Shown: positions 1-64,000 of the stretch, piece by piece
Layout: the number at the start of each line of letters is the position of its first letter
Numbering within the stretch: position 1 is the first letter of the stretch
Origin: a virus
Reading direction: 5' to 3' (one strand)
Virus record (IMG/VR): IMGVR_UViG_3300025645_000054
Span: 12,799 to 76,798 of that record
DNA: 64,000 bases
Made by a program: the position numbers and the translations under genes
The notes under the pieces: model-generated
Seen by the model: only the letters and a program-made list of their open reading frames with translations
Told to the model about the DNA's origin: nothing
Databases searched by the model: none

Positions 1-7
1 ATGATGC

Positions 8-373
8 TCAGCCAGCTGGCCGTGGAGATATATCGTCTTCCGCGTCAAAATTGTACACCATTCCGTCAAGTACACAGTACGCTCTTACTTCGTCACTATA
101 AATAACGAAATGTTTAAGACTTGGCCATGATTTAAAAAACCAAAAGTCAGGGATGGAAAGATTGGCCGACCCTCGGGGGTGTGTGTGCCAAGATGCCAGA
201 GCGCCGGCCAGAGCCTCCTCTGGAATCTGAAACATTTCTGTGGGGTCTTTTGCGAGGTTTTCTGTCTCCAGAATCTCCCCCTCGGGGGTGATGACCCCGC
301 AGCGCTCAGCTGCGTCCGTCCAGAGCTCTTTTAGCTGCGGCTTGAAACTCTGGGTTTTTGAAAAGCTCAACAT
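8..373 (-). CDS. JAB/MPN (Mov34) domain tail-tip protein (lambda K N-terminal-like)
   Basis: ERCG...WHTHP..SANLSIPD matches the JAMM motif E-x(n)-HxH-x7-S-x2-D; follows the NlpC/P60 gene; start at ATG 373 is a best guess. Confidence 0.8.
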   Translation of the reverse strand: MLSFSKTQSFKPQLKELWTDAAERCGVITPEGEILETENLAKDPTEMFQIPEEALAGALASWHTHPRGSANLSIPDFWFFKSWPSLKHFVIYSDEVRAYCVLDGMVYNFDAEDDISPRPAG

Positions 374-800
374 CGATGACCTCATGGATATGTACGGAAT
401 CGCCCTCGACCGGGCGGGCAATTTTAGGGTGTCTCAGAACCACGTTGGCCCTACGGCCCCACCTGGGGCGTAGGGGATCCAAGCAGCTCAGCTGCTGGGG
501 AAGGGCATGCAGGATCTGGTTTCCCTCGACCACAATGGCCGCATGGGTGTTGGTCCTTGTGCCATAAGGCATCAGCAGGATATCCCCGACGCGGAGATGG
601 TCATCAAAGACGTTCTGGAAATCCGTCTGCTTGTAGAGCGAGTACAGATCGAGATGGGGATCCTCCCAAAAGTCACTAGGGCGGGCCACGTTGGGGGTCC
701 AGATGCCGTAGACCTCGATGAGGTAGTTTCGGATCAGGAAGAAGCAGTCGTTCTTCCCCTCTTCATAGGCGATACCCAGCCATTTATTTAAGTCGGACAT
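306..800 (-). CDS. NlpC/P60 tail-tip peptidase (lambda K C-terminal-like)
   Basis: GIAYEEGKNDC (catalytic Cys), GDILL, HAAIV, ILHA; position in the tail-tip cluster. Confidence 0.85.
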   Translation of the reverse strand: MSDLNKWLGIAYEEGKNDCFFLIRNYLIEVYGIWTPNVARPSDFWEDPHLDLYSLYKQTDFQNVFDDHLRVGDILLMPYGTRTNTHAAIVVEGNQILHALPQQLSCLDPLRPRWGRRANVVLRHPKIARPVEGDSVHIHEVIDVELFKNPEFQAAAKRALDGRS

Positions 801-1266
801 GAGGGAACTCCGGTGGGGCATATTGGCGATACGGCAGCTTGAAGCGGGCCCCATCCAAAGCGCCCCGGGACTCCAAAACTATAATCTCTTTGGTGACGCT
901 GAGCACCCGGCTGACACGCATCTCGCGCTTCAGCGACCGGTCGTCCCCTGCCGTCAGATCACTCTTGAGGAGCTGGTACCGGATGAGGGTCGCCCCCTCT
1001 AATGACCGCTGGTCTACAGCGGACGTGAAGATCCCCTCGGGGTTCACCACTGAGAAGCGGGGACGGTTCTTTTTATCATTGGACTGTTTTCCCGCATCGC
1101 TTAGAGCGCAGGGGATCTCCTCAAAGGTTTTCCCCATCCAGACGATCTCCCCGACCGGGGACATTCGAACGATAGCCCCGTCTGTGTCCGTCAGCTCAAA
1201 GAGCAGAACAAAGGGCTCGTTCTCAAGATTGTGGGCCTGAGCGATGATCGTGGCGGGTGTGGTCAT
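784..1266 (-). CDS. minor tail protein (lambda L-like)
   Basis: LFEL...IVWMGKTFEEIP...RPRFSVVN pattern; synteny TMP-M-L-K. Confidence 0.6.
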   Translation of the reverse strand: MTTPATIIAQAHNLENEPFVLLFELTDTDGAIVRMSPVGEIVWMGKTFEEIPCALSDAGKQSNDKKNRPRFSVVNPEGIFTSAVDQRSLEGATLIRYQLLKSDLTAGDDRSLKREMRVSRVLSVTKEIIVLESRGALDGARFKLPYRQYAPPEFPHVRLK

Positions 1267-1646
1267 GGGATCTCCAGGAGCTCGACACGGACTTCCTCAA
1301 GCACCCCGGTACCCCCCATGACCCCCTCGGGGATCTCCAGAGGCCGGTTAAACTTGCAGACGAGTGTGCCATAAACGGGGTGATCGAAGTTGAAGCTGAA
1401 GGCCAGTTTGTGGTCATTATAGAAGTTTTCGAGGACCAGCATGTTGCGACCGGGTTCTGTGACAGCGGTCAGGTCTCCCCCCGCGTCACAGAAATACTGC
1501 AGCCCGGGGATGCTCAGCTGGAAGAGCCGTTGGTCCGGGGCCTGCGCGGCCGCGGTGTGGACATAGCTGCGCCCCAACTGCATGCGCAGACCACTCTCTG
1601 GGTAGCGAGTGGAGAACCGGAAGTAGGTGCAAGGAAAGTTCTCCAT
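1263..1646 (-). CDS. minor tail / distal tail protein (lambda M-like)
   Basis: 127 aa directly after the tape measure; LENFYNDH...F.F.HP.YG pattern. Confidence 0.6.
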   Translation of the reverse strand: MENFPCTYFRFSTRYPESGLRMQLGRSYVHTAAAQAPDQRLFQLSIPGLQYFCDAGGDLTAVTEPGRNMLVLENFYNDHKLAFSFNFDHPVYGTLVCKFNRPLEIPEGVMGGTGVLEEVRVELLEIP

Positions 1647-4600
1647 TACATGGATCCTCCACTGATGGCCCGGATTAGCTGGCCAGTTGATCCATTCTTG
1701 GCGATGTCATCAGAGATGATGGCGATCATGTCATTCGGGCCCGGAACTGGTGCGCGAGAGCGCTCGTCCACCAACCACAGGTTCTGGTTCTGGCCGGGGC
1801 CTTTTGGCTTGGCCGCGCCCACGATCCCACCAGCGGCCTTGCGTTTGGTGTTGCCCATGGAGTTCAACCGATCCAGTTCTTCCCGACCAATCATCCGGGC
1901 AGCGGAGGCGCGGAGGACATACTCACCGGGCATCAACAGGTGAGGCTGGCTGTCCCGGGCGAGGTTACCCTCCACAGGACCACCGCCGGCCTTTCGGACC
2001 ATGCCTCCTTCTCGGGACCCCTTGAGGCCGTCAAGCATGTCCGAGATAAATCCACCGGCCGCTGACCCCTTGCCGAAGATGCTCATCGTGGCTTCGAGGG
2101 CCTTGATGGCCAGCATACGGGCGAAGACCTGCATCAGGCTCTGGACGACAGATGCAGCGAAGTCGCGGAAAGCATCCTTGCCGCTCTTGGTTCCGCTCAC
2201 CAGATCGGTGAACAGGGTGCCAAAGCCTGTGAGGAGATTGTTCAGGACATCCTTGGTGCCCTCTTCCACGGTCTTGACGACCGAGAGAGACTCTTTGGAC
2301 CAGTCCTTGATGACCTTGCTCAGGTCGATCTGGGCCATACCCTGCTTCTCTTTGAGCCAGAGGATATTCTCCTCTTCCTGTTTGATGAAGCTGGTCAGCT
2401 TACCGTGCTGATCAAGGAGGGCGGTCAGGCGCTCTTCCTCGGCCACGGTGCGCGTGGTCTTGGCCGAGATCTGGTCGATCAGCCCCCGACGTTTTTCAAG
2501 CTCCGCATTCGCATCCTGCAGGGCCGACAGAATGGTCTCGAGACCCTGTCGTTCGTCCCCACCATTGTCGATGTCGATGGTCGCGGACCCGATGTCGTTC
2601 TTGATGCTGGCTAGCATCTTTTCGAACTCAGGGTCTCTCTTCTTGTGCTTCCGCCCTCCACGCCCGGGCTTCGCAGCTTTCTCAGCGGCGGCGGCGTCTT
2701 TTTCAGCCCGAGCGGCAGCACGGGCTCCGTAAACGACAAAGCCATCTACGAAGGTATCAAACCATGTGGCTGGGGCTCCTCCTCGACTCTCCTCCTGTTC
2801 CAGTTGGGTCAGAGCACCGGCGGCACCCACCTCGTCGCCAGCGAACTCTTCTCGGATCTCGGCGCGGGCTTTCTGGCCCTGAAAGGTGCGCATGAGGCTA
2901 CCGGCCCGGGCCAGTTTACCCGCCAGTCGGCTGGCTGCGCTGACGGCTCTTTCGATGGGCCCCGCCAAGTTAAGATCTGAAATTTTCTGACCTTCGCGGA
3001 ACGCCGCCAGCAGTTCCTCTTTCAAATCCGCAGAGGCCTCACTGCTGTCCACAATCAGTTTATAGGCATCATACTCGGCCTCATTTCGGGCTTTCACGAC
3101 CTGGAGATTATCTTCACCCAGGATCTTCGTCAGAAAGGCGACTTTGTTCTGGGCCTTCATGACCGCCAGTTTCTCCTCGGCCTCTTTGGTGTCCTCTTTA
3201 GCCCGGTTCTTAAATTTCAGATCCAGTAATTTTTGCATCTGAGCCAGTTGGTCCTCGACCAGAGCTCCCAGCCCCGCCGCTTCCATCGCGACGCGGACAT
3301 GCTCTTTCTCGATGTCCAGCTTAGCTTGGGCCAGCTCACGGCTGTCAGCCTCATACTTGAGCTTGACCTCCTCCAGCTCAATTTGCTTTTCGAGCTCAGC
3401 TGTTTCTGCCGCTACCGCGTCGATGACATCCGTCACCCGATCAGTGGTCTTGTCCTGAATATCCGCCCCTTGGGCATCATAATCAGCATTGACCCCCAGC
3501 GCTTGTGCTGCCTGCAGATCGGCATCCCCTCCTGCGGCAGCAATCGCCTTGAGTTCCAGATCCCGAACAACCTCCAGCTGGTCCAGCTGTGCGGTCAGGG
3601 CGTTGGCGATCGCGGTGAAACCTTTGGCCTCACTGAGTTCTTTCCCCAGTTCCTCGAGCTTTTTCTTCGCGGCCTTGACGTCCTCCCCCGCGATCTTCTC
3701 ATTGACCGTGTCGGCTTCCTCTTTGAAACCTCGGAAGATGTTGAGCGCGGTACTCTCAGCTTCGTTGATCATCTGGGTGATGAGATCAATGTTTTCTTGG
3801 GAGGTGATGATGCCAGCATCTATCAGCATCTGCAGCGTCTGACGCTGCTGGTCGCTGTCTCGGTCAAAATTCGCAAAGCGCTGGGACACCTCTTTAAACC
3901 GCGCGTTAGCGGTTGTGCCTGAGATGTTTCCCCCGATCCGGGCTGCAACATCCGTATCTAGTTCAGAAGCGTCATCTATCAAGGTGGCAACTGCAGGGTT
4001 GCTTCGTTCCACCGCGGCTTCCCGCACCCGGATTTGTTCCTGCTTCTGCTGGATGTATCTCTCCAGATCTTGCAGCTGAGTGAAGGTATCCGCCGAACCA
4101 TCTAGGATTGACTTTATGTACTCTGCCAGTACCCCCTGTACCCGATGGTTTATCCCAGTCTTGTCCCGGGCATTGGTTTCAAAATCCAAAAGGAGAGCGT
4201 TCAACTGTGACGTGGAGCTTCCCACCTGATTGGCAGAGGCCCCGGGAATAGCCAATGGTACAGCCAGTTTTTGGATATTCTTCAGCTGCGTAGACTGATA
4301 CTGGGACGCGGAATTGTCCCTGCGAAGATCATAGGGAACCTCCATAACCGTTTTCTTATTCGCCTTCAGCCCTTGAGATAGAGTGTCCTGAGTGCTCTTA
4401 ATCAGCGTGTCCAGATCCCGGATCGACGTGTCCATTTCCAAGACAAACTTCTGAGAAAGTTCCTTTCTCAGGTCACGCATGGTCTTGATCAAATCAACGA
4501 CTGTCGTCCCGACACTGTCGGCATCCTTGCCCATCTCGACGAACTGCCGCTGGACGTCTAGGATGGCCGACTCCAGGATAGCCCCGCCGCCCGAGAGGAG

Positions 4601-7075
4601 ATCAAAACGATTGAGAAGATCCTGAAGGGTAGCGTCCACCCGGATGATAGATTTACCGGTGGCTTCAGCCGCGCCCGTGGATCGGTCAAAAGCCGTCTGG
4701 GCCTTCTCTAGAGCCTTCGCTGTCCCATAGGAAACACCAGACAGGAGTTGGAAGCCCCCCGCAAGAAGTGAAACAGCACCGATGGCGATACCAATGGGTG
4801 TCATCCGCAGGCCTAGGTTCAGGGCCAGGACGCCCGCAGCCGCTCCGCGCGAGGCGACCCCAACCCCTGTCATTGCCGCGGCGGCAGCTGGAGCCACGAA
4901 CATCAGATTTTTCAGTGCCATGGCCATCCGGCCAAAGTATACAGCTGCGGCGACCACGGCCCCCGAGGCCAAAACGGTGACCACCGTTTGCAGGGCCCCC
5001 TCATACTTTCGGATCACCGCAAAACCATCGGCCAGAGCTTTTGTTACAGCCGTGACCAGTTTCAGAAGAGGGTCCAAGCCTGCGGCCGCGACCGATCCCA
5101 AGACCGAACCCAGGCGCTTTCCTTGGTTGCTCAGGGACCGCATCTGGGTCTCGTTGGCCCGAATGGCCGCAGAGGTCCGCTGGAACGCGTTCTGCAGAGA
5201 CAGCATCTGCTCGAGGTTGCCCGACAGAGCGTTGTAGGCCGAGGCCGCGCGTACTTCAAAGGCCTTGATGGCATCAGCGGAGCTGAAGCCCGCGTCTTTC
5301 AGGTTCTTCAGGGCCCCATAGAGACCTTTGGTCTCGAGGTTCACATCGTCCATGGTCAGGCCGAGACGGTCGAGGGTTTCACTAAATTCCTTCGACGGTT
5401 TCTGCAGCGCGATCAGGATCTGGCGCATGCCTGTACCGAGGGTGGAGCCGGATCGGATACCAGCGTTGGCCATCGCGCCGAGGGCCGATGTCAGCTCTTT
5501 GAAGCTGACCCCGGACTGGGCCGCGATGTTACCAGAATACTGGAGACCCAGTGTGAGCTTCTCGATGTTCAGCTTGGAAGTGTTCACCGCCTCTGTGAGG
5601 ACGTTGGCCACCTCGGCCATCTGTGAGGACTCCATGTTGAACACACCGATGGTCGACGTGGCGATGTCGACGGCCCGGTCCAGCTCGGTCCCGGTGGCCG
5701 TGGCCAGCAGGGACACTGCTCGGATGGAGTCTTGGATCTCGGTGGTAGAGAAACCGGCCTGTCCAAGGGTGACGGCCGCGTTGGCTACTTCAACCGCGGT
5801 GAACTTGGTCTCTTCCGAAATGCCAATCAGGCTGTCCTTGAGGACGCCCAAATCGGTGTCGGTGATCCGCACGATCGCCTGCAGGTTCCGCATCGCCGTA
5901 TCGAGGTTCACGGTAAACCCGATCGCCGCTTGGACCCCAGTCTGCAGCTGGTTCATGAGGGCGTAGTTCGCCATCAGGCCCGCTTGGATGACAAAGAGGC
6001 TGGCCCCGCTGTCCCCGAGGAGACCCCGGCGCTTGTTGTCCCGGCCGACAGCGATCTGCTCGGCTGTCATCCCTTTGGGACGGGCCTTCTCTGCCGCAAT
6101 CTCTTGCTTCCGCATGCGCAGCCGTTGTTCGATCAGGCTGTTCAGCTTCTGGGCCTGACGCACAGCCTCGATGTTGCCCCGGCCCTGCTCCAGCCCCAAT
6201 CGGGTCAGTGCCCGTTCCTGTACGGCCCGGAGAGCTCCGATGTCCTTGATCTGTCCGACAGAGCGGAGGCTCTTCTGGAGGTTCAGAGATTCAGCTTGGG
6301 CCCCTTGGATCCGCTCACGGTTGGCGTTGCGCCGTGCAGACAGTGACTGGTTCTGCAGGCGGGCGCTCTCTTTGTCGAACCGGACCTGCTCCGCCTTGGC
6401 CTCTGTCGCCCTCTGGATAGAGGCCAGTTGGCGATCTGCAGCTTGCTCCAACTTCTCTGATTGACGAACGGTCTGACGGCCGGTCGCGATACTCTTGGTC
6501 AGGGCATTCCGTTCAGTGAGCAGTTGGTTTTTTTGGTCTGCGTCAAGACCCCCTCCCCGGAGGGCAACCCGACGCACGTCCCTGCGGGCCATATCTGTTT
6601 CGAGCTGATTGCGGGCCTGAGCATTCTTCAATCGGGCCAGCTCTTTTGTGCCCAACACATCCTGTGCCTGGGTCATCTTCTGAACATCTTTGAGCGCCCG
6701 GACAGCATCCAGTTTGGACGCCTGCTGGATCTTAGCAATCCCTTCACGGGTGCGCTGCTCTTTGTTCAGTTCTTGAACCAGACGCTTCTGCTGGTCTGCC
6801 ACCTGTCCGGTGGCCGTGCCCAGTTTGGCAGTATCCGCCGCCCGCTGGCGCTCACGGTACCCCACCCCACTGTTGAAGCTCCCAAGACCCAAGGCATTTC
6901 CAGCCGCGGCTTTGGTGCTCTGGGCCATCTTTACCGTGGCGAGGTTCTGATAGCCCTTGACCAGCATGTTGATGCTGTTGGCTGCGGCTTCCAGATCCTT
7001 CTGGAGCTGTTTGATGTCCTTTTTGGTCCCAGCTGTGGTCCGGACGTCAACTAGATTTTTATTACCTGCCACCAA
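1646..7075 (-). CDS. tail tape measure protein
   Basis: 1809 aa, Ala/Gln-rich helical; TP901-type core (TKFTAVEVANAAVTLGQAGFS...ANAGIRSGSTLGTGMR); hydrophobic central segment; C-terminal GGxV..GEYV motif. Confidence 0.95.
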   Translation of the reverse strand: MVAGNKNLVDVRTTAGTKKDIKQLQKDLEAAANSINMLVKGYQNLATVKMAQSTKAAAGNALGLGSFNSGVGYRERQRAADTAKLGTATGQVADQQKRLVQELNKEQRTREGIAKIQQASKLDAVRALKDVQKMTQAQDVLGTKELARLKNAQARNQLETDMARRDVRRVALRGGGLDADQKNQLLTERNALTKSIATGRQTVRQSEKLEQAADRQLASIQRATEAKAEQVRFDKESARLQNQSLSARRNANRERIQGAQAESLNLQKSLRSVGQIKDIGALRAVQERALTRLGLEQGRGNIEAVRQAQKLNSLIEQRLRMRKQEIAAEKARPKGMTAEQIAVGRDNKRRGLLGDSGASLFVIQAGLMANYALMNQLQTGVQAAIGFTVNLDTAMRNLQAIVRITDTDLGVLKDSLIGISEETKFTAVEVANAAVTLGQAGFSTTEIQDSIRAVSLLATATGTELDRAVDIATSTIGVFNMESSQMAEVANVLTEAVNTSKLNIEKLTLGLQYSGNIAAQSGVSFKELTSALGAMANAGIRSGSTLGTGMRQILIALQKPSKEFSETLDRLGLTMDDVNLETKGLYGALKNLKDAGFSSADAIKAFEVRAASAYNALSGNLEQMLSLQNAFQRTSAAIRANETQMRSLSNQGKRLGSVLGSVAAAGLDPLLKLVTAVTKALADGFAVIRKYEGALQTVVTVLASGAVVAAAVYFGRMAMALKNLMFVAPAAAAAMTGVGVASRGAAAGVLALNLGLRMTPIGIAIGAVSLLAGGFQLLSGVSYGTAKALEKAQTAFDRSTGAAEATGKSIIRVDATLQDLLNRFDLLSGGGAILESAILDVQRQFVEMGKDADSVGTTVVDLIKTMRDLRKELSQKFVLEMDTSIRDLDTLIKSTQDTLSQGLKANKKTVMEVPYDLRRDNSASQYQSTQLKNIQKLAVPLAIPGASANQVGSSTSQLNALLLDFETNARDKTGINHRVQGVLAEYIKSILDGSADTFTQLQDLERYIQQKQEQIRVREAAVERSNPAVATLIDDASELDTDVAARIGGNISGTTANARFKEVSQRFANFDRDSDQQRQTLQMLIDAGIITSQENIDLITQMINEAESTALNIFRGFKEEADTVNEKIAGEDVKAAKKKLEELGKELSEAKGFTAIANALTAQLDQLEVVRDLELKAIAAAGGDADLQAAQALGVNADYDAQGADIQDKTTDRVTDVIDAVAAETAELEKQIELEEVKLKYEADSRELAQAKLDIEKEHVRVAMEAAGLGALVEDQLAQMQKLLDLKFKNRAKEDTKEAEEKLAVMKAQNKVAFLTKILGEDNLQVVKARNEAEYDAYKLIVDSSEASADLKEELLAAFREGQKISDLNLAGPIERAVSAASRLAGKLARAGSLMRTFQGQKARAEIREEFAGDEVGAAGALTQLEQEESRGGAPATWFDTFVDGFVVYGARAAARAEKDAAAAEKAAKPGRGGRKHKKRDPEFEKMLASIKNDIGSATIDIDNGGDERQGLETILSALQDANAELEKRRGLIDQISAKTTRTVAEEERLTALLDQHGKLTSFIKQEEENILWLKEKQGMAQIDLSKVIKDWSKESLSVVKTVEEGTKDVLNNLLTGFGTLFTDLVSGTKSGKDAFRDFAASVVQSLMQVFARMLAIKALEATMSIFGKGSAAGGFISDMLDGLKGSREGGMVRKAGGGPVEGNLARDSQPHLLMPGEYVLRASAARMIGREELDRLNSMGNTKRKAAGGIVGAAKPKGPGQNQNLWLVDERSRAPVPGPNDMIAIISDDIAKNGSTGQLIRAISGGSM

Positions 7076-7451
7076 AGATCTCCGTCATACCGGCCATGAT
7101 CTCTTTCGTGGTGCTGGCTGTCTTCCGGTTCTCGGTTGATACAGACTGTGTACCGCCCGAGGATTTCTTTGATCCGAAGATATGGCCGGCAACCTCGAGA
7201 AGAGATTCGTAGTACTGAACAGCGCGTGACTGCTCCTGACCCAAGTAAAGTTTCAAGGACATCTTAATATCTGCCAGTGTATATAGCCAGAACACTTCAG
7301 ACAGATTTGAAGGGACCCGCTGGAACACCAGACAGGCCACTTCTTCAAAGGTGAGAGCTTGCCACCAATCTAGGTAGGCTGAAGGGCCGTCAGACGCGGT
7401 TCGACCCTCGACCCCGACGCTTTCGCTTTCTCCGCTGACTTGACGAAAAAA
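7062..7451 (-). CDS. tail assembly chaperone GT-like extension (probably reached by -1 frameshift)
   Basis: Open in the -1 frame relative to the upstream chaperone, no good start codon, slippery T-TTT-TTC at 7445-7451, directly upstream of the TMP. Confidence 0.65.
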   Translation of the reverse strand, partial: FFRQVSGESESVGVEGRTASDGPSAYLDWWQALTFEEVACLVFQRVPSNLSEVFWLYTLADIKMSLKLYLGQEQSRAVQYYESLLEVAGHIFGSKKSSGGTQSVSTENRKTASTTKEIMAGMTEIFGGR

Positions 7452-7726
7452 TCCAGAGCGTGGTCCCCCGCCCAAGCCAGTAAGGCGTTGATGTCGTCCG
7501 GGGAGGCTTCGCTGGAGAAGGCGTTGAACTGGGTGGTGATTTTACCCGTTTGATCCCGCTCTGACAGCAGAGCGATGAGGGCCTCTTCACGCAGCGAGTG
7601 ATCTACACCCAGGAAGAAAACGCCTTCCATGTCGCCGCAGATTTTGCAGATCAGGTCCAGAAGGCCATAGAACATGGTCACCTTCTTGGGCTCTCCGTTT
7701 ACAGTCAATTCAAACGTATGTTCCAT
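7370..7726 (-). CDS. tail assembly chaperone (G-like)
   Basis: Between major tail and TMP; GAGG SD before ATG 7726. Confidence 0.75.
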   Translation of the reverse strand: MEHTFELTVNGEPKKVTMFYGLLDLICKICGDMEGVFFLGVDHSLREEALIALLSERDQTGKITTQFNAFSSEASPDDINALLAWAGDHALDFFVKSAEKAKASGSRVEPRLTALQPT

Positions 7727-7747
7727 GATTACTTGGTTCCTCAAAGT

Positions 7748-7782
7748 AAAAGTCCCCCCATCTCTACCGAGGTGGGGGGACT
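7748..7782 (-). terminator. intrinsic terminator after the major tail gene
   Basis: Stem AGTCCCCCCATCTC/GAGGTGGGGGGACT with 4-nt loop; A-run on + gives a U-tail on -. Confidence 0.75.
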
Positions 7783-7808
7783 CCATTCAAGGTTTATTTT
7801 GAACGATT

Positions 7809-8573
7809 TTAGACCATTGCCATGCCGGTCAGACCGTTGAAGGTGCTGTACAGCGGATCCGAAGTCACCAGATCATACATGGTCAGTTCGTAAGGCATGT
7901 TCTGGAAGTCATCCGTTGAGAATTGGATGTTGAAACCAGCCGTGATGCGGACCTTCGGGAAGATCAGGGTCATCGGATCTTCATCCGCCGTCAGACCAAC
8001 GATCTTACAGCCGAGGAACGGCATGACTGACTTGTCACCCAGACCAACCACTGATGCAGCCTTGACCGTCTCACCAGCAGCGATGACATCGGGCAGAGCG
8101 CTGTCAACGGTGATGACGTCCGTCGCGATGGAGACAATCTTGCGGACGTAGTTTTTGTCCTTGGCACCGCTTTGGATGATGACGTAATCGCCGGCAGTGA
8201 AGTTTGCGCCGTCGCCTGTTTCCACGTCAATTGTGGTATCCAATGCGACCACTGGTGTCGCCAGTGTCGAGGTCCCCGTTGGGATCACGTGCGCGGAACC
8301 ATCCAAGCCCTGAGCGTACAGCATGTTCGCAGCTGTATATTCATAGACTTCCATCGCCGCGCGGACCGAGTTGCCTGTCATAACGGAATAGACGTTGGTG
8401 TTCTTCACACCCTGGGTCAGGTCAGTGAAACTTGGCTCCGTGGTCACGGAGACGTTCTTTGTCAGACCGACGCCATGCTCTGCGGGGGTCAGGTCGAATA
8501 CATCAGCTGTAGGACCAAACATCACGGTCGCGGTCCCTAGCATAAAGTCTGTGGTCTTTGCTTCACCAGCCAT
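7809..8573 (-). CDS. major tail (tube) protein
   Basis: Thr/Val/Gly-rich beta protein, strong AGGAG SD, followed by a terminator and chaperones. Confidence 0.85.
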   Translation of the reverse strand: MAGEAKTTDFMLGTATVMFGPTADVFDLTPAEHGVGLTKNVSVTTEPSFTDLTQGVKNTNVYSVMTGNSVRAAMEVYEYTAANMLYAQGLDGSAHVIPTGTSTLATPVVALDTTIDVETGDGANFTAGDYVIIQSGAKDKNYVRKIVSIATDVITVDSALPDVIAAGETVKAASVVGLGDKSVMPFLGCKIVGLTADEDPMTLIFPKVRITAGFNIQFSTDDFQNMPYELTMYDLVTSDPLYSTFNGLTGMAMV

Positions 8574-8712
8574 TGGTGTTTCTCCTAAGTTTTGGTTCAA
8601 TATTCTGTGTTTGAACTATACTGGACGCACCACAATGGATCTAAGGTTTTATTTGGTTAAATTAAGTCAAGGGGGTATGACTACTTCAGGACCACTATTT
8701 TAGGAGGCTATC

Positions 8713-8913
8713 ATGGCCAAGCAGACAAACTTCAAGGCGCTCTCCCTGCGCATGCGCCCGGACCTGTACCAGCAGATCCAAGCCCGGGCCGAGGTGAACT
8801 CCCGTTCATGGAACGCTGAGGCCACCGTCCTGATCGAACGGGGCATCGACGCCTCGGTTCAAAGCGACTTGGTTCTTAGCTCCGCAAAAGCGCCAAGTCT
8901 GAAATCAGGTTGA
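8713..8913 (+). CDS. Arc-family ribbon-helix-helix DNA-binding protein
   Basis: LSLRMRPDLYQQIQARAEVNSRSWNAE closely matches the Arc/Mnt pattern (xLRxPxxL...A..N.RS.NxE); AGGAGG SD. Confidence 0.85.
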   Translation: MAKQTNFKALSLRMRPDLYQQIQARAEVNSRSWNAEATVLIERGIDASVQSDLVLSSAKAPSLKSG

Positions 8914-9310
8914 CGAACACCGGTTTTGCGGGCTGGGTTTCAGTGTTCAAGACACTCCCGGCCCGGATCCCCATGTGGGTGATCAGGAACCCTTTCGGGG
9001 TTCCAAGGACGGCGTCCCGCACCAGTATGCGGCTCCCCAATTCCAGCTCATTGATCAGATTGTTGACGATCTCATCCATGCGGTGAAGGTTGGTGTCCGA
9101 TCGTGTGGAGACCACGAAAGCCAGTGTCACTTTGATCTCCCCCTCCCGGAAATCTATCATCACGTCGCTGGGGCCAATGAAGTCCCCCTCTGGCCATGAC
9201 TCTGGGTCCGCGTGGGCGTCGAGGTTCAACGCGGTGAGGCCATGTTGTGAAGCGAAGTCACTGGCAAAGCGGAGGATCGCTGCGGAGATGTCGCGGTATG
9301 GATTTTTCAT
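8876..9310 (-). CDS. putative tail terminator/completion protein
   Basis: 144 aa just upstream of the major tail gene; synteny only. Confidence 0.55.
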   Translation of the reverse strand: MKNPYRDISAAILRFASDFASQHGLTALNLDAHADPESWPEGDFIGPSDVMIDFREGEIKVTLAFVVSTRSDTNLHRMDEIVNNLINELELGSRILVRDAVLGTPKGFLITHMGIRAGSVLNTETQPAKPVFVNLISDLALLRS

Positions 9311-9993
9311 GTGGCTGCTTTCTTGAACTCATTGAGCATGACGACCTCAGAATAGTACTGGGCGAAGGGGACGAGGAACGGCCGGCGGGTCTTCGGCCCA
9401 GACCCAAACCCCTCGTTGTGGCTCAGGATATGCCTGACCCGACCATCGAACGGATCCAGGAGGTCATGCTGGTTCTTGACCTTGCTGAAGAGATCCAGCC
9501 CGAGGGTGGCGTTGAACACCTGATCGATCGACGCGAACTTGCCGTCCAGTTGGAGGATGTTTCCGGTGAGATTAATTCGAGCAAGACCTTTCTTCGATCC
9601 GGCAATATCCCCCCGCACAGATCCGATCTTGATCTTCGGACGTCCATACGCGGTGACGGGATCTGTGCCCGCGATCTCGTCCCGGAAGGAATCCCCCGAG
9701 GAGGTGATGCCCTGATAGAAGTTGTTGTTGGTATTGTTGCGGGTCTTGGACTTCTGATAACGCCACTTTTCGGTGTTGGGAGCCCACCGAACCCCTTGTG
9801 CCACCAGCACTCCCGGGGTGGATTGGCCCCCGGTGAGCATGGCCATGGCTTCAAAGAACAGCGCAAAACGGTCTTCCAGCTTCTCCTCGATCGATTTCTT
9901 TTCACGCAGAACCGTCTTGAAGAATTTGGAAGAGAACTCATCGTAGAGAACCCGGCCGATTTCTAGCGTGATCTCATCCGCCTGTTTGGTCAT
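9307..9993 (-). CDS. putative neck/tail completion protein
   Basis: Basic protein with C-terminal RRPFL motif typical of HK97 gp10/Mu gpG-like proteins; synteny. Confidence 0.55.
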   Translation of the reverse strand: MTKQADEITLEIGRVLYDEFSSKFFKTVLREKKSIEEKLEDRFALFFEAMAMLTGGQSTPGVLVAQGVRWAPNTEKWRYQKSKTRNNTNNNFYQGITSSGDSFRDEIAGTDPVTAYGRPKIKIGSVRGDIAGSKKGLARINLTGNILQLDGKFASIDQVFNATLGLDLFSKVKNQHDLLDPFDGRVRHILSHNEGFGSGPKTRRPFLVPFAQYYSEVVMLNEFKKAAT

Positions 9994-10493
9994 CAGTTGG
10001 CCTCCAGAATGGATGCATCCCCGATCGGTTTACTGGTTCGGATGGTGTATTCCCCAAGGCGGTCGCCCGGGCGGATGACGGTGGGGGCCCGAATGATGAA
10101 ACGGATCCGCTCCATCTTCTGATCGGCCACATCCCCGCGGGGTTCCACCGAACAGGGGAGGGCCGGATCCAGCAGCTTGGCGGTGAAGTCTCGGTCCATC
10201 CCGGTCACCACGTCGACCACCTTCTCGTCGCGCATCAGCGGGAGACGGTGGGTGATCATGAATGCAAGGAAGCGGCGTTCATCTGTGCGGGCGGAATGTT
10301 CAAAGAGCAGATATTCCCCACCATCCCCCCGGACGATGGCACCGGTCTCGATCTTGACCTGGGGATCCACACGGAGCATCCGGCGGGCCCGCATTTCATC
10401 ACCTTCAAAACGGTCCTCAGGATCCGACAGGATCCCATGAAACTTGATCCCGGTGGAACTCCGGAACAGCGAGGAGAGGCGCGGGGACATCAT
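9993..10493 (-). CDS. putative head closure protein
   Basis: Coupled stop/start overlaps in the head-tail joining cluster. Confidence 0.5.
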   Translation of the reverse strand: MMSPRLSSLFRSSTGIKFHGILSDPEDRFEGDEMRARRMLRVDPQVKIETGAIVRGDGGEYLLFEHSARTDERRFLAFMITHRLPLMRDEKVVDVVTGMDRDFTAKLLDPALPCSVEPRGDVADQKMERIRFIIRAPTVIRPGDRLGEYTIRTSKPIGDASILEAN

Positions 10494-11185
10494 CCTGTGA
10501 ACGGGTCATCTGGGGAGGACAGGGCGAACAGCGTCGGGATCACGACCGCCGTCTGTGTGACGGTGTCGAGGGCTGTGGCCAGTCTCTGGCTGATGCGGTT
10601 GGCCAGTTGGTTGAAGTCAATCTTGGTGCTGCGCTGGACCTGACTGTCTTCGGCGCGGACCACGATGAGCGCCCGCATGGAGATCGAGTCACAGATGGTG
10701 AGCGCGGCCTTGAGCATCACGGCCTCATTGGTCGCGGCCCCCTGCTGGCCTCCGGACAGGAGTGCTGTCTTGAACACGTCCCCGTTCTGCCAGCGGAGAG
10801 CGAAATACGACCGGATCAGATCCACATCCTGATCGGGCAGCTCCTGAACGTCCAATCCCAGCGCTGACCGGACGTCGGCCGGGGTCGCCGTGAGGGGCAG
10901 GAACTCCACGAGGTGATAGGGGATCAGTTTTCGGTGAGGCTTTGAGTTGTGGTAGAAGTCCAGTTCGAAGAACCGGTCTTCGTATTCGGCGTCCCCGGTC
11001 AGACTGTTGTAGACCGCCGGGATCGTGATCAGCTCAGTGCTGGCCAGAGAGGGCATCGATCCGCTGACCACCACTGTGCCGGCCGAGGTCAGGACCCGGT
11101 ATGTGGCAGTGGTGGGGACGATGAATTCACCGTCCACCATATAATCGATCAGAAGGGACGTGTCTTGATCAGCTAGATGCCACAT
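10490..11185 (-). CDS. putative head-tail adaptor
   Basis: Downstream of the capsid gene; ATPADVRSALG segment typical of adaptors. Confidence 0.55.
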   Translation of the reverse strand: MWHLADQDTSLLIDYMVDGEFIVPTTATYRVLTSAGTVVVSGSMPSLASTELITIPAVYNSLTGDAEYEDRFFELDFYHNSKPHRKLIPYHLVEFLPLTATPADVRSALGLDVQELPDQDVDLIRSYFALRWQNGDVFKTALLSGGQQGAATNEAVMLKAALTICDSISMRALIVVRAEDSQVQRSTKIDFNQLANRISQRLATALDTVTQTAVVIPTLFALSSPDDPFTG

Positions 11186-11195
11186 GTGCTATCCC

Positions 11196-11552
11196 TTAGT
11201 TCTTGGATTGACCCTTGGTCTTCTTGGGCGTGGAGGCTGGCGCGGGCGCGGGCTCAGGCTTGGAGGCTGGCGCGGGCTTGGGCTTGGGCTCAGGTTCGGA
11301 CAGGGTCGAGAGGAAGGCATCGACGGCGCTCTCCTTGTTCTCTTTCCAGAACTCAGCAAAGTCCGCGTCGGTCGCTGTCAGAGGGAGATTGCCCTCAAGA
11401 ACTTTCAGCTGGCCGGCCGCAATCCGCTGTTCAATGAACGGGGAGTTGCTCACCACACTGGGCCGGAAGGGATTGACCTGATCTCCGGTGTACCGATCGC
11501 TGAGCATAAAAGCCCCGGTGGTTTTAACGATGGTCTTCATATTGTTCTCCAA
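11196..11552 (-). CDS. hypothetical protein with Pro/Lys/Ala-rich tail
   Basis: 118-aa ORF after the capsid gene; PEPKPKPAPASKPEPAPAP low-complexity C-terminus. Confidence 0.7.
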   Translation of the reverse strand: MENNMKTIVKTTGAFMLSDRYTGDQVNPFRPSVVSNSPFIEQRIAAGQLKVLEGNLPLTATDADFAEFWKENKESAVDAFLSTLSEPEPKPKPAPASKPEPAPAPASTPKKTKGQSKN

Positions 11553-11554
11553 TG

Positions 11555-11588
11555 AAAAAGGGCCCGCCCACCCTAGGGGAGCGGGCCC
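11555..11588 (-). terminator. intrinsic terminator after the major capsid gene
   Basis: GGGCCCGC/GCGGGCCC stem with A5 on + (U-tail on -). Confidence 0.75.
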
Positions 11589-11606
11589 GATGTAAACGAC
11601 CGCAGC

Positions 11607-12788
11607 TTACGCTGTGGTGTCCAGGATCCGACGAGTGTCACCGAATGCCAGACGGTAACCAGAGGTCTCCGTGCGGACATAGGTGATCGACTGGTTACGG
11701 ATCGCGTTCTCGGACTCAGAGATGATCGAACCGGCTTCCACCAGCTCTTCCAATGTCTCGCCACGGTTGAACGCCATCAGCTGGCCAGCTGGCATGCCGC
11801 TGGACAGAACAAAGCTCACCGCGTTGTTCATGATCGGCAGGGACAGGTTGACACCTGGGGCACCGGCCATCGCCATTTCACGCGCTTCAACTTTGTCCGA
11901 TGCCAGAGTTGGCATGAACATGAACAGCAGGTCCACAAACATATCGTAGTTGCCTACGATCACGTCAGCAGGAACACCGTCCTTGGCCATCTTCATCAAG
12001 AACTTCGCCAGTGCTTTGTAGTTGACCGACAGATCGTTGATCGTACCACCATGTGTGGTGATCGCTTCAACGGTCGCCGCCGCATTGACGCCATCGCCAT
12101 TGATGAGAACGCTTGTCGCGGCCCCAACTTTGCCGATTTCCAGTTCGCGGGCCACACGGGCAGCGTAAGGTGTCAGGATGTCAAGGGAAGCGCGACGGTT
12201 GAACTCGTAGGATGTACGATACGCCGAACCATGCTTGAACATCTGGACAGACTGTTGGCTGGTACGAATGGTGCGGACAGGAATGTTCGCCAGTTCAGGA
12301 ACGGTTTGCGTCCCACGCTCGGAACTGTCATCATCGACAACCGTCGACAAAAGCTCAGTGCCTGAGATGGTGCGTGTTTGGGACAGCAAGGGAGCCACTG
12401 TTTCCAGCGTATCCTGACGGTCCTTCCAGCGCAGCATGTCGTCGATGACTTCAGGGAACATCGCACGTGTGCCCGGGAACTTCTGGAAGCTCTCGGAGGA
12501 CGCCTGCAGCAGAACACCTTCGTTGAAGTCATTGCGTGAGGGCAGACCCAGCGCGGCGACGGAGAGTTCATAACCACTCAGGCCCGCTTTTTGTGCCTGC
12601 TCGGCAAACTCGCCAGAGCGGGTATCAACCGCAAGGCTCAGATAGTCACGCAGGCTCAGACCGTAGTCTTTCGCTTGAGCAACCAAGTTGCTGCCGGCTT
12701 CGGTTGAGGCACCCTTGCTCTCATCTTTGAGGCCTGCGATCACTTGTTCGACCGGGCGGCGCTTCAGATCGGTAAGATCTTTCATCAT
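11607..12788 (-). CDS. major capsid protein (HK97 fold expected)
   Basis: 393 aa, AAGGAG SD, position after protease and decoration genes, followed by a terminator. Confidence 0.85.
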   Translation of the reverse strand: MMKDLTDLKRRPVEQVIAGLKDESKGASTEAGSNLVAQAKDYGLSLRDYLSLAVDTRSGEFAEQAQKAGLSGYELSVAALGLPSRNDFNEGVLLQASSESFQKFPGTRAMFPEVIDDMLRWKDRQDTLETVAPLLSQTRTISGTELLSTVVDDDSSERGTQTVPELANIPVRTIRTSQQSVQMFKHGSAYRTSYEFNRRASLDILTPYAARVARELEIGKVGAATSVLINGDGVNAAATVEAITTHGGTINDLSVNYKALAKFLMKMAKDGVPADVIVGNYDMFVDLLFMFMPTLASDKVEAREMAMAGAPGVNLSLPIMNNAVSFVLSSGMPAGQLMAFNRGETLEELVEAGSIISESENAIRNQSITYVRTETSGYRLAFGDTRRILDTTA

Positions 12789-12796
12789 TGTTCTCC

Positions 12797-13222
12797 TTAC
12801 AGAATCAGAACTTCGATGTCTGAGCCGGATACCGCTGTCACGATATTGGCCGAGAGATCGGGTTCATTTGCGGTGTCGCCCACGTTGCGACGAGGGCCGA
12901 CTTCACCTGCGGTGGCGGAGCCAACCACTGTGTCGCCAACGACGATTGCGTCGGTACCTGCAGCCTTTTGGAAGCGGAAGCCGCCTTTGAGGGCTACGGT
13001 GCCTACTTTTGTGCCTTCAACAACACGGTCTTCGTAGCTCACAAGAGAACCGATGACCCGGTCGCCATCACCGGCAAGTTTGACTGCGCGGGTGTTGGCG
13101 GAGTCAAGCGTGACCGCTTTGCCAATGTCTGCGGAGGTAACTGTACCTGTAACGTAGAAGGGGAAATGGAAGTCTTCAGAGACGAGACCGCGGTGGGAAA
13201 TGCCTTCACCAATAACTGACAT
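12797..13222 (-). CDS. capsid decoration/cement protein
   Basis: 141 aa Gly/Val/Thr-rich (IGKAV...VKLAGDGD.VIG) between protease and capsid genes. Confidence 0.7.
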   Translation of the reverse strand: MSVIGEGISHRGLVSEDFHFPFYVTGTVTSADIGKAVTLDSANTRAVKLAGDGDRVIGSLVSYEDRVVEGTKVGTVALKGGFRFQKAAGTDAIVVGDTVVGSATAGEVGPRRNVGDTANEPDLSANIVTAVSGSDIEVLIL

Positions 13223-13237
13223 GATGTTGATCCTTTC

Positions 13238-14356
13238 TTATTTGCGGGATTTGAATGAGGCGAAGTTTGAGCTTTTTGGGCTCTTGTCCGCATCTGTGAC
13301 TGCCGAGGCAGAGAGCCCACCGGCGGGCGTTTCGGCCTGCAGATCAGCGGTGGATGCGGTTGGCTTCGGAGCGGTCTTCAGCTCTTCAATCGAGGCCTTC
13401 AGCGTTTCGACCGTAGCGGCCAGCTCTGTGAGAGCTTCAGCAGTTGAGTCTGCCTCCACGGTCTCAGCTGGCACTTCGGTGGGTGTCAGGGCTGTGACCA
13501 GTTCTTGGATACTGGCGTTCAGACCTTCGAAAGCGACCTGGGCATCAAACTCTGCCGTGGAGGCCGCAGGGGTCTCAAGTGTGACCTCCGGTTTTTTCGT
13601 CATCTTGACTTCCTCTTTCATTGTGGTGGGGGATGCAAAGAGCGTCACGGCATCAGGCGAGAAGCCATTTGCTGCCAGACGATCTTGTTGCTCTTGGGGC
13701 ATGACCTTACGGGCCCGACCATGGATCTTCGCGTTGGTGGCTGCGCCCCGGGATACGAGCGACAGCTCCATCCACTTGTCCAGTCCGGACAGGACGGCAT
13801 GGGTGCCATCGACGCCAATGGTGTGATCGTTTTCGCAAGTACGATCCCACATGTGCATAAAATCTGTGTCTTCTGCGAAATAGTCGAAGCCGCACTTGGA
13901 GCAGAGCAGCTGCTCTGACTTCAGGCCGACGGACACCTCGTCGAGGATTCCTAGATTGATGCGCTCAATCAGAGCCGCCTCAGATCGGGGCAGGAAGAAC
14001 TGGGCACGGAGTTCAGAGTTGCCGTCCACCATGTCATCGACATAGGCGTGGAACACTTTACCCACCGGCAATTCATCCCCCTGCAGGTGCAGGGTATGGA
14101 TCGGCACGGCCTCGTTCTTGTCATTCACGCTGGTGGCCATGGCCGACAGGGTGCTGCGCGTGGCCCGGGCGTTCTCAAAGATCGACCCGGCCTTGCTCAG
14201 AGGCAAGGTGTTCAGGGCGGTGGCCTCAAACACGACGATGTCATCAGCGGAGACGTCTGTGTCCGTGACGAAATTGATCTGCTCCAGCATCGCATCCGTA
14301 ACGTCCAGTTGCTTGCGCTTCTGGCGATGCTCGGAAAGTTGTGCTACCTCAGGCAT
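13238..14356 (-). CDS. prohead protease/scaffold
   Basis: H..GDELPVGK, EVSVG, ELSLVSRGA motifs of HK97/U9-type proteases, CxxC insert, acidic coiled C-terminal scaffold region. Confidence 0.8.
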   Translation of the reverse strand: MPEVAQLSEHRQKRKQLDVTDAMLEQINFVTDTDVSADDIVVFEATALNTLPLSKAGSIFENARATRSTLSAMATSVNDKNEAVPIHTLHLQGDELPVGKVFHAYVDDMVDGNSELRAQFFLPRSEAALIERINLGILDEVSVGLKSEQLLCSKCGFDYFAEDTDFMHMWDRTCENDHTIGVDGTHAVLSGLDKWMELSLVSRGAATNAKIHGRARKVMPQEQQDRLAANGFSPDAVTLFASPTTMKEEVKMTKKPEVTLETPAASTAEFDAQVAFEGLNASIQELVTALTPTEVPAETVEADSTAEALTELAATVETLKASIEELKTAPKPTASTADLQAETPAGGLSASAVTDADKSPKSSNFASFKSRK

Positions 14357-14439
14357 TGTCGTGGTTCATCCATTTACTTTGGTTGACTTGAAAAATACAG
14401 GTTCTGACGTGTGCAAGTCAAAGCATTACTTGAACGAAT

Positions 14440-14646
14440 TTAGGCATCCTTGCCCTCGATACAGTTGACGTCCTGATATTTGATCGTGACCTCAAAGTTG
14501 GATGCGAAGATCTCCAGGTCTTTGAGGGTCTGTTTTCCCATCTCTCCGCATTCCTTACGGGTCTCGACAGGGACCGTGATCAGACGGTGGCACTCGGCCG
14601 GTTGGCCCAGCAAAGAGAAACACACGGTCAGCTCAAGAATCCACAT
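14440..14646 (-). CDS. small Cys-containing, possibly exported protein
   Basis: MWILELTVCFSLLG hydrophobic N-terminus and 4 Cys; begins 2 nt after the portal stop. Confidence 0.5.
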   Translation of the reverse strand: MWILELTVCFSLLGQPAECHRLITVPVETRKECGEMGKQTLKDLEIFASNFEVTIKYQDVNCIEGKDA

Positions 14647-14647
14647 C

Positions 14648-16108
14648 CTACTTCTCCACTTGGTTTCCATTACCGGCGGGTTTGCCCCCCTCAGGGGTGG
14701 CGGACTTCTCGAGGGCTGAAGGCTGGGTGCCTTCGGCATCGGGGGCTTGGACAGGGTCTAGGAAATTGGTCCCCGACAGCTCCGGGGCGTTGTCAGGCCG
14801 GATCCGGCCATACATCTCGAGGTGATACTCGTCGTCCGAGATGATGCCCCGGGACAGATCCGCCAGCAGGCGGGCCTGTCGCATGGCGTATTGGGCCTCG
14901 AGCTCCGTGGTCGGGCGCATCTCTGCCGGCCGGAAGGTGCAGCTGACGGTGATCTCTTCGTGGCCCAGCATGCGGATGCCCATGGTGAGCATCTGGGAGA
15001 AGAGCTCTCCCACCGGTTCGTTGATCTCTTCCGCGTTCATGGTGAAGAGGCGGGCCTCGACACTTGCGGTGTTCACCCCACTCTCGCCCCGGCCCAAGAT
15101 GGTGGACATGGTGCGCAGGGCCGCTTGGTTCTGAGCGTTCAGGGCCCCGATGATGCTGGTGACGTCGATCCCGGAAGAAGGGTTCTTCTCGTTGAGGATT
15201 TTGGCCTCCAGTGCATCGGTGTGCACAAAGGCCTGTTCCGGGCGCAGGTCTGACAGCTGGGTGGTGAGGTTCTGGATCTGGGTCGCGACCCAGGATGATT
15301 TCTGGCTGGGGTCGGCCGCGACCGCTGCCGGGATGTTCTTCATCAGCACTTCTTCGAGGACCGTCACCTCGATCCGAGGGTACCCGGTGAAGCGCATGAT
15401 CCGGTACAGGTCGTTGACCACCTGTTGGCGGGCCGCGACCGTGTTGATGGAGCTGACGAAGGGGGAGTTCGAATAGATCGATGTCGGATCCCGCCGGAAG
15501 AACGAGATGAAGAACGTGGCCACATCCAGATCAACCTTCTCGGACGAGTTGGTCGGATTCTGCTGGGGCTTGAAGACGGAGTTCTCTTTTTCGAACCATT
15601 CCAGCGTGGCGGTGTCTACGATCCGGATCTGATAGGGCAGCTTCTGCTTGTTCAGGACCAGCTCTGCGGCACAGGCCCCGCGCAGCAGGATCATGTAGCG
15701 CATGTTTTCGCTGATCGCGCGGAGCGACGGCTTCAGCTCAAACCCGGTCTTATAGTCAAACCGGGTGGTCAGGGCCGAGATCAGGACGTTCAGAGATTTC
15801 TGGGCATCCCGATCGATCAGCCCGTCCATGTCTTTGCACACGAACACCGGCTCGGTGTTGGCGACGGTCAGGAAGGCGTTGACGGCGGCGGAGACATCCG
15901 GGTCTTGGACGAAGAGCCGACGCATGAGTTCGCGGCTGTCCGACGCCTGTCGGGTTTCGAAGATGTCTTGAAGGTGGTCCCGGTAATCCGGCAGCGACAG
16001 GATGTTCTCTGAGCTCGACGGGTTAAAGGTCGAGGAGACCGCTGTGCCCCTCGGATTGGTCCGGTTGGGTAGAATAACCTTCAACAGGGATTCAAGATTC
16101 AGGGCCAT
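14648..16108 (-). CDS. portal protein
   Basis: About 486 aa between terminase and protease; DPDVSAAVN and GYPR motifs. Confidence 0.85.
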   Translation of the reverse strand: MALNLESLLKVILPNRTNPRGTAVSSTFNPSSSENILSLPDYRDHLQDIFETRQASDSRELMRRLFVQDPDVSAAVNAFLTVANTEPVFVCKDMDGLIDRDAQKSLNVLISALTTRFDYKTGFELKPSLRAISENMRYMILLRGACAAELVLNKQKLPYQIRIVDTATLEWFEKENSVFKPQQNPTNSSEKVDLDVATFFISFFRRDPTSIYSNSPFVSSINTVAARQQVVNDLYRIMRFTGYPRIEVTVLEEVLMKNIPAAVAADPSQKSSWVATQIQNLTTQLSDLRPEQAFVHTDALEAKILNEKNPSSGIDVTSIIGALNAQNQAALRTMSTILGRGESGVNTASVEARLFTMNAEEINEPVGELFSQMLTMGIRMLGHEEITVSCTFRPAEMRPTTELEAQYAMRQARLLADLSRGIISDDEYHLEMYGRIRPDNAPELSGTNFLDPVQAPDAEGTQPSALEKSATPEGGKPAGNGNQVEK

Positions 16109-16181
16109 GGTACTTCCGGAAAAAGAATGATCCCGCAATACATACCAGAATAGGACTTGCAATGACTAGAGATTTACGAAG

Positions 16182-17939
16182 TCATTTCAAACCGAGACTT
16201 ACACGCTGACTGTTCTTGCCAGTGGAGATCTTGTAGGGCGAGGTGGCGTTGGTGTCCATCTCCACCCCTGTCAGGATGATTGTGGAGCGATTTTCCGAGA
16301 ACAGACCCTTAACCAGTTCCTGAACCTTGATCCCGGCGTAGAGAAAGGCCCCGGCGTGGAAAAAGTGGTCATTGCCAGTCATCTTGATCCATGTTGCAGG
16401 CTTCCCCGGTTGCTCATCTCGCACCATGTCTTGGAAGTGGTCCACGAGCTCCTGCTTGTGGTTATCATAGCCTGAAAACCGGATGTGCTGATGACGGACC
16501 ATCTTCACAATTCCGTCGATGACCCCGGTCCGACTGACCTGCGCATGGGTTACTTCCTTGGTCAGCTGGTCCCGGACGGCGTTGAAATCTTTCGTGCCGC
16601 GGTACTCGACGGGCAGGATCCGGCCATCGGATACATCCCGCAGGGCCTCGGCGGTGGGGGTGTAGGGGTGTCGGTCGCAGGCCCCGCCGATCACGTTGTA
16701 GGAGTCCAGGATCATCTTTACCTCTGTGACCAGAAGGTCGGCCGGCACGGTCTTGATCAGCACGGCCTGCTGGTCCTCGGTGGAATAGCCTTGGCTGACG
16801 ATGATGTGACAGGTCTGGCCCACGTCGATCCCGATCCATGTGGGCTTGGTCTTGTCGCGCGGGGTAGGCTCCTCGACTTGAGAGGTGATGCAGGCTTTGA
16901 TCTCCGCTTCCGAGAGACGCGCGGCCCCGGCCTTGTCGGCCAGTCCCAGCACGGTGTTCTCAAAGCCCCGCATGTAATCCCGCTGCCGATACCGGAACAT
17001 CTGCTGGATGATATAGGGCACCCCGATCCGGTCGGTGGAGAACGGGGAGACCCGGTAGCCTCGGTGGTGGGTCCGGGAGGCGTACCGCGCCACCCACTCC
17101 CGGTTCTCGGTCCGGGACAGGTCCAGTGGGGACCGGCACTTCTCACAGACCACCTGACCGTCGTTGATGTTGATCATGCCGTTGTCGATCATGCTCTCGT
17201 CGATCTCGCGCAGGGTCAGGTCCGAGGGCAGGCCCGGGACGTCCACGAACTTCTCGTTGAAGAGCGGGATGTTCCAGTGGTTGCAGGCGTCACATTTGCA
17301 CAGGTACTCGTGCTGGTCGGAGCGTTCAAAGCCGCCGTCCACGCCGAAGCCCTTGAAGGTCGGGGTGGAGAAGCGCTGGTTGATCTTCCAGTCGGAGTTC
17401 TGCAGGCGCGAGTTGAACAGGGCCAGCATCTGCTGGTCAGAGAGGTCGATTTCGTCGTTGAACACCACGTCGGCCGAGATCGACGTCGCGTCCCCCTCTT
17501 TCATGCCCGTGACATAGAGGAAGCTGGTGCCGATCTGGATCAGGCCCTTGGACCGGGTGGGCTTCTCGCCCGAGGCCGTGTCCAGGTTGAACGCCTTCTC
17601 CTCCTTGGCCAAGGGTAGGATCCGGGTGGAGGACATCCGTTCGAACATGTCGTCGTTGGGCATCGTGAAGATCAGGCTGGTGCCCCGGTTCCGCGCGAGG
17701 AACGCAAGGGACTTGCGGACCTGAATCTCGGACAGGCCCACCTGTGAGGGCTTCACCACATCCATGTTGGGATGCATGTCGTCCGTGATCGCCTTCTGGA
17801 AGGGGTACCGGTCAAAAGAAAAGGGTCGGCCGCGCAGTTTGGTGTTCGCGCAGATCCAATCCCCGATGCTCATGTCTTTCGTGTCAATGCTGAAACGCGC
17901 ATCGATCCGATCGACCAGTTCTTGGAAATAGTGGCTCAT
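16182..17939 (-). CDS. terminase large subunit (lambda GpA-like)
   Basis: KPSQVGLSE Walker A, VVFNDEID Walker B, STPT coupling motif, two CxxC pairs, GIDVG nuclease motif. Confidence 0.92.
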   Translation of the reverse strand: MSHYFQELVDRIDARFSIDTKDMSIGDWICANTKLRGRPFSFDRYPFQKAITDDMHPNMDVVKPSQVGLSEIQVRKSLAFLARNRGTSLIFTMPNDDMFERMSSTRILPLAKEEKAFNLDTASGEKPTRSKGLIQIGTSFLYVTGMKEGDATSISADVVFNDEIDLSDQQMLALFNSRLQNSDWKINQRFSTPTFKGFGVDGGFERSDQHEYLCKCDACNHWNIPLFNEKFVDVPGLPSDLTLREIDESMIDNGMININDGQVVCEKCRSPLDLSRTENREWVARYASRTHHRGYRVSPFSTDRIGVPYIIQQMFRYRQRDYMRGFENTVLGLADKAGAARLSEAEIKACITSQVEEPTPRDKTKPTWIGIDVGQTCHIIVSQGYSTEDQQAVLIKTVPADLLVTEVKMILDSYNVIGGACDRHPYTPTAEALRDVSDGRILPVEYRGTKDFNAVRDQLTKEVTHAQVSRTGVIDGIVKMVRHQHIRFSGYDNHKQELVDHFQDMVRDEQPGKPATWIKMTGNDHFFHAGAFLYAGIKVQELVKGLFSENRSTIILTGVEMDTNATSPYKISTGKNSQRVSLGLK

Positions 17940-17983
17940 AACTGAGAGGTATCACAGTAATGCTCAAGTGATAAACAGTAATG

Positions 17984-17999
17984 GATTGCATGGAAATGT
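17984..17999 (+). promoter_or_regulatory. 16-bp repeated motif GATTGCATGGAAATGT (copy in the terL/replication divergent region)
   Basis: Exact reverse complement at 40430-40445; variants at 23410, 23493, 35840/35856, 45230/45249. Confidence 0.7.
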
Positions 18000-18068
18000 A
18001 TTTATTTAAGTTGCCCATGGGGAGGACTGTATCTATACCGGTTTTTACTTCACAAAAGGACAACAGAG

Positions 18069-18308
18069 ATGAACACTGGAATGAAAGACGGGAAGCTGGT
18101 CATTGATATGGCCGAAGCGGATGCCCTTTGGGACGCGATGTCGATGGAGCAGCAATACCACGCCATGTGCGGGATGTTTGAGCCCCTGCTGGAGGTCGCG
18201 AAATCACAACACCGGGTGTTGAAGGACATCATGGAAGCCGCGGAGCGCCGTGATGTGGATGCCTGCCACGAACTCGCCCGCTTGGCCCTTCAAGACAAGG
18301 AAGCCTAG
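18069..18308 (+). CDS. hypothetical protein
   Basis: AAGGA SD; first gene of the rightward unit. Confidence 0.7.
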   Translation: MNTGMKDGKLVIDMAEADALWDAMSMEQQYHAMCGMFEPLLEVAKSQHRVLKDIMEAAERRDVDACHELARLALQDKEA

Positions 18309-18309
18309 G

Positions 18310-18585
18310 ATGCGCGGGACAAAGCTGAAGCCCTTCAACGATGACGCGGGCTACGTTTGCATGACCAACACGCCCTTTGGGTACGCCGTTGTTTATGACC
18401 GGGAGAACGGGGCCGACTGGATGGATGCTGACGATCGCTGGGTCACAGTGGCCTATGACACGGAGCATTCCCAGATCAGCATGATCTCCAGCCGCACCGT
18501 AAAACTGGCACGTGATGCGATGAAGGGGGCCCGTGAGCTTGGTTTTGCCTGCGACTGGGTCTCCGAATTTCTGAACTCAAAATAG
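18310..18585 (+). CDS. hypothetical protein
   Basis: ATG 2 nt after the previous stop, AAGGA SD. Confidence 0.65.
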   Translation: MRGTKLKPFNDDAGYVCMTNTPFGYAVVYDRENGADWMDADDRWVTVAYDTEHSQISMISSRTVKLARDAMKGARELGFACDWVSEFLNSK

Positions 18586-18595
18586 GGACCATTTC

Positions 18596-19060
18596 ATGGA
18601 AAAGACATTTTATCCCCCGCTTGAGGACAATGTGTTCTGGGCGATGAGCGTGATCCGGGAACACGTCTTGGTGGATCCCGATTACCTGGACAGCGACGAA
18701 TGCACCTACCCGGAGGAGTTCAAGGACATCTTCCGGAAGGCCGGGGCGGGGGGAGGTGAAGAGGATGTGGTGCACAGCGATGACCTGTCCGACATCGATC
18801 TGGTGGCTGAGACCACGAGCCTGTTCAAGAACCTGAAGGAGGCCTCAGAGAACTTCTCGGCCACCGACCACTCGGAGCGGATGAGCTATTTCCGGACCTC
18901 AACCTCTCTGCTCGAAAAGCTGATCGCCATGCAGGAGCGGGCGCACAATGTGCGTCAGGTCTCCCGGTTCTACGCCACCGTTCTGTCGGTGATGGAAGAG
19001 ACCCTTGAGCCTGATCAGATCACCCAAGTCCGCGCCCGCATTATGGAGCACACAGCATGA
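18596..19060 (+). CDS. hypothetical protein (helical; possible displaced terminase small subunit)
   Basis: 154 aa, coupled to the primase by ATGA overlap; function inferred only. Confidence 0.6.
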   Translation: MEKTFYPPLEDNVFWAMSVIREHVLVDPDYLDSDECTYPEEFKDIFRKAGAGGGEEDVVHSDDLSDIDLVAETTSLFKNLKEASENFSATDHSERMSYFRTSTSLLEKLIAMQERAHNVRQVSRFYATVLSVMEETLEPDQITQVRARIMEHTA

Positions 19061-21480
19061 ACGAGACAATTTTCGCCAACACCAGCGGTCCCTATTATGC
19101 CAAAGGCATGCCGGTCATCCCGCTGCATGTCCGCGAGAAGCGTCCGATCCCGCTGGACTGGTCCCGCTACCACAACCACGCGGTGGAGCCGGAACAGCAG
19201 GCCGAGTGGCAGCAGTCCTATGCGACCGGGAACATCGGTTTGGTTCTGGGCCAGCAGTCCGGGGTGGTGATGATCGACATCGACACCGAGGATCTGAACC
19301 TGATCAAGATGCTGGAACAGATCCTGCCGCATTCCCCATGGAAGCGGATCGGGGCCAAGGGGATGGTGCTGGCCTACCGCTGGTGCGGGGTCCGGACCTT
19401 CCGGATCAAGGACTCGAAAGGGGACACGATCTGTGAGCACCTGTCGGACCGGACGCAGGTGGTGATCCCGCCCTCGATCCACCCGACGACGCAGAAGCCC
19501 TATGTCGCCAACTGTGAGCTGGTGGATGTGCTCGACAGACTGCCGATCCTGCCCGAGGACATTGAGCAGATCCTGCGCGAGAGCCTGCGACAGGCCGGGG
19601 TGGAGCTGAGTGTCTCTGGCCGCAGCAAATCGACGGACTTCGTGTCCAAGGGGAGCCGGGATGTCACGCTGACGGAGATGGCCGGCCTGTTTGCCTATGC
19701 GGTCCTGCGCGGGGAGCGGTGCCTGATCGAGTCGGTCGGCATGCTGCGGTCCTTTGAGAGCGAGTTCGTGGAGAAGGTCGCCGGCGACGACATGGAAGCG
19801 CCAAAGCACGTCGACAACCTGTTGCGCTTCCTGCGCCGGGATGTGCTGGAGAAGGGCCGGATCCTGCCAGAAGGCTGGGATGAAGGCATGACGCAGCAGA
19901 TGAAGGTCGAGTGGGGCGTCGACTTCGACAAGGATCAGGAGGAGTGGTCGTTCGAAGAGATGATCGACTTCCTCAAGAGCAAGTTTGAGGCCCACGCGGT
20001 GGAGTCCAAGGGCCGCGCCGATGCCGTGGAAAAGATCCTGGAGCGGATCGCGCGTCACGCCACGCTGTCCAAGTTGGATGAAGAGCGGCTGATGCAGTAT
20101 ATCGTCGATGTCTCGGGCCTGCGCCTGAAGATGACGGCGTTGCGGGCGCGGATGCGTGAGCTGCGGTCGGGGGACATCGCCGGTCAGGACCACAGTGAGA
20201 TTGCCAAGGCCGTTTTGGAGGATCTGGAGCAGATCCACGAGGTGCGCCGGTACGGGGGCTCGATCTGGAAGTATATCGGCTCTCATTGGGAGCAGATGGA
20301 GGATGCGGACCTGATGGCGCGGGTGGCCCGGGACTATGGGCACCTCGACGCCGCGCGGCGGCACTCGGATCACCGTGGGATCTACGCGACCATGCTGAAC
20401 CTCGCCGAAGAGGGTATTTGCCGGGATCCACAGCAGGGGGTGAACTTCGCCAACGGGTTCTTGAACGAAGAGCTCGAGTTGGTGCCCCATAACAGCGACT
20501 TTGGCATGGTTTACACCCTTCCCTTCCGGTATTTGCCCGAATTGAGCGGCAAATCGCACCAATTCTTCGAGTTTTTGGACGGTTGTTGGGGCAAAGATGT
20601 CGACAAAATGGATAAAATAGCGGCCCTTCAGGAGGGTTTATGCGTCACTTTGTTTGGCATGGGGCCAGATTACCAGAAGGTGATGTTGCTCAAGGGCGTG
20701 GCCAAGAGTGGCAAAAGTCAGCTGCTGACCATCGCTCAGAGCCTTGTGCCCGATGATGCCAAGTGTTTTGTGCCCCCGCATGACTGGGCCGACCGCTTTT
20801 TGCCCACCCAGATGCATGGCAAGCTGATCAACATCTGCGGGGAGCTCTCGGAGAAGAAGAAGATCGATGGCATGCGGTTCAAAGACATCGTGGACGGGGC
20901 CGAGATGTCCGGTCAGCTGAAGGGGCGGGACATTTTCAAGTTCCGGCCGCGCTGCACCCACTGGTTCGCGTCCAATCACACGCCCAAGACTGAGGATTCC
21001 AGTGCGGGGTTCAATCGCCGCTGGCTGATCTTCGAGTTCAATCATCCGGTGAAGGCGTCGACCCGCAAGATCAACATCGGGGAGACGATCGTGGCCGAGG
21101 AGCGGGAGGCCATTGTTGCGTGGGCGGTGCAGGCCATGGCCCGTCTGAAGGACACCAATGAATACACCCTGCCGGCCAGCCACACCCAGTTGATAGAGGA
21201 GATCGCTCAGGCGAACAATTCAGTACGTTTTTTTATCGAGACCTCGCCCAAACTGCATTTGGTCGGGGAGAGCTTGGGCCGCACATCCGAAAACAAGCTG
21301 TACAAAGAGTACTGGAGCTTCTGTCTGGGACCGGGGGGTGCCAGGCCTGTGGGTTCGAGGCACTTCAGGGGGATGATGCGGGAACTGCAGAGCGAGAAGA
21401 ACTTCTCTTTGGTCCTCGAACGGACGCAGGTGGGAGCACAGGAAGCATTCTACGACGGGCTCACAGTTGCAAACGGCTGA
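19057..21480 (+). CDS. bifunctional Prim-Pol primase / D5-like SF3 helicase
   Basis: N-terminal KRP..W...GNIGLVLG...IDID Prim-Pol motifs; D5_N region (VNFANG); Walker A GVAKSGKS, FASNH, RRWLIFEF. Confidence 0.9.
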   Translation: MNETIFANTSGPYYAKGMPVIPLHVREKRPIPLDWSRYHNHAVEPEQQAEWQQSYATGNIGLVLGQQSGVVMIDIDTEDLNLIKMLEQILPHSPWKRIGAKGMVLAYRWCGVRTFRIKDSKGDTICEHLSDRTQVVIPPSIHPTTQKPYVANCELVDVLDRLPILPEDIEQILRESLRQAGVELSVSGRSKSTDFVSKGSRDVTLTEMAGLFAYAVLRGERCLIESVGMLRSFESEFVEKVAGDDMEAPKHVDNLLRFLRRDVLEKGRILPEGWDEGMTQQMKVEWGVDFDKDQEEWSFEEMIDFLKSKFEAHAVESKGRADAVEKILERIARHATLSKLDEERLMQYIVDVSGLRLKMTALRARMRELRSGDIAGQDHSEIAKAVLEDLEQIHEVRRYGGSIWKYIGSHWEQMEDADLMARVARDYGHLDAARRHSDHRGIYATMLNLAEEGICRDPQQGVNFANGFLNEELELVPHNSDFGMVYTLPFRYLPELSGKSHQFFEFLDGCWGKDVDKMDKIAALQEGLCVTLFGMGPDYQKVMLLKGVAKSGKSQLLTIAQSLVPDDAKCFVPPHDWADRFLPTQMHGKLINICGELSEKKKIDGMRFKDIVDGAEMSGQLKGRDIFKFRPRCTHWFASNHTPKTEDSSAGFNRRWLIFEFNHPVKASTRKINIGETIVAEEREAIVAWAVQAMARLKDTNEYTLPASHTQLIEEIAQANNSVRFFIETSPKLHLVGESLGRTSENKLYKEYWSFCLGPGGARPVGSRHFRGMMRELQSEKNFSLVLERTQVGAQEAFYDGLTVANG

Positions 21481-21590
21481 ATGGAAGAGTGGTCGCGATC
21501 GATCGCGGCGAGTGGCGGGAATACCTCAAGTGGTTGTTGATAGAGAAGGGGCGGTATGATGATGAGCTGAGGGACGTGGATTGAGGAAAG

Positions 21591-21613
21591 AGGGGCCCTG
21601 CGGGGCCCCTTTT
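21591..21613 (+). terminator. intrinsic terminator after the primase
   Basis: AGGGGCCC-TGCG-GGGCCCCT followed by a T-run. Confidence 0.8.
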
Positions 21614-21799
21614 GGTTTATTGTGGTTCATGGCAAAACTCAAAAATTATTGAGATATGTCAGTGGCATAGCAGGCTAAAGCCGTTGCCGATTGGTCAAAA
21701 TAGGGGGTATGGTTGGACTAGGCCGGGTGGCTAGGGCGCAGTGTGTCCTTTTTGCAACACCTCCCGCGCCTGCCCATTGGCCCTAGGGCCGCACCCAAA

Positions 21800-21816
21800 C
21801 TGCGCAAGTTGCGCAA
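21800..21816. promoter_or_regulatory. palindromic operator variant CTGCGCAAGTTGCGCAA
   Basis: Degenerate copy of TTGCGTAA-N-TTACGCAA, 21 nt before ATG 21838. Confidence 0.55.
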
Positions 21817-21837
21817 TTATCCAAGTAGGAACACAAG

Positions 21838-22689
21838 ATGACCAACAAGCAAACAACCACCGCATTGACCGCCTATACCGCTTCACATATCGAATCCGCG
21901 TCCAAAGCCAGCGTTCAAGCGGTCTGCGCTATGATCCTTTGGGGCGCGCATAACCCCGGCGAGTGGATTGAAACCGTATCTGGCAAAACGCCTAAGGCGT
22001 TCAAGGCGTTCAAAGTATCCATTGAAGCCACGGCCGGCGCGGACCGGACGCGTCAGGTAGTGACCGTTGCCAAGAAAGCCTTTGCCTTGCTGGCAGGCGT
22101 GGCAGGCAATGAAAAGGCATTGCGGGACGACGCCGCTATGCGCAAGGACGTGGCTGACCTTTGTAACCGCCTTGTTACATCGTTTGCGGGGCTGACCGTA
22201 GGTCAGGCGATTGAGTCCGACACTGGCCTTTTCACAATGGTGACTGGTGCAAGCGCTGATAGCATGGCTGGCATCAAGGCGGCATATAGCGCGGCCCTTG
22301 ACGCTGATACGCCTGCAGAAGCGCCTGCACCTGCACCTGAATCGGTTGACGTGACCGACGCGGACGCGGACGTTGACGAAAGCCAAGCAACCATTGCCAT
22401 GGATACCAAGTCAGGCGCGAAAAGCGCGATAGATGACGCCATTGCCTTGCTTGCTAGTGTTGTCGCGCATGGCCACGCCGATCAAGCCAGCGCCAAGGCA
22501 ATCAAGGCAATGGCTGACTTTATTGTTCAGGCGGGCAAGCCAAGCGCCTTGCTCTATGCCTTTGACCAATTGGTCGCGGATGCGGCCGATGACATCCCGC
22601 GCTTGGAAGGCATGGTAGCCAGCACGTCCGAGGCGCTGGCAGAGAGCAAGGTGCAAACATGCGGCCCGATTCCCGCAATGGTTGGATGA
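21838..22689 (+). CDS. Ala-rich hypothetical protein (candidate pre-early gene)
   Basis: 283-aa ORF with AGGA SD, upstream operator and distinct word usage. Confidence 0.8.
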   Translation: MTNKQTTTALTAYTASHIESASKASVQAVCAMILWGAHNPGEWIETVSGKTPKAFKAFKVSIEATAGADRTRQVVTVAKKAFALLAGVAGNEKALRDDAAMRKDVADLCNRLVTSFAGLTVGQAIESDTGLFTMVTGASADSMAGIKAAYSAALDADTPAEAPAPAPESVDVTDADADVDESQATIAMDTKSGAKSAIDDAIALLASVVAHGHADQASAKAIKAMADFIVQAGKPSALLYAFDQLVADAADDIPRLEGMVASTSEALAESKVQTCGPIPAMVG

Positions 22690-22730
22690 ATCACAAGCCC
22701 ATGGGGCGTGGCAGAAATGCCACGCCTAGG

Positions 22731-22772
22731 GTGATATTTTTATCACACCGATCGGTGTGATCAAAATGTCAC
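22731..22772. repeat. 42-bp imperfect palindrome made of two GTGA-N8-TCAC boxes
   Basis: GTGATATTTTTATCACACCGA|TCGGTGTGATCAAAATGTCAC; 19 of 21 positions complementary. Confidence 0.9.
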
Positions 22773-22784
22773 TATTTCTTCGCG

Positions 22785-22850
<66 letters not shown>

Positions 22851-22937
22851 TAGGCCCGGGCCTATATACGCGCGTCTACGTGTAGGCCCGCGAGGTTTCT
22901 TCTTAAGAACGCGACCCTCAGTAATTTGAAAATGTTT

Positions 22938-22954
22938 TTGCGTAAGTTACGCAA
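22938..22954. promoter_or_regulatory. 17-bp palindromic operator TTGCGTAAGTTACGCAA
   Basis: Perfect 8+1+8 palindrome repeated at 23753, 25997 and 28817. Confidence 0.8.
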
Positions 22955-22974
22955 TTTTTCCGGGAGCCAAAACC

Positions 22975-23124
22975 ATGTGGCAGCTACTTTCCATCCGCAA
23001 AAATTTCTACGAGACCGAAGAAGTCCTCGTGTGGATCAAGTCCAAGGAGGCAATCCTGCCCCTGATGGACCTCTTAGGGGTCGATGCCGCCACCCTGAGA
23101 CCCCTACCTACGAGCGAGGGCTGA
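22975..23124 (+). CDS. 49-aa small protein (not in the ORF track)
   Basis: MWQLLSIRKNFYETEEVLVWIKSKEAILPLMDLLGVDAATLRPLPTSEG; GGGAG SD; directly after an operator. Confidence 0.55.
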   Translation: MWQLLSIRKNFYETEEVLVWIKSKEAILPLMDLLGVDAATLRPLPTSEG

Positions 23125-23685
23125 GGGGCGTTTGCAGCTTTAAGAAGAAGGCTGTTTCCTAAGAAGTTGTGTGGGCCTCGGCAAATGCAACCTGTAGCGG
23201 GTACGGAGTTAACATAATAAAGGACTTTTCGGCCTTATTTTTGGGGTGGGAGAGTGATTTGGAGTTTGTGCAAGCGAGAGTTGCATTGTTTCTTTTCAAT
23301 GGCTTAGGGCCTTGGGCGTCGGTTTTGCCTGTCAAGTAGATTTTGGCCCTTGGCCAGTAGGGTCCGCATTCAGCGGGGTATAACCCATTGATTTCAAATC
23401 GAACTTTGGACGTTTCTATGCAATCTCTTCTTATTTTTCTTTCTTAAAAGTGGGATAGAAAGAAAGAAGTAAAGAGAGGAAGGGAATTTGGAGATTGCTG
23501 GGAAAAGTAAATATTTTAGTTAGAGAAATTTCACTTCTCTTCTATCCCGCTTTTGAAATTGTCATCCGTGACAGGCCAGTCTGGTCCGGTGTGGGTTTTG
23601 TTCCACCCTTGGGCCACCGGAGTACTCTGGCCTGTCTCGCGTGACAATAGGTTCCCTTGGCCCCCGTCCAAGATCCTATCTCGAC

Positions 23686-23872
23686 CAAGACCCTAGACCA
23701 CGACCCCGATCCGAGAGGATTTCACGACCACGACCACGACCCCGATCCAAGATTGCGTAAGTTACGCAATTCCATTCCGAGAGGAACTCAAGACCCTAGA
23801 CCACGACCCCGATCCGAGAGGATTTCACGACCACAACCCAAGATTGCGTAACATTCCGAGAGGAACTCAAGA
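23686..23872 (+). repeat. tandem duplication of operator/leader unit (period 103 bp)
   Basis: 46-bp exact repeat at 23686-23731 and 23789-23834; CATTCCGAGAGGAACTCAAGA twice; one full and one half operator. Confidence 0.9.
23753..23769. promoter_or_regulatory. 17-bp palindromic operator
   Basis: TTGCGTAAGTTACGCAA. Confidence 0.8.
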
Positions 23873-24225
23873 TGCTTTTACTATGCCTAGCCCTCAATAT
23901 CTACCACGAGGCCCGAGGGGAGCCGATCACAGGCCAGGAGCTGGTCGCCTCTGTTACGCTGAACCGCGTAGCAAGCCCCCTATACCCCGACAACGTCTGC
24001 GATGTGGTCTACCAGCCCCGCCAGTTCGCATGGACCGCAGACCCACCCCCAGTGACCGACACGCAGGCCTTCTACACGGCCCTGATGATCGCATGGGATG
24101 CCCAACCCATCAACGAGGCCACCCACTTCTACAGTGGCCCTGCGCCCTATTGGACGCGACACCCAGATTTTCAACTTGTCGGCCGCGTTTCTGGCCACAC
24201 CTTTTACAAGGAGACACGCCCGTGA
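23872..24225 (+). CDS. SleB-like cell wall hydrolase (Hydrolase_2)
   Basis: CLALNIYHEARGE..GQ.LVA.VTLNRV....PDNVCDVVYQ..QF.W...ATHFY...GHTFY. Confidence 0.9.
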   Translation: MLLLCLALNIYHEARGEPITGQELVASVTLNRVASPLYPDNVCDVVYQPRQFAWTADPPPVTDTQAFYTALMIAWDAQPINEATHFYSGPAPYWTRHPDFQLVGRVSGHTFYKETRP

Positions 24226-24680
24226 CTTTCATCGTGCACTTCGATCAAGACTCCATGAACCCCCGACAGGAGTTCGACCACCTCGGGACACTCGCTATCC
24301 TAGGGTATGGGGGCGATGAGGCCCCAGACCCTCACAACCCCCCACACGACGCCATCATGCTCCCTGTGTACCGCTACCAGCACTCGGGCGTGGCCTACAG
24401 CACCACGCCCTTCCACTGCCCATGGGACAGCGGCCAGACGGGATACATCTACGTGTACCGGTCCACCGTCCGCAAAGAATTCAACGTCAAACGGATAAGC
24501 CCCAAGCTCCACGATCGGGTCCTCGAGATCCTCCGTTCGGAAGTCGAGGAGTTCTCCTCGTGGAGTAATGGTGAGGTCTACGGATTCACCAACAATGAAA
24601 CAGATGACTCATGCTGGGGCTTCTATGGCCTCGAGTCCTTGATCGCAGAGATTGGAGATAATTATGAATTTGCCCAATAA
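24222..24680 (+). CDS. hypothetical protein
   Basis: GTGA overlap start; LPVYRYQHSG...WDSGQTGYIY. Confidence 0.75.
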   Translation: MTFIVHFDQDSMNPRQEFDHLGTLAILGYGGDEAPDPHNPPHDAIMLPVYRYQHSGVAYSTTPFHCPWDSGQTGYIYVYRSTVRKEFNVKRISPKLHDRVLEILRSEVEEFSSWSNGEVYGFTNNETDDSCWGFYGLESLIAEIGDNYEFAQ

Positions 24681-25026
24681 AGTATTGGCCCTGCAGACCA
24701 AACTGGTCAGCACACTCGGCAAGCAGCCCTATATCGACGCCCACCTCCTCGTCACTCCTGCCACCGAATCCCCGTACCAGATCTACTGGTACGGCGACAA
24801 CATCAACGAGGCCACCCGCCTCAACCACACCTCCCTCGACCAGCTCTTCCTTGATGCACACCATCTCCTAGACACCATGCCCACGGAAGAGGAGCGCGAA
24901 CGTCAGATTTTTGAAACCAATCTGCGGAAGCTGATCGACGAGGCCCCGGCCGGGGTCGACGTCACCCTGCTGCAAACTTTCCAATCCGGGTTTGCCAGCA
25001 ACCAGATCGAAGGACCCCGCTCATGA
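24664..25026 (+). CDS. hypothetical protein
   Basis: GGAG SD, coupled to neighbours. Confidence 0.7.
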   Translation: MNLPNKVLALQTKLVSTLGKQPYIDAHLLVTPATESPYQIYWYGDNINEATRLNHTSLDQLFLDAHHLLDTMPTEEERERQIFETNLRKLIDEAPAGVDVTLLQTFQSGFASNQIEGPRS

Positions 25027-25658
25027 AGGTCCTCATTGGCTGCGAGTGCAGCGGTGTCGTGCGTGATGCGTTCTTGGCCCAAGGCCACGACGCATGGTCC
25101 TGCGACATCAAACCCGCCGACACCCCCTCGAACCGTCACATCCAAGGCGACATCCTTGACGTCATGGAAGACAGCTCTTGGGATTTCCTTGCCGTGATGC
25201 ACCCTCCGTGTACCCGGCTGTGCAACTCCGGGGTCCGTTGGCTCTCCTCCCCGCCCCCGGGCCGGACCCTTGAAGAAATGTGGGCCGAACTGGACCAAGG
25301 CGCGGAGCTGTTTTCCAAAGTGTGGAACACCACCATCCCCCGTGTCGCGGTGGAGAACCCGGTCATGCACAAACATGCCAAGGCCCGGATCGAGAACTTC
25401 CAGCCTCACTCTCAATCCGTGCAGCCTTGGCAATTTGGCACGGACCCAGAGGGGCCAGACAACGAGAAGAAGCGGACCTGCCTCTGGCTCCGCAATCTGC
25501 CCCTGCTCCAACCCACCGGCACCTTGGACGGAACCCAAGCCCGGTCCTCCGTCCACCATGCGTCACCCGGACCCGATCGCGCAGCCCTGCGCTCCAAGTT
25601 CTTCCCGGGCCTAGCCCAAGCCATGGCCGAACAGTGGGGCCAAGCCAATGCCTGCTGA
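25023..25658 (+). CDS. short orphan DNA cytosine-5 methyltransferase-like protein
   Basis: VLIGCECSG (motif I variant), SCDI, HPPC (motif IV), ENP (motif VI). Confidence 0.75.
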
Positions 25659-26004
25659 AAATGAAGTCGATCTATCGGTGTTGAGCCGTGACCGTCAACT
25701 ACTGCCTCATCCAAAGTTCACGAACTATTTGATCAGTGATCGGGGGGATGTCGTTACCCTATTCTTCAAGAAGCCTCGACTCCGCAAAGGCTCCAAATCC
25801 AAAGACGGGTATCTGGTGGTTTCCATATCGGTCGAGCACCAGCGGGTTGTATCCCGCCGGATCCACAGGCTCGTGGCCGAAACCTTCATCCCTAATCCAG
25901 AGAACAAACCCTGTGTCCGTCATCTGGATGGGGACAAAACCAACAATCGCGTCCCCAACCTTGCTTGGGGGACCCACGCCGAAATGGAAGAAGGAATTGC
26001 GTAA
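25648..26004 (+). CDS. NUMOD4-HNH homing endonuclease, probably C-terminally truncated
   Basis: [41 protein letters not shown]; lacks the final motif Asn and runs into an operator. Confidence 0.8.
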
Positions 26005-26013
26005 CTTACGCAA
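25997..26013. promoter_or_regulatory. 17-bp palindromic operator
   Basis: TTGCGTAACTTACGCAA; palindrome extends to 25994-26016. Confidence 0.8.
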
Positions 26014-26049
26014 TTCTCCTTCCCCTCTCCTCAGAAAGGAACCTATCCA

Positions 26050-26403
26050 ATGAACATCTCCGAACTCTTCGACACCGCCATTGCCGGCCTCGAGGCCCAG
26101 ACCGAGAAGTCCAGCACACCCGGTACGGACCTGTGCCAGTATCATGGCCCCCACGGCACCAAGTGCCTCTTCGGCCACATGATGGACGCTGTACCCGACA
26201 CTATGAACACAGAGACCATCGGGTCCAATGTTATCTTGAAGCTCATCAGAGAATCCAGCGGTGTGGACCTGCTGGACACATTGAAAGCGGCAGACCTCGT
26301 GGCCCTCCAAGACATTCACGACGTCGACTGGAAAGTGGGCTACCCATTCCGCCCCCTGATCCCGGGACACCTGCAACTCAAAATTTGGGGAGATGTCCAA
26401 TGA
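26050..26403 (+). CDS. hypothetical protein, paralog 1
   Basis: LFDTAIA.LE.QTEKS...CQY.GPHGTKCLFGHM...LQ.IHD..WK.G.PFRPLIP.HLQLKIWG shared with the next gene. Confidence 0.8.
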   Translation: MNISELFDTAIAGLEAQTEKSSTPGTDLCQYHGPHGTKCLFGHMMDAVPDTMNTETIGSNVILKLIRESSGVDLLDTLKAADLVALQDIHDVDWKVGYPFRPLIPGHLQLKIWGDVQ

Positions 26404-26771
26404 CATCCATCGACCAACTCTTCGACACCGCAATCGCCGCTCTCGAGTCCCAGACCGAGAAGTCCATCAACCCCAACACAGACATGTGCCAGTACCGGGG
26501 CCCCCACGGCACCAAATGTCTCTTCGGCCACATGATCGCCGATGAGCATTACGAAAAAGTCACGGACAAATTCAGCACTCCAGTGTCGGATCCCAAGGTC
26601 CTGGAATCCATTTTCGCCTCCACGGGGGTGGATCTGAGATATACCTCTCTCGTCAATGAGATCAACAACCTCCAAGCAATTCACGATCACAAATGGAAAC
26701 CGGGCCAACCATTCCGGCCCCTGATCCCAGAGCACCTGCAACTCAAAATTTGGGGGGAGGTCATTACATGA
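26400..26771 (+). CDS. hypothetical protein, paralog 2
   Basis: Tandem paralog of 26050-26403, ATGA overlap. Confidence 0.8.
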   Translation: MTSIDQLFDTAIAALESQTEKSINPNTDMCQYRGPHGTKCLFGHMIADEHYEKVTDKFSTPVSDPKVLESIFASTGVDLRYTSLVNEINNLQAIHDHKWKPGQPFRPLIPEHLQLKIWGEVIT

Positions 26772-27025
26772 GCTGCTATCTCCCCATCGACGAGGACACG
26801 CTGGCCCAGACCGCCGAGGCCCTCGAGATCCTCAACCCCCTCGGTCGCACCTCCGCCCACCACATCCGGGACATGATCCGGGCCAACATGAATGAACGGC
26901 CCGGGACCTACCTCGCCACCGCTGGCTGGATCGCTTTCACATGGTGCCCTGAGAACGACCCCGACAACCTCCAAATCCGGGTCGCGATCGAGCCCTACAC
27001 CGCCCTCAAATATCTGAAAGGATAA
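26768..27025 (+). CDS. hypothetical protein
   Basis: GGAGG SD, ATGA overlap. Confidence 0.7.
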   Translation: MSCYLPIDEDTLAQTAEALEILNPLGRTSAHHIRDMIRANMNERPGTYLATAGWIAFTWCPENDPDNLQIRVAIEPYTALKYLKG

Positions 27026-27087
27026 ACCATGAACGTCCGCGACCTCATCTGCCAACTCGAGAACCTCGATCCAGAGGTTCTGATCCT

Positions 27088-27363
27088 ATGACCCAGCGCA
27101 CCAACAAGATCGGCCAGAACCGTGGCAAGCCGCGGCTCTGGATCGAGGGCAAGTTCCTTCAAGAGGCCGGGTTCATACCCCCGCTCCGATACAATTTTGA
27201 AAACAACGTCTTTACCCTCCACCCCGAGGGTAAGCGCAAGATCTCTGGCAAGCCCCAGAGACCCATCATCGACATCACCGGCCGGGACGTTCCCGTTGCC
27301 ACAGCTGTCACCCTGACAATCACCAACCCCGGGGAGATTACCCTTCATGTCCACGAAACTTGA
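27088..27363 (+). CDS. hypothetical protein with weak SymE/AbrB-like pattern
   Basis: PRLWIEGKFLQEAGF resembles the SymE-type P.L.L.G.WL..AGF pattern. Confidence 0.5.
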   Translation: MTQRTNKIGQNRGKPRLWIEGKFLQEAGFIPPLRYNFENNVFTLHPEGKRKISGKPQRPIIDITGRDVPVATAVTLTITNPGEITLHVHET

Positions 27364-27565
27364 CACGCTGGCCACAGATTGGGGCTACGCCGACGCCCAG
27401 CACATGGTCGAAGACTATATATTTGACGGGGTCATGCCCGCCATCTGCCAGAACCCTGGTTGTGACTATTCCACGGAAATGGAACCCGATCAGGATCATG
27501 GGTGGTGCGAAAACTGCTCCACCAACACCCTTCAATCCGCCTCAGTCATGATGGGAATAATCTGA
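27347..27565 (+). CDS. small zinc-ribbon protein
   Basis: CQNPGC...WCENC. Confidence 0.7.
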   Translation: MSTKLDTLATDWGYADAQHMVEDYIFDGVMPAICQNPGCDYSTEMEPDQDHGWCENCSTNTLQSASVMMGII

Positions 27566-27792
27566 TGAAAACTGTCCCCGGCCCCTCCCGGGTCCTTCTG
27601 GCCATCTGGTATGATTATGAGCTCGAGGTCCTGTCCTGCAAGACCGAGAAGGAAGCCATGGCCAGGATTTCCGAAGAGATCGAAGTGATCAGCGAGACCG
27701 GGCCACTCCTCTTCACCGAGGACGAGGCCTGGGAATATATCAACGATCATGGGATCCCCCTGAATTTCAAAATGAGAAAGGAGTACGACTGA
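27565..27792 (+). CDS. hypothetical protein
   Basis: TGATG coupling on both sides. Confidence 0.65.
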   Translation: MKTVPGPSRVLLAIWYDYELEVLSCKTEKEAMARISEEIEVISETGPLLFTEDEAWEYINDHGIPLNFKMRKEYD

Positions 27793-28397
27793 TGCCTATG
27801 ATCCAGCTGCCCTTCCAAGGGTTCTATCACACCACCCACTCCTGGCAGATCGACAACGAGTTTGATCGTGTGTCCACAGATTGGGAGGACATCATGGGCT
27901 GTGACATGCCCCAGTCCCTCGCCGATCTCTTCTTCATCGCCGCGGACTTCGCCGCTGCCTATGCGGAGTATGCTCAGGACTATGTCCAAGCCTTCTGCGA
28001 GGAGTTCTTTGACAGCGACGGCACCTTCGACGGGATGGAGTCCCCGAGGGAATACAATTTTGAAACCGATCGGGTCTTCGCCCAGATCTCCGACGAGACC
28101 CTGAAAAAGATCTGGGACGAGACCAGCGCTGAGCGCCTGAGAAAGGTCGCGGCCCGGAGGCACACTTCCTACGACGGGTTCTCCTCGTTCTACTCCTCCG
28201 ACACCTCCACCTGGGGCCCCTACCAAGAGTGGGACCACAACCAACTGATGACCCTGCTACTGGCATGGTTACCAGAAGACTTTGATGAGATGTGCCTCGT
28301 CGAAGATTTTGAATGCCAAACCCTCTGGAACAAGCCCGAGGCCAACCGGCCTTGGAAGATCTGGAATTACCTGACCTATGAAAGGAAGAACCGATGA
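27792..28397 (+). CDS. acidic, aromatic-rich hypothetical protein
   Basis: PFQGFY...ESPREYNFETDR; AAGGAG SD. Confidence 0.8.
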   Translation: MPMIQLPFQGFYHTTHSWQIDNEFDRVSTDWEDIMGCDMPQSLADLFFIAADFAAAYAEYAQDYVQAFCEEFFDSDGTFDGMESPREYNFETDRVFAQISDETLKKIWDETSAERLRKVAARRHTSYDGFSSFYSSDTSTWGPYQEWDHNQLMTLLLAWLPEDFDEMCLVEDFECQTLWNKPEANRPWKIWNYLTYERKNR

Positions 28398-28807
28398 ACA
28401 TCGAAGAAATTCAAACCACACTTGCCCAACTGGTCGTGCAGATGACCGAAAAGGGGGTCCTCACGCCCAGCACAGAACTGGACATAAAAGACAGCGGCCG
28501 GTTTTCAGTCTACCTGACGGCAAAATACAACTCGGAGGCCTTTGGCCAAGATGGCAACAGCAAATTTCTACATGGGGATACCGCTCCCGAGGCGTTTGCG
28601 AATGCCTACGCCTACATCCAGGCACTACCCTCCCCCGAAGAAGCACAGACCCGGGAGTTCCTCAAGAGGGTCGCCAACGCGATCGACTTTGCCACGGACC
28701 ACAGCATTGCAGATGAATACGTCACCCCTCTGCGCAGCGTCACCTGTGCCATGACCGAAAACCTCCTGCCGGCACCGGAGATTGCTATGCAATCGAAGAA
28801 TATATGA
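28394..28807 (+). CDS. hypothetical protein
   Basis: AAGGA SD, ATGA overlap. Confidence 0.75.
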   Translation: MNIEEIQTTLAQLVVQMTEKGVLTPSTELDIKDSGRFSVYLTAKYNSEAFGQDGNSKFLHGDTAPEAFANAYAYIQALPSPEEAQTREFLKRVANAIDFATDHSIADEYVTPLRSVTCAMTENLLPAPEIAMQSKNI

Positions 28808-28816
28808 CTTTCAGAA

Positions 28817-28833
28817 TTGCGTAACTTGCGCAA
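28817..28833. promoter_or_regulatory. 17-bp palindromic operator (1 mismatch)
   Basis: TTGCGTAACTTGCGCAA, intergenic. Confidence 0.75.
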
Positions 28834-28880
28834 TTTTAAGCCAACCCCCTAACCCCCCAACCCCCATCCGTGAGGATATC

Positions 28881-29609
28881 ATGAAAATCATCGTCAAGTA
28901 TTACGGCCCGGTCACCGTCACCGACCCGGACTATCCCAAGGATCTCCCCAACAAACACTTCAATGTCTGGGGAGACAACCGGCCCACCTTCGAACAGCAG
29001 GGCACTCATGAATATGAGGTGGACTCCAAGCATCTCTTTGATGATCAGGTGAACACCACCTGCGGCAAACGGATCCACGACTGGGCCGATTACATGTCCC
29101 CGAACCGTCATATGCGCTGGGGCCACTACGTGGTCAACATCGATGAGCTGAACAAGTTCCGCCACCAGTATTTCAAGTGCGGATACTGCGGCAACATGGA
29201 CCAGACCGGCGGGTGGTGCCAAAAGTGCCGAGGGTCTGAATTCCTGACCCCCGACGTCCACCACCTGCTCCACATGGTGCGCCTTGGGGACAAGCGTGAG
29301 AAACTTCCCATCCCCGACGACGTCCTCGGGACCATCCACCACGATCAGAAGGCGACGGATGCCCGGAAGCTGAAGCGTAAGCGCCTCCAAATCTTGGCCG
29401 AGATTGAGAAGAAGGAGACGGATCTCCTCTTCCACGACATTGTCATCAAACGGGGCCTGACCTTTGCCCAGATCAGCAACTGCATCCACTATAGCCACAA
29501 GGACAAGTTCTGTTTCGGATGGAAAACCCCGGTCTCCGTCGAGGAAGCCGACATCATCGCCAAGGCCATGGAGGGGACTCCGTTTGAGCTGGAGTTCGTC
29601 ACCGTATGA
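28881..29609 (+). CDS. hypothetical protein with CxxC...CxxC zinc finger
   Basis: CGYCG...CQKC; preceded by the repeated leader. Confidence 0.8.
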   Translation: MKIIVKYYGPVTVTDPDYPKDLPNKHFNVWGDNRPTFEQQGTHEYEVDSKHLFDDQVNTTCGKRIHDWADYMSPNRHMRWGHYVVNIDELNKFRHQYFKCGYCGNMDQTGGWCQKCRGSEFLTPDVHHLLHMVRLGDKREKLPIPDDVLGTIHHDQKATDARKLKRKRLQILAEIEKKETDLLFHDIVIKRGLTFAQISNCIHYSHKDKFCFGWKTPVSVEEADIIAKAMEGTPFELEFVTV

Positions 29610-29706
29610 GTATGACCTGCGACGACCCCTGCGACGACGTATCAAAGGATGTCCAGAAATGGACATCCCCTCCCCCCCCCCCCCAACCCCAATCCGAAAG
29701 GAACAC

Positions 29707-30300
29707 ATGATGGGATGGACCACCCTTTACGATCGCCCTGATGACCCTAAGGCTTATTTGGCCCGAAATCTAACATGGGAAACAGAAAATTTCTATGCCG
29801 CCCCACTGGCAATTCGAAATGTTGGCAGCACCTACTATGCCGCCACCAAAATGCAACCCAAGCCGGATAAAAAGCTCTCCAATTCTATGAAGAGCAATTA
29901 CGTACTGGCCTCAGATGGGTCCGTCGTCTTTGCCGTAGTATACCTCACCTCCGTCAAAAACGGTGAGTTCAGCTACAAAGACATGACCGAGGACATGGGT
30001 CCTAACGAGAGCAAGGCCCCGCCCCTGATCCTTAACCTTCTGTCACCCCTCACGGACCCCCTATGTTATGCCGCCGAGTGGCGGGCTAGGTGCCGGGTAT
30101 ACTCCAAGCGTTTCCGTCCAAAAACTGGGGACAACATCCGGATCAAAGAGGCTTGGGAGCCCTACGGTCGAGATTTTGAAAAGGTAAAGTACTACCGATC
30201 TCGGGGCGTGTACCGATCACACAAGAACCAACAACTGGTTCGTTTGAGCTCCCACCAACTGGCCGAGGCCACTCTAATCAAGGATATGAACCCCCGATGA
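29707..30300 (+). CDS. hypothetical protein
   Basis: MGW...YYAA...YKDMTEDMGP...AAEWRARC; preceded by the repeated leader. Confidence 0.8.
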   Translation: MMGWTTLYDRPDDPKAYLARNLTWETENFYAAPLAIRNVGSTYYAATKMQPKPDKKLSNSMKSNYVLASDGSVVFAVVYLTSVKNGEFSYKDMTEDMGPNESKAPPLILNLLSPLTDPLCYAAEWRARCRVYSKRFRPKTGDNIRIKEAWEPYGRDFEKVKYYRSRGVYRSHKNQQLVRLSSHQLAEATLIKDMNPR

Positions 30301-30557
30301 CCCAGACATATGCCATTAGAACCTCACTGTACTGCAGCCCTTCCTCCCGGGACTTTGAACTGCCTGAGGGCAAAAACTGGGAGGACATCCAGGAGTGGTT
30401 CATCAAGTGGGACCAGCTGAACTTCACCTACGACGGCACCAACTGGCACAGATTGGATCTCCAGAGCGAGACCAACGACGCCACCGATTGGAAGAGGCCC
30501 ATCAGCGCCACGGTCTATTCAGAAGCCGAAGGCATCATTGAAGAGAAGGATCTTTGA
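30297..30557 (+). CDS. hypothetical protein
   Basis: ATGA overlap; acidic and Trp-rich. Confidence 0.65.
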   Translation: MTQTYAIRTSLYCSPSSRDFELPEGKNWEDIQEWFIKWDQLNFTYDGTNWHRLDLQSETNDATDWKRPISATVYSEAEGIIEEKDL

Positions 30558-30558
30558 T

Positions 30559-30810
30559 ATGAAAGCCATCATCCATGTGAACCGCCAAAACATCGCGATG
30601 AATGCCAAGGACCAAGGTGATCGTCCGGTGTATACCGTCAAGCGTAACGGAACCACTCGTTACGCCCGACAAATTGAGATCCACGGACCAAGCACCTTGG
30701 TCTACGACGGCCGGCAGCTGAGCTGCGGGGCCCGGGCGTGGATAGAAACCCGATCTCCCCTCACCCTGATCGACGAAATGTCGTTCCAAGAATCGCGGAA
30801 GACAGCATGA
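30559..30810 (+). CDS. hypothetical protein
   Basis: IIHVNR..I..N...LSCGARAWIET; AAGGA SD. Confidence 0.75.
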   Translation: MKAIIHVNRQNIAMNAKDQGDRPVYTVKRNGTTRYARQIEIHGPSTLVYDGRQLSCGARAWIETRSPLTLIDEMSFQESRKTA

Positions 30811-31268
30811 ACAGTATGCCATCCATCTCTGAAACCCGAGCCCTCGTATTTTTGAAGTTCGACGGGATCAACGACAGCCAAGGGGCCCCCATGGCGCAGC
30901 ACATGCAACGTGTGGCCATGTCCGTTCCCCCAGATGAGATCACCGTGACCATTGCATGGCTCCATGATCTCGTCGAGGACACCGACGTGACCCTGCAGGA
31001 TCTGACCGACACCGGGTATCCCCCAGAGGTCACCGACGCGGTTGCTCTCCTGACCCACGACAAGAAGACCCACAGCTATCCTGAGTACATCGATCGGCTG
31101 ATCGCCTCAGGGAACCAACGGGCCATCCAGGTCAAGATTGCTGACCAGCAGGACAACACCAACCCGTCCCGCTGGCTGGGCATGAACCCACACATGGCCC
31201 GGTCCCTGACCAAGAAGTGGCACGGCGTCCTGCCCCGTTTGCTGCAGGCGGTGACCTATGATGCTTGA
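30807..31268 (+). CDS. HD-domain protein, RelA/SpoT hydrolase (SAH/Mesh1)-like
   Basis: H..RVA, AWLHDLVEDT, V.LLTH, VKIAD..DN motifs of HD_4 hydrolases. Confidence 0.85.
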   Translation: MNSMPSISETRALVFLKFDGINDSQGAPMAQHMQRVAMSVPPDEITVTIAWLHDLVEDTDVTLQDLTDTGYPPEVTDAVALLTHDKKTHSYPEYIDRLIASGNQRAIQVKIADQQDNTNPSRWLGMNPHMARSLTKKWHGVLPRLLQAVTYDA

Positions 31269-31524
31269 GAACTGGGAGGGCAATCTTCCGATCCTCCTCC
31301 TCGTCGCAGAGGAGGGCGAGACCCCTGAGGCGCGCCGTCAGGCCTTCGACGCCCTCAAGAACATGGCCAAGATCGCGGACCAGTTTGGGAAAAAGCTCTC
31401 GATTGATGTCTATCCCAAGAAGGTCGTGCTGGCCCCACTTTTTGAGTTCACCGAGGATCTTGAGGAAAACCTCAAGCTGCTGAAGTGGCAATATCCCAGC
31501 CTACCAGTGAGGTACAGAAAATGA
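31258..31524 (+). CDS. hypothetical protein
   Basis: Coupled in operon. Confidence 0.6.
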   Translation: MMLENWEGNLPILLLVAEEGETPEARRQAFDALKNMAKIADQFGKKLSIDVYPKKVVLAPLFEFTEDLEENLKLLKWQYPSLPVRYRK

Positions 31525-32063
31525 AACTTGAAACCTTGGCCAAGCGGGTCGCGCAGAAGGCGGGGGCTCCCGAACTGGAAGAGTGCCTTGTGCACCAGAG
31601 GGCCCCCGAGAGTATGGACTGCATGATCTGGACGGGCAAGAAAACCCGCGAGGGTCTGTTTCCCAAGATGGTCCGGGACAGTGACGGCCGGCCGGGGATG
31701 GAACCAGTCATGGTCCATTCTCGCCCCATGATCCGATACAACAGACGGGAGAACTATGCCGATCGTCTGGTGTTCTCTCTGACCACCGGAAGAGAAATCT
31801 TGAACCGCCGGTTGGAAAAGATCTGCGGGGAACCCCTCTGCGTCAATCCCAACCACTCGATCCTACATGAGCTCCCGGAGGATAGCCCTCCGCCCCCTCC
31901 CCCGCCACCAGAGGAAGAAGACGACTGGTCTGTGGAGGAGGCCGTGGAACTTTTGGAAATCTATCTGACCACCAACCGGCCCCCGATCGACCCAGAGCAC
32001 CCGCTGTTACTGGATATTCCCGAAGACATCATGGCCCAAGCCAAAGAACAAATGGGCCAATAA
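31521..32063 (+). CDS. degenerate HNH-like protein with Pro/acidic tail
   Basis: CMIWTG...ADRLVF...ICGEPLCVNPNH resembles His-Cys-type HNH (CW.W.G...AHR...H.C.N..CVNP.H) but lacks the key His residues. Confidence 0.6.
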   Translation: MKLETLAKRVAQKAGAPELEECLVHQRAPESMDCMIWTGKKTREGLFPKMVRDSDGRPGMEPVMVHSRPMIRYNRRENYADRLVFSLTTGREILNRRLEKICGEPLCVNPNHSILHELPEDSPPPPPPPPEEEDDWSVEEAVELLEIYLTTNRPPIDPEHPLLLDIPEDIMAQAKEQMGQ

Positions 32064-32088
32064 CCACACCGTATCCGAGGAGGATCAC

Positions 32089-32469
32089 ATGCAAGAACAA
32101 GAAGCCGCCACCATCCTTGCCGCCCTGCGCTATTATCAGGAGAACGGTCAGGGGGATCCCGCGAACCGAACCCAGTGGACCCACGACATCGCCACCAACA
32201 TGGACCTCGTGGTCTCACTGGACGACGACGGGATCGATGAGCTGTGCGAAAAGCTCAATCAGGAGCCTGAGGTCTCGGTCTTCACCGTCTCACGACTGAC
32301 CGATGCCTATGTCGTCCACACCCAGGAAGTCATCACGGACACAGCCGAGGAAGCGCTCAGGATCTCTCGGCTCTTTCCGGAGCGCTGGGTCTCTTCCCAC
32401 GTCTCTGAATTCGATCATCATGACTACACTGTCCACGACGCAGATGGCGACGAGGTGATCGGGATATGA
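32089..32469 (+). CDS. hypothetical protein
   Basis: ATILAALRYYQ; preceded by a leader variant. Confidence 0.75.
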   Translation: MQEQEAATILAALRYYQENGQGDPANRTQWTHDIATNMDLVVSLDDDGIDELCEKLNQEPEVSVFTVSRLTDAYVVHTQEVITDTAEEALRISRLFPERWVSSHVSEFDHHDYTVHDADGDEVIGI

Positions 32470-32765
32470 GCATTCAACTCACCATCGACGAGATGCTGGA
32501 CGTCCTCAATCAGGCCGAACACCCCCTGTATTTCCGTCTGAAGCGCGAGACGGAAAACTTGGCCACCCTACTGGCTGAGCGGGTGGCCGAGTCTGTTCCC
32601 GAAATTGAACTATTGGGCTCCGCCACCTTTGAGGGCTGTGCGTTTGGAGGCACCTGTGCCCCGTTCCAACCCAAGGCCATAGGCCCCTACCCTCAAGCCC
32701 TGCTGGGTTTTGAAGAACTGTATTGGAAGGAAATGCAAGATGAAGACCTATCACACACGGATTGA
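32466..32765 (+). CDS. hypothetical protein
   Basis: ATGA overlap. Confidence 0.65.
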   Translation: MSIQLTIDEMLDVLNQAEHPLYFRLKRETENLATLLAERVAESVPEIELLGSATFEGCAFGGTCAPFQPKAIGPYPQALLGFEELYWKEMQDEDLSHTD

Positions 32766-32994
32766 TCTGAGCACCGACTATGGGGAGCTGGAGGGTATTC
32801 CCGCCACCTTCCTCATCGACGGCGAACTGGCCAGTCTCGACCACATCCAGTTCAACGGACTGGAACTGAACCCCCACGACGCCATCAAGGCCTTCGGGCA
32901 CCGGGTCATCAGCCAAGCGGAACTCGAGATCGAGTGCCGTTTCGCAGAAAGAGACTTTGACCGGGACGGCGTACATTTTGAGGACGTAGCATGA
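32740..32994 (+). CDS. hypothetical protein
   Basis: AAGGA SD, coupled to the next gene. Confidence 0.6.
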   Translation: MKTYHTRIDLSTDYGELEGIPATFLIDGELASLDHIQFNGLELNPHDAIKAFGHRVISQAELEIECRFAERDFDRDGVHFEDVA

Positions 32995-33572
32995 AACTCT
33001 GGACAGTAATCGTCAACGACCAATATGGCCCTTCCGTTGAAATCTACAGAACTCAAGTGGAGGCCAACGAGGCCGCTTGGGATTTTGCCGACACCTTTTG
33101 GCAAGAGGAAAAAGGAGGAGACACGCCCGAAGACTGGGAGGACGCCATGGAAATTCTGTGGGAGCAACCTCTGTTCATCGACAGTGTCCATATGGATTGT
33201 CACGAGGTCATTCCCCCCGAGCCAGAGCGGAACCTGATCGAAGATATCCTTGCCGCCTCCGTCCCCGACCTACGGGATGGGGATCTCGAGGTGGATGAGA
33301 ACATGGCAGTGGTGTCCCTTGGGGAAGATCCCGGGGCCTATGTCCAGTGCTGGAAATGGGTCGATTTCGAAGACGTCGATCAGGACATGGCCCTGATCCC
33401 GCCAGATGGTCCGGTTTGGTATTTTGATCTCTTCTCGGAGTTCATGATGGCCTACGCCGAGGCCCCTGAAGGTACCATCATGAAGCGGGGCACACCCGAG
33501 CTCCTCGAACAGAGTGGGGGGATGATCCATGACGCCGAGGAGTTCATCCACTGGATGGAGGCGAAGGCATGA
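32991..33572 (+). CDS. very acidic hypothetical protein
   Basis: 193 aa, Asp/Glu far exceed Lys/Arg; GAGG SD. Confidence 0.75.
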   Translation: MKLWTVIVNDQYGPSVEIYRTQVEANEAAWDFADTFWQEEKGGDTPEDWEDAMEILWEQPLFIDSVHMDCHEVIPPEPERNLIEDILAASVPDLRDGDLEVDENMAVVSLGEDPGAYVQCWKWVDFEDVDQDMALIPPDGPVWYFDLFSEFMMAYAEAPEGTIMKRGTPELLEQSGGMIHDAEEFIHWMEAKA

Positions 33573-33868
33573 GCGCTTATCACCAGCTGACCGCAATCAT
33601 GGAGGCTCACCCGGACCTTGTTTTCTGCAACGACGGGTACCAGAACCTCCCCGCCGAAATCGTGGAAGCCAACAAGGAGACCATTCAGGAGATTGAAAAA
33701 ATCCTGAAGGAGAAAGTCTGGGGGTTCGTGTCTTTCCAGAATTTCAAACCCCGCAAAGATGGCTCCATGGCTGTGCGATATCAGGCCCGCTACGACGAGA
33801 ACACAGGCTTCGTGGGGGTGGTGTACACCCCTCTGGCAGAATTTCAGGAGAAAACCAATGACTATTGA
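33569..33868 (+). CDS. hypothetical protein
   Basis: ATGA overlap. Confidence 0.7.
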   Translation: MSAYHQLTAIMEAHPDLVFCNDGYQNLPAEIVEANKETIQEIEKILKEKVWGFVSFQNFKPRKDGSMAVRYQARYDENTGFVGVVYTPLAEFQEKTNDY

Positions 33869-34190
33869 ACCAAACAATTTCTTTGCCACACCAACAGATA
33901 TGGCTGATCTCATGCGACGGCTGAAACTTTACAGCGGCCCAGAGTGCGTGGCCGCATCAATGGGTGCCGGGATGGCCTGGAACCTTGCGGCCAAGGTCTC
34001 CAACACCCGGCCCCCGGAACTCTGGGCCAACTACCAAGACGATTTCAATTCCATGAGCGACGACGATATCCGCCAAGAAACCCAGGGGGCTCAGCAGCTC
34101 ATTGATGAAAGTGAGCGCTGGGTCGAGGCGGTGGCCATGTGGACCGCAGCCGGTCGTCCTCGCACCTCAGACAAGGAGGAGAGGGCATGA
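33858..34190 (+). CDS. hypothetical protein
   Basis: AGGAG SD. Confidence 0.7.
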   Translation: MTIEPNNFFATPTDMADLMRRLKLYSGPECVAASMGAGMAWNLAAKVSNTRPPELWANYQDDFNSMSDDDIRQETQGAQQLIDESERWVEAVAMWTAAGRPRTSDKEERA

Positions 34191-34522
34191 AGAACGACAC
34201 AGAAGAACTGTTCCAGAAGTGTCAAGAGGCCCGGTCAAAGTTACGGGAAGCAAGGCAGTTTCTGACCCAAGAGAATGACAAATACCGTGAGGCACTGATC
34301 CGAGACAGGATCGCTGAACTGGAAGCCGCCGGCATGCCCCTAGGGTCAAAGGTCAGGGCGTATCACGGGGAATTCTTTCAGGGTGAATACTTAATCCAAA
34401 GCGTTTCGGTCCCTTTGGGTAAGGCCCGCATCCATCTCTGCAAATTCAAGAAAGACGGAACGCCTTATCTCAAGACACCACGCGTCTCGTTCGACCGCCT
34501 TGAGCCAGTACAGGAGACGTAA
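34187..34522 (+). CDS. hypothetical protein
   Basis: AGGAG SD, ATGA overlap. Confidence 0.7.
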   Translation: MKNDTEELFQKCQEARSKLREARQFLTQENDKYREALIRDRIAELEAAGMPLGSKVRAYHGEFFQGEYLIQSVSVPLGKARIHLCKFKKDGTPYLKTPRVSFDRLEPVQET

Positions 34523-34560
34523 CCTAACTTCCCCCCCCCACCCCCATCCGAGAGGATCAC

Positions 34561-35319
34561 ATGAAAACCTATATTATTTACGAGGGGCCCAGCCTCCTCG
34601 ATGGCCAGCCTATTGTGGCACTGGCCCAGATCGGTAGCAACAATACCAAGACTGGCAACCAGCTTCAGACATACATCTTCAGGGCGGACATAGATCCGCT
34701 GGAGGCCAGCAGGAGCGGCGAAGATTTCAGCATCTGTGGCAACTGCACCCTCCGGGGCGTGGCCCACGGCGGCAACGAAGGACAGGCCCGGGACCGGGCC
34801 TGCTACGTGGTCCTGTTTCAAGCCCCCTTGGGCAAGTACCGGGCCTACAAGAGGGGAAGCTATTCCCGGGCCACCGACATCGCTGCGATCGGCCGGGGCA
34901 AGACCGTCCGCATCGGAAGTTACGGAGACGGTCTGGCGGTCCCCGAGAGAATTTGGGATGAGTTGTGCAGCGAGGCCAATGGCCACACAGCCTATACCCA
35001 CCAAAAGAATACCCAACCACACCGGTTTATGACCTCGGTGGAGAGCTTGGGAGAGGCAGAACAAGCATGGGACCGCGGAGAACGCACTTTCCGCGTTGTC
35101 AAATCAGTCGAGCAGATGGTCAAAGGAGAAGTGCTGTGCCCCGCTTCGAAAGAGGCAGGCCAGCGTACCACCTGTGTCAGCTGCCAGCTATGTGCTGGCA
35201 ACTCCAAAAAAGGAAAGTCCATTGCCATCGTGGCACATGGAAATGGAGGTAAGAAGCTGCGCCAACGACTGGAGACGACCAATGATCTCACACAAAGTGA
35301 TGCTCATAACAGGGTCTAA
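34561..35319 (+). CDS. Cys-rich, putative Fe-S / radical-SAM-like phage protein
   Basis: SNNTKTG, ICGNC...CYV, VRIGSYGD, AYTH, CPAS...CVSCQLC. Confidence 0.55.
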   Translation: MKTYIIYEGPSLLDGQPIVALAQIGSNNTKTGNQLQTYIFRADIDPLEASRSGEDFSICGNCTLRGVAHGGNEGQARDRACYVVLFQAPLGKYRAYKRGSYSRATDIAAIGRGKTVRIGSYGDGLAVPERIWDELCSEANGHTAYTHQKNTQPHRFMTSVESLGEAEQAWDRGERTFRVVKSVEQMVKGEVLCPASKEAGQRTTCVSCQLCAGNSKKGKSIAIVAHGNGGKKLRQRLETTNDLTQSDAHNRV

Positions 35320-35509
35320 GGCCCAAGATGCATTCAATGAGGGAGAGAGAAACCCCAATAAATTATTGGACCTAGGCTACTGCCAAGTGTTCTCATTCCG
35401 AACGAGGGATGAGAAAGTCGCGTTCATAGAAGGCCTTAGGATAGGATCCAAAACAGTCAACCCTTGGCTATTTGATCTTTCCGAGTCCGTTCTCTTTCGC
35501 GATACCTGA
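35282..35509 (+). CDS. hypothetical protein
   Basis: GGAG SD before ATG 35282; converges on mucR. Confidence 0.5.
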   Translation: MISHKVMLITGSKAQDAFNEGERNPNKLLDLGYCQVFSFRTRDEKVAFIEGLRIGSKTVNPWLFDLSESVLFRDT

Positions 35510-35824
35510 CCGACGAGTGGAATAATTTGAGGGCACAAACGGATAATCTTCCGGGAGCCCCCAGCGTTCTATGTACTGCTCGTCGGTCATACCGTGGTGA
35601 GTTTTGAGATACCGGCGCAGGAGTTTCACTTCTGCCCCGTCCTCAAGGCACACCAGATAGTCATCGTGGACCGACTCCTCGATCGGCACCGCCGGTACCA
35701 GAACCGGATCCCTCAGATTTTCGAGAGCCTCTTTGATAGCCACAAGGGTGTCAGGGAGTTTTTCGAGGGGAACTTTGTTGTTGGCCAGATAGGCTGCAGC
35801 CAGAGTAATGATGTCGCGGTTCAT
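35468..35824 (-). CDS. mucR: Ros/MucR-family transcriptional silencer
   Basis: AAYLANNKV..EKLP, PAVPIEESVHDDYLVCLEDG, Y.ERWGLP.DYP.V..NYS.RRS.IAK..GLG are diagnostic; GGAGG SD. Confidence 0.92.
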   Translation of the reverse strand: MNRDIITLAAAYLANNKVPLEKLPDTLVAIKEALENLRDPVLVPAVPIEESVHDDYLVCLEDGAEVKLLRRYLKTHHGMTDEQYIERWGLPEDYPFVPSNYSTRRSGIAKENGLGKIK

Positions 35825-35839
35825 AATACCTCCCAAGAG

Positions 35840-35869
35840 ATTTCCATGCAATGTCTTGCATGGAAATGT
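35840..35869. promoter_or_regulatory. inverted pair of the 16-bp motif between divergent mucR and KTSC genes
   Basis: ATTTCCATGCAA-TGTC-TTGCATGGAAAT(GT). Confidence 0.7.
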
Positions 35870-35907
35870 CGACAACTGTCAACCACCAAAGTAAAAGGAA
35901 GATAACC

Positions 35908-36276
35908 ATGAAGGACGAAAAAATGACCAAAGATGAAATTCATATCCGTAAAGCTCCCTCCTGGGCCTGGAGGGTAATCGACGAACTCATTTCAGACCAC
36001 CTGGGGAGCTCCCTCATCAAATCGGCCGCGGATCAGATGTTTGAAGATGTGGAGGTGGTCATGCAACCCGTGGTGAGCAGCAACATCGCAGCGGTAGGGT
36101 TCAGGGAATTTTGCGGACTCATGGTAGTCCAGTTCAAGAACGGGTCAATCTATCAATATGATAATGTTACCCCAGAGTTGTATCACGAAATCGTGAACGC
36201 TGACTCCGTGGGCTCGACCTTTAACCGGGTGGTCAAGTCCAACCCGACCGCGTACCCCTTCACCAAGCTCATCTAG
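35908..36276 (+). CDS. KTSC domain protein
   Basis: VVSSNIAAVGF...VQFKNGSIYQY.NV..E.Y..IVNA.SVG..FN..VK. Confidence 0.85.
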   Translation: MKDEKMTKDEIHIRKAPSWAWRVIDELISDHLGSSLIKSAADQMFEDVEVVMQPVVSSNIAAVGFREFCGLMVVQFKNGSIYQYDNVTPELYHEIVNADSVGSTFNRVVKSNPTAYPFTKLI

Positions 36277-36298
36277 AGCGGTAATCCGAGAGGATCTC

Positions 36299-36616
36299 AT
36301 GCTTACAACTTCCGATGTCGCGGGCCGGCTGAACGTCAGCTCCCGTACCGTACAGCGCCTCATCCAAAGTGAGGGGTTGCCAGCGTTCCGCATCGGAGGG
36401 CATTATCGCTACGTCGAGCAGGAGCTCGATCGTTGGCTAGTCCGTAAACGTATGAGGACCACATGGAACAAGGACAAGGTCGCGTCTACACGCGCCCCGA
36501 GAGCAGGTCATACTGGATCGAATATAGAAGTTCTGACGGACGGAAAATTCGAAGATCTGCTAAAACCCAAGACAAGAAAGAAGCTGAAGCCGAGCTGGGA
36601 AGGCTCCTTCGGTTGA
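36299..36616 (+). CDS. xis: excisionase-type helix-turn-helix protein
   Basis: MLTTSDVA..LNVS.RTV.RLI...GLPA.RIGG.YR....EL..W; directly upstream of the integrase. Confidence 0.8.
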   Translation: MLTTSDVAGRLNVSSRTVQRLIQSEGLPAFRIGGHYRYVEQELDRWLVRKRMRTTWNKDKVASTRAPRAGHTGSNIEVLTDGKFEDLLKPKTRKKLKPSWEGSFG

Positions 36617-37506
36617 GGACCTCGATTTCCTTCAAAGAGGCGGTCGTGGACTTCTTCGAGGTGAATGGCCACGGGCGTCTCAAGCCCAAAACCATTCAGA
36701 ACTACGAAACCTCTCTCAGAGCGGTGGCTCCACTTTTTTCAGAATTGTCTTTGGACGAGATCCGAACGGATCAGCTCAAACAATTGGTACGTGAACGGCG
36801 CAAGACTGTGTCGGACACATCTGTGAAGAGGGATCTCGCTTTTGTCTCAAGCGTGTTCAGTCATGCAATTGGGACCATGCCGCAGGCACCGGAAACTAAC
36901 CCTGTTCTTAGCTTCAGTAAACGTCACCTAAAGGAACAGGCAAGAACCCGGTGGCTGCGGCCGCACGAGTATGATCGGCTCATTGAGAGCTGCCAAAACC
37001 CCACACAAGCACTGGTCATCAAGACCGCAACCCTGACCGGGATGCGGCACACTGAGCTGTCCAGTCTCCGGAAGGGGATGATCAATTTTCAGAAAAAGGA
37101 GGTCATACTAGATGTTGATCTGACGAAGAACGGAAAGGAGCGGGTCGTACCCCTCTGTGCGTCACTGTGTTTCGACCTGGAACAGCTGTGTCTACGAACA
37201 CCGGGGGATTTAGTGTTCTGCTATATGCATGGCGCTACCCGGGAGTGGAGATCTTATCAGAATTTCTCCAACTTCTGGGATGGTGTTCGAACCCGAGCCA
37301 ACTTGAAAGATGTGAGGTTTCACGACCTTAGGCATACTTTCGCCTCGTGGTGGGTACAGGCAAATGGGGATCTGCTGCGACTGAGGGACATCCTCGGACA
37401 CAGCTCTCTCCAGATGGTCCAGCGGTATGCCCACCTGAACACAGGCGGGCATCACGCGGAGATAAACGAGGTGTTCGAAACACACTTTGCACACAGCCTC
37501 GAATAA
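36463..37506 (+). CDS. int: tyrosine integrase
   Basis: TGMRHTE (R), TKNG (K), FHDLRHT (HxxR), LGHS...RY (H, Y); N-terminal arm-binding-like strand; adjacent attP. Confidence 0.95.
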   Translation: MEQGQGRVYTRPESRSYWIEYRSSDGRKIRRSAKTQDKKEAEAELGRLLRLRTSISFKEAVVDFFEVNGHGRLKPKTIQNYETSLRAVAPLFSELSLDEIRTDQLKQLVRERRKTVSDTSVKRDLAFVSSVFSHAIGTMPQAPETNPVLSFSKRHLKEQARTRWLRPHEYDRLIESCQNPTQALVIKTATLTGMRHTELSSLRKGMINFQKKEVILDVDLTKNGKERVVPLCASLCFDLEQLCLRTPGDLVFCYMHGATREWRSYQNFSNFWDGVRTRANLKDVRFHDLRHTFASWWVQANGDLLRLRDILGHSSLQMVQRYAHLNTGGHHAEINEVFETHFAHSLE

Positions 37507-37541
37507 TACCGGACACAGACCCCGGGTAAGTCTTTGATAAG

Positions 37542-37590
37542 TGGTGAGCCGTGCAGGATTCGAACCTGCGACCCACTGATTAAAAGTCAG
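37542..37590 (-). other. attP core: 3' 49 nt of tRNA-Lys(UUU)
   Basis: Minus strand reads CTGACTTTTAATCAG-TGGGTC-GCAGGTTCGAATCCTGC-ACGGCTC-ACCA (anticodon arm, T arm, acceptor 3' strand, CCA); no D arm or 5' acceptor strand upstream. Confidence 0.9.
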
Positions 37591-37722
37591 TACTAGCCAG
37601 CGTCAAAATTAATCTAAGGTACTGGTTTCACTCACTTATCACTGACGACACCCGGGGTCATGTGCGCCAGGAAACCCTGTTCGCGACACACTTTTGCGGA
37701 CACAGCACATTTGGTAGGCATC

Positions 37723-38118
37723 ATGAAGAATACGCAACGAAACAACGGCATCGCCCAGGAGTATATCCGGGGCTCAACTCTGGAGCAGATCTCTTCAGAG
37801 TATGGGATTTCCCCCCGGATGATCAGGTACATCCTGACCCAGAAGGGCCTCAGAGCTGAGGACCGTAAAAAACAACCCTCTTTTGATCTGGCTCCAAGCC
37901 CCCGCAGCCAACTTCATCTAAAGATTGGACAGCGGCTCTATGAGGCTTACTTTGTTAAGAGGGGTCTAAGCCGCGCCGAAGCGGCGGTCAAAATGGGGAT
38001 CAGTGCCAAGGGTTTGAGGAACCTTGAGAGCGGAAGATCGAATATTGACCTGCTGACTTTGCAGAACATTGCAGGTTTCATGGAAATAAGTGTGGGAGAA
38101 CTCATTGATGGCAGTTGA
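37723..38118 (+). CDS. two-HTH transcriptional regulator (C-terminal XRE-type), candidate repressor
   Basis: N-terminal GSTLEQIS.EYGIS.R.I; C-terminal RGLSRAEAA..MGIS...L.NLESG......TL..IA. Confidence 0.8.
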   Translation: MKNTQRNNGIAQEYIRGSTLEQISSEYGISPRMIRYILTQKGLRAEDRKKQPSFDLAPSPRSQLHLKIGQRLYEAYFVKRGLSRAEAAVKMGISAKGLRNLESGRSNIDLLTLQNIAGFMEISVGELIDGS

Positions 38119-38287
38119 TAATCGGCTATATAAATATTTCCGGAATGTGTGGTTGTTCCGAACAACAGGACAGGAAGTGTACAAGAACATGCTAATTCAG
38201 CAAGCACAGGCACCCCATACCCCCGAGGGTCGCGCGGCCCTCCGTGTGGTTCAGAAAGAACAATGGGGGGTATATGCAACAGGTTGA
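38108..38287 (+). CDS. small hypothetical protein
   Basis: GGAG SD, overlaps neighbours. Confidence 0.5.
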   Translation: MAVDNRLYKYFRNVWLFRTTGQEVYKNMLIQQAQAPHTPEGRAALRVVQKEQWGVYATG

Positions 38288-38975
38288 CACATTCGGTATC
38301 CATTGGGACGGGCCGATCGCGTGGTTACAACAGGGAAGAGGGGGCTCCAATTTTTTGGGGCTCCATAAAAAGTCGCCATTCAAAAATCCATCAGGAGCCT
38401 GTAACCATCTGGTCCCTGTGGCCGCGCCGATCCCTGATCGGGTTCACTGGGAGGCCCTACTCAAGATCAATGATGACCCACTGGTACAAGCGATGCTGCC
38501 GGTGCCAAAAGAGGTGGGCTCTCGGCTCTACTACATTGTGGATCCCCACGATGATTTGAACCTCTACATCTCCTGCCTCTCTCGTTTCAGTTCCCCCATC
38601 CGACCGGTCATGAAACCGGAATGGATGATGACGAAAAAAGCTCTGGAGCGGGAACTCCTCTCGACGAACATCCAACCTCTGGTGATCACGCAGGTGAAGA
38701 GGACAGACATGAAACTGGTGGCAGCCCTCGCGGCCTCCACCAACTACCTACCGCGGACGTTGATTCTGAGCGGGGCCGGGGATATCCCTCTGCCGCCTCA
38801 GTATCAACTGATCGAGACAAAAATCCGAGACACGGATATTTCAGACCTCGTGACCCTGCCCCTTGAAACCATCGGGGCAACTCTGATCCGCCGTTACATG
38901 CGCAACGAAGATCTTTTTGGCCCCATCGAGTCCCGGCAAGCCCGCCGGGAACGGTTGAACCAAGAGAAACCCTAA
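38274..38975 (+). CDS. hypothetical protein
   Basis: 233-aa ORF filling the space before the helicase. Confidence 0.65.
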   Translation: MQQVDTFGIHWDGPIAWLQQGRGGSNFLGLHKKSPFKNPSGACNHLVPVAAPIPDRVHWEALLKINDDPLVQAMLPVPKEVGSRLYYIVDPHDDLNLYISCLSRFSSPIRPVMKPEWMMTKKALERELLSTNIQPLVITQVKRTDMKLVAALAASTNYLPRTLILSGAGDIPLPPQYQLIETKIRDTDISDLVTLPLETIGATLIRRYMRNEDLFGPIESRQARRERLNQEKP

Positions 38976-39000
38976 CCCCAAACCAATCCGTGAGGAATTT

Positions 39001-40428
39001 ATGCCCGAACTTCGACCCGCCCAGGTGGCCCATTTGGCGTTCTTTATGGCCACCCCCCGGTGTCTGGATCTCAGCGATCCGGGCACAGGAAAAACTCCCC
39101 CCGCCTGCACTTATATGGGCTTCCTATGGAGCCACCGGAAGGTGCGCTCCGTCTGGACCATGCCCAAGAGTTTGCTCAAGAAGAACCGCGACGAGCTGCT
39201 GTTCTTCTCCGACCTGACCGAAGAAGACGTAGTCATCGTCGACGGTCCCCCCACCAAACGCACCAAGCTGATGAAAAGTGACGGCAAGGTGTTCCTGATG
39301 GGCTTCGACTGTTTTTCAAACAACTGGCAGGAGCTACTCGGGTACCACCCCGACATCGATGCCCATGTCTCGGACGAGATCCACATGGGGTATGGGGGCC
39401 CCAGCTCCCAACGCACCCAGAGCATGTTCGCGGCCATGAAGCACATCAAATACTTCTTGGCCATGACCGGCACGATCATCAACGGGAGGCTCTCATCGGT
39501 CTACCCCTGTATCGAGCTGTGTGCCCCCCATCTCTACCCCCACGGTTACGATCAATTTGAGAGCCGACACTCTCTCAAAGACACCTTCGGGAACACGGTC
39601 GCGTGGATCGATCCCAAACCCATCTCACAGTTCTTGGGCAAGTTCGGGGTCCGACAGACTTTTGAAGCGGCCTACGGCAAAGAGAAGAAGGTCATCGTGG
39701 TCGAAGAGTGCGACATGACCCCAAAACAGTACGAGGCCTACGAGGAGTTTGAAGAGACAGCCCTGCTGGAATTGGAAGAAGTCTGGCTGGATGGATCTCT
39801 CCCCGGGGTGAACTTCATCCGCTGCCGGCAGCTGATGGAACACCCCCAGACCTTTGGGGAGCCCTTGGACAAGATCAAACACACCGGGAAGGAAGAGCAG
39901 CTGCGGATCCACATGCAGCATGCCCTTGATACGGGGGAAGCCCTGATCATCTTCGCGGCCCTTGTCCCCAGCCAAGAGCGGATCGCCCAGCTGGCAGAAA
40001 AGATGGGCCTGCGCGTCGGGCTGATCAACGGCAACGTCAGCACCAAACGGCGGAACGTCCAGAGCGAAGCATTCATTGCGCGTGAACTGGATGTGATGGT
40101 GGCCTCGCCGGCCACGGCATCAGTCGGCTACAACTGGGGATTTGTAGACCATGTGGTCTTCAGCTCCATGGACGCCATGGACAGCTCCTTTGTCCAAGGC
40201 TACCGGCGGGCGATGCGCGGGGTCCGGAAGCGGGCGCTGCTGATCACCCTCCTGAAATACCGGAACTCAAAAATTGAGAACCGGATCTTCGAGATCATCG
40301 ACCAGAAGTCCAAACTTGCGGCCGACGTCGATGACCGAAACGAGCGCCTGGATCTCCAAGAGACCGGGAAGAAACGGAAACACATGACGAAGAGTGGAAA
40401 GCTCTCGATGGAGGCCTTCATGAAGTAA
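39001..40428 (+). CDS. SF2 (SNF2-like) helicase
   Basis: DPGTGKT, SDEIH, MTGT, SVGYN, QGYRRAMRG motifs. Confidence 0.9.
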   Translation: MPELRPAQVAHLAFFMATPRCLDLSDPGTGKTPPACTYMGFLWSHRKVRSVWTMPKSLLKKNRDELLFFSDLTEEDVVIVDGPPTKRTKLMKSDGKVFLMGFDCFSNNWQELLGYHPDIDAHVSDEIHMGYGGPSSQRTQSMFAAMKHIKYFLAMTGTIINGRLSSVYPCIELCAPHLYPHGYDQFESRHSLKDTFGNTVAWIDPKPISQFLGKFGVRQTFEAAYGKEKKVIVVEECDMTPKQYEAYEEFEETALLELEEVWLDGSLPGVNFIRCRQLMEHPQTFGEPLDKIKHTGKEEQLRIHMQHALDTGEALIIFAALVPSQERIAQLAEKMGLRVGLINGNVSTKRRNVQSEAFIARELDVMVASPATASVGYNWGFVDHVVFSSMDAMDSSFVQGYRRAMRGVRKRALLITLLKYRNSKIENRIFEIIDQKSKLAADVDDRNERLDLQETGKKRKHMTKSGKLSMEAFMK

Positions 40429-40599
40429 TACATTTCCATGCAATCGCGAAAACGAATGATTGATTATGACACTACTTTCAATCATTAAGTACTTGTCCCT
40501 GTGTTGGTCGGGGGGTCGGAGTTCCAGCTCTAACCCCCCATCTTCCAGCCCTCGGATTTTATGCAATCACAGTCTCAAAAGACAGAAAGAACATCTATT

Positions 40600-41265
40600 A
40601 TGGCCGATATGTCAGCAGCAATCAAGAAAGCACAGGAAGCAGCCGGAGAAGTCATCGACGCAGAAGCGCAGTATGACGTCCCAGCTACCACGGCCCCACA
40701 GGCCGGTGCTGTCGTCCCTTTCCAAAAACCATCTATGGCCGCGTTGGGCAACGCCACAGGCATCAACAACCAAGTTGATATGTGGCTCAAGGTCAACGAG
40801 CACGGCATCCAGATCGGTTCGGAAAAACCCCTGATCACCGACGGGCTCAAAGTCAAAGTCGCCATGGTGGAAGACGAAGGTTTCTTCGTCAAACAGTCCA
40901 TCAAATGGGGCAAGCCCATCAACTACGCATCCACCTACGACGGCATCATGTCCGACAAAGGTGGCAGCTGGAACGATCAAGTCGCCATGGTGCAGGCCAT
41001 CGATCCCACAGCAAAGATGTTCCCATCAGCGGACATCCTTCTGGTCCTCGCCGAGGATTTGAAGCTGAAGGATAAGACCCTGCCCGCCGGCACAAAACTG
41101 GGTCACACTCTGTCCATGTCGAACTTCGGCAACTGGTCCGAGCTCTATCGTGAAGCGGCTGCGGCCAATCAGGTCGGTCAGGAGATCGATCTGCAGTTGG
41201 ATTACGAAGAGATCAACGGCAAAAACGGGTTCACTTGGGGCGTCCTGACGTTCGCCCTTTCCTAA
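40600..41265 (+). CDS. putative ssDNA-binding / replication accessory protein
   Basis: Between helicase and polymerase; beta-rich with aromatic C-terminus; function inferred from position. Confidence 0.55.
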   Translation: MADMSAAIKKAQEAAGEVIDAEAQYDVPATTAPQAGAVVPFQKPSMAALGNATGINNQVDMWLKVNEHGIQIGSEKPLITDGLKVKVAMVEDEGFFVKQSIKWGKPINYASTYDGIMSDKGGSWNDQVAMVQAIDPTAKMFPSADILLVLAEDLKLKDKTLPAGTKLGHTLSMSNFGNWSELYREAAAANQVGQEIDLQLDYEEINGKNGFTWGVLTFALS

Positions 41266-41380
41266 CCCACCCTTTCTCTGGGGTTTTCCCTGTTGCTCCA
41301 GAGACTCCGGCCTTCCCCTAGCGTCCTCCCACGTGGGGGGAAGGCCACCCCCACACCCCCCCCATAAATTCGAGGTTATT

Positions 41381-43867
41381 ATGACCGTCAAATCAGAACT
41401 GATTGACGCCCGGAACTGGGCTGTCCTCAAGGATCTGTTGATCCAAGACGTGAGCGAGGCCGGTATCGTCGGCTTCGACATCGAGACCTGTGATCCGGAT
41501 CGTCACGCAGGTCTCACAGATTTCATGAAGGCCGGGGGCGGCAAGCGCCTTGTCTTCGACGTCAACCGCACCATCGTGACCGGGTTCTCTTGGTATTGTG
41601 ATGACGCCGACACCGCCTACTATCTGAACCTGAACCATGCTGACGTTGAGAACCGGATCCCATGGTCCGAGGCCCGTCAGATTTTGGATGCCCGCCCCAC
41701 GGGTGGTTGCCATACCTTGTGCCACAACGCGCCCTTTGAGCTGACCATGATGCAGTCCTCTCTGGGCTTCGATCTGGGCCCCGACGTGATCTGCACCATG
41801 CAGATGGCTGTCTCGACCTTCAACGAAGACCAGTATGCTGTTGATGACATGATGTCTGCCGGGTTCGGTGGGATCCAGTCCCTGCTGGTGCCTCTGGGCA
41901 AGGCCTTCGCGACCTGTGACCCCCAGAACCTGACCGAGGTGCAGGGGGATCTGATGTCCCGCGTCCTGGCAAAGACCTCGGTCGCGGCCCACAGCTACAA
42001 CGGCATGGTCCGAGAGATGTCCTACGGCTACGGCCTGAAGAAGCTGACCAAGAAGTTCTTTGGCTACGAGCAGACAGAATTCAAAACCGTTCTGAACGGC
42101 AAGGCCCACATGGGTGAGCTGACCGGTGACGAAGTCTGTGCCTACGGCGCGGACGACGCCTACTGGTGTGTCCGTCTCTTCCACAAGTTCCTGCCCATGA
42201 TGATGGCCCAGAACGATCAACTCTGGGACACATTCCTGACGCAGGAAAACCCGATGATCTACGTGTTCGCGGACATCTGGTCCAACGGTCTGGTGATCGA
42301 CCTAGACGCTGTGACTGCCAAACGGGACGAAGAGCGCCAGAACTACGCTGCGGCCGTGCGTCAGATGCATGCTCACATCCGGGGGATGCTGCCCTATCCC
42401 GAGGCCCTGAACGAGGGGCTGAAGCACGACAAGTGGTACGCCAAGAACCCCACCAGCTACCGGAAGAAGATCACGGCGTGGGCGATGAAGGACCTGCCAG
42501 ATGACAACTTCGCGGCGGTCTATTCCACGGCCGGCCCCGTGTCCGCAGCGTGGGCTGCCGATCGGGGTCTGCCCAAAAGCACTGGGCCGAACCTGAGCTA
42601 CTACATGAGCGTCCGGTCCATCATGTACGACCTGACCGGTCTCAAGCCCCGGATGGCGGACGGCAAGGTGGCCTCCGACAAGAAGGCCCGGGAGAAGATG
42701 AAGGGCAAGGGTATCGATGATCTCTTGGAGATCATGACCCAGCTGGCCGGTATCGAGCAGCGCATGAAGCTGTATCTGACACCCTATACCCAGTTGATCG
42801 ACCCAGAGACCGGTCGTGTCTACCCAGTGGTATCCTCCCGCCTGAACTCACGTCGGATGGCGATGTCCAACCCCAACGGCATGCAACTGGCCAAGCGGGG
42901 GGAGTCCACCTACATCCGGGGCTTCTACAAAGCCGATGCGGAGGATCACGTGATCGTCTCCATCGACTGGAGCCAAGTGGAGTTGGTCGAGATCGGGGAC
43001 TTTTCTGGAGACCCCGAGTTTGCCAACGCCTTCGGACAGATCCCCTACAACGACCTGCACAAGAAGGCGGTCTCGGATCTGATGGACATCGCGATCGAGG
43101 ACGTGACCAAGAAGCTCCGCGGCGACGTGGGCAAGGTGGCCAACTTCAACTATTGGTACTCCGGAGCCCTCTCAACTGTGGGGGACATCATGGGCTGGTC
43201 CTCTGACAAGATGTGGGAGATGACCGACCGGTACCGCACCACGTTTGCCATCGCAGAAAAATGGCGCACGGATCTGATCATTGAGGCACGTGAGAAGGGG
43301 TATGTCACCCTTCCAGATGGCCACCGCCGGCACCGCTTTGAGGCCAGCTACATCTGGCAGCGCCTGTGGACAGAACGCTGGGCCGCAACCCGGCATCAGG
43401 GTCTGGTCAATTTCGGAGACCTGTTCGTCAAGAGGATCACCAGCCGCGCCGGCAACCAGATCGTGAACTCCATGATCCAAGGGTCCTGCGCCACACTGGC
43501 AAAGCGATCCATCCTGGGGATCAACGCAGAGCTGAAGTCCCGCTTCCGCTTCCGCTTCCTGATGCCCATCCACGACGAATTGGTGTTCAGCGTTCACAAG
43601 GACGACGCCGTGGGCTTCATCAAAGAGGCCAAGCGTATCATGTGTGACCACCCCACCATCATCACCCGATTGGTCCTGGATGCGACAGCTTCATGCGGCC
43701 GCAACTTTGAGCCCTTCGACATCGACCGGGCCCCTCTGGGCCAGATCGAGTTGGACGAAGCCCCAGAGATTTTGGGGTTCACCAAGGATCAGAAGCTGGA
43801 TGACGACGGTATCCAGACGGTGATCGACTATCTTTTCAACCCCAACCCAGTGAGGAACGCAGCATGA
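41381..43867 (+). CDS. polA: family A DNA polymerase with 3'-5' exonuclease
   Basis: GFDIET (ExoI), HNAPFE (ExoII), YGADDA (ExoIII), IDWSQVE (A), R..GKVANF...Y (B), IQGS, IHDEL (C). Confidence 0.95.
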   Translation: MTVKSELIDARNWAVLKDLLIQDVSEAGIVGFDIETCDPDRHAGLTDFMKAGGGKRLVFDVNRTIVTGFSWYCDDADTAYYLNLNHADVENRIPWSEARQILDARPTGGCHTLCHNAPFELTMMQSSLGFDLGPDVICTMQMAVSTFNEDQYAVDDMMSAGFGGIQSLLVPLGKAFATCDPQNLTEVQGDLMSRVLAKTSVAAHSYNGMVREMSYGYGLKKLTKKFFGYEQTEFKTVLNGKAHMGELTGDEVCAYGADDAYWCVRLFHKFLPMMMAQNDQLWDTFLTQENPMIYVFADIWSNGLVIDLDAVTAKRDEERQNYAAAVRQMHAHIRGMLPYPEALNEGLKHDKWYAKNPTSYRKKITAWAMKDLPDDNFAAVYSTAGPVSAAWAADRGLPKSTGPNLSYYMSVRSIMYDLTGLKPRMADGKVASDKKAREKMKGKGIDDLLEIMTQLAGIEQRMKLYLTPYTQLIDPETGRVYPVVSSRLNSRRMAMSNPNGMQLAKRGESTYIRGFYKADAEDHVIVSIDWSQVELVEIGDFSGDPEFANAFGQIPYNDLHKKAVSDLMDIAIEDVTKKLRGDVGKVANFNYWYSGALSTVGDIMGWSSDKMWEMTDRYRTTFAIAEKWRTDLIIEAREKGYVTLPDGHRRHRFEASYIWQRLWTERWAATRHQGLVNFGDLFVKRITSRAGNQIVNSMIQGSCATLAKRSILGINAELKSRFRFRFLMPIHDELVFSVHKDDAVGFIKEAKRIMCDHPTIITRLVLDATASCGRNFEPFDIDRAPLGQIELDEAPEILGFTKDQKLDDDGIQTVIDYLFNPNPVRNAA

Positions 43868-44031
43868 GAATTCCACTCCACGGCACCAAAGACCGCGAAG
43901 AAATCATCGACCTGCACATGCGGGCCGCGCAGCTGAACCCAAAGGGGTTCCGGACACCTTCGAACAAGAGACAGAAGAAGGTCCCTAAGACCCGCATCGA
44001 GCGAATGGCGACGGAGGTCTACGGCAAATGA
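43864..44031 (+). CDS. 55-aa basic protein (not in the ORF track)
   Basis: GAGG SD, ATGA overlaps at both ends. Confidence 0.6.
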   Translation: MRIPLHGTKDREEIIDLHMRAAQLNPKGFRTPSNKRQKKVPKTRIERMATEVYGK

Positions 44032-44498
44032 ACCACGACATTTATAAATCTGGACAGGTGGCGCGGTATCACTGCAACCCGACCATGTCTCTGTTCAGAC
44101 AGACCAATGCAGACCACCAATGGGGCTGCGTTATTCTGATCCTCATGCTCCACCCCAACCCCAGTGTCAGTCTGATCCGGGCAGCGGCCACGCACGATGT
44201 CGGAGAGATCGGGTCGGGCGATCTCTCCCATCAGGTGAAACAGGCTAATCCTGAACATGCTGCGAACCATGATGCACTGGAACAGTATGTGTCGGAGGAG
44301 ATGGGGTGCCCCCGGCCGTACCTCTCTGAGGGGGAGAAGGACTGGTTGAAATTCGCGGACCGTCTGGAAGCCTATCTGTACATGCGGATGTATGGCCAGT
44401 CAGCCCAATGGGGCGAGGAGCATCTTTCGGATCTCCGTCTCCGGGCCCAGAACCTGAAAGTCTCCAACAGATTTGAGGAGCTGATCAATGGCCAATGA
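44028..44498 (+). CDS. HD-domain deoxynucleotide hydrolase (YfbR-like)
   Basis: RYH...QTNADH, HDVGE..SGD....K, LKFADRLE. Confidence 0.8.
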   Translation: MNHDIYKSGQVARYHCNPTMSLFRQTNADHQWGCVILILMLHPNPSVSLIRAAATHDVGEIGSGDLSHQVKQANPEHAANHDALEQYVSEEMGCPRPYLSEGEKDWLKFADRLEAYLYMRMYGQSAQWGEEHLSDLRLRAQNLKVSNRFEELINGQ

Positions 44499-44568
44499 CT
44501 GGCAATCGACAACAACATTACCTTCACCCCCTTCTGCTTCACAGCGCAGAGAAACACGGAGTACTTCG

Positions 44569-44835
44569 ATGACTGATACCAACACACCCGAGACTGATGC
44601 TACCTACCTCGTCGCCGAGAATGAACTGCGCCAGTTCGTAGAGCGCATTGAGCGTCTGGACCAAGAGAAGAAAGACCTCGCCGAACAGCAGAAGGAAACT
44701 CTGGCCGAGGCCAAGGCCCGAGGCTATGATACCCGGATCCTGCGGATGATCATCGCCCAACGCAAGCGTGACAAGGATGACCTAGCCCATGAAGAGGCGA
44801 TCCTCGAGATGTACAAAGAAGCACTGGGAATGTGA
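44569..44835 (+). CDS. gapR: GapR/DUF2312 nucleoid-associated protein
   Basis: ELRQFVERIERL.QEKK.LAEQQKE..AEAKARGYD..ILR.II..RKRD......EEAILEMY..ALGM. Confidence 0.92.
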   Translation: MTDTNTPETDATYLVAENELRQFVERIERLDQEKKDLAEQQKETLAEAKARGYDTRILRMIIAQRKRDKDDLAHEEAILEMYKEALGM

Positions 44836-45239
44836 TGCAAGCAAAGCTCAGAAAACAGATCCGGCAACTCCGGACACTGGGCTTTGATCGAGATCAAATG
44901 GTTCTGGTCCTGTCCCCGCCAGCGTATAAGAAACTGGCGAAGGACGGGATCTTTCTGATCTCTGAGGGGCACTGGGAAGGGGTAAGGCTGGAGATAGCCA
45001 AGTATCCACTCGTCCTTGCCTATGTCTGGGCCCCTTACCACAGCTATGATCTCCGTCAGTACCCCGATGGGATGGTGAAGATCCTCGTCAACAATGCTGA
45101 CCACAGGATCTTGGATATGCCCCGATTGGTGGCCCCTTCGGGGGACATCCTTCACTTCAGTCCGGAGCAGACCAAAGGTGTCGGCCCCGGGCGGATCAAT
45201 ATCACTGGGACACTGGTGGCTATTGCTCCGATTGCATAG
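44832..45239 (+). CDS. hypothetical protein
   Basis: Coupled to gapR. Confidence 0.55.
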   Translation: MMQAKLRKQIRQLRTLGFDRDQMVLVLSPPAYKKLAKDGIFLISEGHWEGVRLEIAKYPLVLAYVWAPYHSYDLRQYPDGMVKILVNNADHRILDMPRLVAPSGDILHFSPEQTKGVGPGRINITGTLVAIAPIA

Positions 45240-45264
45240 TAATGTCCGACATTTCCCTGCAATC
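45230..45264. promoter_or_regulatory. inverted pair of the 16-bp motif
   Basis: GATTGCATAGTAATGT-CCG-ACATTTCCCTGCAATC. Confidence 0.7.
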
Positions 45265-45276
45265 TAACTAGGTCTC

Positions 45277-45741
45277 ATGAAGTTCTTGACATACAAGGAC
45301 TTAATGAGCAAAAGTGTACCCCCTTGGAAGCAAGCCGAGCGAGATTTTGAAGGTTTCTTCAATGACATGGGCAAGAAGGCCTATGTCCATCGCCTCACAG
45401 ACACCGCCGCGGCCAAGGCCACGGGGGGCAAGGGGGCCTTCGTCGTCGCCCAGCCCTCAGATTACATCGGGGTGATGCCGGGGATCACCTTTTTTGGGGA
45501 GGTGAAATCCTCACAAGACCTTGTGTCTTTCCCCCACAGCAACATCAAGCGCAACCAACTGGCTCAGTCCCGACGGATCATCGCCGCCGGCGGCTCCTAC
45601 CTCTTCTTCATCAAGAGTGAACATTTCAAAGAATGGTTCCTCGTTCCCGCTCAATTCTTCATCGCCAACATCAAGGGGAAGAAGTCCACAAAATGGACCG
45701 ATCTCGCCGAATACAAGTGGAACCCCAATGAACTTTCCTGA
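45277..45741 (+). CDS. PD-(D/E)xK nuclease, RecU-like Holliday junction resolvase
   Basis: E..F, PSDYIG...FFGEVKS, I..NQ. Confidence 0.75.
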   Translation: MKFLTYKDLMSKSVPPWKQAERDFEGFFNDMGKKAYVHRLTDTAAAKATGGKGAFVVAQPSDYIGVMPGITFFGEVKSSQDLVSFPHSNIKRNQLAQSRRIIAAGGSYLFFIKSEHFKEWFLVPAQFFIANIKGKKSTKWTDLAEYKWNPNELS

Positions 45742-46276
45742 CATCATGGTCGACATCGAGACCACCGGCACTCAGCCAGAGCGCACCAATATGATCCAGC
45801 TGGCAGCTGTCCGGTTCAACCTCAAGACAGGGGACGTGGACACGAATTTCTTCGACCGCTGCCTCCTGCCTCTCCCCACCCGTTTCTGGGATGAGGATAC
45901 CCGCACTTGGTGGTCCAAGATGCCAAAGATCCTGGACGGGATCTGGGGCCGCATGGAACCCCCCGCGAAGGTCATGCAGGATTTCGGCCGATGGGCTGGT
46001 CATGAGAACGAAGCGGAGACCCTGCATTTTTGGGGGAAGCCTATCAGTTTCGATTACGCGTTCGTGGCCAGCTACTTCCGGGACATGGGTCAGATCAATC
46101 CGTTCCACTTCCGTATGGCGCAGGACCAGAACACCTTCATCCGCGCACGGTACTTCCCTGAAGACCCTCCCCCGATCGAGAAGGAAATCGAGTTCATGGG
46201 GGACGCACACAACGCTCTCCACGATGCCCTTCATCAGGTCCGCGTGGTCCTCGAGGCATATGAAAGAACACGATAA
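45728..46276 (+). CDS. DEDDh 3'-5' exonuclease
   Basis: MVDIETTG, SFD, HNALHDA. Confidence 0.85.
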   Translation: MNFPDIMVDIETTGTQPERTNMIQLAAVRFNLKTGDVDTNFFDRCLLPLPTRFWDEDTRTWWSKMPKILDGIWGRMEPPAKVMQDFGRWAGHENEAETLHFWGKPISFDYAFVASYFRDMGQINPFHFRMAQDQNTFIRARYFPEDPPPIEKEIEFMGDAHNALHDALHQVRVVLEAYERTR

Positions 46277-46277
46277 T

Positions 46278-46811
46278 ATGGGAAAACACAGCAACTTTCT
46301 TCGTCGGAAACATGATCAGTATTTCACTCCGGAGAAACCGGTGTTCTCTCTGGTCCCGTACCTCCCACAGGATACTTTCACGTTCATAGAACCCTGTGCT
46401 GGAGACGGCCGGTTGGTATGTCACTTGGAGCGAAACACGTCGGGAGTTTGTGTCGGAGCTTATGACATCGACCCTAAACCTGGAGATTTCCACGTCAGAT
46501 CAGGGGATGCTTTTGACCCTGTGGATGTATCAGTAGATTTCTTCATTACCAACCCCCCGTGGACCCGTCAGATCCTGCACCCGATGATCATTCACCTGTC
46601 GGACATGAAACCCACTTGGCTCCTGTTCGACGGTGATTGGCTATTCACCAAGCAGGCCAAGCCATACCTGCCCCGCCTGAAGAAGGTCGTGGCTGTGGGG
46701 CGGGTCAGCTGGATGGAGAACGGGACCAGTGGAAAAGACAACGCAGCTTGGTACCTCTTCGACCGGGGGAACAACCAACAGACAGAATTTTATGGAAAGG
46801 ACGCAGCATGA
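46278..46811 (+). CDS. orphan DNA amino (N6-adenine) methyltransferase
   Basis: DQYFTP, EPCAGDG (motif I), ITNPPW (motif IV). Confidence 0.85.
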   Translation: MGKHSNFLRRKHDQYFTPEKPVFSLVPYLPQDTFTFIEPCAGDGRLVCHLERNTSGVCVGAYDIDPKPGDFHVRSGDAFDPVDVSVDFFITNPPWTRQILHPMIIHLSDMKPTWLLFDGDWLFTKQAKPYLPRLKKVVAVGRVSWMENGTSGKDNAAWYLFDRGNNQQTEFYGKDAA

Positions 46812-47716
46812 AATATGTGACAGTCGGCGATCCCCACCTGGGGCGCAAGTTTCGTACCGGCGTCCCGCTGCACCGTATCGGTGACCGCGAGGCGATGGTG
46901 TGGGCCCAGTTCGAGAAAGAACTGAAATCCCATGATGGGGACATCCACATCAACATGGGAGATCTCTTCGACAAATTTGTCGTCAGCCCTGAAGTCGTCC
47001 TCCGTGCTGCGGACCTGTATCTCAACGCGGCGAAGAACCTCCCCAGCTGCCGCTTCTACGTGCTCCGTGGCAACCACGATGCCTCAAAAGACACGACCAA
47101 GCGGTCTTCCTTTGATATCTTCACCCAACTGGTCGCGGGAGCGCCTAACATCTCTGTGGTCTCCTCAACTCAGGTTGTCGATGGCACGATCGGACTCGTT
47201 GGCTATGATCCGTTTGTCCCTGTCGTAGACCAGATTGAGGAGCTGCCGGATGAACTAGACGTGGTCTATATGCACCACGACTTCGTGGATTTTGGCGGTG
47301 ACCATGTCATCCCGACAGAGCTTCTGGCCCGCAGGGGTATCTTCAAAGTGGTCAATGGCCACGATCACCTGAAGCGTACCGAGAAGCGCCATGGTGTGAC
47401 CGTGGAGCTCACCGGTTCCATGCAGCCCTACACCCACGCCGAGGATGACACGGGAGACTGGTACCAGACGCACACGCTGGAAACCATTCCCGGGGACTGC
47501 ACCAACCTGAACATTCGGGTGCTGCTGACAGAGGGTGAGATCCTGCCTGAGGACCTCGACTGTCTGTCCCTGATCGGCAAGCGCGTGGTCGAGGGAGAGC
47601 AAGACCTCGAGGTCGACACCACGGAATTTGACACCTTCGACATCCACACCGCGCTGTCCGAGGCTGTGCACCCGGAGGTCCGGGCCCTCATCATGGAGAA
47701 ATTCGATGCTGCGTAA
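46808..47716 (+). CDS. SbcD/Mre11-like nuclease
   Basis: GDPH, GDLFD, GNHD, HH, GHDH phosphoesterase motifs; paired with SbcC. Confidence 0.88.
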   Translation: MKYVTVGDPHLGRKFRTGVPLHRIGDREAMVWAQFEKELKSHDGDIHINMGDLFDKFVVSPEVVLRAADLYLNAAKNLPSCRFYVLRGNHDASKDTTKRSSFDIFTQLVAGAPNISVVSSTQVVDGTIGLVGYDPFVPVVDQIEELPDELDVVYMHHDFVDFGGDHVIPTELLARRGIFKVVNGHDHLKRTEKRHGVTVELTGSMQPYTHAEDDTGDWYQTHTLETIPGDCTNLNIRVLLTEGEILPEDLDCLSLIGKRVVEGEQDLEVDTTEFDTFDIHTALSEAVHPEVRALIMEKFDAA

Positions 47717-49472
47717 GCTCTACATCAACCACATGTTTCGACATAACGATGTGACTTTTGAGTTCCAAAAGGGACTGACAGGGATCATCGGCCCCAACGA
47801 GAGTGGCAAGAGCCTGATCACAGAAGCGGTTCGCTATGCTCTGTTTGGTTCGCAGGCCCTGCGCGGGACCTCTGAGGATTACAAAAAGCTGCATGTCGAA
47901 CTGGACTTCACAGTTTCTGACGTTGACTACCACGTCACCCGGAAGGGCAGTCGCGCCGAACTGACTGGTGGGGTACAGGCCACGGCCACCAAGCCGGTGA
48001 ATGAAGCCCTCATTCGGATCCTTGGCTACAACCTGACTGTGTTCGACGTGGCCAACGCCTGCAACCAAGGTCAGGTCGAGGCGCTGTCAGACATGCGGCC
48101 GGCCGAGCGCAAGGCCATGGTTGATCAAACAGTGGGTCTCGATGTCCTCGACGGGATCATCAAGTTCTGCGGCGACGAGGGCAACGCGCTGAAGCGCGAG
48201 GCTCAGGGACTGGAGCGGACCCTGATCGCACCTGTGGCCCCGGAAGTGCCCGAGGATATAATGGACGTCGCGGACGCAGAGGCCGAGCTGGCCGAGGCCG
48301 AGTTCCTGTCCAACGAGTATCTGCAGCTGAAGGGGGCCCTGTCTTCGGCCCCTGTGAAGCCCAAGAAGCCCAAGGCCTGTAAGGTCAAGGACCCCATCGA
48401 GGTACTGGAGGCGATCTTGGAACGCCGTAAGACTTTGATCTCCTCGATCGCCAACACCCAGCGTCTGCAGAAAGAACTGGACCTGCCTTTCACTTCGATC
48501 GCAGAGATCAATGGCTACGAGGAACAACACGCGGCCTATGACCTCTGGGTCTCTAAGAAGAAGTTGCTGGATCAGGGCAACCTCGAGTGCCCCGATTGCG
48601 GACACTCCTGGCCCGTGGCCGAGGGACTGGACCAATACGCCGATGTGGTGGAGGTCTCACCCCCTTCTATGACCCGGGCCGCGATCGCCACCCAGCGCGG
48701 TCTGCATGAGAACTATGCCAAGCTGGAGAGCTTCCGGACCCGGGCCGCGGCCTATGAAGAAGAGCTGGCCGAGACGACGGACCGCTCAGAGGATCTGAAG
48801 GTTCGTCGGGATTGGGAGCAGGAGCAGCTGACCTATGAGAGCCAGCTGGTTGCGTACAAGACCTACTCAGAGGGTCTGGAAGAGAAGCAAGCCCAGTTCG
48901 AACTGCTGGAGGGGTGGCCTGAGGTCAAGCAAAGCCTGACCCAGGTACTGGCGATCTCCCGGGGCTACGCCAAGGACAAGGCCGTCTTTGACAAGCAACA
49001 GCGGGTCTATGAAGAGAACCGCCAAGTGCATGAAGATCTGGTGTATCGGGCCGAGTGTTTCCTCCAGAGCCGAAAGGCTGTCGGGGATCTGAAACTGCGG
49101 ATCAAGACACACCTGTTGCCCTCGCTGAACAGCGTGGCGTCCCTGTTGCTGAACCGCATGACCGGTGGGGAGCGCTCACTGGTCCAGATCGACACGGATT
49201 TTGAGATCCTGATCGACGACCAGCGTCTCCACACTCTTTCAGGATCCGGTAAGGCGGTGGCCAATCTGGCTGTCCGCTTGGCCCTTGGCCAGATCCTGAC
49301 CAACCGGGTCTTCTCTGTATTCATGGCTGACGAGATCGATGCCTCCATGGATGAAGAGCGGGCTGCGTACACCGCCGAGGCCCTGCGACGTCTCACCAAT
49401 CAAGTGGCCCAAGTGATCCAAGTGACCCACAAACGGCCAGAAACCGATCACACAATCGAGCTGAATAAATGA
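47706..49472 (+). CDS. SbcC/Rad50-like ATPase
   Basis: GPNESGKS Walker A, coiled coil with CPDC hook, LSGSG signature, FMADE Walker B, VTH. Confidence 0.9.
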   Translation: MLRKLYINHMFRHNDVTFEFQKGLTGIIGPNESGKSLITEAVRYALFGSQALRGTSEDYKKLHVELDFTVSDVDYHVTRKGSRAELTGGVQATATKPVNEALIRILGYNLTVFDVANACNQGQVEALSDMRPAERKAMVDQTVGLDVLDGIIKFCGDEGNALKREAQGLERTLIAPVAPEVPEDIMDVADAEAELAEAEFLSNEYLQLKGALSSAPVKPKKPKACKVKDPIEVLEAILERRKTLISSIANTQRLQKELDLPFTSIAEINGYEEQHAAYDLWVSKKKLLDQGNLECPDCGHSWPVAEGLDQYADVVEVSPPSMTRAAIATQRGLHENYAKLESFRTRAAAYEEELAETTDRSEDLKVRRDWEQEQLTYESQLVAYKTYSEGLEEKQAQFELLEGWPEVKQSLTQVLAISRGYAKDKAVFDKQQRVYEENRQVHEDLVYRAECFLQSRKAVGDLKLRIKTHLLPSLNSVASLLLNRMTGGERSLVQIDTDFEILIDDQRLHTLSGSGKAVANLAVRLALGQILTNRVFSVFMADEIDASMDEERAAYTAEALRRLTNQVAQVIQVTHKRPETDHTIELNK

Positions 49473-49807
49473 ATGACCTGCTGAAAACAAATCGGTGTCC
49501 TCACGACATCGCCGAGAAGCTGGACATCCCACTGGCCAAGGCGCGCAAGATGGTGATGGACTGCAATTTTGAACTTGAGGGCTGGGGCCGGCCGGGGCTG
49601 CAGAAGCACATCATCTCCCGCAAGCGGTCCACGGCCAGCTGGCCCCAGCACCACCGGGAGCGGATCCATCAGTTTCAAAAGCTCCACGATCAGGGGCGCA
49701 TCAACATTTGTCAGGGTAAGGACGGGGACTTCTGCATTCTCTATGCCCTCCCCAACCGTGTTCAGATCTCGCGGGATCCATACTTTTTCGTGGAAAGGGG
49801 CTACTGA
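49469..49807 (+). CDS. hypothetical protein
   Basis: Coupled at both ends; N-terminal HDIAEKLDI is HTH-like. Confidence 0.65.
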   Translation: MNDLLKTNRCPHDIAEKLDIPLAKARKMVMDCNFELEGWGRPGLQKHIISRKRSTASWPQHHRERIHQFQKLHDQGRINICQGKDGDFCILYALPNRVQISRDPYFFVERGY

Positions 49808-50361
49808 TGCTGATCGGAATTGTAGGCAAGAAGGGGGCCGGTAAGGACACCGCGGCCGAGGGTCTTCTGGAGATGGGGTTCGTCAACCTGAAGATGGCGG
49901 ATACCCTGAAGGATATGCTGCGGGCGTTGTACGCCTGTGCGCAGATCCCGATCGAGATGGTTGAGCGGAAAGTTGAGGGGGACTTGAAAGAGGTCCCCTG
50001 TGACATTCTTCAAGGTCAGACGCCCCGCCACGCGATGCAAACATTGGGGACAGAGTGGCGCAACATGATCGGGCGCGACCTCTGGACCGACATTTGGCGA
50101 TCTCGTCTCGAGGCATGTGCCCGCGAGGGACGGCCCGTTGTCTGCACTGACATCCGGTTTCAGCATGAGCTCGACCTGCTGACGGAACTGGGTGGGTTTG
50201 CCATTCGTATCGAACGCCCCGATCTGTTCTCCACAGATGGGCACATTTCTGAGACGGAAATGCTGGATCTGCAGGTGGACGTCGTTCTCACCAACGATGG
50301 CGAAAAAGAAGATCTCCAGATCGCCATGACCTACCTCTTAACTTCAGGACTTCTCAAATGA
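49807..50361 (+). CDS. deoxynucleoside monophosphate kinase
   Basis: GKKGAGKDT, FAD-like MADTLK, PR.AMQ.LGTEW.R, TDIRF..E, H.SE. Confidence 0.88.
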   Translation: MLIGIVGKKGAGKDTAAEGLLEMGFVNLKMADTLKDMLRALYACAQIPIEMVERKVEGDLKEVPCDILQGQTPRHAMQTLGTEWRNMIGRDLWTDIWRSRLEACAREGRPVVCTDIRFQHELDLLTELGGFAIRIERPDLFSTDGHISETEMLDLQVDVVLTNDGEKEDLQIAMTYLLTSGLLK

Positions 50362-51200
50362 CCACAACTGTTGAAATGATCGCAGACTCGATATCCCCCG
50401 AGGGTATTCGTCTGCCAACCATGGTGCTCCGGAACCCCCGGATGATCCACTCCGAGTTCATGACCCACCGTGTGGTTTCACGAAACGCCTCATCCTCCCG
50501 GGCCATCCCCCTGAAGCGGGCCCGGGCCGACATCCGGAACGACCCCGCCTATCCAGCTTCATGGGGGTCGAACCAGCGTGGTATGCAGGCCGGCTCAGAT
50601 CTCTCTGGCTGGCGTCTGGGGCTGACCAAAGCCGCATGGAACCACCATCGGCGCATGTCCTTGTTCTGCTCCTGGCTCACCGAGAAGGCCGGGGCCCACA
50701 AACAAATCGGCAACCGCCTGACCGAGACCCACAGCCACATCTCACTGGTGGTGACGGCCACGTCATGGGCCAATTTCGAGGCCCTGCGGGACCACCCCGA
50801 TGCGGATCCCACGATCCAGCTGACCGCCCGGGCCATTAAGGAGTGTATGGCCGCTTCGACCCCCACGCTGTTGCACCCGGGTGAGTGGCATCTTCCCTTC
50901 GTCAAGGAATACGAACAGGAGAGCTTCACTCTGGCGGAGTGCAAGGTCATGTCCGTGGCCCGCACCGCGCGTATCTCCTACAACACCCATGACGGCAAGC
51001 ACTCCTCACTGGAGAATGACCAGCTTCTCTATGACCAGCTGATGGGGTTCCCGGTCCATGCCTCACCTTTTGAGCATCAAGCGACCCCGGACAAGAAGTG
51101 GTCCCGCAACCGCTGGGGCAAGCCCGATCTTCATGGGAACATCTATGGTTGGATACAGCACCGCAAGATGATCGAGGGGGAGGCCATCCATGAGTACTGA
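50358..51200 (+). CDS. thyX: flavin-dependent thymidylate synthase
   Basis: EFMTHRVVSRNASSSRAIP ThyX motif; ARISY; HASPFEH. Confidence 0.88.
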   Translation: MTTTVEMIADSISPEGIRLPTMVLRNPRMIHSEFMTHRVVSRNASSSRAIPLKRARADIRNDPAYPASWGSNQRGMQAGSDLSGWRLGLTKAAWNHHRRMSLFCSWLTEKAGAHKQIGNRLTETHSHISLVVTATSWANFEALRDHPDADPTIQLTARAIKECMAASTPTLLHPGEWHLPFVKEYEQESFTLAECKVMSVARTARISYNTHDGKHSSLENDQLLYDQLMGFPVHASPFEHQATPDKKWSRNRWGKPDLHGNIYGWIQHRKMIEGEAIHEY

Positions 51201-51534
51201 TGTCCAATCCCATGGCCTGATGGCCCCCATCCTCTCGTTCACTGGGGACCGGGAGGAAATCTGTGAACTGATCTGGGAGGACCGGTCGGCCCTTCGGGTC
51301 AACTATGAGGGAACACTGGCCTATATCGACAATGGCGGGCGGTCGACAGACGTCCTGCATTTCACCAGTGGGGTCTCCCCCGAGGAACTGGGGCTGGCCG
51401 GGATCCCTTACAACATCATGATCGCGATCGACAGGGCCCGGTCCTTCCATTGCACTTGGTACAACGGCAGCGACAGCCCAATGGACACCCTCACCCTTGA
51501 GGAATTTTACCGCAGAACGGAAGGCCTATCATGA
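51190..51534 (+). CDS. hypothetical protein
   Basis: GGAGG SD, coupled. Confidence 0.65.
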   Translation: MSTDVQSHGLMAPILSFTGDREEICELIWEDRSALRVNYEGTLAYIDNGGRSTDVLHFTSGVSPEELGLAGIPYNIMIAIDRARSFHCTWYNGSDSPMDTLTLEEFYRRTEGLS

Positions 51535-52052
51535 ACCGCTATCAACAGAACTGCCTCACCACCGAGAGCCTCAACTGGCACCAGCCTGATACCCGGTTGC
51601 TCCATGCATCCATGGGACTGGTCACCGAAACGGCGGAACTTCTCGCCTTCACGGACCGGGTGAACTTCCTTGAAGAGCTGGGAGACATCCTCTGGTACAT
51701 CTCAGTGGGCACAGACACACTGCAGTGCACCTTGGTCGAGCTGGATGACCTGACCCCGGACCTGAACGGGGACGAAGAGCTGATTGAGATGATGGTCACG
51801 GACGCCGCGGACATCCTCGACCGGATGAAGAAGTCCATCTTCTACGGCCGGGGTCTCGATCGTCTGACACTCCTGCAGAAGTTCGCGGCCCTGCTGTCCT
51901 GTGTTGAGCTCATGGCCATCACTGTGAACTCCAGCCTCGAAGAGGTCATGGATCTGAACATCAAGAAACTGCAGCGCCGGTTCCCCGACAAAGAGTTCAA
52001 TTCCCACCACGCCAACAACCGGGATGTTGCGGCGGAAATGTCCGAATTTTAA
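51531..52052 (+). CDS. MazG-like nucleotide pyrophosphohydrolase
   Basis: GLVTETAE...EELGDILWY; second degenerate repeat; NIKKLQRRFP. Confidence 0.8.
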   Translation: MNRYQQNCLTTESLNWHQPDTRLLHASMGLVTETAELLAFTDRVNFLEELGDILWYISVGTDTLQCTLVELDDLTPDLNGDEELIEMMVTDAADILDRMKKSIFYGRGLDRLTLLQKFAALLSCVELMAITVNSSLEEVMDLNIKKLQRRFPDKEFNSHHANNRDVAAEMSEF

Positions 52053-52120
52053 TACTTGCCTGAGTCCAGTCGGTACTAGATATTGACTGGACATTTACTT
52101 CCAATCAAAGGACGACAATT

Positions 52121-54322
52121 ATGAAAGACGTGGCTTCACCCGCCTCGGACCGATTTTCTGCGGCTATCTCTAAGGAGATATGGGCCCTGAAATACCAGCT
52201 CAAAAACCATGATGGTACCATTCTGGACCATGATGTGACGGACACCTGGAAGCGCATCGCCCACCATTTGGCTTCATGTGAAGCGGAGCAGGTGCGGGGC
52301 CAATACGAACAAGAATTTTTCGACGCTTTGGAAGACTTCAAATATCTGACGGCCGGCCGGATCACCGCCGGGGCCGGGACGGATCGCAGTGTGACCCTGT
52401 TCAACTGCTTCGTCATGGGAACGGTGCCTGACTCGATGTCAGGGATCATGGACATGCTCAAAGAAGCGGCATTGACCATGCAGCAGGGCGGCGGGATCGG
52501 CTATGATTTCTCAACCATCCGCCCCAAGGGAGCCGAGGTCAAAGGGGTCTCCGCAGATGCCTCTGGCCCTCTGACGTTCATGGATGTCTGGGACACCATG
52601 TGTAAGACGATCATGTCTGCCGGGTCGCGCCGGGGCGCGATGATGGCCACGATGCGCTGCGATCACCCAGACGTGGTGGATTTCATCACCGCGAAGGAAG
52701 ATCCCAAGCGCCTGCGCAACTTCAACGTCTCCGTCCTGATCACCGATGCCTTCATGAATGCGGTCGAGTGTGGCAAGAATTGGGACTTGGTGTTCGGCGG
52801 TAAGACCTACGCTACCGTCCCTGCGCAGGAGCTCTGGGACCTGATCATGACCTCGACCTATGCTCAGGCGGAGCCGGGTGTCATCTTCATCGATCGCATC
52901 AACCAGATGAACAACCTGAAATATTGTGAGACCATTGCTGCGACCAACCCTTGTGGTGAGCAGCCTCTGCCACCCTATGGTGCCTGCCTTCTGGGCTCCA
53001 TCAATCTGGCAAAAATAGTCAAGGCCCCGTTCACGGACAAAGCTCAGATCGACCAGAAGGAGCTCAAGAAACTGGTCCACTCTGCGGTACGGATGATGGA
53101 CAACGTCGTGGACGTGTCCAAGTTCCCCCTGCCAGAGCAGGAAAAGGAGGCCAAGGCCAAGCGTCGTATCGGTCTGGGTGTCACAGGTGTCGCGTCAGCA
53201 CTGGCCATGTGTAAGATCGCCTATGGATCTGAAGAGTCAGAGGCCCTGTTGGGTCAGTGGATGCATCAGATCGATGTCGAGGCCTATGAGGCGTCTATCC
53301 TCTTGGCCCAAGAGAAGGGGTCCTTCCCCCTCTTCGATGCCGACAAAATCCTCGAAACGGGTACCCACGCCTCGATGTTGCCTAAGGGCACCCGGGAGCG
53401 CATCCGCAAGCATGGCCTCCGCAATGCTCTGCTGACGTCCATTGCCCCCACGGGCACCATCAGCCTCTATGCCGGGAACGTCTCCTCAGGGATCGAGCCC
53501 ATGTTTGCCCACAGCTACATTCGAAAGGTGACCCAGCGTGACGGAACCAAGACAGAAGAGTTGGTGGAAGACTACGCTGTGGCACTATTTCGGGAGCTTC
53601 ATGGCGACATTGATCTTCCGGATTATTTTGTCACCGCCCAAACTCTGTCTCCATTGGATCATGTCCGTATGCAGGCCGTTGTCCAACGGTGGGTTGATAG
53701 TTCCATCTCCAAAACCATCAACTGTCCCGAAGACATCAGCTTTGAGGACTTCAAAGAGGTCTATCTGGAAGCGTGGAAACTCGGATGTAAGGGCTGCACT
53801 ACCTACCGCCCCAACGACATCACGGGTTCCGTCCTCTCGGTTGAAACCAAGGAAGAGAAGCCTGCCCCAGTAACGGGTCCGATCCTTGCCCAGCGTGACG
53901 AGGCCATGGATGGCCAGACGTACAAATTCAAATGGCCTGAGCTGCCGCATGCATTTTACGTCACCATCAACAACGACACTGCTGGCAACCCTTTCGAGAT
54001 CTTCGTGAACTCCCAGAACATCGAAACGCAGGCAGACATGACGGCCTTGACCCGCATGATCTCGGCTGTGTTCCGGCGGGGCGGGGACATCTCGTTCATC
54101 TCGCAGGAGCTGAAACAGATCCACGACCCCCGTGGTGGTGCTTGGGTGGGCGGATCTTACGTGCCCTCTCTCACTGCAGCCATTGGGGGTCTCATCGATC
54201 GCCATACCGGCAAGGCCACCGTGGCCACCGGTGCAACCTGTCCCTCTTGTTCAGAGCCCACCCTGATCAAGATCTCTGGCTGTCCTACCTGCCAGAGCTG
54301 CGGCTATTCCAAGTGTGGGTAA
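52121..54322 (+). CDS. nrdJ: class II (B12-dependent) ribonucleotide reductase
   Basis: FNCFV, GGGIG, TNPCGEQ, APTGTIS; C-terminal extra domain and CxxC zinc ribbon; no beta subunit in the window. Confidence 0.9.
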   Translation: MKDVASPASDRFSAAISKEIWALKYQLKNHDGTILDHDVTDTWKRIAHHLASCEAEQVRGQYEQEFFDALEDFKYLTAGRITAGAGTDRSVTLFNCFVMGTVPDSMSGIMDMLKEAALTMQQGGGIGYDFSTIRPKGAEVKGVSADASGPLTFMDVWDTMCKTIMSAGSRRGAMMATMRCDHPDVVDFITAKEDPKRLRNFNVSVLITDAFMNAVECGKNWDLVFGGKTYATVPAQELWDLIMTSTYAQAEPGVIFIDRINQMNNLKYCETIAATNPCGEQPLPPYGACLLGSINLAKIVKAPFTDKAQIDQKELKKLVHSAVRMMDNVVDVSKFPLPEQEKEAKAKRRIGLGVTGVASALAMCKIAYGSEESEALLGQWMHQIDVEAYEASILLAQEKGSFPLFDADKILETGTHASMLPKGTRERIRKHGLRNALLTSIAPTGTISLYAGNVSSGIEPMFAHSYIRKVTQRDGTKTEELVEDYAVALFRELHGDIDLPDYFVTAQTLSPLDHVRMQAVVQRWVDSSISKTINCPEDISFEDFKEVYLEAWKLGCKGCTTYRPNDITGSVLSVETKEEKPAPVTGPILAQRDEAMDGQTYKFKWPELPHAFYVTINNDTAGNPFEIFVNSQNIETQADMTALTRMISAVFRRGGDISFISQELKQIHDPRGGAWVGGSYVPSLTAAIGGLIDRHTGKATVATGATCPSCSEPTLIKISGCPTCQSCGYSKCG

Positions 54323-54331
54323 GGAGAAGCT

Positions 54332-54439
54332 ATGCTTGAGATTTTTCACTTCATCTTCAGTTCATTCTGGATCTGGCTGGGAACTGTCATCCTGATTGCC
54401 ACCATTGCCACGGCGATCGCCGCGGCCCGAGGTAAATAA
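54332..54439 (+). CDS. 35-aa membrane peptide (not in the ORF track)
   Basis: TAAGGAG SD; MLEIFHFIFSSFWIWLGTVILIATIATAIAAARGK. Confidence 0.65.
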   Translation: MLEIFHFIFSSFWIWLGTVILIATIATAIAAARGK

Positions 54440-54442
54440 AAA

Positions 54443-54474
54443 AGAACCCCGGCTCATTACTGGGCCGGCGTTCT
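54443..54474. terminator. hairpin, possible terminator
   Basis: AGAAC-CCCGGCTCA/TGGGCCGG-CGTTCT flanked by an A-run on the left and T-rich sequence on the right. Confidence 0.55.
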
Positions 54475-54501
54475 AAATTTTCATTCACAAAGGAAACTAC
54501 C

Positions 54502-54870
54502 ATGAAGACTCTCGCAAAGAAGTACCCCACGGCCACCGAATTTCTGACGGTGAGCAACGCCCCCGGTCTCGCCCAGATGCTGGGGATGTTCTACCGGTGC
54601 TCGGATCTGGATCTGGCTTTGGGTACAAACAGTGCTTGTAACAACTGGGTCAACGAACGGGCCGTACCCTCCCGCCGGATGGAGGAAAAAGCCCAGAGTT
54701 TCCTAAAGGGTGTATCCGGGCCAGCCGGAACACCACAAGTTGCGGAAGCGGCCCTCCCCCCTGAGGATGACGCGACCATATACATGGTCGTCTACACAGG
54801 GACCCGGAAAAGGCAGCTGGAGAAAGTCCTGGATCGGATGTTTCATTGTGAGGTGATGGAACTTGACTGA
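54502..54870 (+). CDS. hypothetical protein
   Basis: AAGGA SD; last rightward gene. Confidence 0.7.
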   Translation: MKTLAKKYPTATEFLTVSNAPGLAQMLGMFYRCSDLDLALGTNSACNNWVNERAVPSRRMEEKAQSFLKGVSGPAGTPQVAEAALPPEDDATIYMVVYTGTRKRQLEKVLDRMFHCEVMELD

Positions 54871-54917
54871 TTTCGAAAAACTCGTTCTCAATCTCGTTCA
54901 ATTGAGCCAGAGGGATC

Positions 54918-55145
54918 CTAGCACAGCTGATGATCCAACCGGTGGGTCGGGATAAACGTCGAGGTCACGTCCTCATGGGTGACCTTGAGGATCAGGACGT
55001 TGACCCCGTCCATGGAGCTGTAAAAGTCCTGGCTCTCAGGAAAGTCAGGGGCCTCATCCACGAACTCAATATAGTGGTTCAGGAAGAGGCCCTCGTGATC
55101 CGGGCACTCGTACTCGGCAAAGATCTTCACCAACACTTCAACCAC
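54918..55145 (-). CDS. hypothetical protein
   Basis: Last gene of the lysis unit, overlapping start. Confidence 0.5.
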   Translation of the reverse strand: MVEVLVKIFAEYECPDHEGLFLNHYIEFVDEAPDFPESQDFYSSMDGVNVLILKVTHEDVTSTFIPTHRLDHQLC

Positions 55146-55344
55146 CTGTGCAGACCCCTGTCATACGCGCGTCCAAGAGATTGAACCACTGGACGAACTC
55201 CAGAGGCGCAGCGCCAAGCGCCTCCCAAGGGAGGCTGATCCGCATCTCCCCGTAAGCCCTACACCCCGCCCCAATCACCATCGCGCCGGCGCATGCGCTC
55301 AACGAGATCGCCAGAAGAAAGCCCATAAGTCTCTGCTTGTTCAT
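55138..55344 (-). CDS. lipoprotein, o-spanin (Rz1)-like
   Basis: MNKQRLMGFLLAISLSAC: signal peptide with lipobox; overlaps the upstream TM gene in another frame. Confidence 0.6.
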   Translation of the reverse strand: MNKQRLMGFLLAISLSACAGAMVIGAGCRAYGEMRISLPWEALGAAPLEFVQWFNLLDARMTGVCTGG

Positions 55345-55507
55345 GGTAGATAGCACGTCGTCCCTCCTTATCCCGCTCGAAGCTCTCGAGCGCGTCCTTG
55401 TCTTTCTGTTGAGCCCCGCCACGCCGGAAGACTTCGGCCAAGATGACGAGGATGGTGAAAGCCCCGGCCACATAGGGCCAGAGTTTATTCATGAGGACAG
55501 TCATCAT
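55259..55507 (-). CDS. membrane-anchored protein, i-spanin (Rz)-like
   Basis: N-terminal TM helix plus charged helical tail, directly after the endolysin. Confidence 0.55.
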   Translation of the reverse strand: MMTVLMNKLWPYVAGAFTILVILAEVFRRGGAQQKDKDALESFERDKEGRRAIYHEQAETYGLSSGDLVERMRRRDGDWGGV

Positions 55508-56559
55508 CGGGAGAGGTTCCTTCCGGTCTGCGCGTCAACCACCCGGGCCTTGCGGATCTCTCGCATGATCTGTTTGCCGTAGCGCGTGACCAAGATGATC
55601 AGCCCCCCGATCAGCAGGATGGGCCAATACTGAACGAACAGCCTCTGCACTGTATCAAGGGCCCCTTCTGCGGCCCCGATCGACCGGGCGGTCTCCAGCA
55701 CGGCCGTGACGGACAAACCCCCCGCCGTCATAGTCTCGGCCCCGCTCAGCAGACCCTCGGCCTTCTTGGCGTTCTTGATGGTGGATGACCCCCGGGCCTC
55801 CAGATCGGCCTCTGTGACCTCGCGCAGGGGACGGGCCTTCGCTTTGAGCATGGCCGCACGTGAGCCATCCCCCACAACCCCGTCCGGGGTCAGCCCCTGA
55901 TCAGCCTGAAAGGCCATGGTGGCGTCCCGGGTCCGGGCCCCGAAGTGTTTGTCGGTGTGGCCCACGGCGTATCCCAGATCCCGCAGCTGTACCTGCCAGT
56001 CCAACACCAGCTGCCCCCGGCTCCCCATCTTCAGGATCGGAAGGTGAAGAGGGATCGGCTGACCGGTGATCTCTGAGGCGTAGAACTTGACCCGCTCCCG
56101 CAGATAGTCCCCAACTGGGAACGCGCCCCGCAGCTCAGGCTTGAACGGCAGACGGGTCAGATCCCACTTGCCGCGCTGCTTGATCCCCAACCGGGGCTGG
56201 ACCTCGGCGTGGGTGAGGCAGGTGTTCTCGTTGATCGGGATACCATACTGCAGGTGTTTTTCAGCCACCATGGCACAGTGACGCTCGAACTGGTGCTCAT
56301 TAATGGGGGAGGGACCCGAAAAATAGGGGCTCTCAGTGGCTTCTCGCATCCCGCATAGGGCCATGCCCATGGATCCTGTGTTGAGGTTCAGGGTGTGGGC
56401 CGCATAGTCACCATCTGATGTGACCATGTTGTCCTCAATTTCCTCGGTCCCATGGACGTAGGACCCATCATCCTGGGTCAGCACATGGTAGTGTTCCTTG
56501 TCCAAGGCAGAGGCTTTGCCCCCGCCGGCGGTCCAGTGGGTGATTGATCGTTTCATCAT
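55504..56559 (-). CDS. endolysin: N-acetylmuramoyl-L-alanine amidase + peptidoglycan-binding domain + C-terminal TM
   Basis: HWTAG, AAHT..LN, THAEV...KWD; L..GSRG..V...Q..L...G...D..FG..T..A...FQ...GL..DGVVG; WPILLIGGLIILV. Confidence 0.88.
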   Translation of the reverse strand: MMKRSITHWTAGGGKASALDKEHYHVLTQDDGSYVHGTEEIEDNMVTSDGDYAAHTLNLNTGSMGMALCGMREATESPYFSGPSPINEHQFERHCAMVAEKHLQYGIPINENTCLTHAEVQPRLGIKQRGKWDLTRLPFKPELRGAFPVGDYLRERVKFYASEITGQPIPLHLPILKMGSRGQLVLDWQVQLRDLGYAVGHTDKHFGARTRDATMAFQADQGLTPDGVVGDGSRAAMLKAKARPLREVTEADLEARGSSTIKNAKKAEGLLSGAETMTAGGLSVTAVLETARSIGAAEGALDTVQRLFVQYWPILLIGGLIILVTRYGKQIMREIRKARVVDAQTGRNLSR

Positions 56560-57656
56560 AGTGCAACCTTCGTTCTGAATTGTTCACCCTTTTCCTTGTG
56601 GAAGGTGATGCTGAGCATGGACGCCGCTTGGTCATAGCCAGTTGAAGCGGCGTAGTGATCCCGGGGGCAGACAGGTTCCATGCGTTCCCAGTAGATCCCC
56701 GGGTACCGCTTGGCCTCTCGGCTGTGGAAGTGTCCTGTGAAGAGGTATCGGTGTTTCGACTGGCCCCAGAGCTCGGCGTATTCCGCGGCAAAGAACATGA
56801 CCAGATCGTTCTCTTTGCGCTTGTGCCCGTGGTGGACCGTGATCAGGTTCTTGCCAAATACGAAGACCGAAAACTCGATCTGGCTCAGGTTGATGTTGAC
56901 CCACTCATGGTTGAGGAACCGGTAATAGAGCGCCACAGAGATCGTGACCCAGTTCTTAGGATCATGGTTACCCGGGACGCTGATGTATTCCACCCGCTGG
57001 TGCTTCGTGAGCAGCATCTCAATGGCCTGAGCGATCACCTCGACACTGGCATGCACCGTGGAGAAGTTGCGCGAGGCCACATCCAACACGTGCTTACTGG
57101 CCGGGGTCGCATTCTCATCGTCATCCGCGTGTGTGAAGTCGCCACCATTCACAAACAGAGCCAGCTCAGAAGCGGGCGTCGTGGCCAGCAACTGGGAGAA
57201 GCCGTCCAGCAGGCGGGTCTGGGCGCTCTCCAGATCGATGTCCTCACCACTGGCCCCGGCATAGGCCCTGAGGCCAAGGTGGACATCGAACAGGGGATAA
57301 ACACTCATCAGGTCTTTCAGGACGACCCGGGGCTTTGTGATCAGGGGGGCTTTGGGGATCTCCAGAAAGGCCTCGTGGACCTGATCGATGAAGCTGGTCT
57401 CTTCTTCTTGCTTGGGCTTGAGCTGGATGGAGTAGGTGGTGCCCTCCCCTTTGGTCTTCACCCAGATAAGATTGGGGGTCATGCCGGTGTGCGCGGCCTC
57501 CATGGCCTCGACCACAGCAGGGTCTTTCTTGAGGATGCCTTGTAGACGATTCCGAACTGCTCTGCGGGATATCCCTAGGCTCTTGGCGATCTCATTTTGG
57601 CTGAGACCTTGGTTCTTGAGATCCAAGGCCTCTTGCTGATGTCCAGTCAAGCTCAT
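56556..57656 (-). CDS. HTH + calcineurin-like metallophosphoesterase
   Basis: GLSQNEIAKSLGISRRAVRNRL; DVHLG, GGDFTH, GNHD, HHGH, GHFH. Confidence 0.8.
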   Translation of the reverse strand: MSLTGHQQEALDLKNQGLSQNEIAKSLGISRRAVRNRLQGILKKDPAVVEAMEAAHTGMTPNLIWVKTKGEGTTYSIQLKPKQEEETSFIDQVHEAFLEIPKAPLITKPRVVLKDLMSVYPLFDVHLGLRAYAGASGEDIDLESAQTRLLDGFSQLLATTPASELALFVNGGDFTHADDDENATPASKHVLDVASRNFSTVHASVEVIAQAIEMLLTKHQRVEYISVPGNHDPKNWVTISVALYYRFLNHEWVNINLSQIEFSVFVFGKNLITVHHGHKRKENDLVMFFAAEYAELWGQSKHRYLFTGHFHSREAKRYPGIYWERMEPVCPRDHYAASTGYDQAASMLSITFHKEKGEQFRTKVAL

Positions 57657-57720
57657 GGGTTGTCCTCTAGTAACTCACCCTTTTCTACTTGAAGGGGACA
57701 AGTCTACCTAGAGATTTTAC

Positions 57721-58002
57721 TTAGAGATTGCGGGTGCGGTCTTCGATCTTGTTGATCTGCACTTTGATGTGATCGATGTCATGCCGAAGTTCTGTGAGGT
57801 GCATGCCGTCAAATCCGGCCCACGCGCAGGTTAGGGGGGCCATCAGTGCGGGGGTACCCTCTTTCGAAGGGGAGGTACCCTTTCGGTTCATGTAAACCGC
57901 AAAGCCAATGAGCCCGGTGGCCAGTAGAAGAATCAGCGAAGTCAAACCGAGGTCCTTAAAAACTTCTCCTGTCGCCCGGATGGCATCAGGCAACCATTCC
58001 AT
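57721..58002 (-). CDS. single-TM membrane protein (holin/antiholin candidate)
   Basis: LGLTSLILLLATGLIGFAVYM helix, coiled C-terminus. Confidence 0.55.
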   Translation of the reverse strand: MEWLPDAIRATGEVFKDLGLTSLILLLATGLIGFAVYMNRKGTSPSKEGTPALMAPLTCAWAGFDGMHLTELRHDIDHIKVQINKIEDRTRNL

Positions 58003-58453
58003 AGAATCTCTCCCAGATAAGCTCCAATGAGTGGGCCAGTCGTCTGAGATTAGCCATGAAGATCGAAAAATAAATCACGGATAGCGATCCGTAGGTGTAA
58101 ACGGCGGTGCTGCTGGGCTGGATCTGGAACACACTCGCGGAGAGGTTGACCAAGAATATCACTGCGAGGATGCAGGAGGTTCCTCGAACGATCGGGGTCC
58201 AGTACATCCCCCGGCCGTTGATACAAATCGCCACAGCGTACAGAAGGCCTGCGATCATCCCAGTGATTCCGATCACCCGCCAAGGTGGACCAATGTCCAT
58301 GAGTAGGATCCAGTTTCGAAAGAAGTCAAAGGCCGCGGCGCTGACGGCTTCACCGGGACCCCATGAGAGAATCCAAAACCCCCACCCGAAGATAAAGGCG
58401 GCGGCGAAATATTCAATCGTCGACAGGTCTACTGTCCGAGGTTGGTAACTCAC
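57986..58453 (-). CDS. four-TM membrane protein (holin candidate)
   Basis: Four hydrophobic segments; upstream of the endolysin. Confidence 0.6.
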   Translation of the reverse strand: MSYQPRTVDLSTIEYFAAAFIFGWGFWILSWGPGEAVSAAAFDFFRNWILLMDIGPPWRVIGITGMIAGLLYAVAICINGRGMYWTPIVRGTSCILAVIFLVNLSASVFQIQPSSTAVYTYGSLSVIYFSIFMANLRRLAHSLELIWERFYGMVA

Positions 58454-58917
58454 AACCGGATCTCCCGTGCGCCTTCAGAAATGAGACTCCGGTAAAGTTT
58501 TCCGGGGGTCTGTCGATGTGGTTTTTTCATATCTCTTCCATGGGCCATATGTTCGGAACAAAACCATTTCCCCTGGCGTTGCCAGTTAACTGGGGTGACA
58601 CTCATTACAGCTCCAAGAGTATCATAGGGGAGGCCAATTTCTGAGTAGAGTTTATAGTAGATTTTCCCGAGGTCCCCTTTGATCTGCAGGAAGCGCCAGT
58701 GGTCTGGTTTCCATGTGATTTCCTTGATCCTCACGCAGTTCCCATCCCGTTTGGAAGCACTGAGGCACCGGTTGGTGGACCTGAGAACGCCCTCAGTCAG
58801 AAACTCAACATGGCTCTCCTGCTGCCACGACCTCGCGGCCGCGGACTGGGCCAGACGGATCACTTGATCCCTCCAGTTCCCAGTTGCTGTGTAAAAGGCA
58901 AAGATGGGCACGGGCAT
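58450..58917 (-). CDS. permuted papain-like (YiiX/YaeF-type) amidase
   Basis: SHVE...GLPYD..G...KWFCSE...TPG.L (His before Cys, the permuted order). Confidence 0.75.
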   Translation of the reverse strand: MPVPIFAFYTATGNWRDQVIRLAQSAAARSWQQESHVEFLTEGVLRSTNRCLSASKRDGNCVRIKEITWKPDHWRFLQIKGDLGKIYYKLYSEIGLPYDTLGAVMSVTPVNWQRQGKWFCSEHMAHGRDMKKPHRQTPGKLYRSLISEGAREIRL

Positions 58918-58920
58918 GGG

Positions 58921-59382
58921 TTATGGCCAGTGCCTATCTGCTGCATAGTCTACGGGGATAGGGTCCATCACAATCAACGCATCTCGTGCAGCCATGATGG
59001 CCCCAGATGCCAGTGCGAATTGCTCTGCAAGGTACAAGACACGGTCCGCCTGCTCATCAAGTGTACGCCCTTTTCCTGCGGCCAATGATGCCAGCAAAGG
59101 TGCCGTGGTCGATCCCGCTTTAATGGCGTCTGCCTCTTTGACTTGAGTTGCCCACGTTTCACGTTCCTGCCGTTCATATCCTGCGGCTAAGGCTTCAAGT
59201 TTTTGGCCCATGAGCTTTTGAACATCCGCAGCCGTGGGTGCCACTTTTTCCATATAATACCCAAGCTGGTTCAACAGTTGCTGGGATGGAATATCCCCAG
59301 CATAACCAATATTCGAATGAGCATCTTTGAATTGAGCAAGTGTATAAATATCACCTTCTGAATTTTTGATTATATATGTCAT
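58921..59382 (-). CDS. tail fibre assembly-type protein
   Basis: Y...ERETW..Q..EA.......P.L..LA..KG; C-terminal DYAADRHWP. Confidence 0.65.
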   Translation of the reverse strand: MTYIIKNSEGDIYTLAQFKDAHSNIGYAGDIPSQQLLNQLGYYMEKVAPTAADVQKLMGQKLEALAAGYERQERETWATQVKEADAIKAGSTTAPLLASLAAGKGRTLDEQADRVLYLAEQFALASGAIMAARDALIVMDPIPVDYAADRHWP

Positions 59383-60671
59383 CAGTACCCCCTAATACCT
59401 TCTAGTTTCGCCGTAAGGATATAGGTCGCACCGCTGTCATGAGTTGCGAACCTATATATATTTGGTCCAATAGATGGAGATAAGTTTGGAGATTTTAGGG
59501 AACCAACACCTGTACCTACTGGAAAAGAAACAGCATGAGAAGAAGCTCCTAGATTGTATTTCCACAGGCCACCACCTCCTGCTGCATACAAGACGTCTCC
59601 GGTGTCGTTGAAGCAAACAAGGTAAGGAGTACTTGTACCAAATTCGGGAAAATGTTCGTAATCTGATATAGTCCCCACTGTAGTAATATCGTAGGGAACA
59701 CTTAGTACGGCCTGATACGTCTTTTTAGTTCCAGAGCTTGAAAAGGTCCAGTATATCCGATTTCCTGTGGGGCTAATCCCGAAGGAATTGGGGTTGTAAC
59801 CAGACAGGCTAAAACTATCGTTACTGTACGTTGCGGTGGATACATCAAAAGCAGTGCTTAAATTATACATGTAAACGATGTCTGTCGTACCGTCACAAAT
59901 GAACATCTTAGTTCCATCTGACGAGATACCCATACCAATAGGGGATGTAATCAAAGGGGTAGTAAGATTATACGCAAGGGAATAGGTGCCAGTACTAACT
60001 TCGTAAGGGGTAGATAGAGTATATCGTAAAATCCTATCACCGGGCTGGTCGATCACATGCAGAACTGTGCCATCTGGACTTAGTGTGGAAGTATTAATAC
60101 TGGTAGATTGCGCCGCAATCGACAAAGACGTGAACGCTAGACGAGTAGTCACGTCATAGGGTCTACGGAGTGTTACTTGATGAACCGTAGAGTCCGTTCC
60201 AGAATAATATAACCTACTACCGTCTGGGCTGAAATGGGGAAACCGGGGCAAACTGCCCGGCCAACTAGTTATTAATGTTCCCGTGTATGATAAGTTCTCG
60301 ATGTCATAGGTAGGATCAGCACCCAAGTTTACGACGACATTTACTTCCTCCACAGGTTTCGTTGAAAGAAAGGATAATGTTGTAACGGGGTCCGTGGTCA
60401 CTATTTGATAGTCGTTTGAAAAATCAACAGTCTGAGCCGCCCCTGTTGTTGTACTCGCTACTAGGTCTACACCTTTGTTTTCCAGTACATATGCAGTAGT
60501 TGCAATCTGTGTGGTACTGGTGCCTGCCGTCGCAGTTGGGGCGGTGGGGACGCCTGTCAGAGCTGGGGAAGCCAGAGGAGCTTTGGCATCAAGCGTAGCC
60601 TGCAAGGTGTTAACGTCCGATATGTCAAAGTTTGCCCTACGACTTTGCAACAGAGTTGAGAGATTAGACAT
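59382..60671 (-). CDS. tail fibre / receptor-binding protein with beta-propeller-like repeats
   Basis: N-terminal KAPLASPALTGVPTAPTA fibre module; repeated (F/I)SPDGT...Y.LSTPYDVST units. Confidence 0.75.
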   Translation of the reverse strand: MSNLSTLLQSRRANFDISDVNTLQATLDAKAPLASPALTGVPTAPTATAGTSTTQIATTAYVLENKGVDLVASTTTGAAQTVDFSNDYQIVTTDPVTTLSFLSTKPVEEVNVVVNLGADPTYDIENLSYTGTLITSWPGSLPRFPHFSPDGSRLYYSGTDSTVHQVTLRRPYDVTTRLAFTSLSIAAQSTSINTSTLSPDGTVLHVIDQPGDRILRYTLSTPYEVSTGTYSLAYNLTTPLITSPIGMGISSDGTKMFICDGTTDIVYMYNLSTAFDVSTATYSNDSFSLSGYNPNSFGISPTGNRIYWTFSSSGTKKTYQAVLSVPYDITTVGTISDYEHFPEFGTSTPYLVCFNDTGDVLYAAGGGGLWKYNLGASSHAVSFPVGTGVGSLKSPNLSPSIGPNIYRFATHDSGATYILTAKLEGIRGY

Positions 60672-61567
60672 TATACGTCTCCTGTATTTGTTGCGGGGAA
60701 GGCTCTACCGTCGCCCCAGATTATGCGAACCGCGCCACCCCCACCGGGTCCCGTCATGGCCGTACCATCATCACTACAACCGCCGCCGCCGCCGCCGTAA
60801 GCGCCACCCGCGCCTGCAATGGAACTAGTTCCGTCTCCACCATCAGTACCACCAGAGCCGCCTGTTCCGCCTGTCCCAATGCTTGAACCATTTCGAATAC
60901 CTCCGACGCCATTGCTTCCTAGTCCAAGAAGGCCCACGCCGCCACCGCCGCCCGCTTCGTCGTTTGAATTTCCGTTACCGCCCGCACCGCCGCCGCCGTT
61001 TGTTGCACTACCGCCTGTCCCTGTGACATCAGAGTCAGTACCGTCGCCACTGCCGTAGCCTCCATATCCAGCGGCACCACCGCCCCCGCCACTTTCACTT
61101 GTTCCACCTAGCCCACCGTCGCCCCCGTAAACAACAACGTCCCCTATACCGCCTGATCCTCCACCAAAACCGAATTTACCGTCGCCTAAAGCTGAACCGG
61201 TGCCGCCGGGGGCAAGCATTAAAGTCGTTCCCCCGCGCAGTAAGGTTGAATTTTCTCCATCTTCGCCGGGAACATCTCTAACCGCAACCGAAGCGCCTCC
61301 AGCCCCGACAAAGACTGACAAGGTCTCTCCCGGTGTTACTGAAATTGCGTTGCTGTAGGATAGACCGCCACCGCCACCACCGCCGCCACCGTCCCCGGCG
61401 TCTTCACCGGCCCCAGAACCGCCACCGCCAACAACAACTGCACATAGAGAGGTCACATTGGGCACCACAAAGCTATATGATCCCGGCGTTGTGTACGCCT
61501 GCTGTCCCGGTTCAGCCAAGGTGGAATAGTTTTGCCCAATTAGGGATGCAAAATTTGAACCAGCCAT
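60671..61567 (-). CDS. glycine-rich tail-associated protein
   Basis: YTTPGSYSFVVP...VVGGGGSG...GGGGGG...V.VGAGG...GGGGAVRIIW. Confidence 0.8.
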   Translation of the reverse strand: MAGSNFASLIGQNYSTLAEPGQQAYTTPGSYSFVVPNVTSLCAVVVGGGGSGAGEDAGDGGGGGGGGGLSYSNAISVTPGETLSVFVGAGGASVAVRDVPGEDGENSTLLRGGTTLMLAPGGTGSALGDGKFGFGGGSGGIGDVVVYGGDGGLGGTSESGGGGGAAGYGGYGSGDGTDSDVTGTGGSATNGGGGAGGNGNSNDEAGGGGGVGLLGLGSNGVGGIRNGSSIGTGGTGGSGGTDGGDGTSSIAGAGGAYGGGGGGCSDDGTAMTGPGGGGAVRIIWGDGRAFPATNTGDV

Positions 61568-64000
61568 TATGTCACGTCCCCTGAAATAAAGCACTGCGTT
61601 CCGCTGGTAAAAAGCACCGTACAGAGGCCGTAGGACGCCAGTGTGAACGACGCCACGTCAGCGCCTCCCATGTAGGCTGTGGTGATGGAACATGTGACGG
61701 TACGATCTGACCCGGAGGCATTTACGAGAGTGAAAATGTCCCCCGCCGCAAAAGTGCTGTTGGGAATGACCGGAGTGGCCGCGCCTGTGATATAGACATA
61801 CTGGCCTACATCAGTTGTCAGCAGGTTTCCGTTGGCTGTGAACGCTCGTGCTTGGGGAAGTTTTGCACTGACGGGAAGACCGTCAACTGTGAAAGAACCA
61901 ACGACCGCATTTGTGATGTACCCACTATCATTCGTGAAAACAGAGACATTGGCACCTGAGGAAACATAGCTGCTGTCGTTCGTGAAAACAGAGACATTGG
62001 CACCTGAGGAAACATAGCTACTATCATTCGTGAGAGCTGAGACATTGGCACCTGAGGAAATATAATTGCTGTCGTTTGTGAGAGCTGAGACATTATCCCC
62101 AGCAATCAGTGCGGGGGAATTATCGTAGCCGCCAGTCTCAGCATAGACCTGCCAAGTTGTGTCTGAGTATACCAGTGTGACCTTAAGACCACCAACATCG
62201 CACACGAGGTCTTCTGCAAGACCTGCGATGGTTGAACCATTTCGTGCGATTGTCAGATTGTTGGTTTCCCAATCCTCTGCACTATCAGAGACACTTACAG
62301 TATCACCAAGAGCAGGGGCGGCGGGGAGGGTGACGGTAAATGCCCCGGCTCCCGTGTCAGCAATCACAAAGTCATTTGCAGCGGCAGTGTAAGCAGTGGT
62401 TTTCACGACTGTGTTCGTAGGCGATCCACCGCCGCCTCCATTAGCAAGAACGAATGCTGTTGTAGCTAGCTGCGTTGTGTTGGTTCCAGCGGTTGCTGTG
62501 GGTGCTGTCGGTGTGCCTGTAAGAGCTGGGGAAGCCAGAGGAGCTTTTGCTGCGAGAGCCGTATCCAAGCCCGTGACCTGAGCCGTGGTGTGCGTATGCG
62601 AGGAGGCGGCTTTGCCATCCAACGCAGTCTGGAGACCATCGACATTGGCGATAACATGGTTGTGGCTATCATCAGCAATGGTTGCCGTGATGGTGACATT
62701 TGCAGAGCCATTGAAAGACGCTGAGCCAGTTACGTCTCCGCCAAGAGAGATGGTTCTGGCTGTGGCGAGTGTCGCTGCTGTCGCTGCTGCACCCCCGTCT
62801 GCTGATGTGATATATCCGCTATTGTTGGTCAGCGTAGAGATGTTGTCCCCAGGCTGCGTTGCACTTGCAGCCAAAGTGCCTTGAGCCGCTGTGGCATAAG
62901 ACGCAGGATTGAAAGCCTTCACGGCTGCGAGGTTGGTGACTTCGCTGTCCATGACTGCGCCAGCGGCGGTGACGTTGGCTGTGTCTGTTACGTCTGCGCC
63001 AGCTTCGATACCGTCAAGTTTGGATTCGTCTGCAACAAGGAAAGACGCCGTAGTGGCATTAAGAACAGCGCTGTACCCTTGGACCGTGGAGCCAATTGCT
63101 GCGGGTTGAAGTGCGGTATCTGCCAAAGCACCCTGAGCCGTAGTAGCCTTACCAGCAAGCGCTGTATCCAGACCTGTGACTTGGGCTGTTGTATGCGTGT
63201 GAGAAGATGCAGCTTTACCATCCAACGCAGTCTGAAGGCCATCTACGTTACCGATGATGTGCGCGTGGCTATCGTCTGCGATGGTCGCAGTGATCGACAC
63301 GTTGCCAGAGCCATCAAAGTTAGTAGAGCCTGTCACGTCGCCTGTCAGGGCAATGTTACGAGCCGTGGTCAGTGTGTCAGCATTGGGATGGTAACCGTCC
63401 GTGAAAACGCGGTTTGTATCTTCATATAATGTATTGTGGCTGGTGTTTTGAGCGGCCGTAAACGTCATAGCGGGATCAGTGGAGTGTGTTGCTCCTGTTC
63501 CGATCTGTACAGCACCGCCACTGCCATTGGTGAAGTACAGTGTGCCTCGATTACCTAGAACGCCGTATCCGCTAACGCGAAGATTGTCTGTTGCCGCCGC
63601 TGGATTGCCAACATCAATCGCTCCAAGAACAAGAGTTCCAGACATGGTATCACCGGTCTTAGAAACTTTAGTCGCAATGCTATTCGTTACAGTCGTGGCA
63701 AAGTTCGGATCATCGCCTAAGGCCGCTGCAAGTTCATTCAGCGTATCAATGGTTCCGGGTGCACCGTCTACGAGATCAGCTACAACCGCCTTCACGAAGG
63801 ACGTGGTGGCGATCTGTGTCGTGTTGGTGGTCGAGACCGCTGTGGGCGCTGTAGGCGTCCCTGTGAGCGCAGGAGATGTCAGAGGAGCCTTGAGAGCCAG
63901 AGCAGCATCAAGCCCATCCACATTGGCTGTGGTGTGGTTGTGACTGTCATCTGCTACCGTGGCTGTGATCGTGATGTTCGCGGAGCCATTGAAGGAAGTG
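61567..64000 (-). CDS. long tail fibre protein (5' end outside the window)
   Basis: Frame open to the window edge; DTLNELAAALGDDPNFATT, repeated TAR.I.L.GDVTGS..F.GS.NV.I, KLDGIEAGA and SPALTGTPTAPTA fibre modules. Confidence 0.9.
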   Translation of the reverse strand, partial: TSFNGSANITITATVADDSHNHTTANVDGLDAALALKAPLTSPALTGTPTAPTAVSTTNTTQIATTSFVKAVVADLVDGAPGTIDTLNELAAALGDDPNFATTVTNSIATKVSKTGDTMSGTLVLGAIDVGNPAAATDNLRVSGYGVLGNRGTLYFTNGSGGAVQIGTGATHSTDPAMTFTAAQNTSHNTLYEDTNRVFTDGYHPNADTLTTARNIALTGDVTGSTNFDGSGNVSITATIADDSHAHIIGNVDGLQTALDGKAASSHTHTTAQVTGLDTALAGKATTAQGALADTALQPAAIGSTVQGYSAVLNATTASFLVADESKLDGIEAGADVTDTANVTAAGAVMDSEVTNLAAVKAFNPASYATAAQGTLAASATQPGDNISTLTNNSGYITSADGGAAATAATLATARTISLGGDVTGSASFNGSANVTITATIADDSHNHVIANVDGLQTALDGKAASSHTHTTAQVTGLDTALAAKAPLASPALTGTPTAPTATAGTNTTQLATTAFVLANGGGGGSPTNTVVKTTAYTAAANDFVIADTGAGAFTVTLPAAPALGDTVSVSDSAEDWETNNLTIARNGSTIAGLAEDLVCDVGGLKVTLVYSDTTWQVYAETGGYDNSPALIAGDNVSALTNDSNYISSGANVSALTNDSSYVSSGANVSVFTNDSSYVSSGANVSVFTNDSGYITNAVVGSFTVDGLPVSAKLPQARAFTANGNLLTTDVGQYVYITGAATPVIPNSTFAAGDIFTLVNASGSDRTVTCSITTAYMGGADVASFTLASYGLCTVLFTSGTQCFISGDVT
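61915..62100 (-). repeat. four 48-bp (16-aa) tandem repeats in the tail fibre
   Basis: (SS)GANVS(A/V)(L/F)TNDS(S/N/G)Y(I/V) x4; DNA unit contains GAGACATTGGCACCTGAGGAAA. Confidence 0.85.

Follow-up and report, generated by a model that had tools for sequence, protein, structure and literature searches.

The window analysed here is a 64,000-nucleotide stretch of a temperate phage genome (positions 12,799 to 76,798 of IMG/VR record IMGVR_UViG_3300025645_000054). About ten of its early genes are headed by a short leader in which a TCC pairs back onto the GGA of the ribosome binding site just 5' of the ATG. From 5' to 3', the leader comprises a C/A-rich, G-poor stretch, (A)UCC, a purine-rich loop of the form G...A, GGA(U), a spacer of mostly 4 nt ((U/A)CAC) and AUG. 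Leader-bearing genes are stand-alone early or accessory genes between the primase-polymerase and the helicase, and the leader is missing from genes whose start overlaps the upstream stop. Seven copies cited in an earlier note are all confirmed in position, 4–7 nt 5' of an ATG that opens a real ORF. All lie on the + strand: TTCC-GAGA-GGAA with a 6-nt spacer (23854–23874; ATG 23872, a Hydrolase_2/SleB-like protein of 117 aa); ATCC-GTGA-GGAT followed by ATC (28866–28883; ATG 28881, a 242-aa ORF); TCC-GAAA-GGA followed by ACAC (29693–29709; ATG 29707, a DUF6927 protein); ATCC-GAGGA-GGAT followed by CAC (32073–32091; ATG 32089, a 126-aa ORF); ATCC-GAGA-GGAT followed by CAC (34546–34563; ATG 34561, 252 aa with a sub-threshold DUF7227 match) and again, followed by CTC, at 36284–36301 (ATG 36299, an Xis-like HTH_17 protein); and TCC-GTGA-GGA followed by ATTT (38987–39003; ATG 39001, the 475-aa helicase). 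Five further + strand copies had been missed. These are the variant A-TCC-AAGTA-GGA with a 7-nt spacer before the ATG at 21838 of a 283-aa ORF (21819–21840, motif at 21820; covariance model E = 0.014), the degenerate TCCT-CAGAA-AGGA before the ATG at 26050 of a 117-aa ORF (26028–26052; E = 0.11), and three "empty" copies of TCCGAGAGGA at 23710, 23776 and 23813. The empty copies form a stack (23686–23853) within a tandem duplication of about 100 nt, and no copy there has an ATG after it.

The C tracts noted earlier are also present on the + strand. A C-rich, G-free tract lies directly 5' of leader 28866 (28841–28865), and another (29669–29692, with C13 at 29672–29684) lies between a hairpin at 29647–29668 and leader 29693. 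Leader 34546 is preceded by the tract at 34527–34545 (C9 at 34531–34539), and leader 38987 by a C/A-rich tract at 38970–38986, which includes the C tract at 38970–38984. Such long C runs are a trait of this phage and not of the element generally, for which the common flank feature is a C/A-rich, G-poor stretch at positions −6 to −3. Overall leader composition is 34% C and 17% G. Conservation outside the stem comprises CAA 5' of TCC, G at loop position 1 and (T/A)CAC 5' of the ATG; among 50 copies, the spacer is 4 nt in 36, the first loop base is G in 42, position −1 is A in 33 and spacer position +4 is C in 40. The hairpin gives no reason for the spacer (C at +4) or positions −1 to −4 to be conserved. 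A 19-bp palindrome, ATTGCGTAA-G-TTACGCAAT (23752–23770), lies 5 nt 5' of leader copy 23776, with further copies at 22937–22955, 25996–26014 and 28816–28834, a variant at 21801–21815 directly 5' of leader 21819, and a half site at 23843–23852. Different palindromes occupy the same place in relatives. By analogy with the ESAS of mycobacteriophages discussed below, the palindrome is best regarded as an operator-like companion element.

The leader is repeated well beyond chance. TCCGNNAGGA occurs ten times on the + strand of the window and never on the − strand (shuffle mean 3.2 for both strands together), and a covariance model scan gives 12 matches, all on the + strand and all within 21.8–39.0 kb. 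In three genomes, stand-alone SD-bearing leaders contain the TCC clamp 7, 11 and 13 times, compared with about 2 when the upstream 25 nt are shuffled with base composition preserved (P = 0.0025, <0.0005 and <0.0005, respectively). Starts of stand-alone genes have this TCC/GGA clamp 4–7 times more often than shuffled leaders with an SD, while translationally coupled genes in the same three genomes have no clamp excess over shuffles. The earlier proposal that a genuine leader recurs on one strand only, with the SD itself as its 3' arm, is upheld.

Five relatives keep the element, of which two are complete IMG/VR phages, two are metagenome contigs and one is a prophage carried by a Kiloniella genome (45% GC); Caulobacter phage Seuss and two JWF-like relatives lack it. 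Across the six phages that have the element, TCC is retained over a GC range of 45% to 61%. G001 has 17 copies, G007 has 13 with 6-nt loops (ATCC-GATGGA-GGAT), L051 has three of a compensated variant (TCCCT-GAG-AGGGA), and the element is conserved in L148 and L166. The Kiloniella prophage was left out of the covariance model training set; 19 of its 20 matches lie on the gene-sense strand, and the fourth stem pair is A-T in 16 of 18 copies. G001 has a stack analogous to the empty leaders of the window, and two adjacent copies occur in the Kiloniella prophage. Leader similarity is higher within genomes (0.69) than between them (0.59); this likeness and the empty stacks are explained by a trans-acting factor, or by gene conversion, no less well than by the cis-acting module favoured below. 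Where unrelated phages encode a homologue of the sub-threshold DUF7227 protein, no leader precedes the gene, which indicates that the leader belongs to the phage lineage rather than to the gene. Nothing in Rfam resembles the leader, with no ROSE or fourU match, and a scan for sigma-70 promoters and terminators detected no excess.

Conservation of a small stem with some covariation, as suggested earlier, is evident across the six phages. The fourth base pair of 50 copies is A-T in 27, T-A in 7, G-C in 1, G-T in 1 and unpaired in 14; the 36 pairs formed exceed within-phage shuffles (mean 27.7, maximum 35), so that the sequence of the 5' flank varies with that of the 3' flank. Aligned leaders are 70.4% paired versus 64.1%, with a covariation score of 0.124 versus 0.070; none of 500 shuffles scores as high, and slid controls score lower. 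Two paralogous subfamilies, ATCC...GGAT and NTCC...GGAAC, rather than independent compensatory events, could account for much of this apparent covariation. The helix is marginal, with three invariant pairs and one that covaries; of the two outer pairs, one is unpaired in 32 and the other in 37 of 49 rows. Loops vary from 3 to 8 nt with G...A closure kept, and most loops in relatives are not GNRA, which does not support the emphasis formerly placed on GNRA tetraloops. Complementarity to the 3' tail of 16S makes an extended SD the better reading of the purine run of the loop.

Predicted folding does not favour the earlier idea of an SD masked until a phage factor acts. Hairpins of 3–5 bp are predicted at −2.7 to −5.6 kcal/mol, and RNAalifold retains only two consensus pairs (−1.3 kcal/mol). 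In sequence context, most copies form the clamp pairs with a probability of at least 0.5. Opening the start region is predicted to cost no more in leader genes (median 6.2 kcal/mol) than in other genes (6.4 and 6.9). For the sequence 5' of the hairpin, predicted single-strandedness is not significantly above that in other genes (0.49 versus 0.44), which leaves a ribosome standby platform unsupported. SD-sequestering hairpins are known from translational coupling and control, as in the coat-gene ribosome binding sites of RNA phages (PMC2978339), RNA thermometers such as ROSE, and the Mu com/mom and T4 RegA/RegB systems (PMC3014915). There, as here, an anti-SD stretch pairs with the SD and initiation needs the hairpin to melt. 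Those hairpins, however, each serve one or a few genes and mostly have stronger stems or an identified protein partner, whereas here one stereotyped hairpin stands before 10–19 genes at a predicted opening cost no higher than elsewhere and has no ROSE or fourU match in Rfam.

We favour, with a probability of about 0.45, the reading that the leader is a lineage-specific, start-associated module for translation initiation, about 20–28 nt long, which acts in cis on the mRNA and is not a switch. By analogy, though not homology, it would correspond to the SAS/ESAS elements of Cluster K mycobacteriophages, described in 2011 (PMC3203893) and surveyed in 188 genomes (PMC12699233), whose function is experimentally unexplained (PMC3203893). 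This close functional precedent weakens the earlier description of an undescribed system. Both elements are short asymmetric repeats with symmetric outer parts that bracket an SD core (GGG-ATAGGAG-CCC in SAS, TCC-purines-GGA here). Both lie 3–7 nt 5' of start codons that are nearly always ATG, in a single orientation, and both occur in 11–19 copies per genome, in the non-structural arm only, heading genes of unrelated families. In both, an inverted repeat (ESAS; here ATTGCGTAA-N-TTACGCAAT-type palindromes) stands 5' of about half of the copies, and the consensus of this repeat differs between related phages. They share no sequence similarity, however (GGGATAGGAGCCC with up to two mismatches gives 0 matches), and the present phages are JWF/Seuss-like siphoviruses of Alphaproteobacteria, whereas SAS belongs to Mycobacterium phages. 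The arms here include part of the SD (GGA), so that folding and 16S pairing are mutually exclusive, while SAS arms flank the SD; the variable loop length and covarying stem pair have not been reported for SAS.

A possible but less probable explanation is that the leader is an RNA operator. A trans-acting factor (a small RNA, or a protein of phage or host origin) would recognise the hairpin and its conserved flanks and coordinately repress or activate 10–20 early genes as a translational regulon, with the empty stacks as extra sites or decoys. The same question was raised for the analogous SAS (PMC3203893). Conservation beyond the stem (CAA, the first-loop G and (T/A)CAC) and the recurrence of gene-less copies in G001 and of the adjacent Kiloniella pair are consistent with such a factor, and leaders differ in flavour from genome to genome, as co-evolution with a cognate partner would predict. 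Yet tblastn comparison of four motif-bearing and three motif-lacking genomes reveals only the integrase and the Xis-like HTH protein as present in all of the former and absent from all of the latter, which also tells against the phage factor that a switch would need. Loops that vary so widely in length and sequence are awkward for a sequence-specific loop binder, the + strand has no antisense copy of the motif, and no Rfam family matches. The element could also be a palindromic DNA site (ATCC...GGAT) recognised by a dimeric regulator, for example the Xis-like HTH_17 protein; the sequence is an inverted repeat, and only Int and Xis track the motif across the seven genomes compared. We regard this reading as highly improbable: half-site spacing varies from 3 to 8 bp, the element is strictly sense-strand at a fixed distance from the ATG, an asymmetric purine run matching the anti-SD occupies its centre, and shared ancestry and a temperate lifestyle explain the Int/Xis link equally well.

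It is also unlikely that the leaders are primarily cassette junctions, offering short homology for insertion, deletion and swapping of accessory genes with the hairpin incidental, like the promoter-early stem-loops (PeSLs) that act as mobile regulatory cassettes in T4-type phages (PMC2839356, PMC4122927). Nucleotide homology with G001 starts exactly at motifs 29693 and 34546, accessory genes almost all differ between phages while the leader is common to them, leaders are homogenised within genomes, duplicated and empty copies exist, and variants such as ACACACG-ATG resemble mutated copies of one ACACATGATG template. Nevertheless, when gene presence and absence were compared among the window phage, G001 and G007, leaders occurred at 19 of 94 changed and 41 of 168 unchanged junctions (odds ratio 0.78, P = 0.54). 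Most indels therefore lie at overlapping stop/start junctions without a leader, contrary to the earlier suggestion that leaders provide homology for gene shuffling. The common core of only 10–20 nt also counts against this explanation, which leaves the covarying fourth pair and fixed ATG distance unaccounted for. PeSLs, too, are short conserved regulatory motifs repeated between small accessory ORFs of variable regions and proposed as recombination substrates for modular shuffling, and indel end-points fall inside them in phi1 and RB49 (PMC2839356). They are, however, transcriptional, intergenic composites of promoter and terminator, whereas the present leaders are fixed to start codons at the ribosome binding site, lack a promoter or terminator excess and are not enriched at gene gain/loss junctions. 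Least credible is an ordinary SD in which TCC is a by-product of C-rich leaders. Such a composition makes chance TCC likelier and the stems are very short, but composition-preserving shuffles yield far fewer clamps, TCC persists across the GC range of the six phages, and the 5' and 3' flanks are not independent. Clamp enrichment, this flank dependence, the covariation score and the Kiloniella sense-strand matches largely refute it.

The favoured start-associated module draws on the observed anatomy, enrichment, stem conservation with partial covariation, confinement to starts that are not coupled, and the 16S tail of a single host. The purine run together with GGA (GAAAGGA, GAGAGGA or GGAGGA) forms an SD complementary to the alphaproteobacterial 16S rRNA tail ...CCUCCUUUCU; the Kiloniella 16S gene ends in ...GGATCACCTCCTTTCTAAGGA, so that GAAAGGA can pair over 7 nt. 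The upstream UCC mimics the anti-SD and folds onto GGA as a mini-hairpin that is probably too weak to switch translation off. More likely, every leader gene is supplied with the same small, local, fast-folding structure, which may make the cost of opening modest and even across genes and prevent the purine-rich SD from pairing with neighbouring sequence in a mosaic genome. Such a leader would need no phage-specific factor to act.

The repeated leader, (A)TCC followed by a purine-rich loop, GGA(T), a spacer and ATG, is real, conserved and statistically solid. Every copy listed in the earlier note was found in place, 4–7 nt 5' of the ATG of an ORF of 105–475 codons; that note had the anatomy of the element right, the C tracts match its description, and its gene identities (a SleB-like hydrolase, a Xis-like HTH protein and a helicase) are broadly correct. 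All 10 occurrences of the motif TCCGNNAGGA are on the + strand, against 3.2 occurrences in shuffled sequence (both strands summed). A covariance model (CM) trained on 50 leaders from five phages recovers 12 window copies, every one on the + strand and within 21.8–39.0 kb; its single weak stray match lies inside a − strand gene. Missing from the earlier list are a variant at 21820, a degenerate copy at 26028 and, within a tandem duplication at 23686–23853, three copies that head no gene. All copies lie on the sense strand. Of 50 spacers to the ATG, 36 measure 4 nt and 11 measure 7–9 nt, and the start codon is usually followed by A. The proteins encoded 3' of the leaders are mutually unrelated.

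The window spans bases 12799–76798 of a 76.8-kb record with a CheckV completeness of 94%. Its terminase, DNA polymerase and primase-polymerase share 42–55% identity with those of Achromobacter phages JWF and 2-1, Xylophilus phage Lumi and Caulobacter phage Seuss; JWF, Lumi and Seuss are the closest cultured phages according to TerL, PolA and primase. Structural genes occupy the − strand up to ~17.9 kb, and almost all genes from 18 to 55 kb are on the + strand. The leader-bearing block consists of small, largely unannotated genes between the primase-polymerase gene (19057–21480) at its 5' border and the helicase gene (39001–40428) at its 3' border, and also contains a Xis-like HTH_17 gene, a tyrosine integrase gene (36463–37506) and an integrase-adjacent tRNA-like remnant. 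Genes were called with a simple in-house ORF and codon-score caller, which missed or mis-started some of them (e.g., 29707 and 36299). Among the accessory genes, Pfam cut-offs are passed only by Hydrolase_2, DUF6927, HTH_17, Phage_integrase, MucR and Helicase_C, and nearly all others are blank. The match of the 34561–35319 product to DUF7227 is sub-threshold (22.8 bits, Pfam cut-off 27), and the KTSC protein named previously was not recovered: none of 30 ORFs from 21.8–40.4 kb has a KTSC match in Pfam.

A complete ROS_MUCR family gene (35468–35824, − strand; Pfam E = 1e-31) is the sole convincing − strand gene of the early region and is kept in two leader-bearing IMG/VR relatives, G001 and G007. 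MucR is typical of Alphaproteobacteria. Together with primase similarity to a TARA ocean contig (80% identity), a Tateyamaria protein (63%) and a Kiloniella prophage (50%), this gene points to a marine alphaproteobacterial host. The tRNA-like remnant (37545–37614, − strand) scores a sub-threshold 25.2 bits against the Rfam tRNA model, and ARAGORN detects no tRNA there. It adjoins the integrase gene, resembles the 3' half of tRNA-Lys(UUU) and is probably the attP core; the ends of the G001 provirus record, cut between its integrase and helicase, fit this reading.

Leaders recur in a set of related phages. The provirus G001 (IMGVR_UViG_3300033553_000842; helicase identity 74%) carries TCCGNNAGGA exactly 12 times on the homologous strand vs once on the opposite strand, and 17 leaders in total, many of the form TCC(G/T)GAAAGGAACACATGATG. 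The 78.8-kb G007 (primase identity 65%) has 13 leaders, mostly ATCC-G(A/T)TGGA-GGAT-NNN-ATG but also TTCC-GCTGGA-GGAA, and its helicase leader is ATCC-GGAA-GGAT with a C tract on the 5' side. L148 (80%) and L166 (62%), both metagenome contigs, contribute four leaders apiece. In the Kiloniella prophage (45% GC), which lies outside the CM training set, 19 of 20 CM matches are on the gene-sense strand, with the consensus ccAATCC-G..A-GGATC(T/A)TAT-ATG and loops of 4–8 nt. The more distant carrier L051 (48% identity, 62% GC) has CATCCCT-GAG-AGGGA-CAA-ATG three times (~17979–18006, 18330–18357 and 22230–22257); in its TCCCT-GAG-AGGGA stem each arm has gained one base, G on the SD side and C opposite it on the 5' side, a compensated change. 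No leader occurs in 30 kb of the accessory region of Caulobacter phage Seuss, in the JWF-like records G008 and G009, or at homologues of the DUF7227-like protein in unrelated phages. This distribution indicates that the leader is a trait of a phage sub-lineage and not of particular genes.

The closest primase relatives (P0002–P0011, ENA, Logan) share 66–76% identity, and a genome-contig search returned only distant relatives (≤50% identity), the Kiloniella prophage among them. Megablast with 28–40 kb as query detected no close DNA relative among 50,697 phage records, and TerL, helicase and DUF7227-like protein queries led only to G001 or unrelated phages. A scan of IMG/VR for exact matches to the 17-mer leader gave 10 stretches, approximately chance level by our estimate; of the contigs checked from it, only G001 has the strand-biased, multi-copy signature, and five others lack it.

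The clamp, in which TCC pairs with the GGA of the Shine-Dalgarno sequence (SD), was scored in called genes with GGA 2–10 nt 5' of the start as a TCC 4–6 nt upstream, with the shuffled upstream 25 nt as control. At starts preceded by a gap, clamps number 7 in this phage (shuffle mean 2.0, P = 0.0025), 11 in G001 (1.6, P <0.0005) and 13 in G007 (1.9, P <0.0005), leaders of one genome being non-independent observations. Coupled starts, which overlap the upstream gene, have no excess (1, 2 and 2 in this phage, G001 and G007 vs ~2 expected). The clamp thus marks stand-alone initiation sites, and the motif exceeds its frequency in shuffled SD-containing leaders in three genomes, a comparison that the earlier note had set as a refutation test.

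Much of the element is also an extended SD. The Kiloniella 16S gene ends in ...GGATCACCTCCTTTCTAAGGA, and the mRNA complement of this tail is AGAAAGGAGGUGAUCC; the purine run plus GGA of the leader matches UCCUUUC of the tail. GAAAGGA forms a 7-nt pairing, GAGAGGA and GGAAGGA do the same with one G.U pair, and GGAGGA of G007 is the canonical SD core. The supposed GNRA loop and the 3' arm are, by this complementarity, an extended SD, and pairing with the 16S tail and folding onto the upstream UCC are mutually exclusive. The TCC, an A at −1 and a spacer C at +4 are conserved and are not complementary to 16S in a continuous helix; extended 16S pairing of ATCC or GGATCAC is ruled out by helix polarity (by reasoning only).

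The earlier note had also described a stem that stays paired and had made loop/stem covariation in relatives a test of it, which holds in part. The three core pairs are almost invariant. The flanking fourth pair does covary: it is A-T in 27 of 50 copies, T-A in 7, G-C in 1, G-T in 1 and unpaired in 14. Paired copies total 36 of 50, whereas 5000 within-phage shuffles average 27.7 and never exceed 35. Wherever T follows GGA, A (27 copies) or G (1) precedes TCC. In alignment A4, 70.4% vs 64.1% of cells are paired and the covariation score is 0.124 vs 0.070, a value reached in 0 of 500 shuffles and in none of the slid controls, all of which are lower. The two next outer pairs are mostly unpaired in the same alignment, and the RNAalifold consensus has only two pairs (−1.3 kcal/mol). 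Isolated hairpins have predicted energies of −2.7 to −5.6 kcal/mol, and in 70-nt context the clamp pairs have a probability ≥0.5 in most copies (both ViennaRNA). Part of the covariation could reflect two paralogous subfamilies; in our judgement, the alignments suggest a marginal but real helix of 3–5 bp under selection. The GNRA identity of the loop did not survive comparison. Window loops fit GNRA, G007 has GATGGA, GTTGGA and GTAGGA, the Kiloniella loops are varied and L051 has GAG. Loops range from 3 to 8 nt, with G as first base in 42 of 50 copies and A as last base; we take these ends to form a stabilising G.A closing mismatch under Turner nearest-neighbour rules. A protein-binding hairpin of the GNRA-tetraloop or boxB type was rejected because the fold is not conserved across homologues, which retain only the G...A ends. 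Searches of 17.9–41.5 kb with Rfam 15 (E ≤ 1) gave only the tRNA-like remnant and a sub-threshold osmY match, neither at a leader; ROSE and fourU thermometers, riboswitches and other Rfam families were likewise discarded, as no curated covariance model matches the leaders. The leader GGA sits in the 3' stem arm and not in the loop, whereas CsrA/RsmA sites show GGA in the loop of a short hairpin.

Several copies are arranged without genes. The stack at 23686–23871 has four leaders in a ~100-nt duplication, with an ATG after the last copy only. A gene-less stack also occurs in G001 (reverse complement 57453–57551), and the Kiloniella prophage has two leaders side by side (L129, 20104–20160). In the G001 stack, ATG-TAA, a mini-ORF of start and stop only, comes after one copy and an upstream ORF of 17 codons after another; the latter reads through the palindrome and the following leader, and its end overlaps the gene start as ATGA. 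Upstream of the window stack lies a 750-nt gap (23300–23660) without a credible ORF, in which an AT-rich stretch (23420–23560) has purine-rich and pyrimidine-rich mirror segments. About 12 copies of (CGCCCG)n (22781–22864) lie in the long non-coding stretch that follows the gene at 21838–22689, and (GGGCTC)n hexamer arrays occupy the equivalent site in L055/G007 and L088. A C-rich tract, CCCCCACACCCCCCCC, lies 5' of the DNA polymerase gene (~41340–41380); G001 (reverse complement ~2300–2337) keeps this tract and then has a plain GAGG SD without a TCC clamp, so C tracts and clamp are separable. A perfect 8-bp hairpin, GGATGTCC-AGAAAT-GGACATCC (29647–29668), stands directly 5' of the C13 tract and leader at 29693 and is not a classical intrinsic terminator, as no T run follows it.

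A subset of leaders has a companion 19-bp palindrome, ATTGCGTAA-N-TTACGCAAT, 1–30 nt on the 5' side (21801–21815, 22937–22955, 23752–23770, 25996–26014 and 28816–28834, with a half site at 23843–23852). Other palindromes take the same position in relatives, AATTGCGCAC-NN-TGCGCAAT in G001 and GGTATTACGTAATACC in the Kiloniella prophage, and distant relatives have repeated palindromes of their own (TGTTCCAACGTTGGAACA seven times in L058, AAAAGTGCAATTGCACTTTT ~13 times in L065 and CCAAAACGGTTTTGG six times in L083). These palindromes look like a phage-specific operator system.

What the leaders do can be weighed from these data. The reading that we favour, with a probability of roughly 0.45, is that the leader is a standard translation-initiation module with an insulating or tuning role, which would serve genes without recourse to stop/start coupling. 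Its parts would be a G-poor approach, a long purine SD that fits the 16S tail, a spacer usually of 4 nt and the ATG; the anti-SD mimic would tie up the SD in a small, short-range hairpin that opens readily and so keep it from pairing with neighbouring sequence. The switch proposed in the earlier note, with the SD masked until a phage factor acts, fares poorly: stems are 3–5 bp, the predicted opening cost is unraised and no phage protein beyond integrase and Xis tracks the motif in the genomes compared. The free energy of forcing −16 to +3 single-stranded, computed for all called genes of three genomes, has a median of 6.2 kcal/mol where a clamp is present, 6.4 at the remaining stand-alone starts and 6.9 at coupled ones, with no significant difference (4.9 vs 6.8 in this phage); clamp leaders are therefore not more closed than ordinary starts in these GC-rich genomes. 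A ribosome standby platform was also set aside, the 20 nt 5' of the hairpin being predicted to be not significantly more unpaired than in other genes.

The main rival to an initiation module is a trans-acting regulator acting on the leaders, which we consider unlikely even though it would account for the conserved flanks and spacer, the genome-specific leader flavours and the recurrent gene-less stacks. When protein content was compared between motif-bearing genomes (this phage, G001, G007 and the Kiloniella prophage) and motif-lacking ones (G008, G009 and G011, the last only provisionally, with 5 forward and 3 reverse regex matches), only integrase and the Xis-like protein tracked the motif across the seven genomes, and shared ancestry explains their tracking just as well. 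This result speaks against a conserved phage factor dedicated to the leaders, though it would still fit a fast-evolving or host factor. Less likely again, the leaders could be cis elements of a phage translational regulon, in which 10–20 early or accessory genes would be switched jointly by a hypothetical factor that recognises each genome's own leader flavour, be it an RNA, a host protein or a phage protein that evolves fast, with the gene-less stacks as decoys or a sponge.

The suggestion that leaders supply homology for shuffling of gene blocks was not borne out. At 29693 and 34546 the motif coincides exactly with the start of nucleotide homology to G001, as is expected for any unit of ribosome-binding site plus gene amid diverged non-coding DNA. 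Leaders occur at 19 of 94 junctions with changed gene presence vs 41 of 168 unchanged junctions (P = 0.54), within the limited resolution of crude gene calls and genomes only ~70% identical, and are not preferred breakpoints of gene gain or loss. Leader identity at variable positions is 0.69 within vs 0.59 between genomes (P < 0.0005), and the orthologous DUF6927 gene has a GAAA loop in the window and G001 and a G007-type GATGGA loop in G007; these patterns show that some homogenisation, or genome-specific tuning, of leaders takes place.

The closest known parallel comes from Cluster K mycobacteriophages, whose start-associated sequence (SAS) is the 13-bp repeat GGG-ATAGGAG-CCC, located 3–7 bp before mostly ATG starts, in 11–19 copies of one orientation in the non-structural arm only; about half of the copies follow inverted repeats (ESAS) with a consensus that varies by subcluster (PMC3203893). 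SAS have been known since 2011, with their function unexplained (PMC3203893) and still experimentally untested in 2025 (PMC12699233). The leaders share this organisation in every feature: a short sense-strand repeat a few nt (3–7) 5' of mostly ATG starts, a similar copy number (12 here within 21.8–39.0 kb, 17 in G001, 13 in G007 and ~19 in the Kiloniella prophage) before unrelated genes, an SD core with conserved flanks unable to pair with 16S rRNA, and a subset preceded by an inverted repeat comparable to ESAS, with a consensus of its own in each of the related phages. Sequence similarity is lacking, as the SAS consensus 5'-GGGATAGGAGCCC has no match in the window at ≤2 mismatches, and phages and hosts are unrelated, so the leader is an analogue of SAS and not a member. 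Two features set it apart from SAS: a clamp that takes in part of the SD, and covariation at one stem pair. The PeSL cassettes of T4-type phages, composites of early promoter and stem-loop terminator that flank accessory ORFs (PMC2839356, PMC4122927), are a looser parallel whose defining features were not found here: a scan of 21.4–39.1 kb found no excess of promoters or terminators over shuffles and none at leaders, with a promoter model covering sigma-70 and not alphaproteobacterial types, and, at the resolution given above, end-points of insertion, deletion and replacement do not coincide with leaders, unlike in PeSL.

By analogy, the leader is a second, more tractable case of start-associated sequences. 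A second lineage, unrelated to the first and with proteobacterial hosts, has the same layout of an SD clamp before ATG, many copies, the non-structural arm and a companion palindrome, which suggests a general solution for expressing the many small, often exchanged genes of a mosaic genome. If the leaders were the cis elements of a translational regulon, they would hint, by convergence, at the function of mycobacteriophage SAS. The clamp that includes the SD and the covarying pair provide a concrete hypothesis that mutations can test, and because a genome assigned to the named genus Kiloniella carries one such prophage, laboratory study could be feasible.

Follow-up and report, generated by a model that had tools for sequence, protein, structure and literature searches.

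Tandem duplication of a motif-rich leader ahead of the first early gene in a JWF-like siphophage

Introduction

Many genes of the Cluster K mycobacteriophages are headed by SAS/ESAS elements, in which a 13-bp motif with symmetric ends contains a Shine-Dalgarno (SD) sequence and lies 3-7 bp before mostly ATG starts (PMC3203893). SAS motifs precede unrelated non-structural genes, with rare geneless copies (e.g. Anaya site 7), and for about half of them an inverted repeat lies upstream, its consensus varying with the subcluster (PMC3203893). The function of SAS/ESAS was still undetermined in 2025 (PMC12699233).

Here we describe a comparable pairing of a start-associated motif and an upstream palindrome in a JWF-like siphophage, centred on a stack of motif copies, most of them without a start codon behind them (orphans), just ahead of the first gene of the rightward early/accessory block. 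Judged by layout, the closest known analogue is SAS/ESAS of Cluster K. In both systems, symmetric outer bases (GGG…CCC in SAS, TCC…GGA here) surround an SD core that lies 3-7 nt before the start codons, mostly ATG, of unrelated genes; the motifs share one orientation and are confined to the non-structural half of the genome; a subset of copies is preceded by an inverted repeat with a sublineage-specific consensus, and rare copies lie away from gene starts (Anaya site 7 there, the orphans here). The two differ in sequence (GGGATAGGAGCCC in SAS, TCCGARAGGA here, which does not match the 13-bp consensus at ≤2 mismatches), in host (actinobacterial there, probably alphaproteobacterial here), and in the inverted repeat, which is a compact, perfect 19-21-bp element here but consists of two 17-bp arms with a 4-13-bp spacer in Cluster K. 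A stack of orphans heading the early region has not been described for Cluster K. Because there is no shared sequence and the phages and hosts are unrelated, we regard the present system as an analogue of SAS/ESAS and not as a member.

Individual features of the locus recall other described systems. The stoperators of mycobacteriophage L5 and Cluster A are 13-bp, asymmetric, orientation-dependent sites with proven repressor binding. Like them, the palindrome described here is a short site repeated in short intergenic gaps near early gene starts of a probably temperate phage, but it is symmetric, has five full copies within 7 kb, and is a putative operator only. The STAB-SD of Bacillus thuringiensis cryIIIA is likewise an SD-like sequence in a 5' leader that has no start codon behind it and is retained by selection; it is single-stranded, binds 30S subunits and protects the mRNA, whereas the orphans are predicted to bury their SD in a 5-6-bp hairpin. 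In the lambda nut site, boxB is a 5-bp hairpin with a GNRA-type loop in the early-operon leader of a temperate phage, and this geometry fits the orphans of our phage, of one relative (L023) and two copies in another (L005). The loop of one further L005 orphan is GUCA rather than GNRA, however, no boxA-like conserved sequence or N-like protein was found, and the motif here also serves many genes as their ribosome-binding site. T7-like phages have short tandem repeats, variable between lineages, on the inner side of a direct terminal repeat, and the locus described here resembles them in its lineage-variable arrays and in its position beside a terminal repeat (the latter by analogy with phages JWF and Lumi), but has a different repeat unit and belongs to a different phage family. 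Sponge RNAs of the CsrB/RsmZ type differ in exposing GGA in a loop rather than holding it in a stem, and in forming independent transcription units with a terminator of their own.

In this marine, probably alphaproteobacterial JWF-like group, a start-associated motif and an upstream palindrome thus stand before many unrelated early genes. An independent second instance beside SAS/ESAS, whose function has been unknown since 2011, offers a comparative handle, with natural variants that include longer-stem orphans, a crippled palindrome and one relative without palindromes. A covarying hairpin of ~90 nt next to the stack is also of note: at the terminal-repeat boundary, it may well represent a new cis-regulatory RNA or else a single-strand DNA signal.

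The phage and its relatives

The window (the whole 64-kb stretch of DNA analysed) comprises bases 12799-76798 of one virus record of 76,798 bp, and the phage is a JWF-like siphophage of 76.8 kb. Its minus strand carries a gpA-type large terminase and the structural genes, and a plus-strand block extends from ~18 kb onward, headed by a Prim-Pol/D5-type primase-helicase. The best protein-level relatives of this primase are those of Achromobacter phages JWF and 2-1 and Xylophilus phage Lumi (~55% identity), and its identity to that of Caulobacter phage Seuss is 45%. Genes for a tyrosine integrase, an HTH_17 (Xis-like) protein and a Cro/CI-type HTH_3 protein indicate that the phage is probably temperate. 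A MucR homologue is also encoded, and together with the marine relatives it points to a host that is probably alphaproteobacterial. No tRNA or tmRNA was found.

Searches of 50,697 phage records (megablast and blastn) gave no DNA match for 22000-26000 or 22600-24300, so that no close cultured relative was found at the DNA level, and the primase relatives in the genome collection were only distant (40-55% identity). The nearest relatives are marine metagenome and IMG/VR contigs, the closest being L023 (87% primase identity over the C-terminal part), followed by L019 (80%), L005/L012 (76%), and a group at 62% (L007, L020, L016 and L015). Comparisons among close relatives cover four contigs only, the closest of them at 87% primase identity. 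An IMG/VR search with the 283-aa protein encoded beside the locus returned no relatives, and homologues of the SleB-type protein encoded just past the stack reached at most 46% identity over their full length (one partial match, 59%), in unrelated contexts.

Layout of the duplicated leader

The features of the locus, in order along the plus strand, are as follows.

23542..23661, plus strand: long hairpin of ~90 nt, with arms at 23558-23591 and 23615-23648, directly upstream of the stack
23669 and 23686 (zone 23669..23697), with a third at 23789, plus strand: CAAGAYCC motifs
23673-23684, plus strand: degenerate relic of a fifth hairpin, ATCCTATCTCGA, which aligns with an upstream orphan (H0) of L005
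23686..23788, plus strand: copy 1, with CAAGACCC motif, orphan hairpin H1, full palindrome, and start motif H2 without a start codon
23708..23721, plus strand: orphan hairpin H1, GAUCC-GAGA-GGAUU, with five pairs including one G-U and no start codon behind
23752..23770, plus strand: full palindrome ATTGCGTAAGTTACGCAAT, intact, 19 bp
23775..23786, plus strand: start motif H2, TTCC-GAGA-GGAA, its start codon cut off by the junction (…ACTCAAGA|CCCTAG)
23789..23867, plus strand: copy 2, 78/79 identical to copy 1, with two 12-nt pieces missing
23811..23824, plus strand: hairpin H3, a duplicate of H1
23843..23851, plus strand: left half of the palindrome, ATTGCGTAA, the right half gone with a 12-nt deletion
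23854..23865, plus strand: working start motif H4, TTCC-GAGA-GGAA, with Shine-Dalgarno sequence GAGAGGA 7 nt before ATG
23872..24225, plus strand: SleB-type cell-wall hydrolase gene, 117 aa (PF07486, Hydrolase_2, E = 8e-20)

The stack consists of two head-to-tail copies of 103 nt and 79 nt without a spacer between them. In a global alignment 78 of the 79 aligned bases are identical and two 12-nt gaps separate the copies; the direct repeat 23686-23735/23789-23838 has 98% identity and a period of 103. One of the two deletions in copy 2 takes out ACGACCCCGATC and the other the right half of the palindrome. The copies together hold four TCCGAGAGGA motifs (exact starts 23710, 23776, 23813 and 23855), one full 19-bp palindrome and one half palindrome. 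The two remaining exact TCCGAGAGGA in the 64-kb window, at 34547 and 36285, each lie 4 nt before ATG. Within the stack, an ATG stands behind the last motif only (23872), and the first three are followed by no ATG, GTG or TTG with a plausible ORF. That ATG opens the SleB-type gene, the first of the rightward early/accessory block, which is found with the same start in L023.

This layout is the one given by the original prediction, which described a 103-bp-period duplication holding four leader hairpins, one full and one half operator, and an ATG behind the last hairpin only. The strings it compared are also correct, namely ATCCGAGAGGATTTC-ACG at 23709 and 23812 against ATCCGAGAGGATCAC-ATG at 34546, and GAGGAACTCAAG-ACC at 23780 against GAGGAACTCAAG-ATG at 23860, and it rightly recognised copies of a phage gene-leader element without genes. 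The use of ACG as a start codon was rejected (the frame is open to 24680, across the SleB-type gene), as was a 64-aa ORF with a TTG start (23657-23851), for which conservation is absent. Besides the 103-nt unit, the zone also contains a CACGAC hexamer repeated 3.8 times.

The locus in related phages

The neighbourhood of the stack has the same order of genes and elements in L023, L005 and L019 as in the window. The upstream part comprises the 283-aa gene, a short GC-rich hexamer array, a small ORF and the conserved block GGCCCTTGGCCAGTAGGG; the downstream part comprises an AT-rich hub with conserved blocks, the long hairpin, a repeat-rich zone and the first early gene. The gene that follows the repeat-rich zone is the SleB-type gene in the window and L023, and is a different one in L005 and in L019.

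When the loci are aligned, the homologous unit occurs once in L023 (reading TTCCGAAAGGAA … ATTGCGTAAGTTACGCAG … TCCGAGAGGAACACATGATG), once in L005 and twice in the window. In L005 the orphan is itself duplicated again, with a 32-nt period, and the further orphan H0 lies upstream; the L005 orphans at 15052 and 15084 are the positional homologues of H1 in the window. L019 has one start motif and no orphan, and the palindrome is absent throughout its 6.2 kb. The number of motif copies across the window and its relatives is thus 1, 2, 4 and 4. An IMG/VR pattern search for two TCCGAGAGGA 15-45 nt apart retrieved only the L005/L012 contig, apart from coincidences in coding sequence.

No ORF lies between motifs in any relative. 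The slots of L023 are empty, and in L005 one orphan is followed by ATG-TAA and the next by an 18-codon uORF overlapping the main start (ATGA), neither of which has a counterpart in the window or L023. Lineage-specific tandem repeats are nevertheless present between the long hairpin and the first gene in all four relatives (25 nt x3.2 in L023; 7 nt x3.7 and 19 nt x2.3 in L019; the 32-nt orphan repeat in L005; 33 nt x3 in L007). The four close relatives all show enrichment of the 8-mer CAAGA[AC]CC in this zone, exclusively on the plus strand, and three of them have it within their repeated unit. Judged by these comparisons, the locus behaves like an accordion, though one of non-coding modules rather than genes. 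The idea of a collapsed accordion in the original prediction is upheld to that extent, by the tandem repeats of the four relatives, but its further proposal that the empty leaders are scars of gene deletions finds no support.

Origin of the duplication

The sequence CAAGA occurs at 23686, at the junction at 23789 and at 23868, and thus provides microhomology at both ends of the duplicated unit. The junction between the copies reads …GGAACT|CAAGACCC, and the sequence past copy 2 reads …GGAACT|CAAGATG. Head-to-tail repeats flanked by a 5-nt microhomology typically result from slippage or microhomology-mediated duplication. The features by which such a tandem duplication is recognised are all present here: the copies abut, a short sequence is shared at their flanks, and a single-copy relative exists, namely L023, which has the same first gene and 87% primase identity. 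The near identity of the copies indicates that the duplication is young. It also explains the empty motif H2, because the junction falls inside the start codon (CAAGA|TG becoming CAAGA|CC). With H2 and H3 attributable to the duplication, H1 is, on this comparison, the old orphan and the only ancestral one among the three empty motifs.

On balance, we consider it probable that the stack arose by a young, microhomology-mediated duplication, in a slippage-prone control region, of an ancestral leader whose orphan forms a small, conserved RNA hairpin, with additional copies that are neutral or have a mild modulatory effect. The segment would be the untranslated 5' control region of the SleB-type gene, built from two short reused modules, the start-associated motif and the palindrome, that stand ahead of many non-structural genes. 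The ancestral order would be orphan hairpin, palindrome, start motif and ATG, as still seen in L023 and L005. The whole 103-nt unit would then have been duplicated head to tail through slippage or recombination at CAAGA, and two 12-nt deletions would afterwards have trimmed the gene-proximal copy and wrecked its palindrome. The region is presumably transcribed as a single leader, with a protein binding the palindrome. The orphans have been kept in three lineages with longer stems than those of the working copies, and we therefore infer that they are small RNA hairpins that bury an SD-like sequence in the leader RNA, such that translation would start at the last motif only. Whatever the role of the orphans, the duplication itself is an ordinary mutational event.

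The start-associated motif

The general form of the motif, TCC-GNRA-GGA, stands 4-7 nt before the ATG of seven plus-strand genes in the window (23855, 28867, 29693, 32074, 34547, 36285 and 38987), and also heads many genes in L005, L019, L020 and L023. Outside coding sequence, all copies other than the orphans lie 4-9 nt before the ATG of a real ORF. The sequences most common upstream of the phage genes are GAAAGGA, AAAGGA and GAGGA, which are matched by the 3' part of the motif (GARAGGA), which makes the motif primarily a ribosome-binding site. The 3' tail …CCUCCUUUCU of many 16S rRNAs would be able to base-pair with GAAAGGA. The copies fall into two classes, ATCC-GNRA-GGAT-NNC-ATG and TCC-GARA-GGAACACATGATG.

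The orphan stems of the window, L023 and L005 have 5-6 pairs, compared with 3-4 pairs in 21 gene-heading copies, a contrast that does not come from independent samples because the orphans are homologous to each other. The outer pairs of the orphans differ between lineages yet remain paired, and the loops of orphans and motifs are GAGA, GAAA, GUGA or GUCA. The trend in stem length suggests that the orphans have been maintained as hairpins. As a whole, the window stack folds no better than shuffled sequences (z = -1.7 and -0.45), and the L005 stack folds much better (z = -4.2).

The upstream hairpin and the terminal repeat

The long hairpin is conserved in the four close relatives, with a consensus of 31 pairs of which 19 show double compensatory changes. 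Its alignment contains ~16 G-U cells against one C-A cell, so that G-U pairs occur on the plus strand only, and its covariance model scores ~97-105 bits on the plus strand compared with 17.7 bits for the only minus-strand match. From this pattern we conclude that it is a plus-strand single-stranded structure, either RNA or single-stranded DNA. The model detected no further copies in the window or in 13 other loci. Rfam gave no window match at the gathering threshold, and for 22650-23950 returned chance-level miRNA-like matches only (E > 0.1).

The long hairpin folds on the plus strand only and has no U-tract behind it, features that favour rightward transcription across the stack. Were the hairpin RNA, transcription would come from the hub into the stack, and the stack would lie within a leader of ~320 nt; the hairpin would then probably belong to the same 5' leader as the stack. 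No sigma-70-like promoter was found on the plus strand between 21400 and 30000, and no terminator-like site between 23660 and 23872, where the stack runs into the SleB start. A Rho-utilisation site was considered for the C-rich window stack (C/G = 1.7) and rejected, the ratio being only 1.1-1.3 in L023, L019 and L005.

The apical loop of the hairpin is UGUUCCUC in L023, L005 and L019, and is exactly complementary there to GAGGAACA of the common start motif. The window has UGUUCCAC instead, which weakens the pairing with the start motif, and we treat this complementarity as a lead only.

The 1,466-bp direct terminal repeat of JWF includes homologues of both the 283-aa gene and the small ORF; it ends right after the latter, just before the equivalent intergenic region. 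Lumi has a direct terminal repeat of 2,298 bp (PMC9959647). By analogy, the hub, hairpin and stack of the present phage would sit just inside the left direct terminal repeat, which we predict to cover roughly 21650-23200 and to stop shortly before the AT-rich hub.

Alternative explanations

The copy number of the stack might itself be under selection. The orphan SD hairpins would then be decoy or standby sites, acting in cis or processed to act in trans on 30S subunits, on the anti-SD-like apical loop of the upstream hairpin, or on a phage RNA-binding protein, which could be a translational repressor or an N-like antiterminator at a boxB-like GNRA hairpin. Orphans occur at the stack position only in each genome. 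They have multiplied separately in the window, as a 103-nt unit, and in L005, as a 32-nt unit, and such expansion in two lineages could mean copy-number selection rather than neutral slippage. The longer stems, whose outer pairs are retained despite lineage differences, the loop complementarity in three relatives, and the folding of the L005 stack are all compatible with such a role. It is harder to reconcile with a copy number that is not conserved, with L019 lacking an orphan altogether, and with the window itself, where the loop pairs less well and the stack folds like its shuffles. The GGA also lies in the 3' arm of the stem, whereas CsrA-type sponge RNAs have it in the loop; a scan of ~40 early proteins recognised no RNA-binding protein, and neither a boxA-like element nor an N-like gene was identified. 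A selected multi-copy decoy thus seems possible, though on the unlikely side. For its variant as a free sponge RNA with four GNRA hairpins, the second alternative of the original prediction, the clear plus-strand single-stranded structure immediately upstream is a point in favour, but the stack continues into the SleB start without an intervening terminator, and its last hairpin serves as the SleB ribosome-binding site.

We consider it unlikely that the stack is a DNA-level element in which the leader motifs are incidental, that is, a set of iterons or a cis site of a replication origin, of packaging or of the terminal-repeat boundary, bound by the P4-alpha-like primase-helicase or by the terminase. 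The setting would suit such an element: the stack lies 130 nt from the AT-rich hub with its conserved blocks and flanking inverted repeats, the adjoining long plus-strand hairpin could be a single-strand priming signal, the JWF terminal-repeat boundary maps to the same neighbourhood, and the phage encodes a Prim-Pol/D5-type primase-helicase. CAAGA[AC]CC, enriched on the plus strand of all four relatives and amplified by different tandem repeats in three, would be the candidate binding site. Its spacing (7, 17, 25 and 103 nt), however, shows neither helical phasing nor a constant iteron length and is not conserved; the motif is only 8 nt long, and its enrichment is partly due to the very duplications to be explained. 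Moreover, the two longest conserved pieces of the stack stand before start codons elsewhere.

Deletion of genes between leaders by recombination between repeated start motifs, as put forward in the original prediction, appears quite unlikely. Start motifs of 18-20 nt are near-identical before unrelated genes and could support such recombination, the gene past the stack differs among relatives, and L005 orphans retain an ATG at normal spacing (ATG-TAA, and ATG plus 17 codons). Tandem duplication nevertheless accounts fully for H2 and H3, H2 through the position of the junction and H3 as a copy of H1, so that gene loss is possible only for the ancestral orphan H1. The sequence behind the orphans matches no gene start. 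The alignment with relatives that the original prediction had proposed as a check found no gene in any slot, which is half of what it had named as evidence against itself. It had further contrasted ACG with the ATG of functional copies. The same position varies (CATG, CAAG or CACG) in working leaders (CATGATG, CAAGATG and CACGACATG), so that the ACG/AAG/ATG variation behind the orphans is found also at the first, unused ATG position of functional copies, and ACG is therefore not a specific sign of inactivation.

A more elaborate proposal, which we regard as very unlikely, would join the anti-SD loop of the ~90-nt hairpin and the orphan SD hairpins into one RNA device at the head of the early transcript. 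The loop would silence genes bearing the start motif in cis or in trans, the decoys would buffer it, early translation would thereby be timed, and tandem expansion and contraction would tune the copy number.

That the second copy is an assembly artefact absent from the phage DNA is highly improbable, since a duplicate made by an assembler would not normally be expected to differ by one substitution and two 12-nt deletions, and independently assembled relatives also have tandem repeats at the locus.

The palindrome as a putative operator

Under the favoured reading of a duplicated leader, the second module lost part of one copy, and its distribution elsewhere bears on what it may bind. Five full palindromes (21800, 22938, 23753, 25997 and 28817) fall within 7 kb of the window around the hub, and every one of them is followed, at a distance of 0-32 nt, by a ribosome-binding site and ATG. 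The palindrome is 19-21 bp long and lies ahead of only a subset of start motifs. Its consensus varies between the window and L023, L005, and JWF: L005 has six palindromes with a concerted compensatory change of the half-sites (TTGCGTAA/TTACGCAA versus TTGCGCAC/GTGCGCAA), and JWF has GTTCG-TTA-CGAAC palindromes before homologues of the same two genes. The exact palindrome gave three single, unrelated matches in IMG/VR, and no conserved -35-like box was found at a fixed distance upstream of the palindromes.

A plus-strand RNA hairpin was rejected as the form in which the palindrome acts, as its wobble-type asymmetries are divided between the strands (seven plus, five minus) and a double-stranded protein site fits at least equally well. 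The lack of strand bias, together with the absence of the palindrome from L019, is more easily reconciled with a double-stranded operator bound by a lineage-specific regulator than with an RNA hairpin. The palindrome is thus most likely an operator for a phage regulator. Possible regulators encoded in the window are the HTH_17 protein (36299-36616) and the Cro/CI-type HTH_3 protein (37660-38118), the latter being our candidate for the protein that binds the palindrome.

Conserved long hairpin upstream of the stack

The stack, a 103-bp tandem duplication with leader hairpins (window 23686-23867), lies upstream of the first early gene, which encodes a SleB-type hydrolase. It is itself preceded by a conserved long hairpin (~90 nt), with covariation across four sequences and counterparts in the close marine metagenome relatives L023, L005 and L019.

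Window 23542-23661, plus strand: conserved long hairpin, arms 23558-23591 and 23615-23648
L023 2375-2487: counterpart
L005 14819-14939: counterpart
L019 4083-4195: counterpart

The consensus contains 31 pairs, and at 19 of these both bases change in a compensatory manner (n = 4 sequences only); the apical sequence UGUUCC(U/A)CCC(U/G)UGGGCC is conserved. The excess of G-U over C-A cells in the four-sequence alignment (~16 versus 1), together with the compensatory changes, indicates a single-stranded structure of the plus strand. The hairpin has no Rfam match, and a covariance model search of the window and 13 other loci found no additional copies. The structure may serve as a leader RNA, a small RNA or a signal in single-stranded DNA.

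AT-rich hub and terminal repeats

Upstream of the long hairpin and the stack is an AT-rich hub, also found in the relatives, including the more distant L020 (62% primase-identity group).

Window 23330-23560: AT-rich hub
L023 2140-2372: AT-rich hub
L005 14590-14835: AT-rich hub
L019 3840-4095: AT-rich hub
L020 14520-14735: AT-rich hub

The minimum GC per 100 nt is ~0.31 in the window and 0.19 in the relatives, and the conserved blocks are GGCCCTTGGCCAGTAGGG, TTTTTCTTTCTTAAAAG-GGATAG and CTAT-CC-CTTTTGAAA. The hub is flanked by an inverted repeat (window 23446-23460 and 23540-23554), whose pairing is kept in L023 through a compensatory change. The hub may act as an origin or mark the boundary of a terminal repeat.

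Achromobacter phage JWF (NC_029075.1) has an exact direct terminal repeat of 1,466 bp (1-1466 and 80076-81541), containing gp001/gp002 (= gp070/gp069). Synteny with JWF predicts a terminal repeat at ~21650-23200 of the window, which would begin past the primase terminator (21588-21613) and end shortly before the hub. Separately, the start of the record (first ~735 bp) is similar to sequence ~1 kb short of its end, record 1-248 and 515-735 corresponding to window 62974-63221 (97.6% identity) and 63692-63912 (93%). This is a diverged repeat, not exact terminal redundancy.

Palindromes and start motifs

Palindromes precede the ribosome-binding sites of early genes throughout the family except in L019, whose 6.2 kb contain none despite an 80% identical primase.

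Window 21800, 22938, 23753, 25997, 28817: palindromes, half-site TTGCGTAA (shared with L023)
L005 13051, 14167, 15109, 16515, 17983, 19703: palindromes, half-site TTGCGCAC
JWF 13258-13272, 14183-14197: palindromes, half-site GTTCG

The half-sites thus differ by lineage. At 15066-15153 of L005, one orphan start motif leads into an ORF of just a start and a stop codon (ATG-TAA). Behind the next orphan is an 18-codon uORF, which crosses the palindrome and overlaps the main start with its terminal ATGA, a possible case of translational coupling. This uORF arrangement is not present in the window. Several window start motifs (TCC-GNRA-GGA) directly follow long C-tracts (up to ~13 C), which are G-tracts on the template strand.

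Window 28841-28866, 29672-29692, 34525-34546: C-tracts before start motifs

Lysogeny-type module and other duplications

The window phage is probably temperate, judging from its gene content.

Window 35468-38118: lysogeny-type module encoding a MucR homologue (minus strand), a KTSC-domain protein, an HTH_17 Xis-like protein, a tyrosine integrase and a Cro/CI HTH_3 protein

In the early region, the neighbouring genes 26050-26403 and 26400-26771 share 82-83% DNA identity and represent a tandem gene duplication.

Window 26046-26183 and 26396-26536: duplicated segments
Window 26304-26397 and 26669-26762: duplicated segments

A (CGCCCG)x11.7 hexamer array (window 22781-22850) separates the 283-aa gene from the small ORF, both of which precede the hub. 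L023, L005 and L019 have only ~3 copies at the matching position, so the expansion is specific to the window phage.
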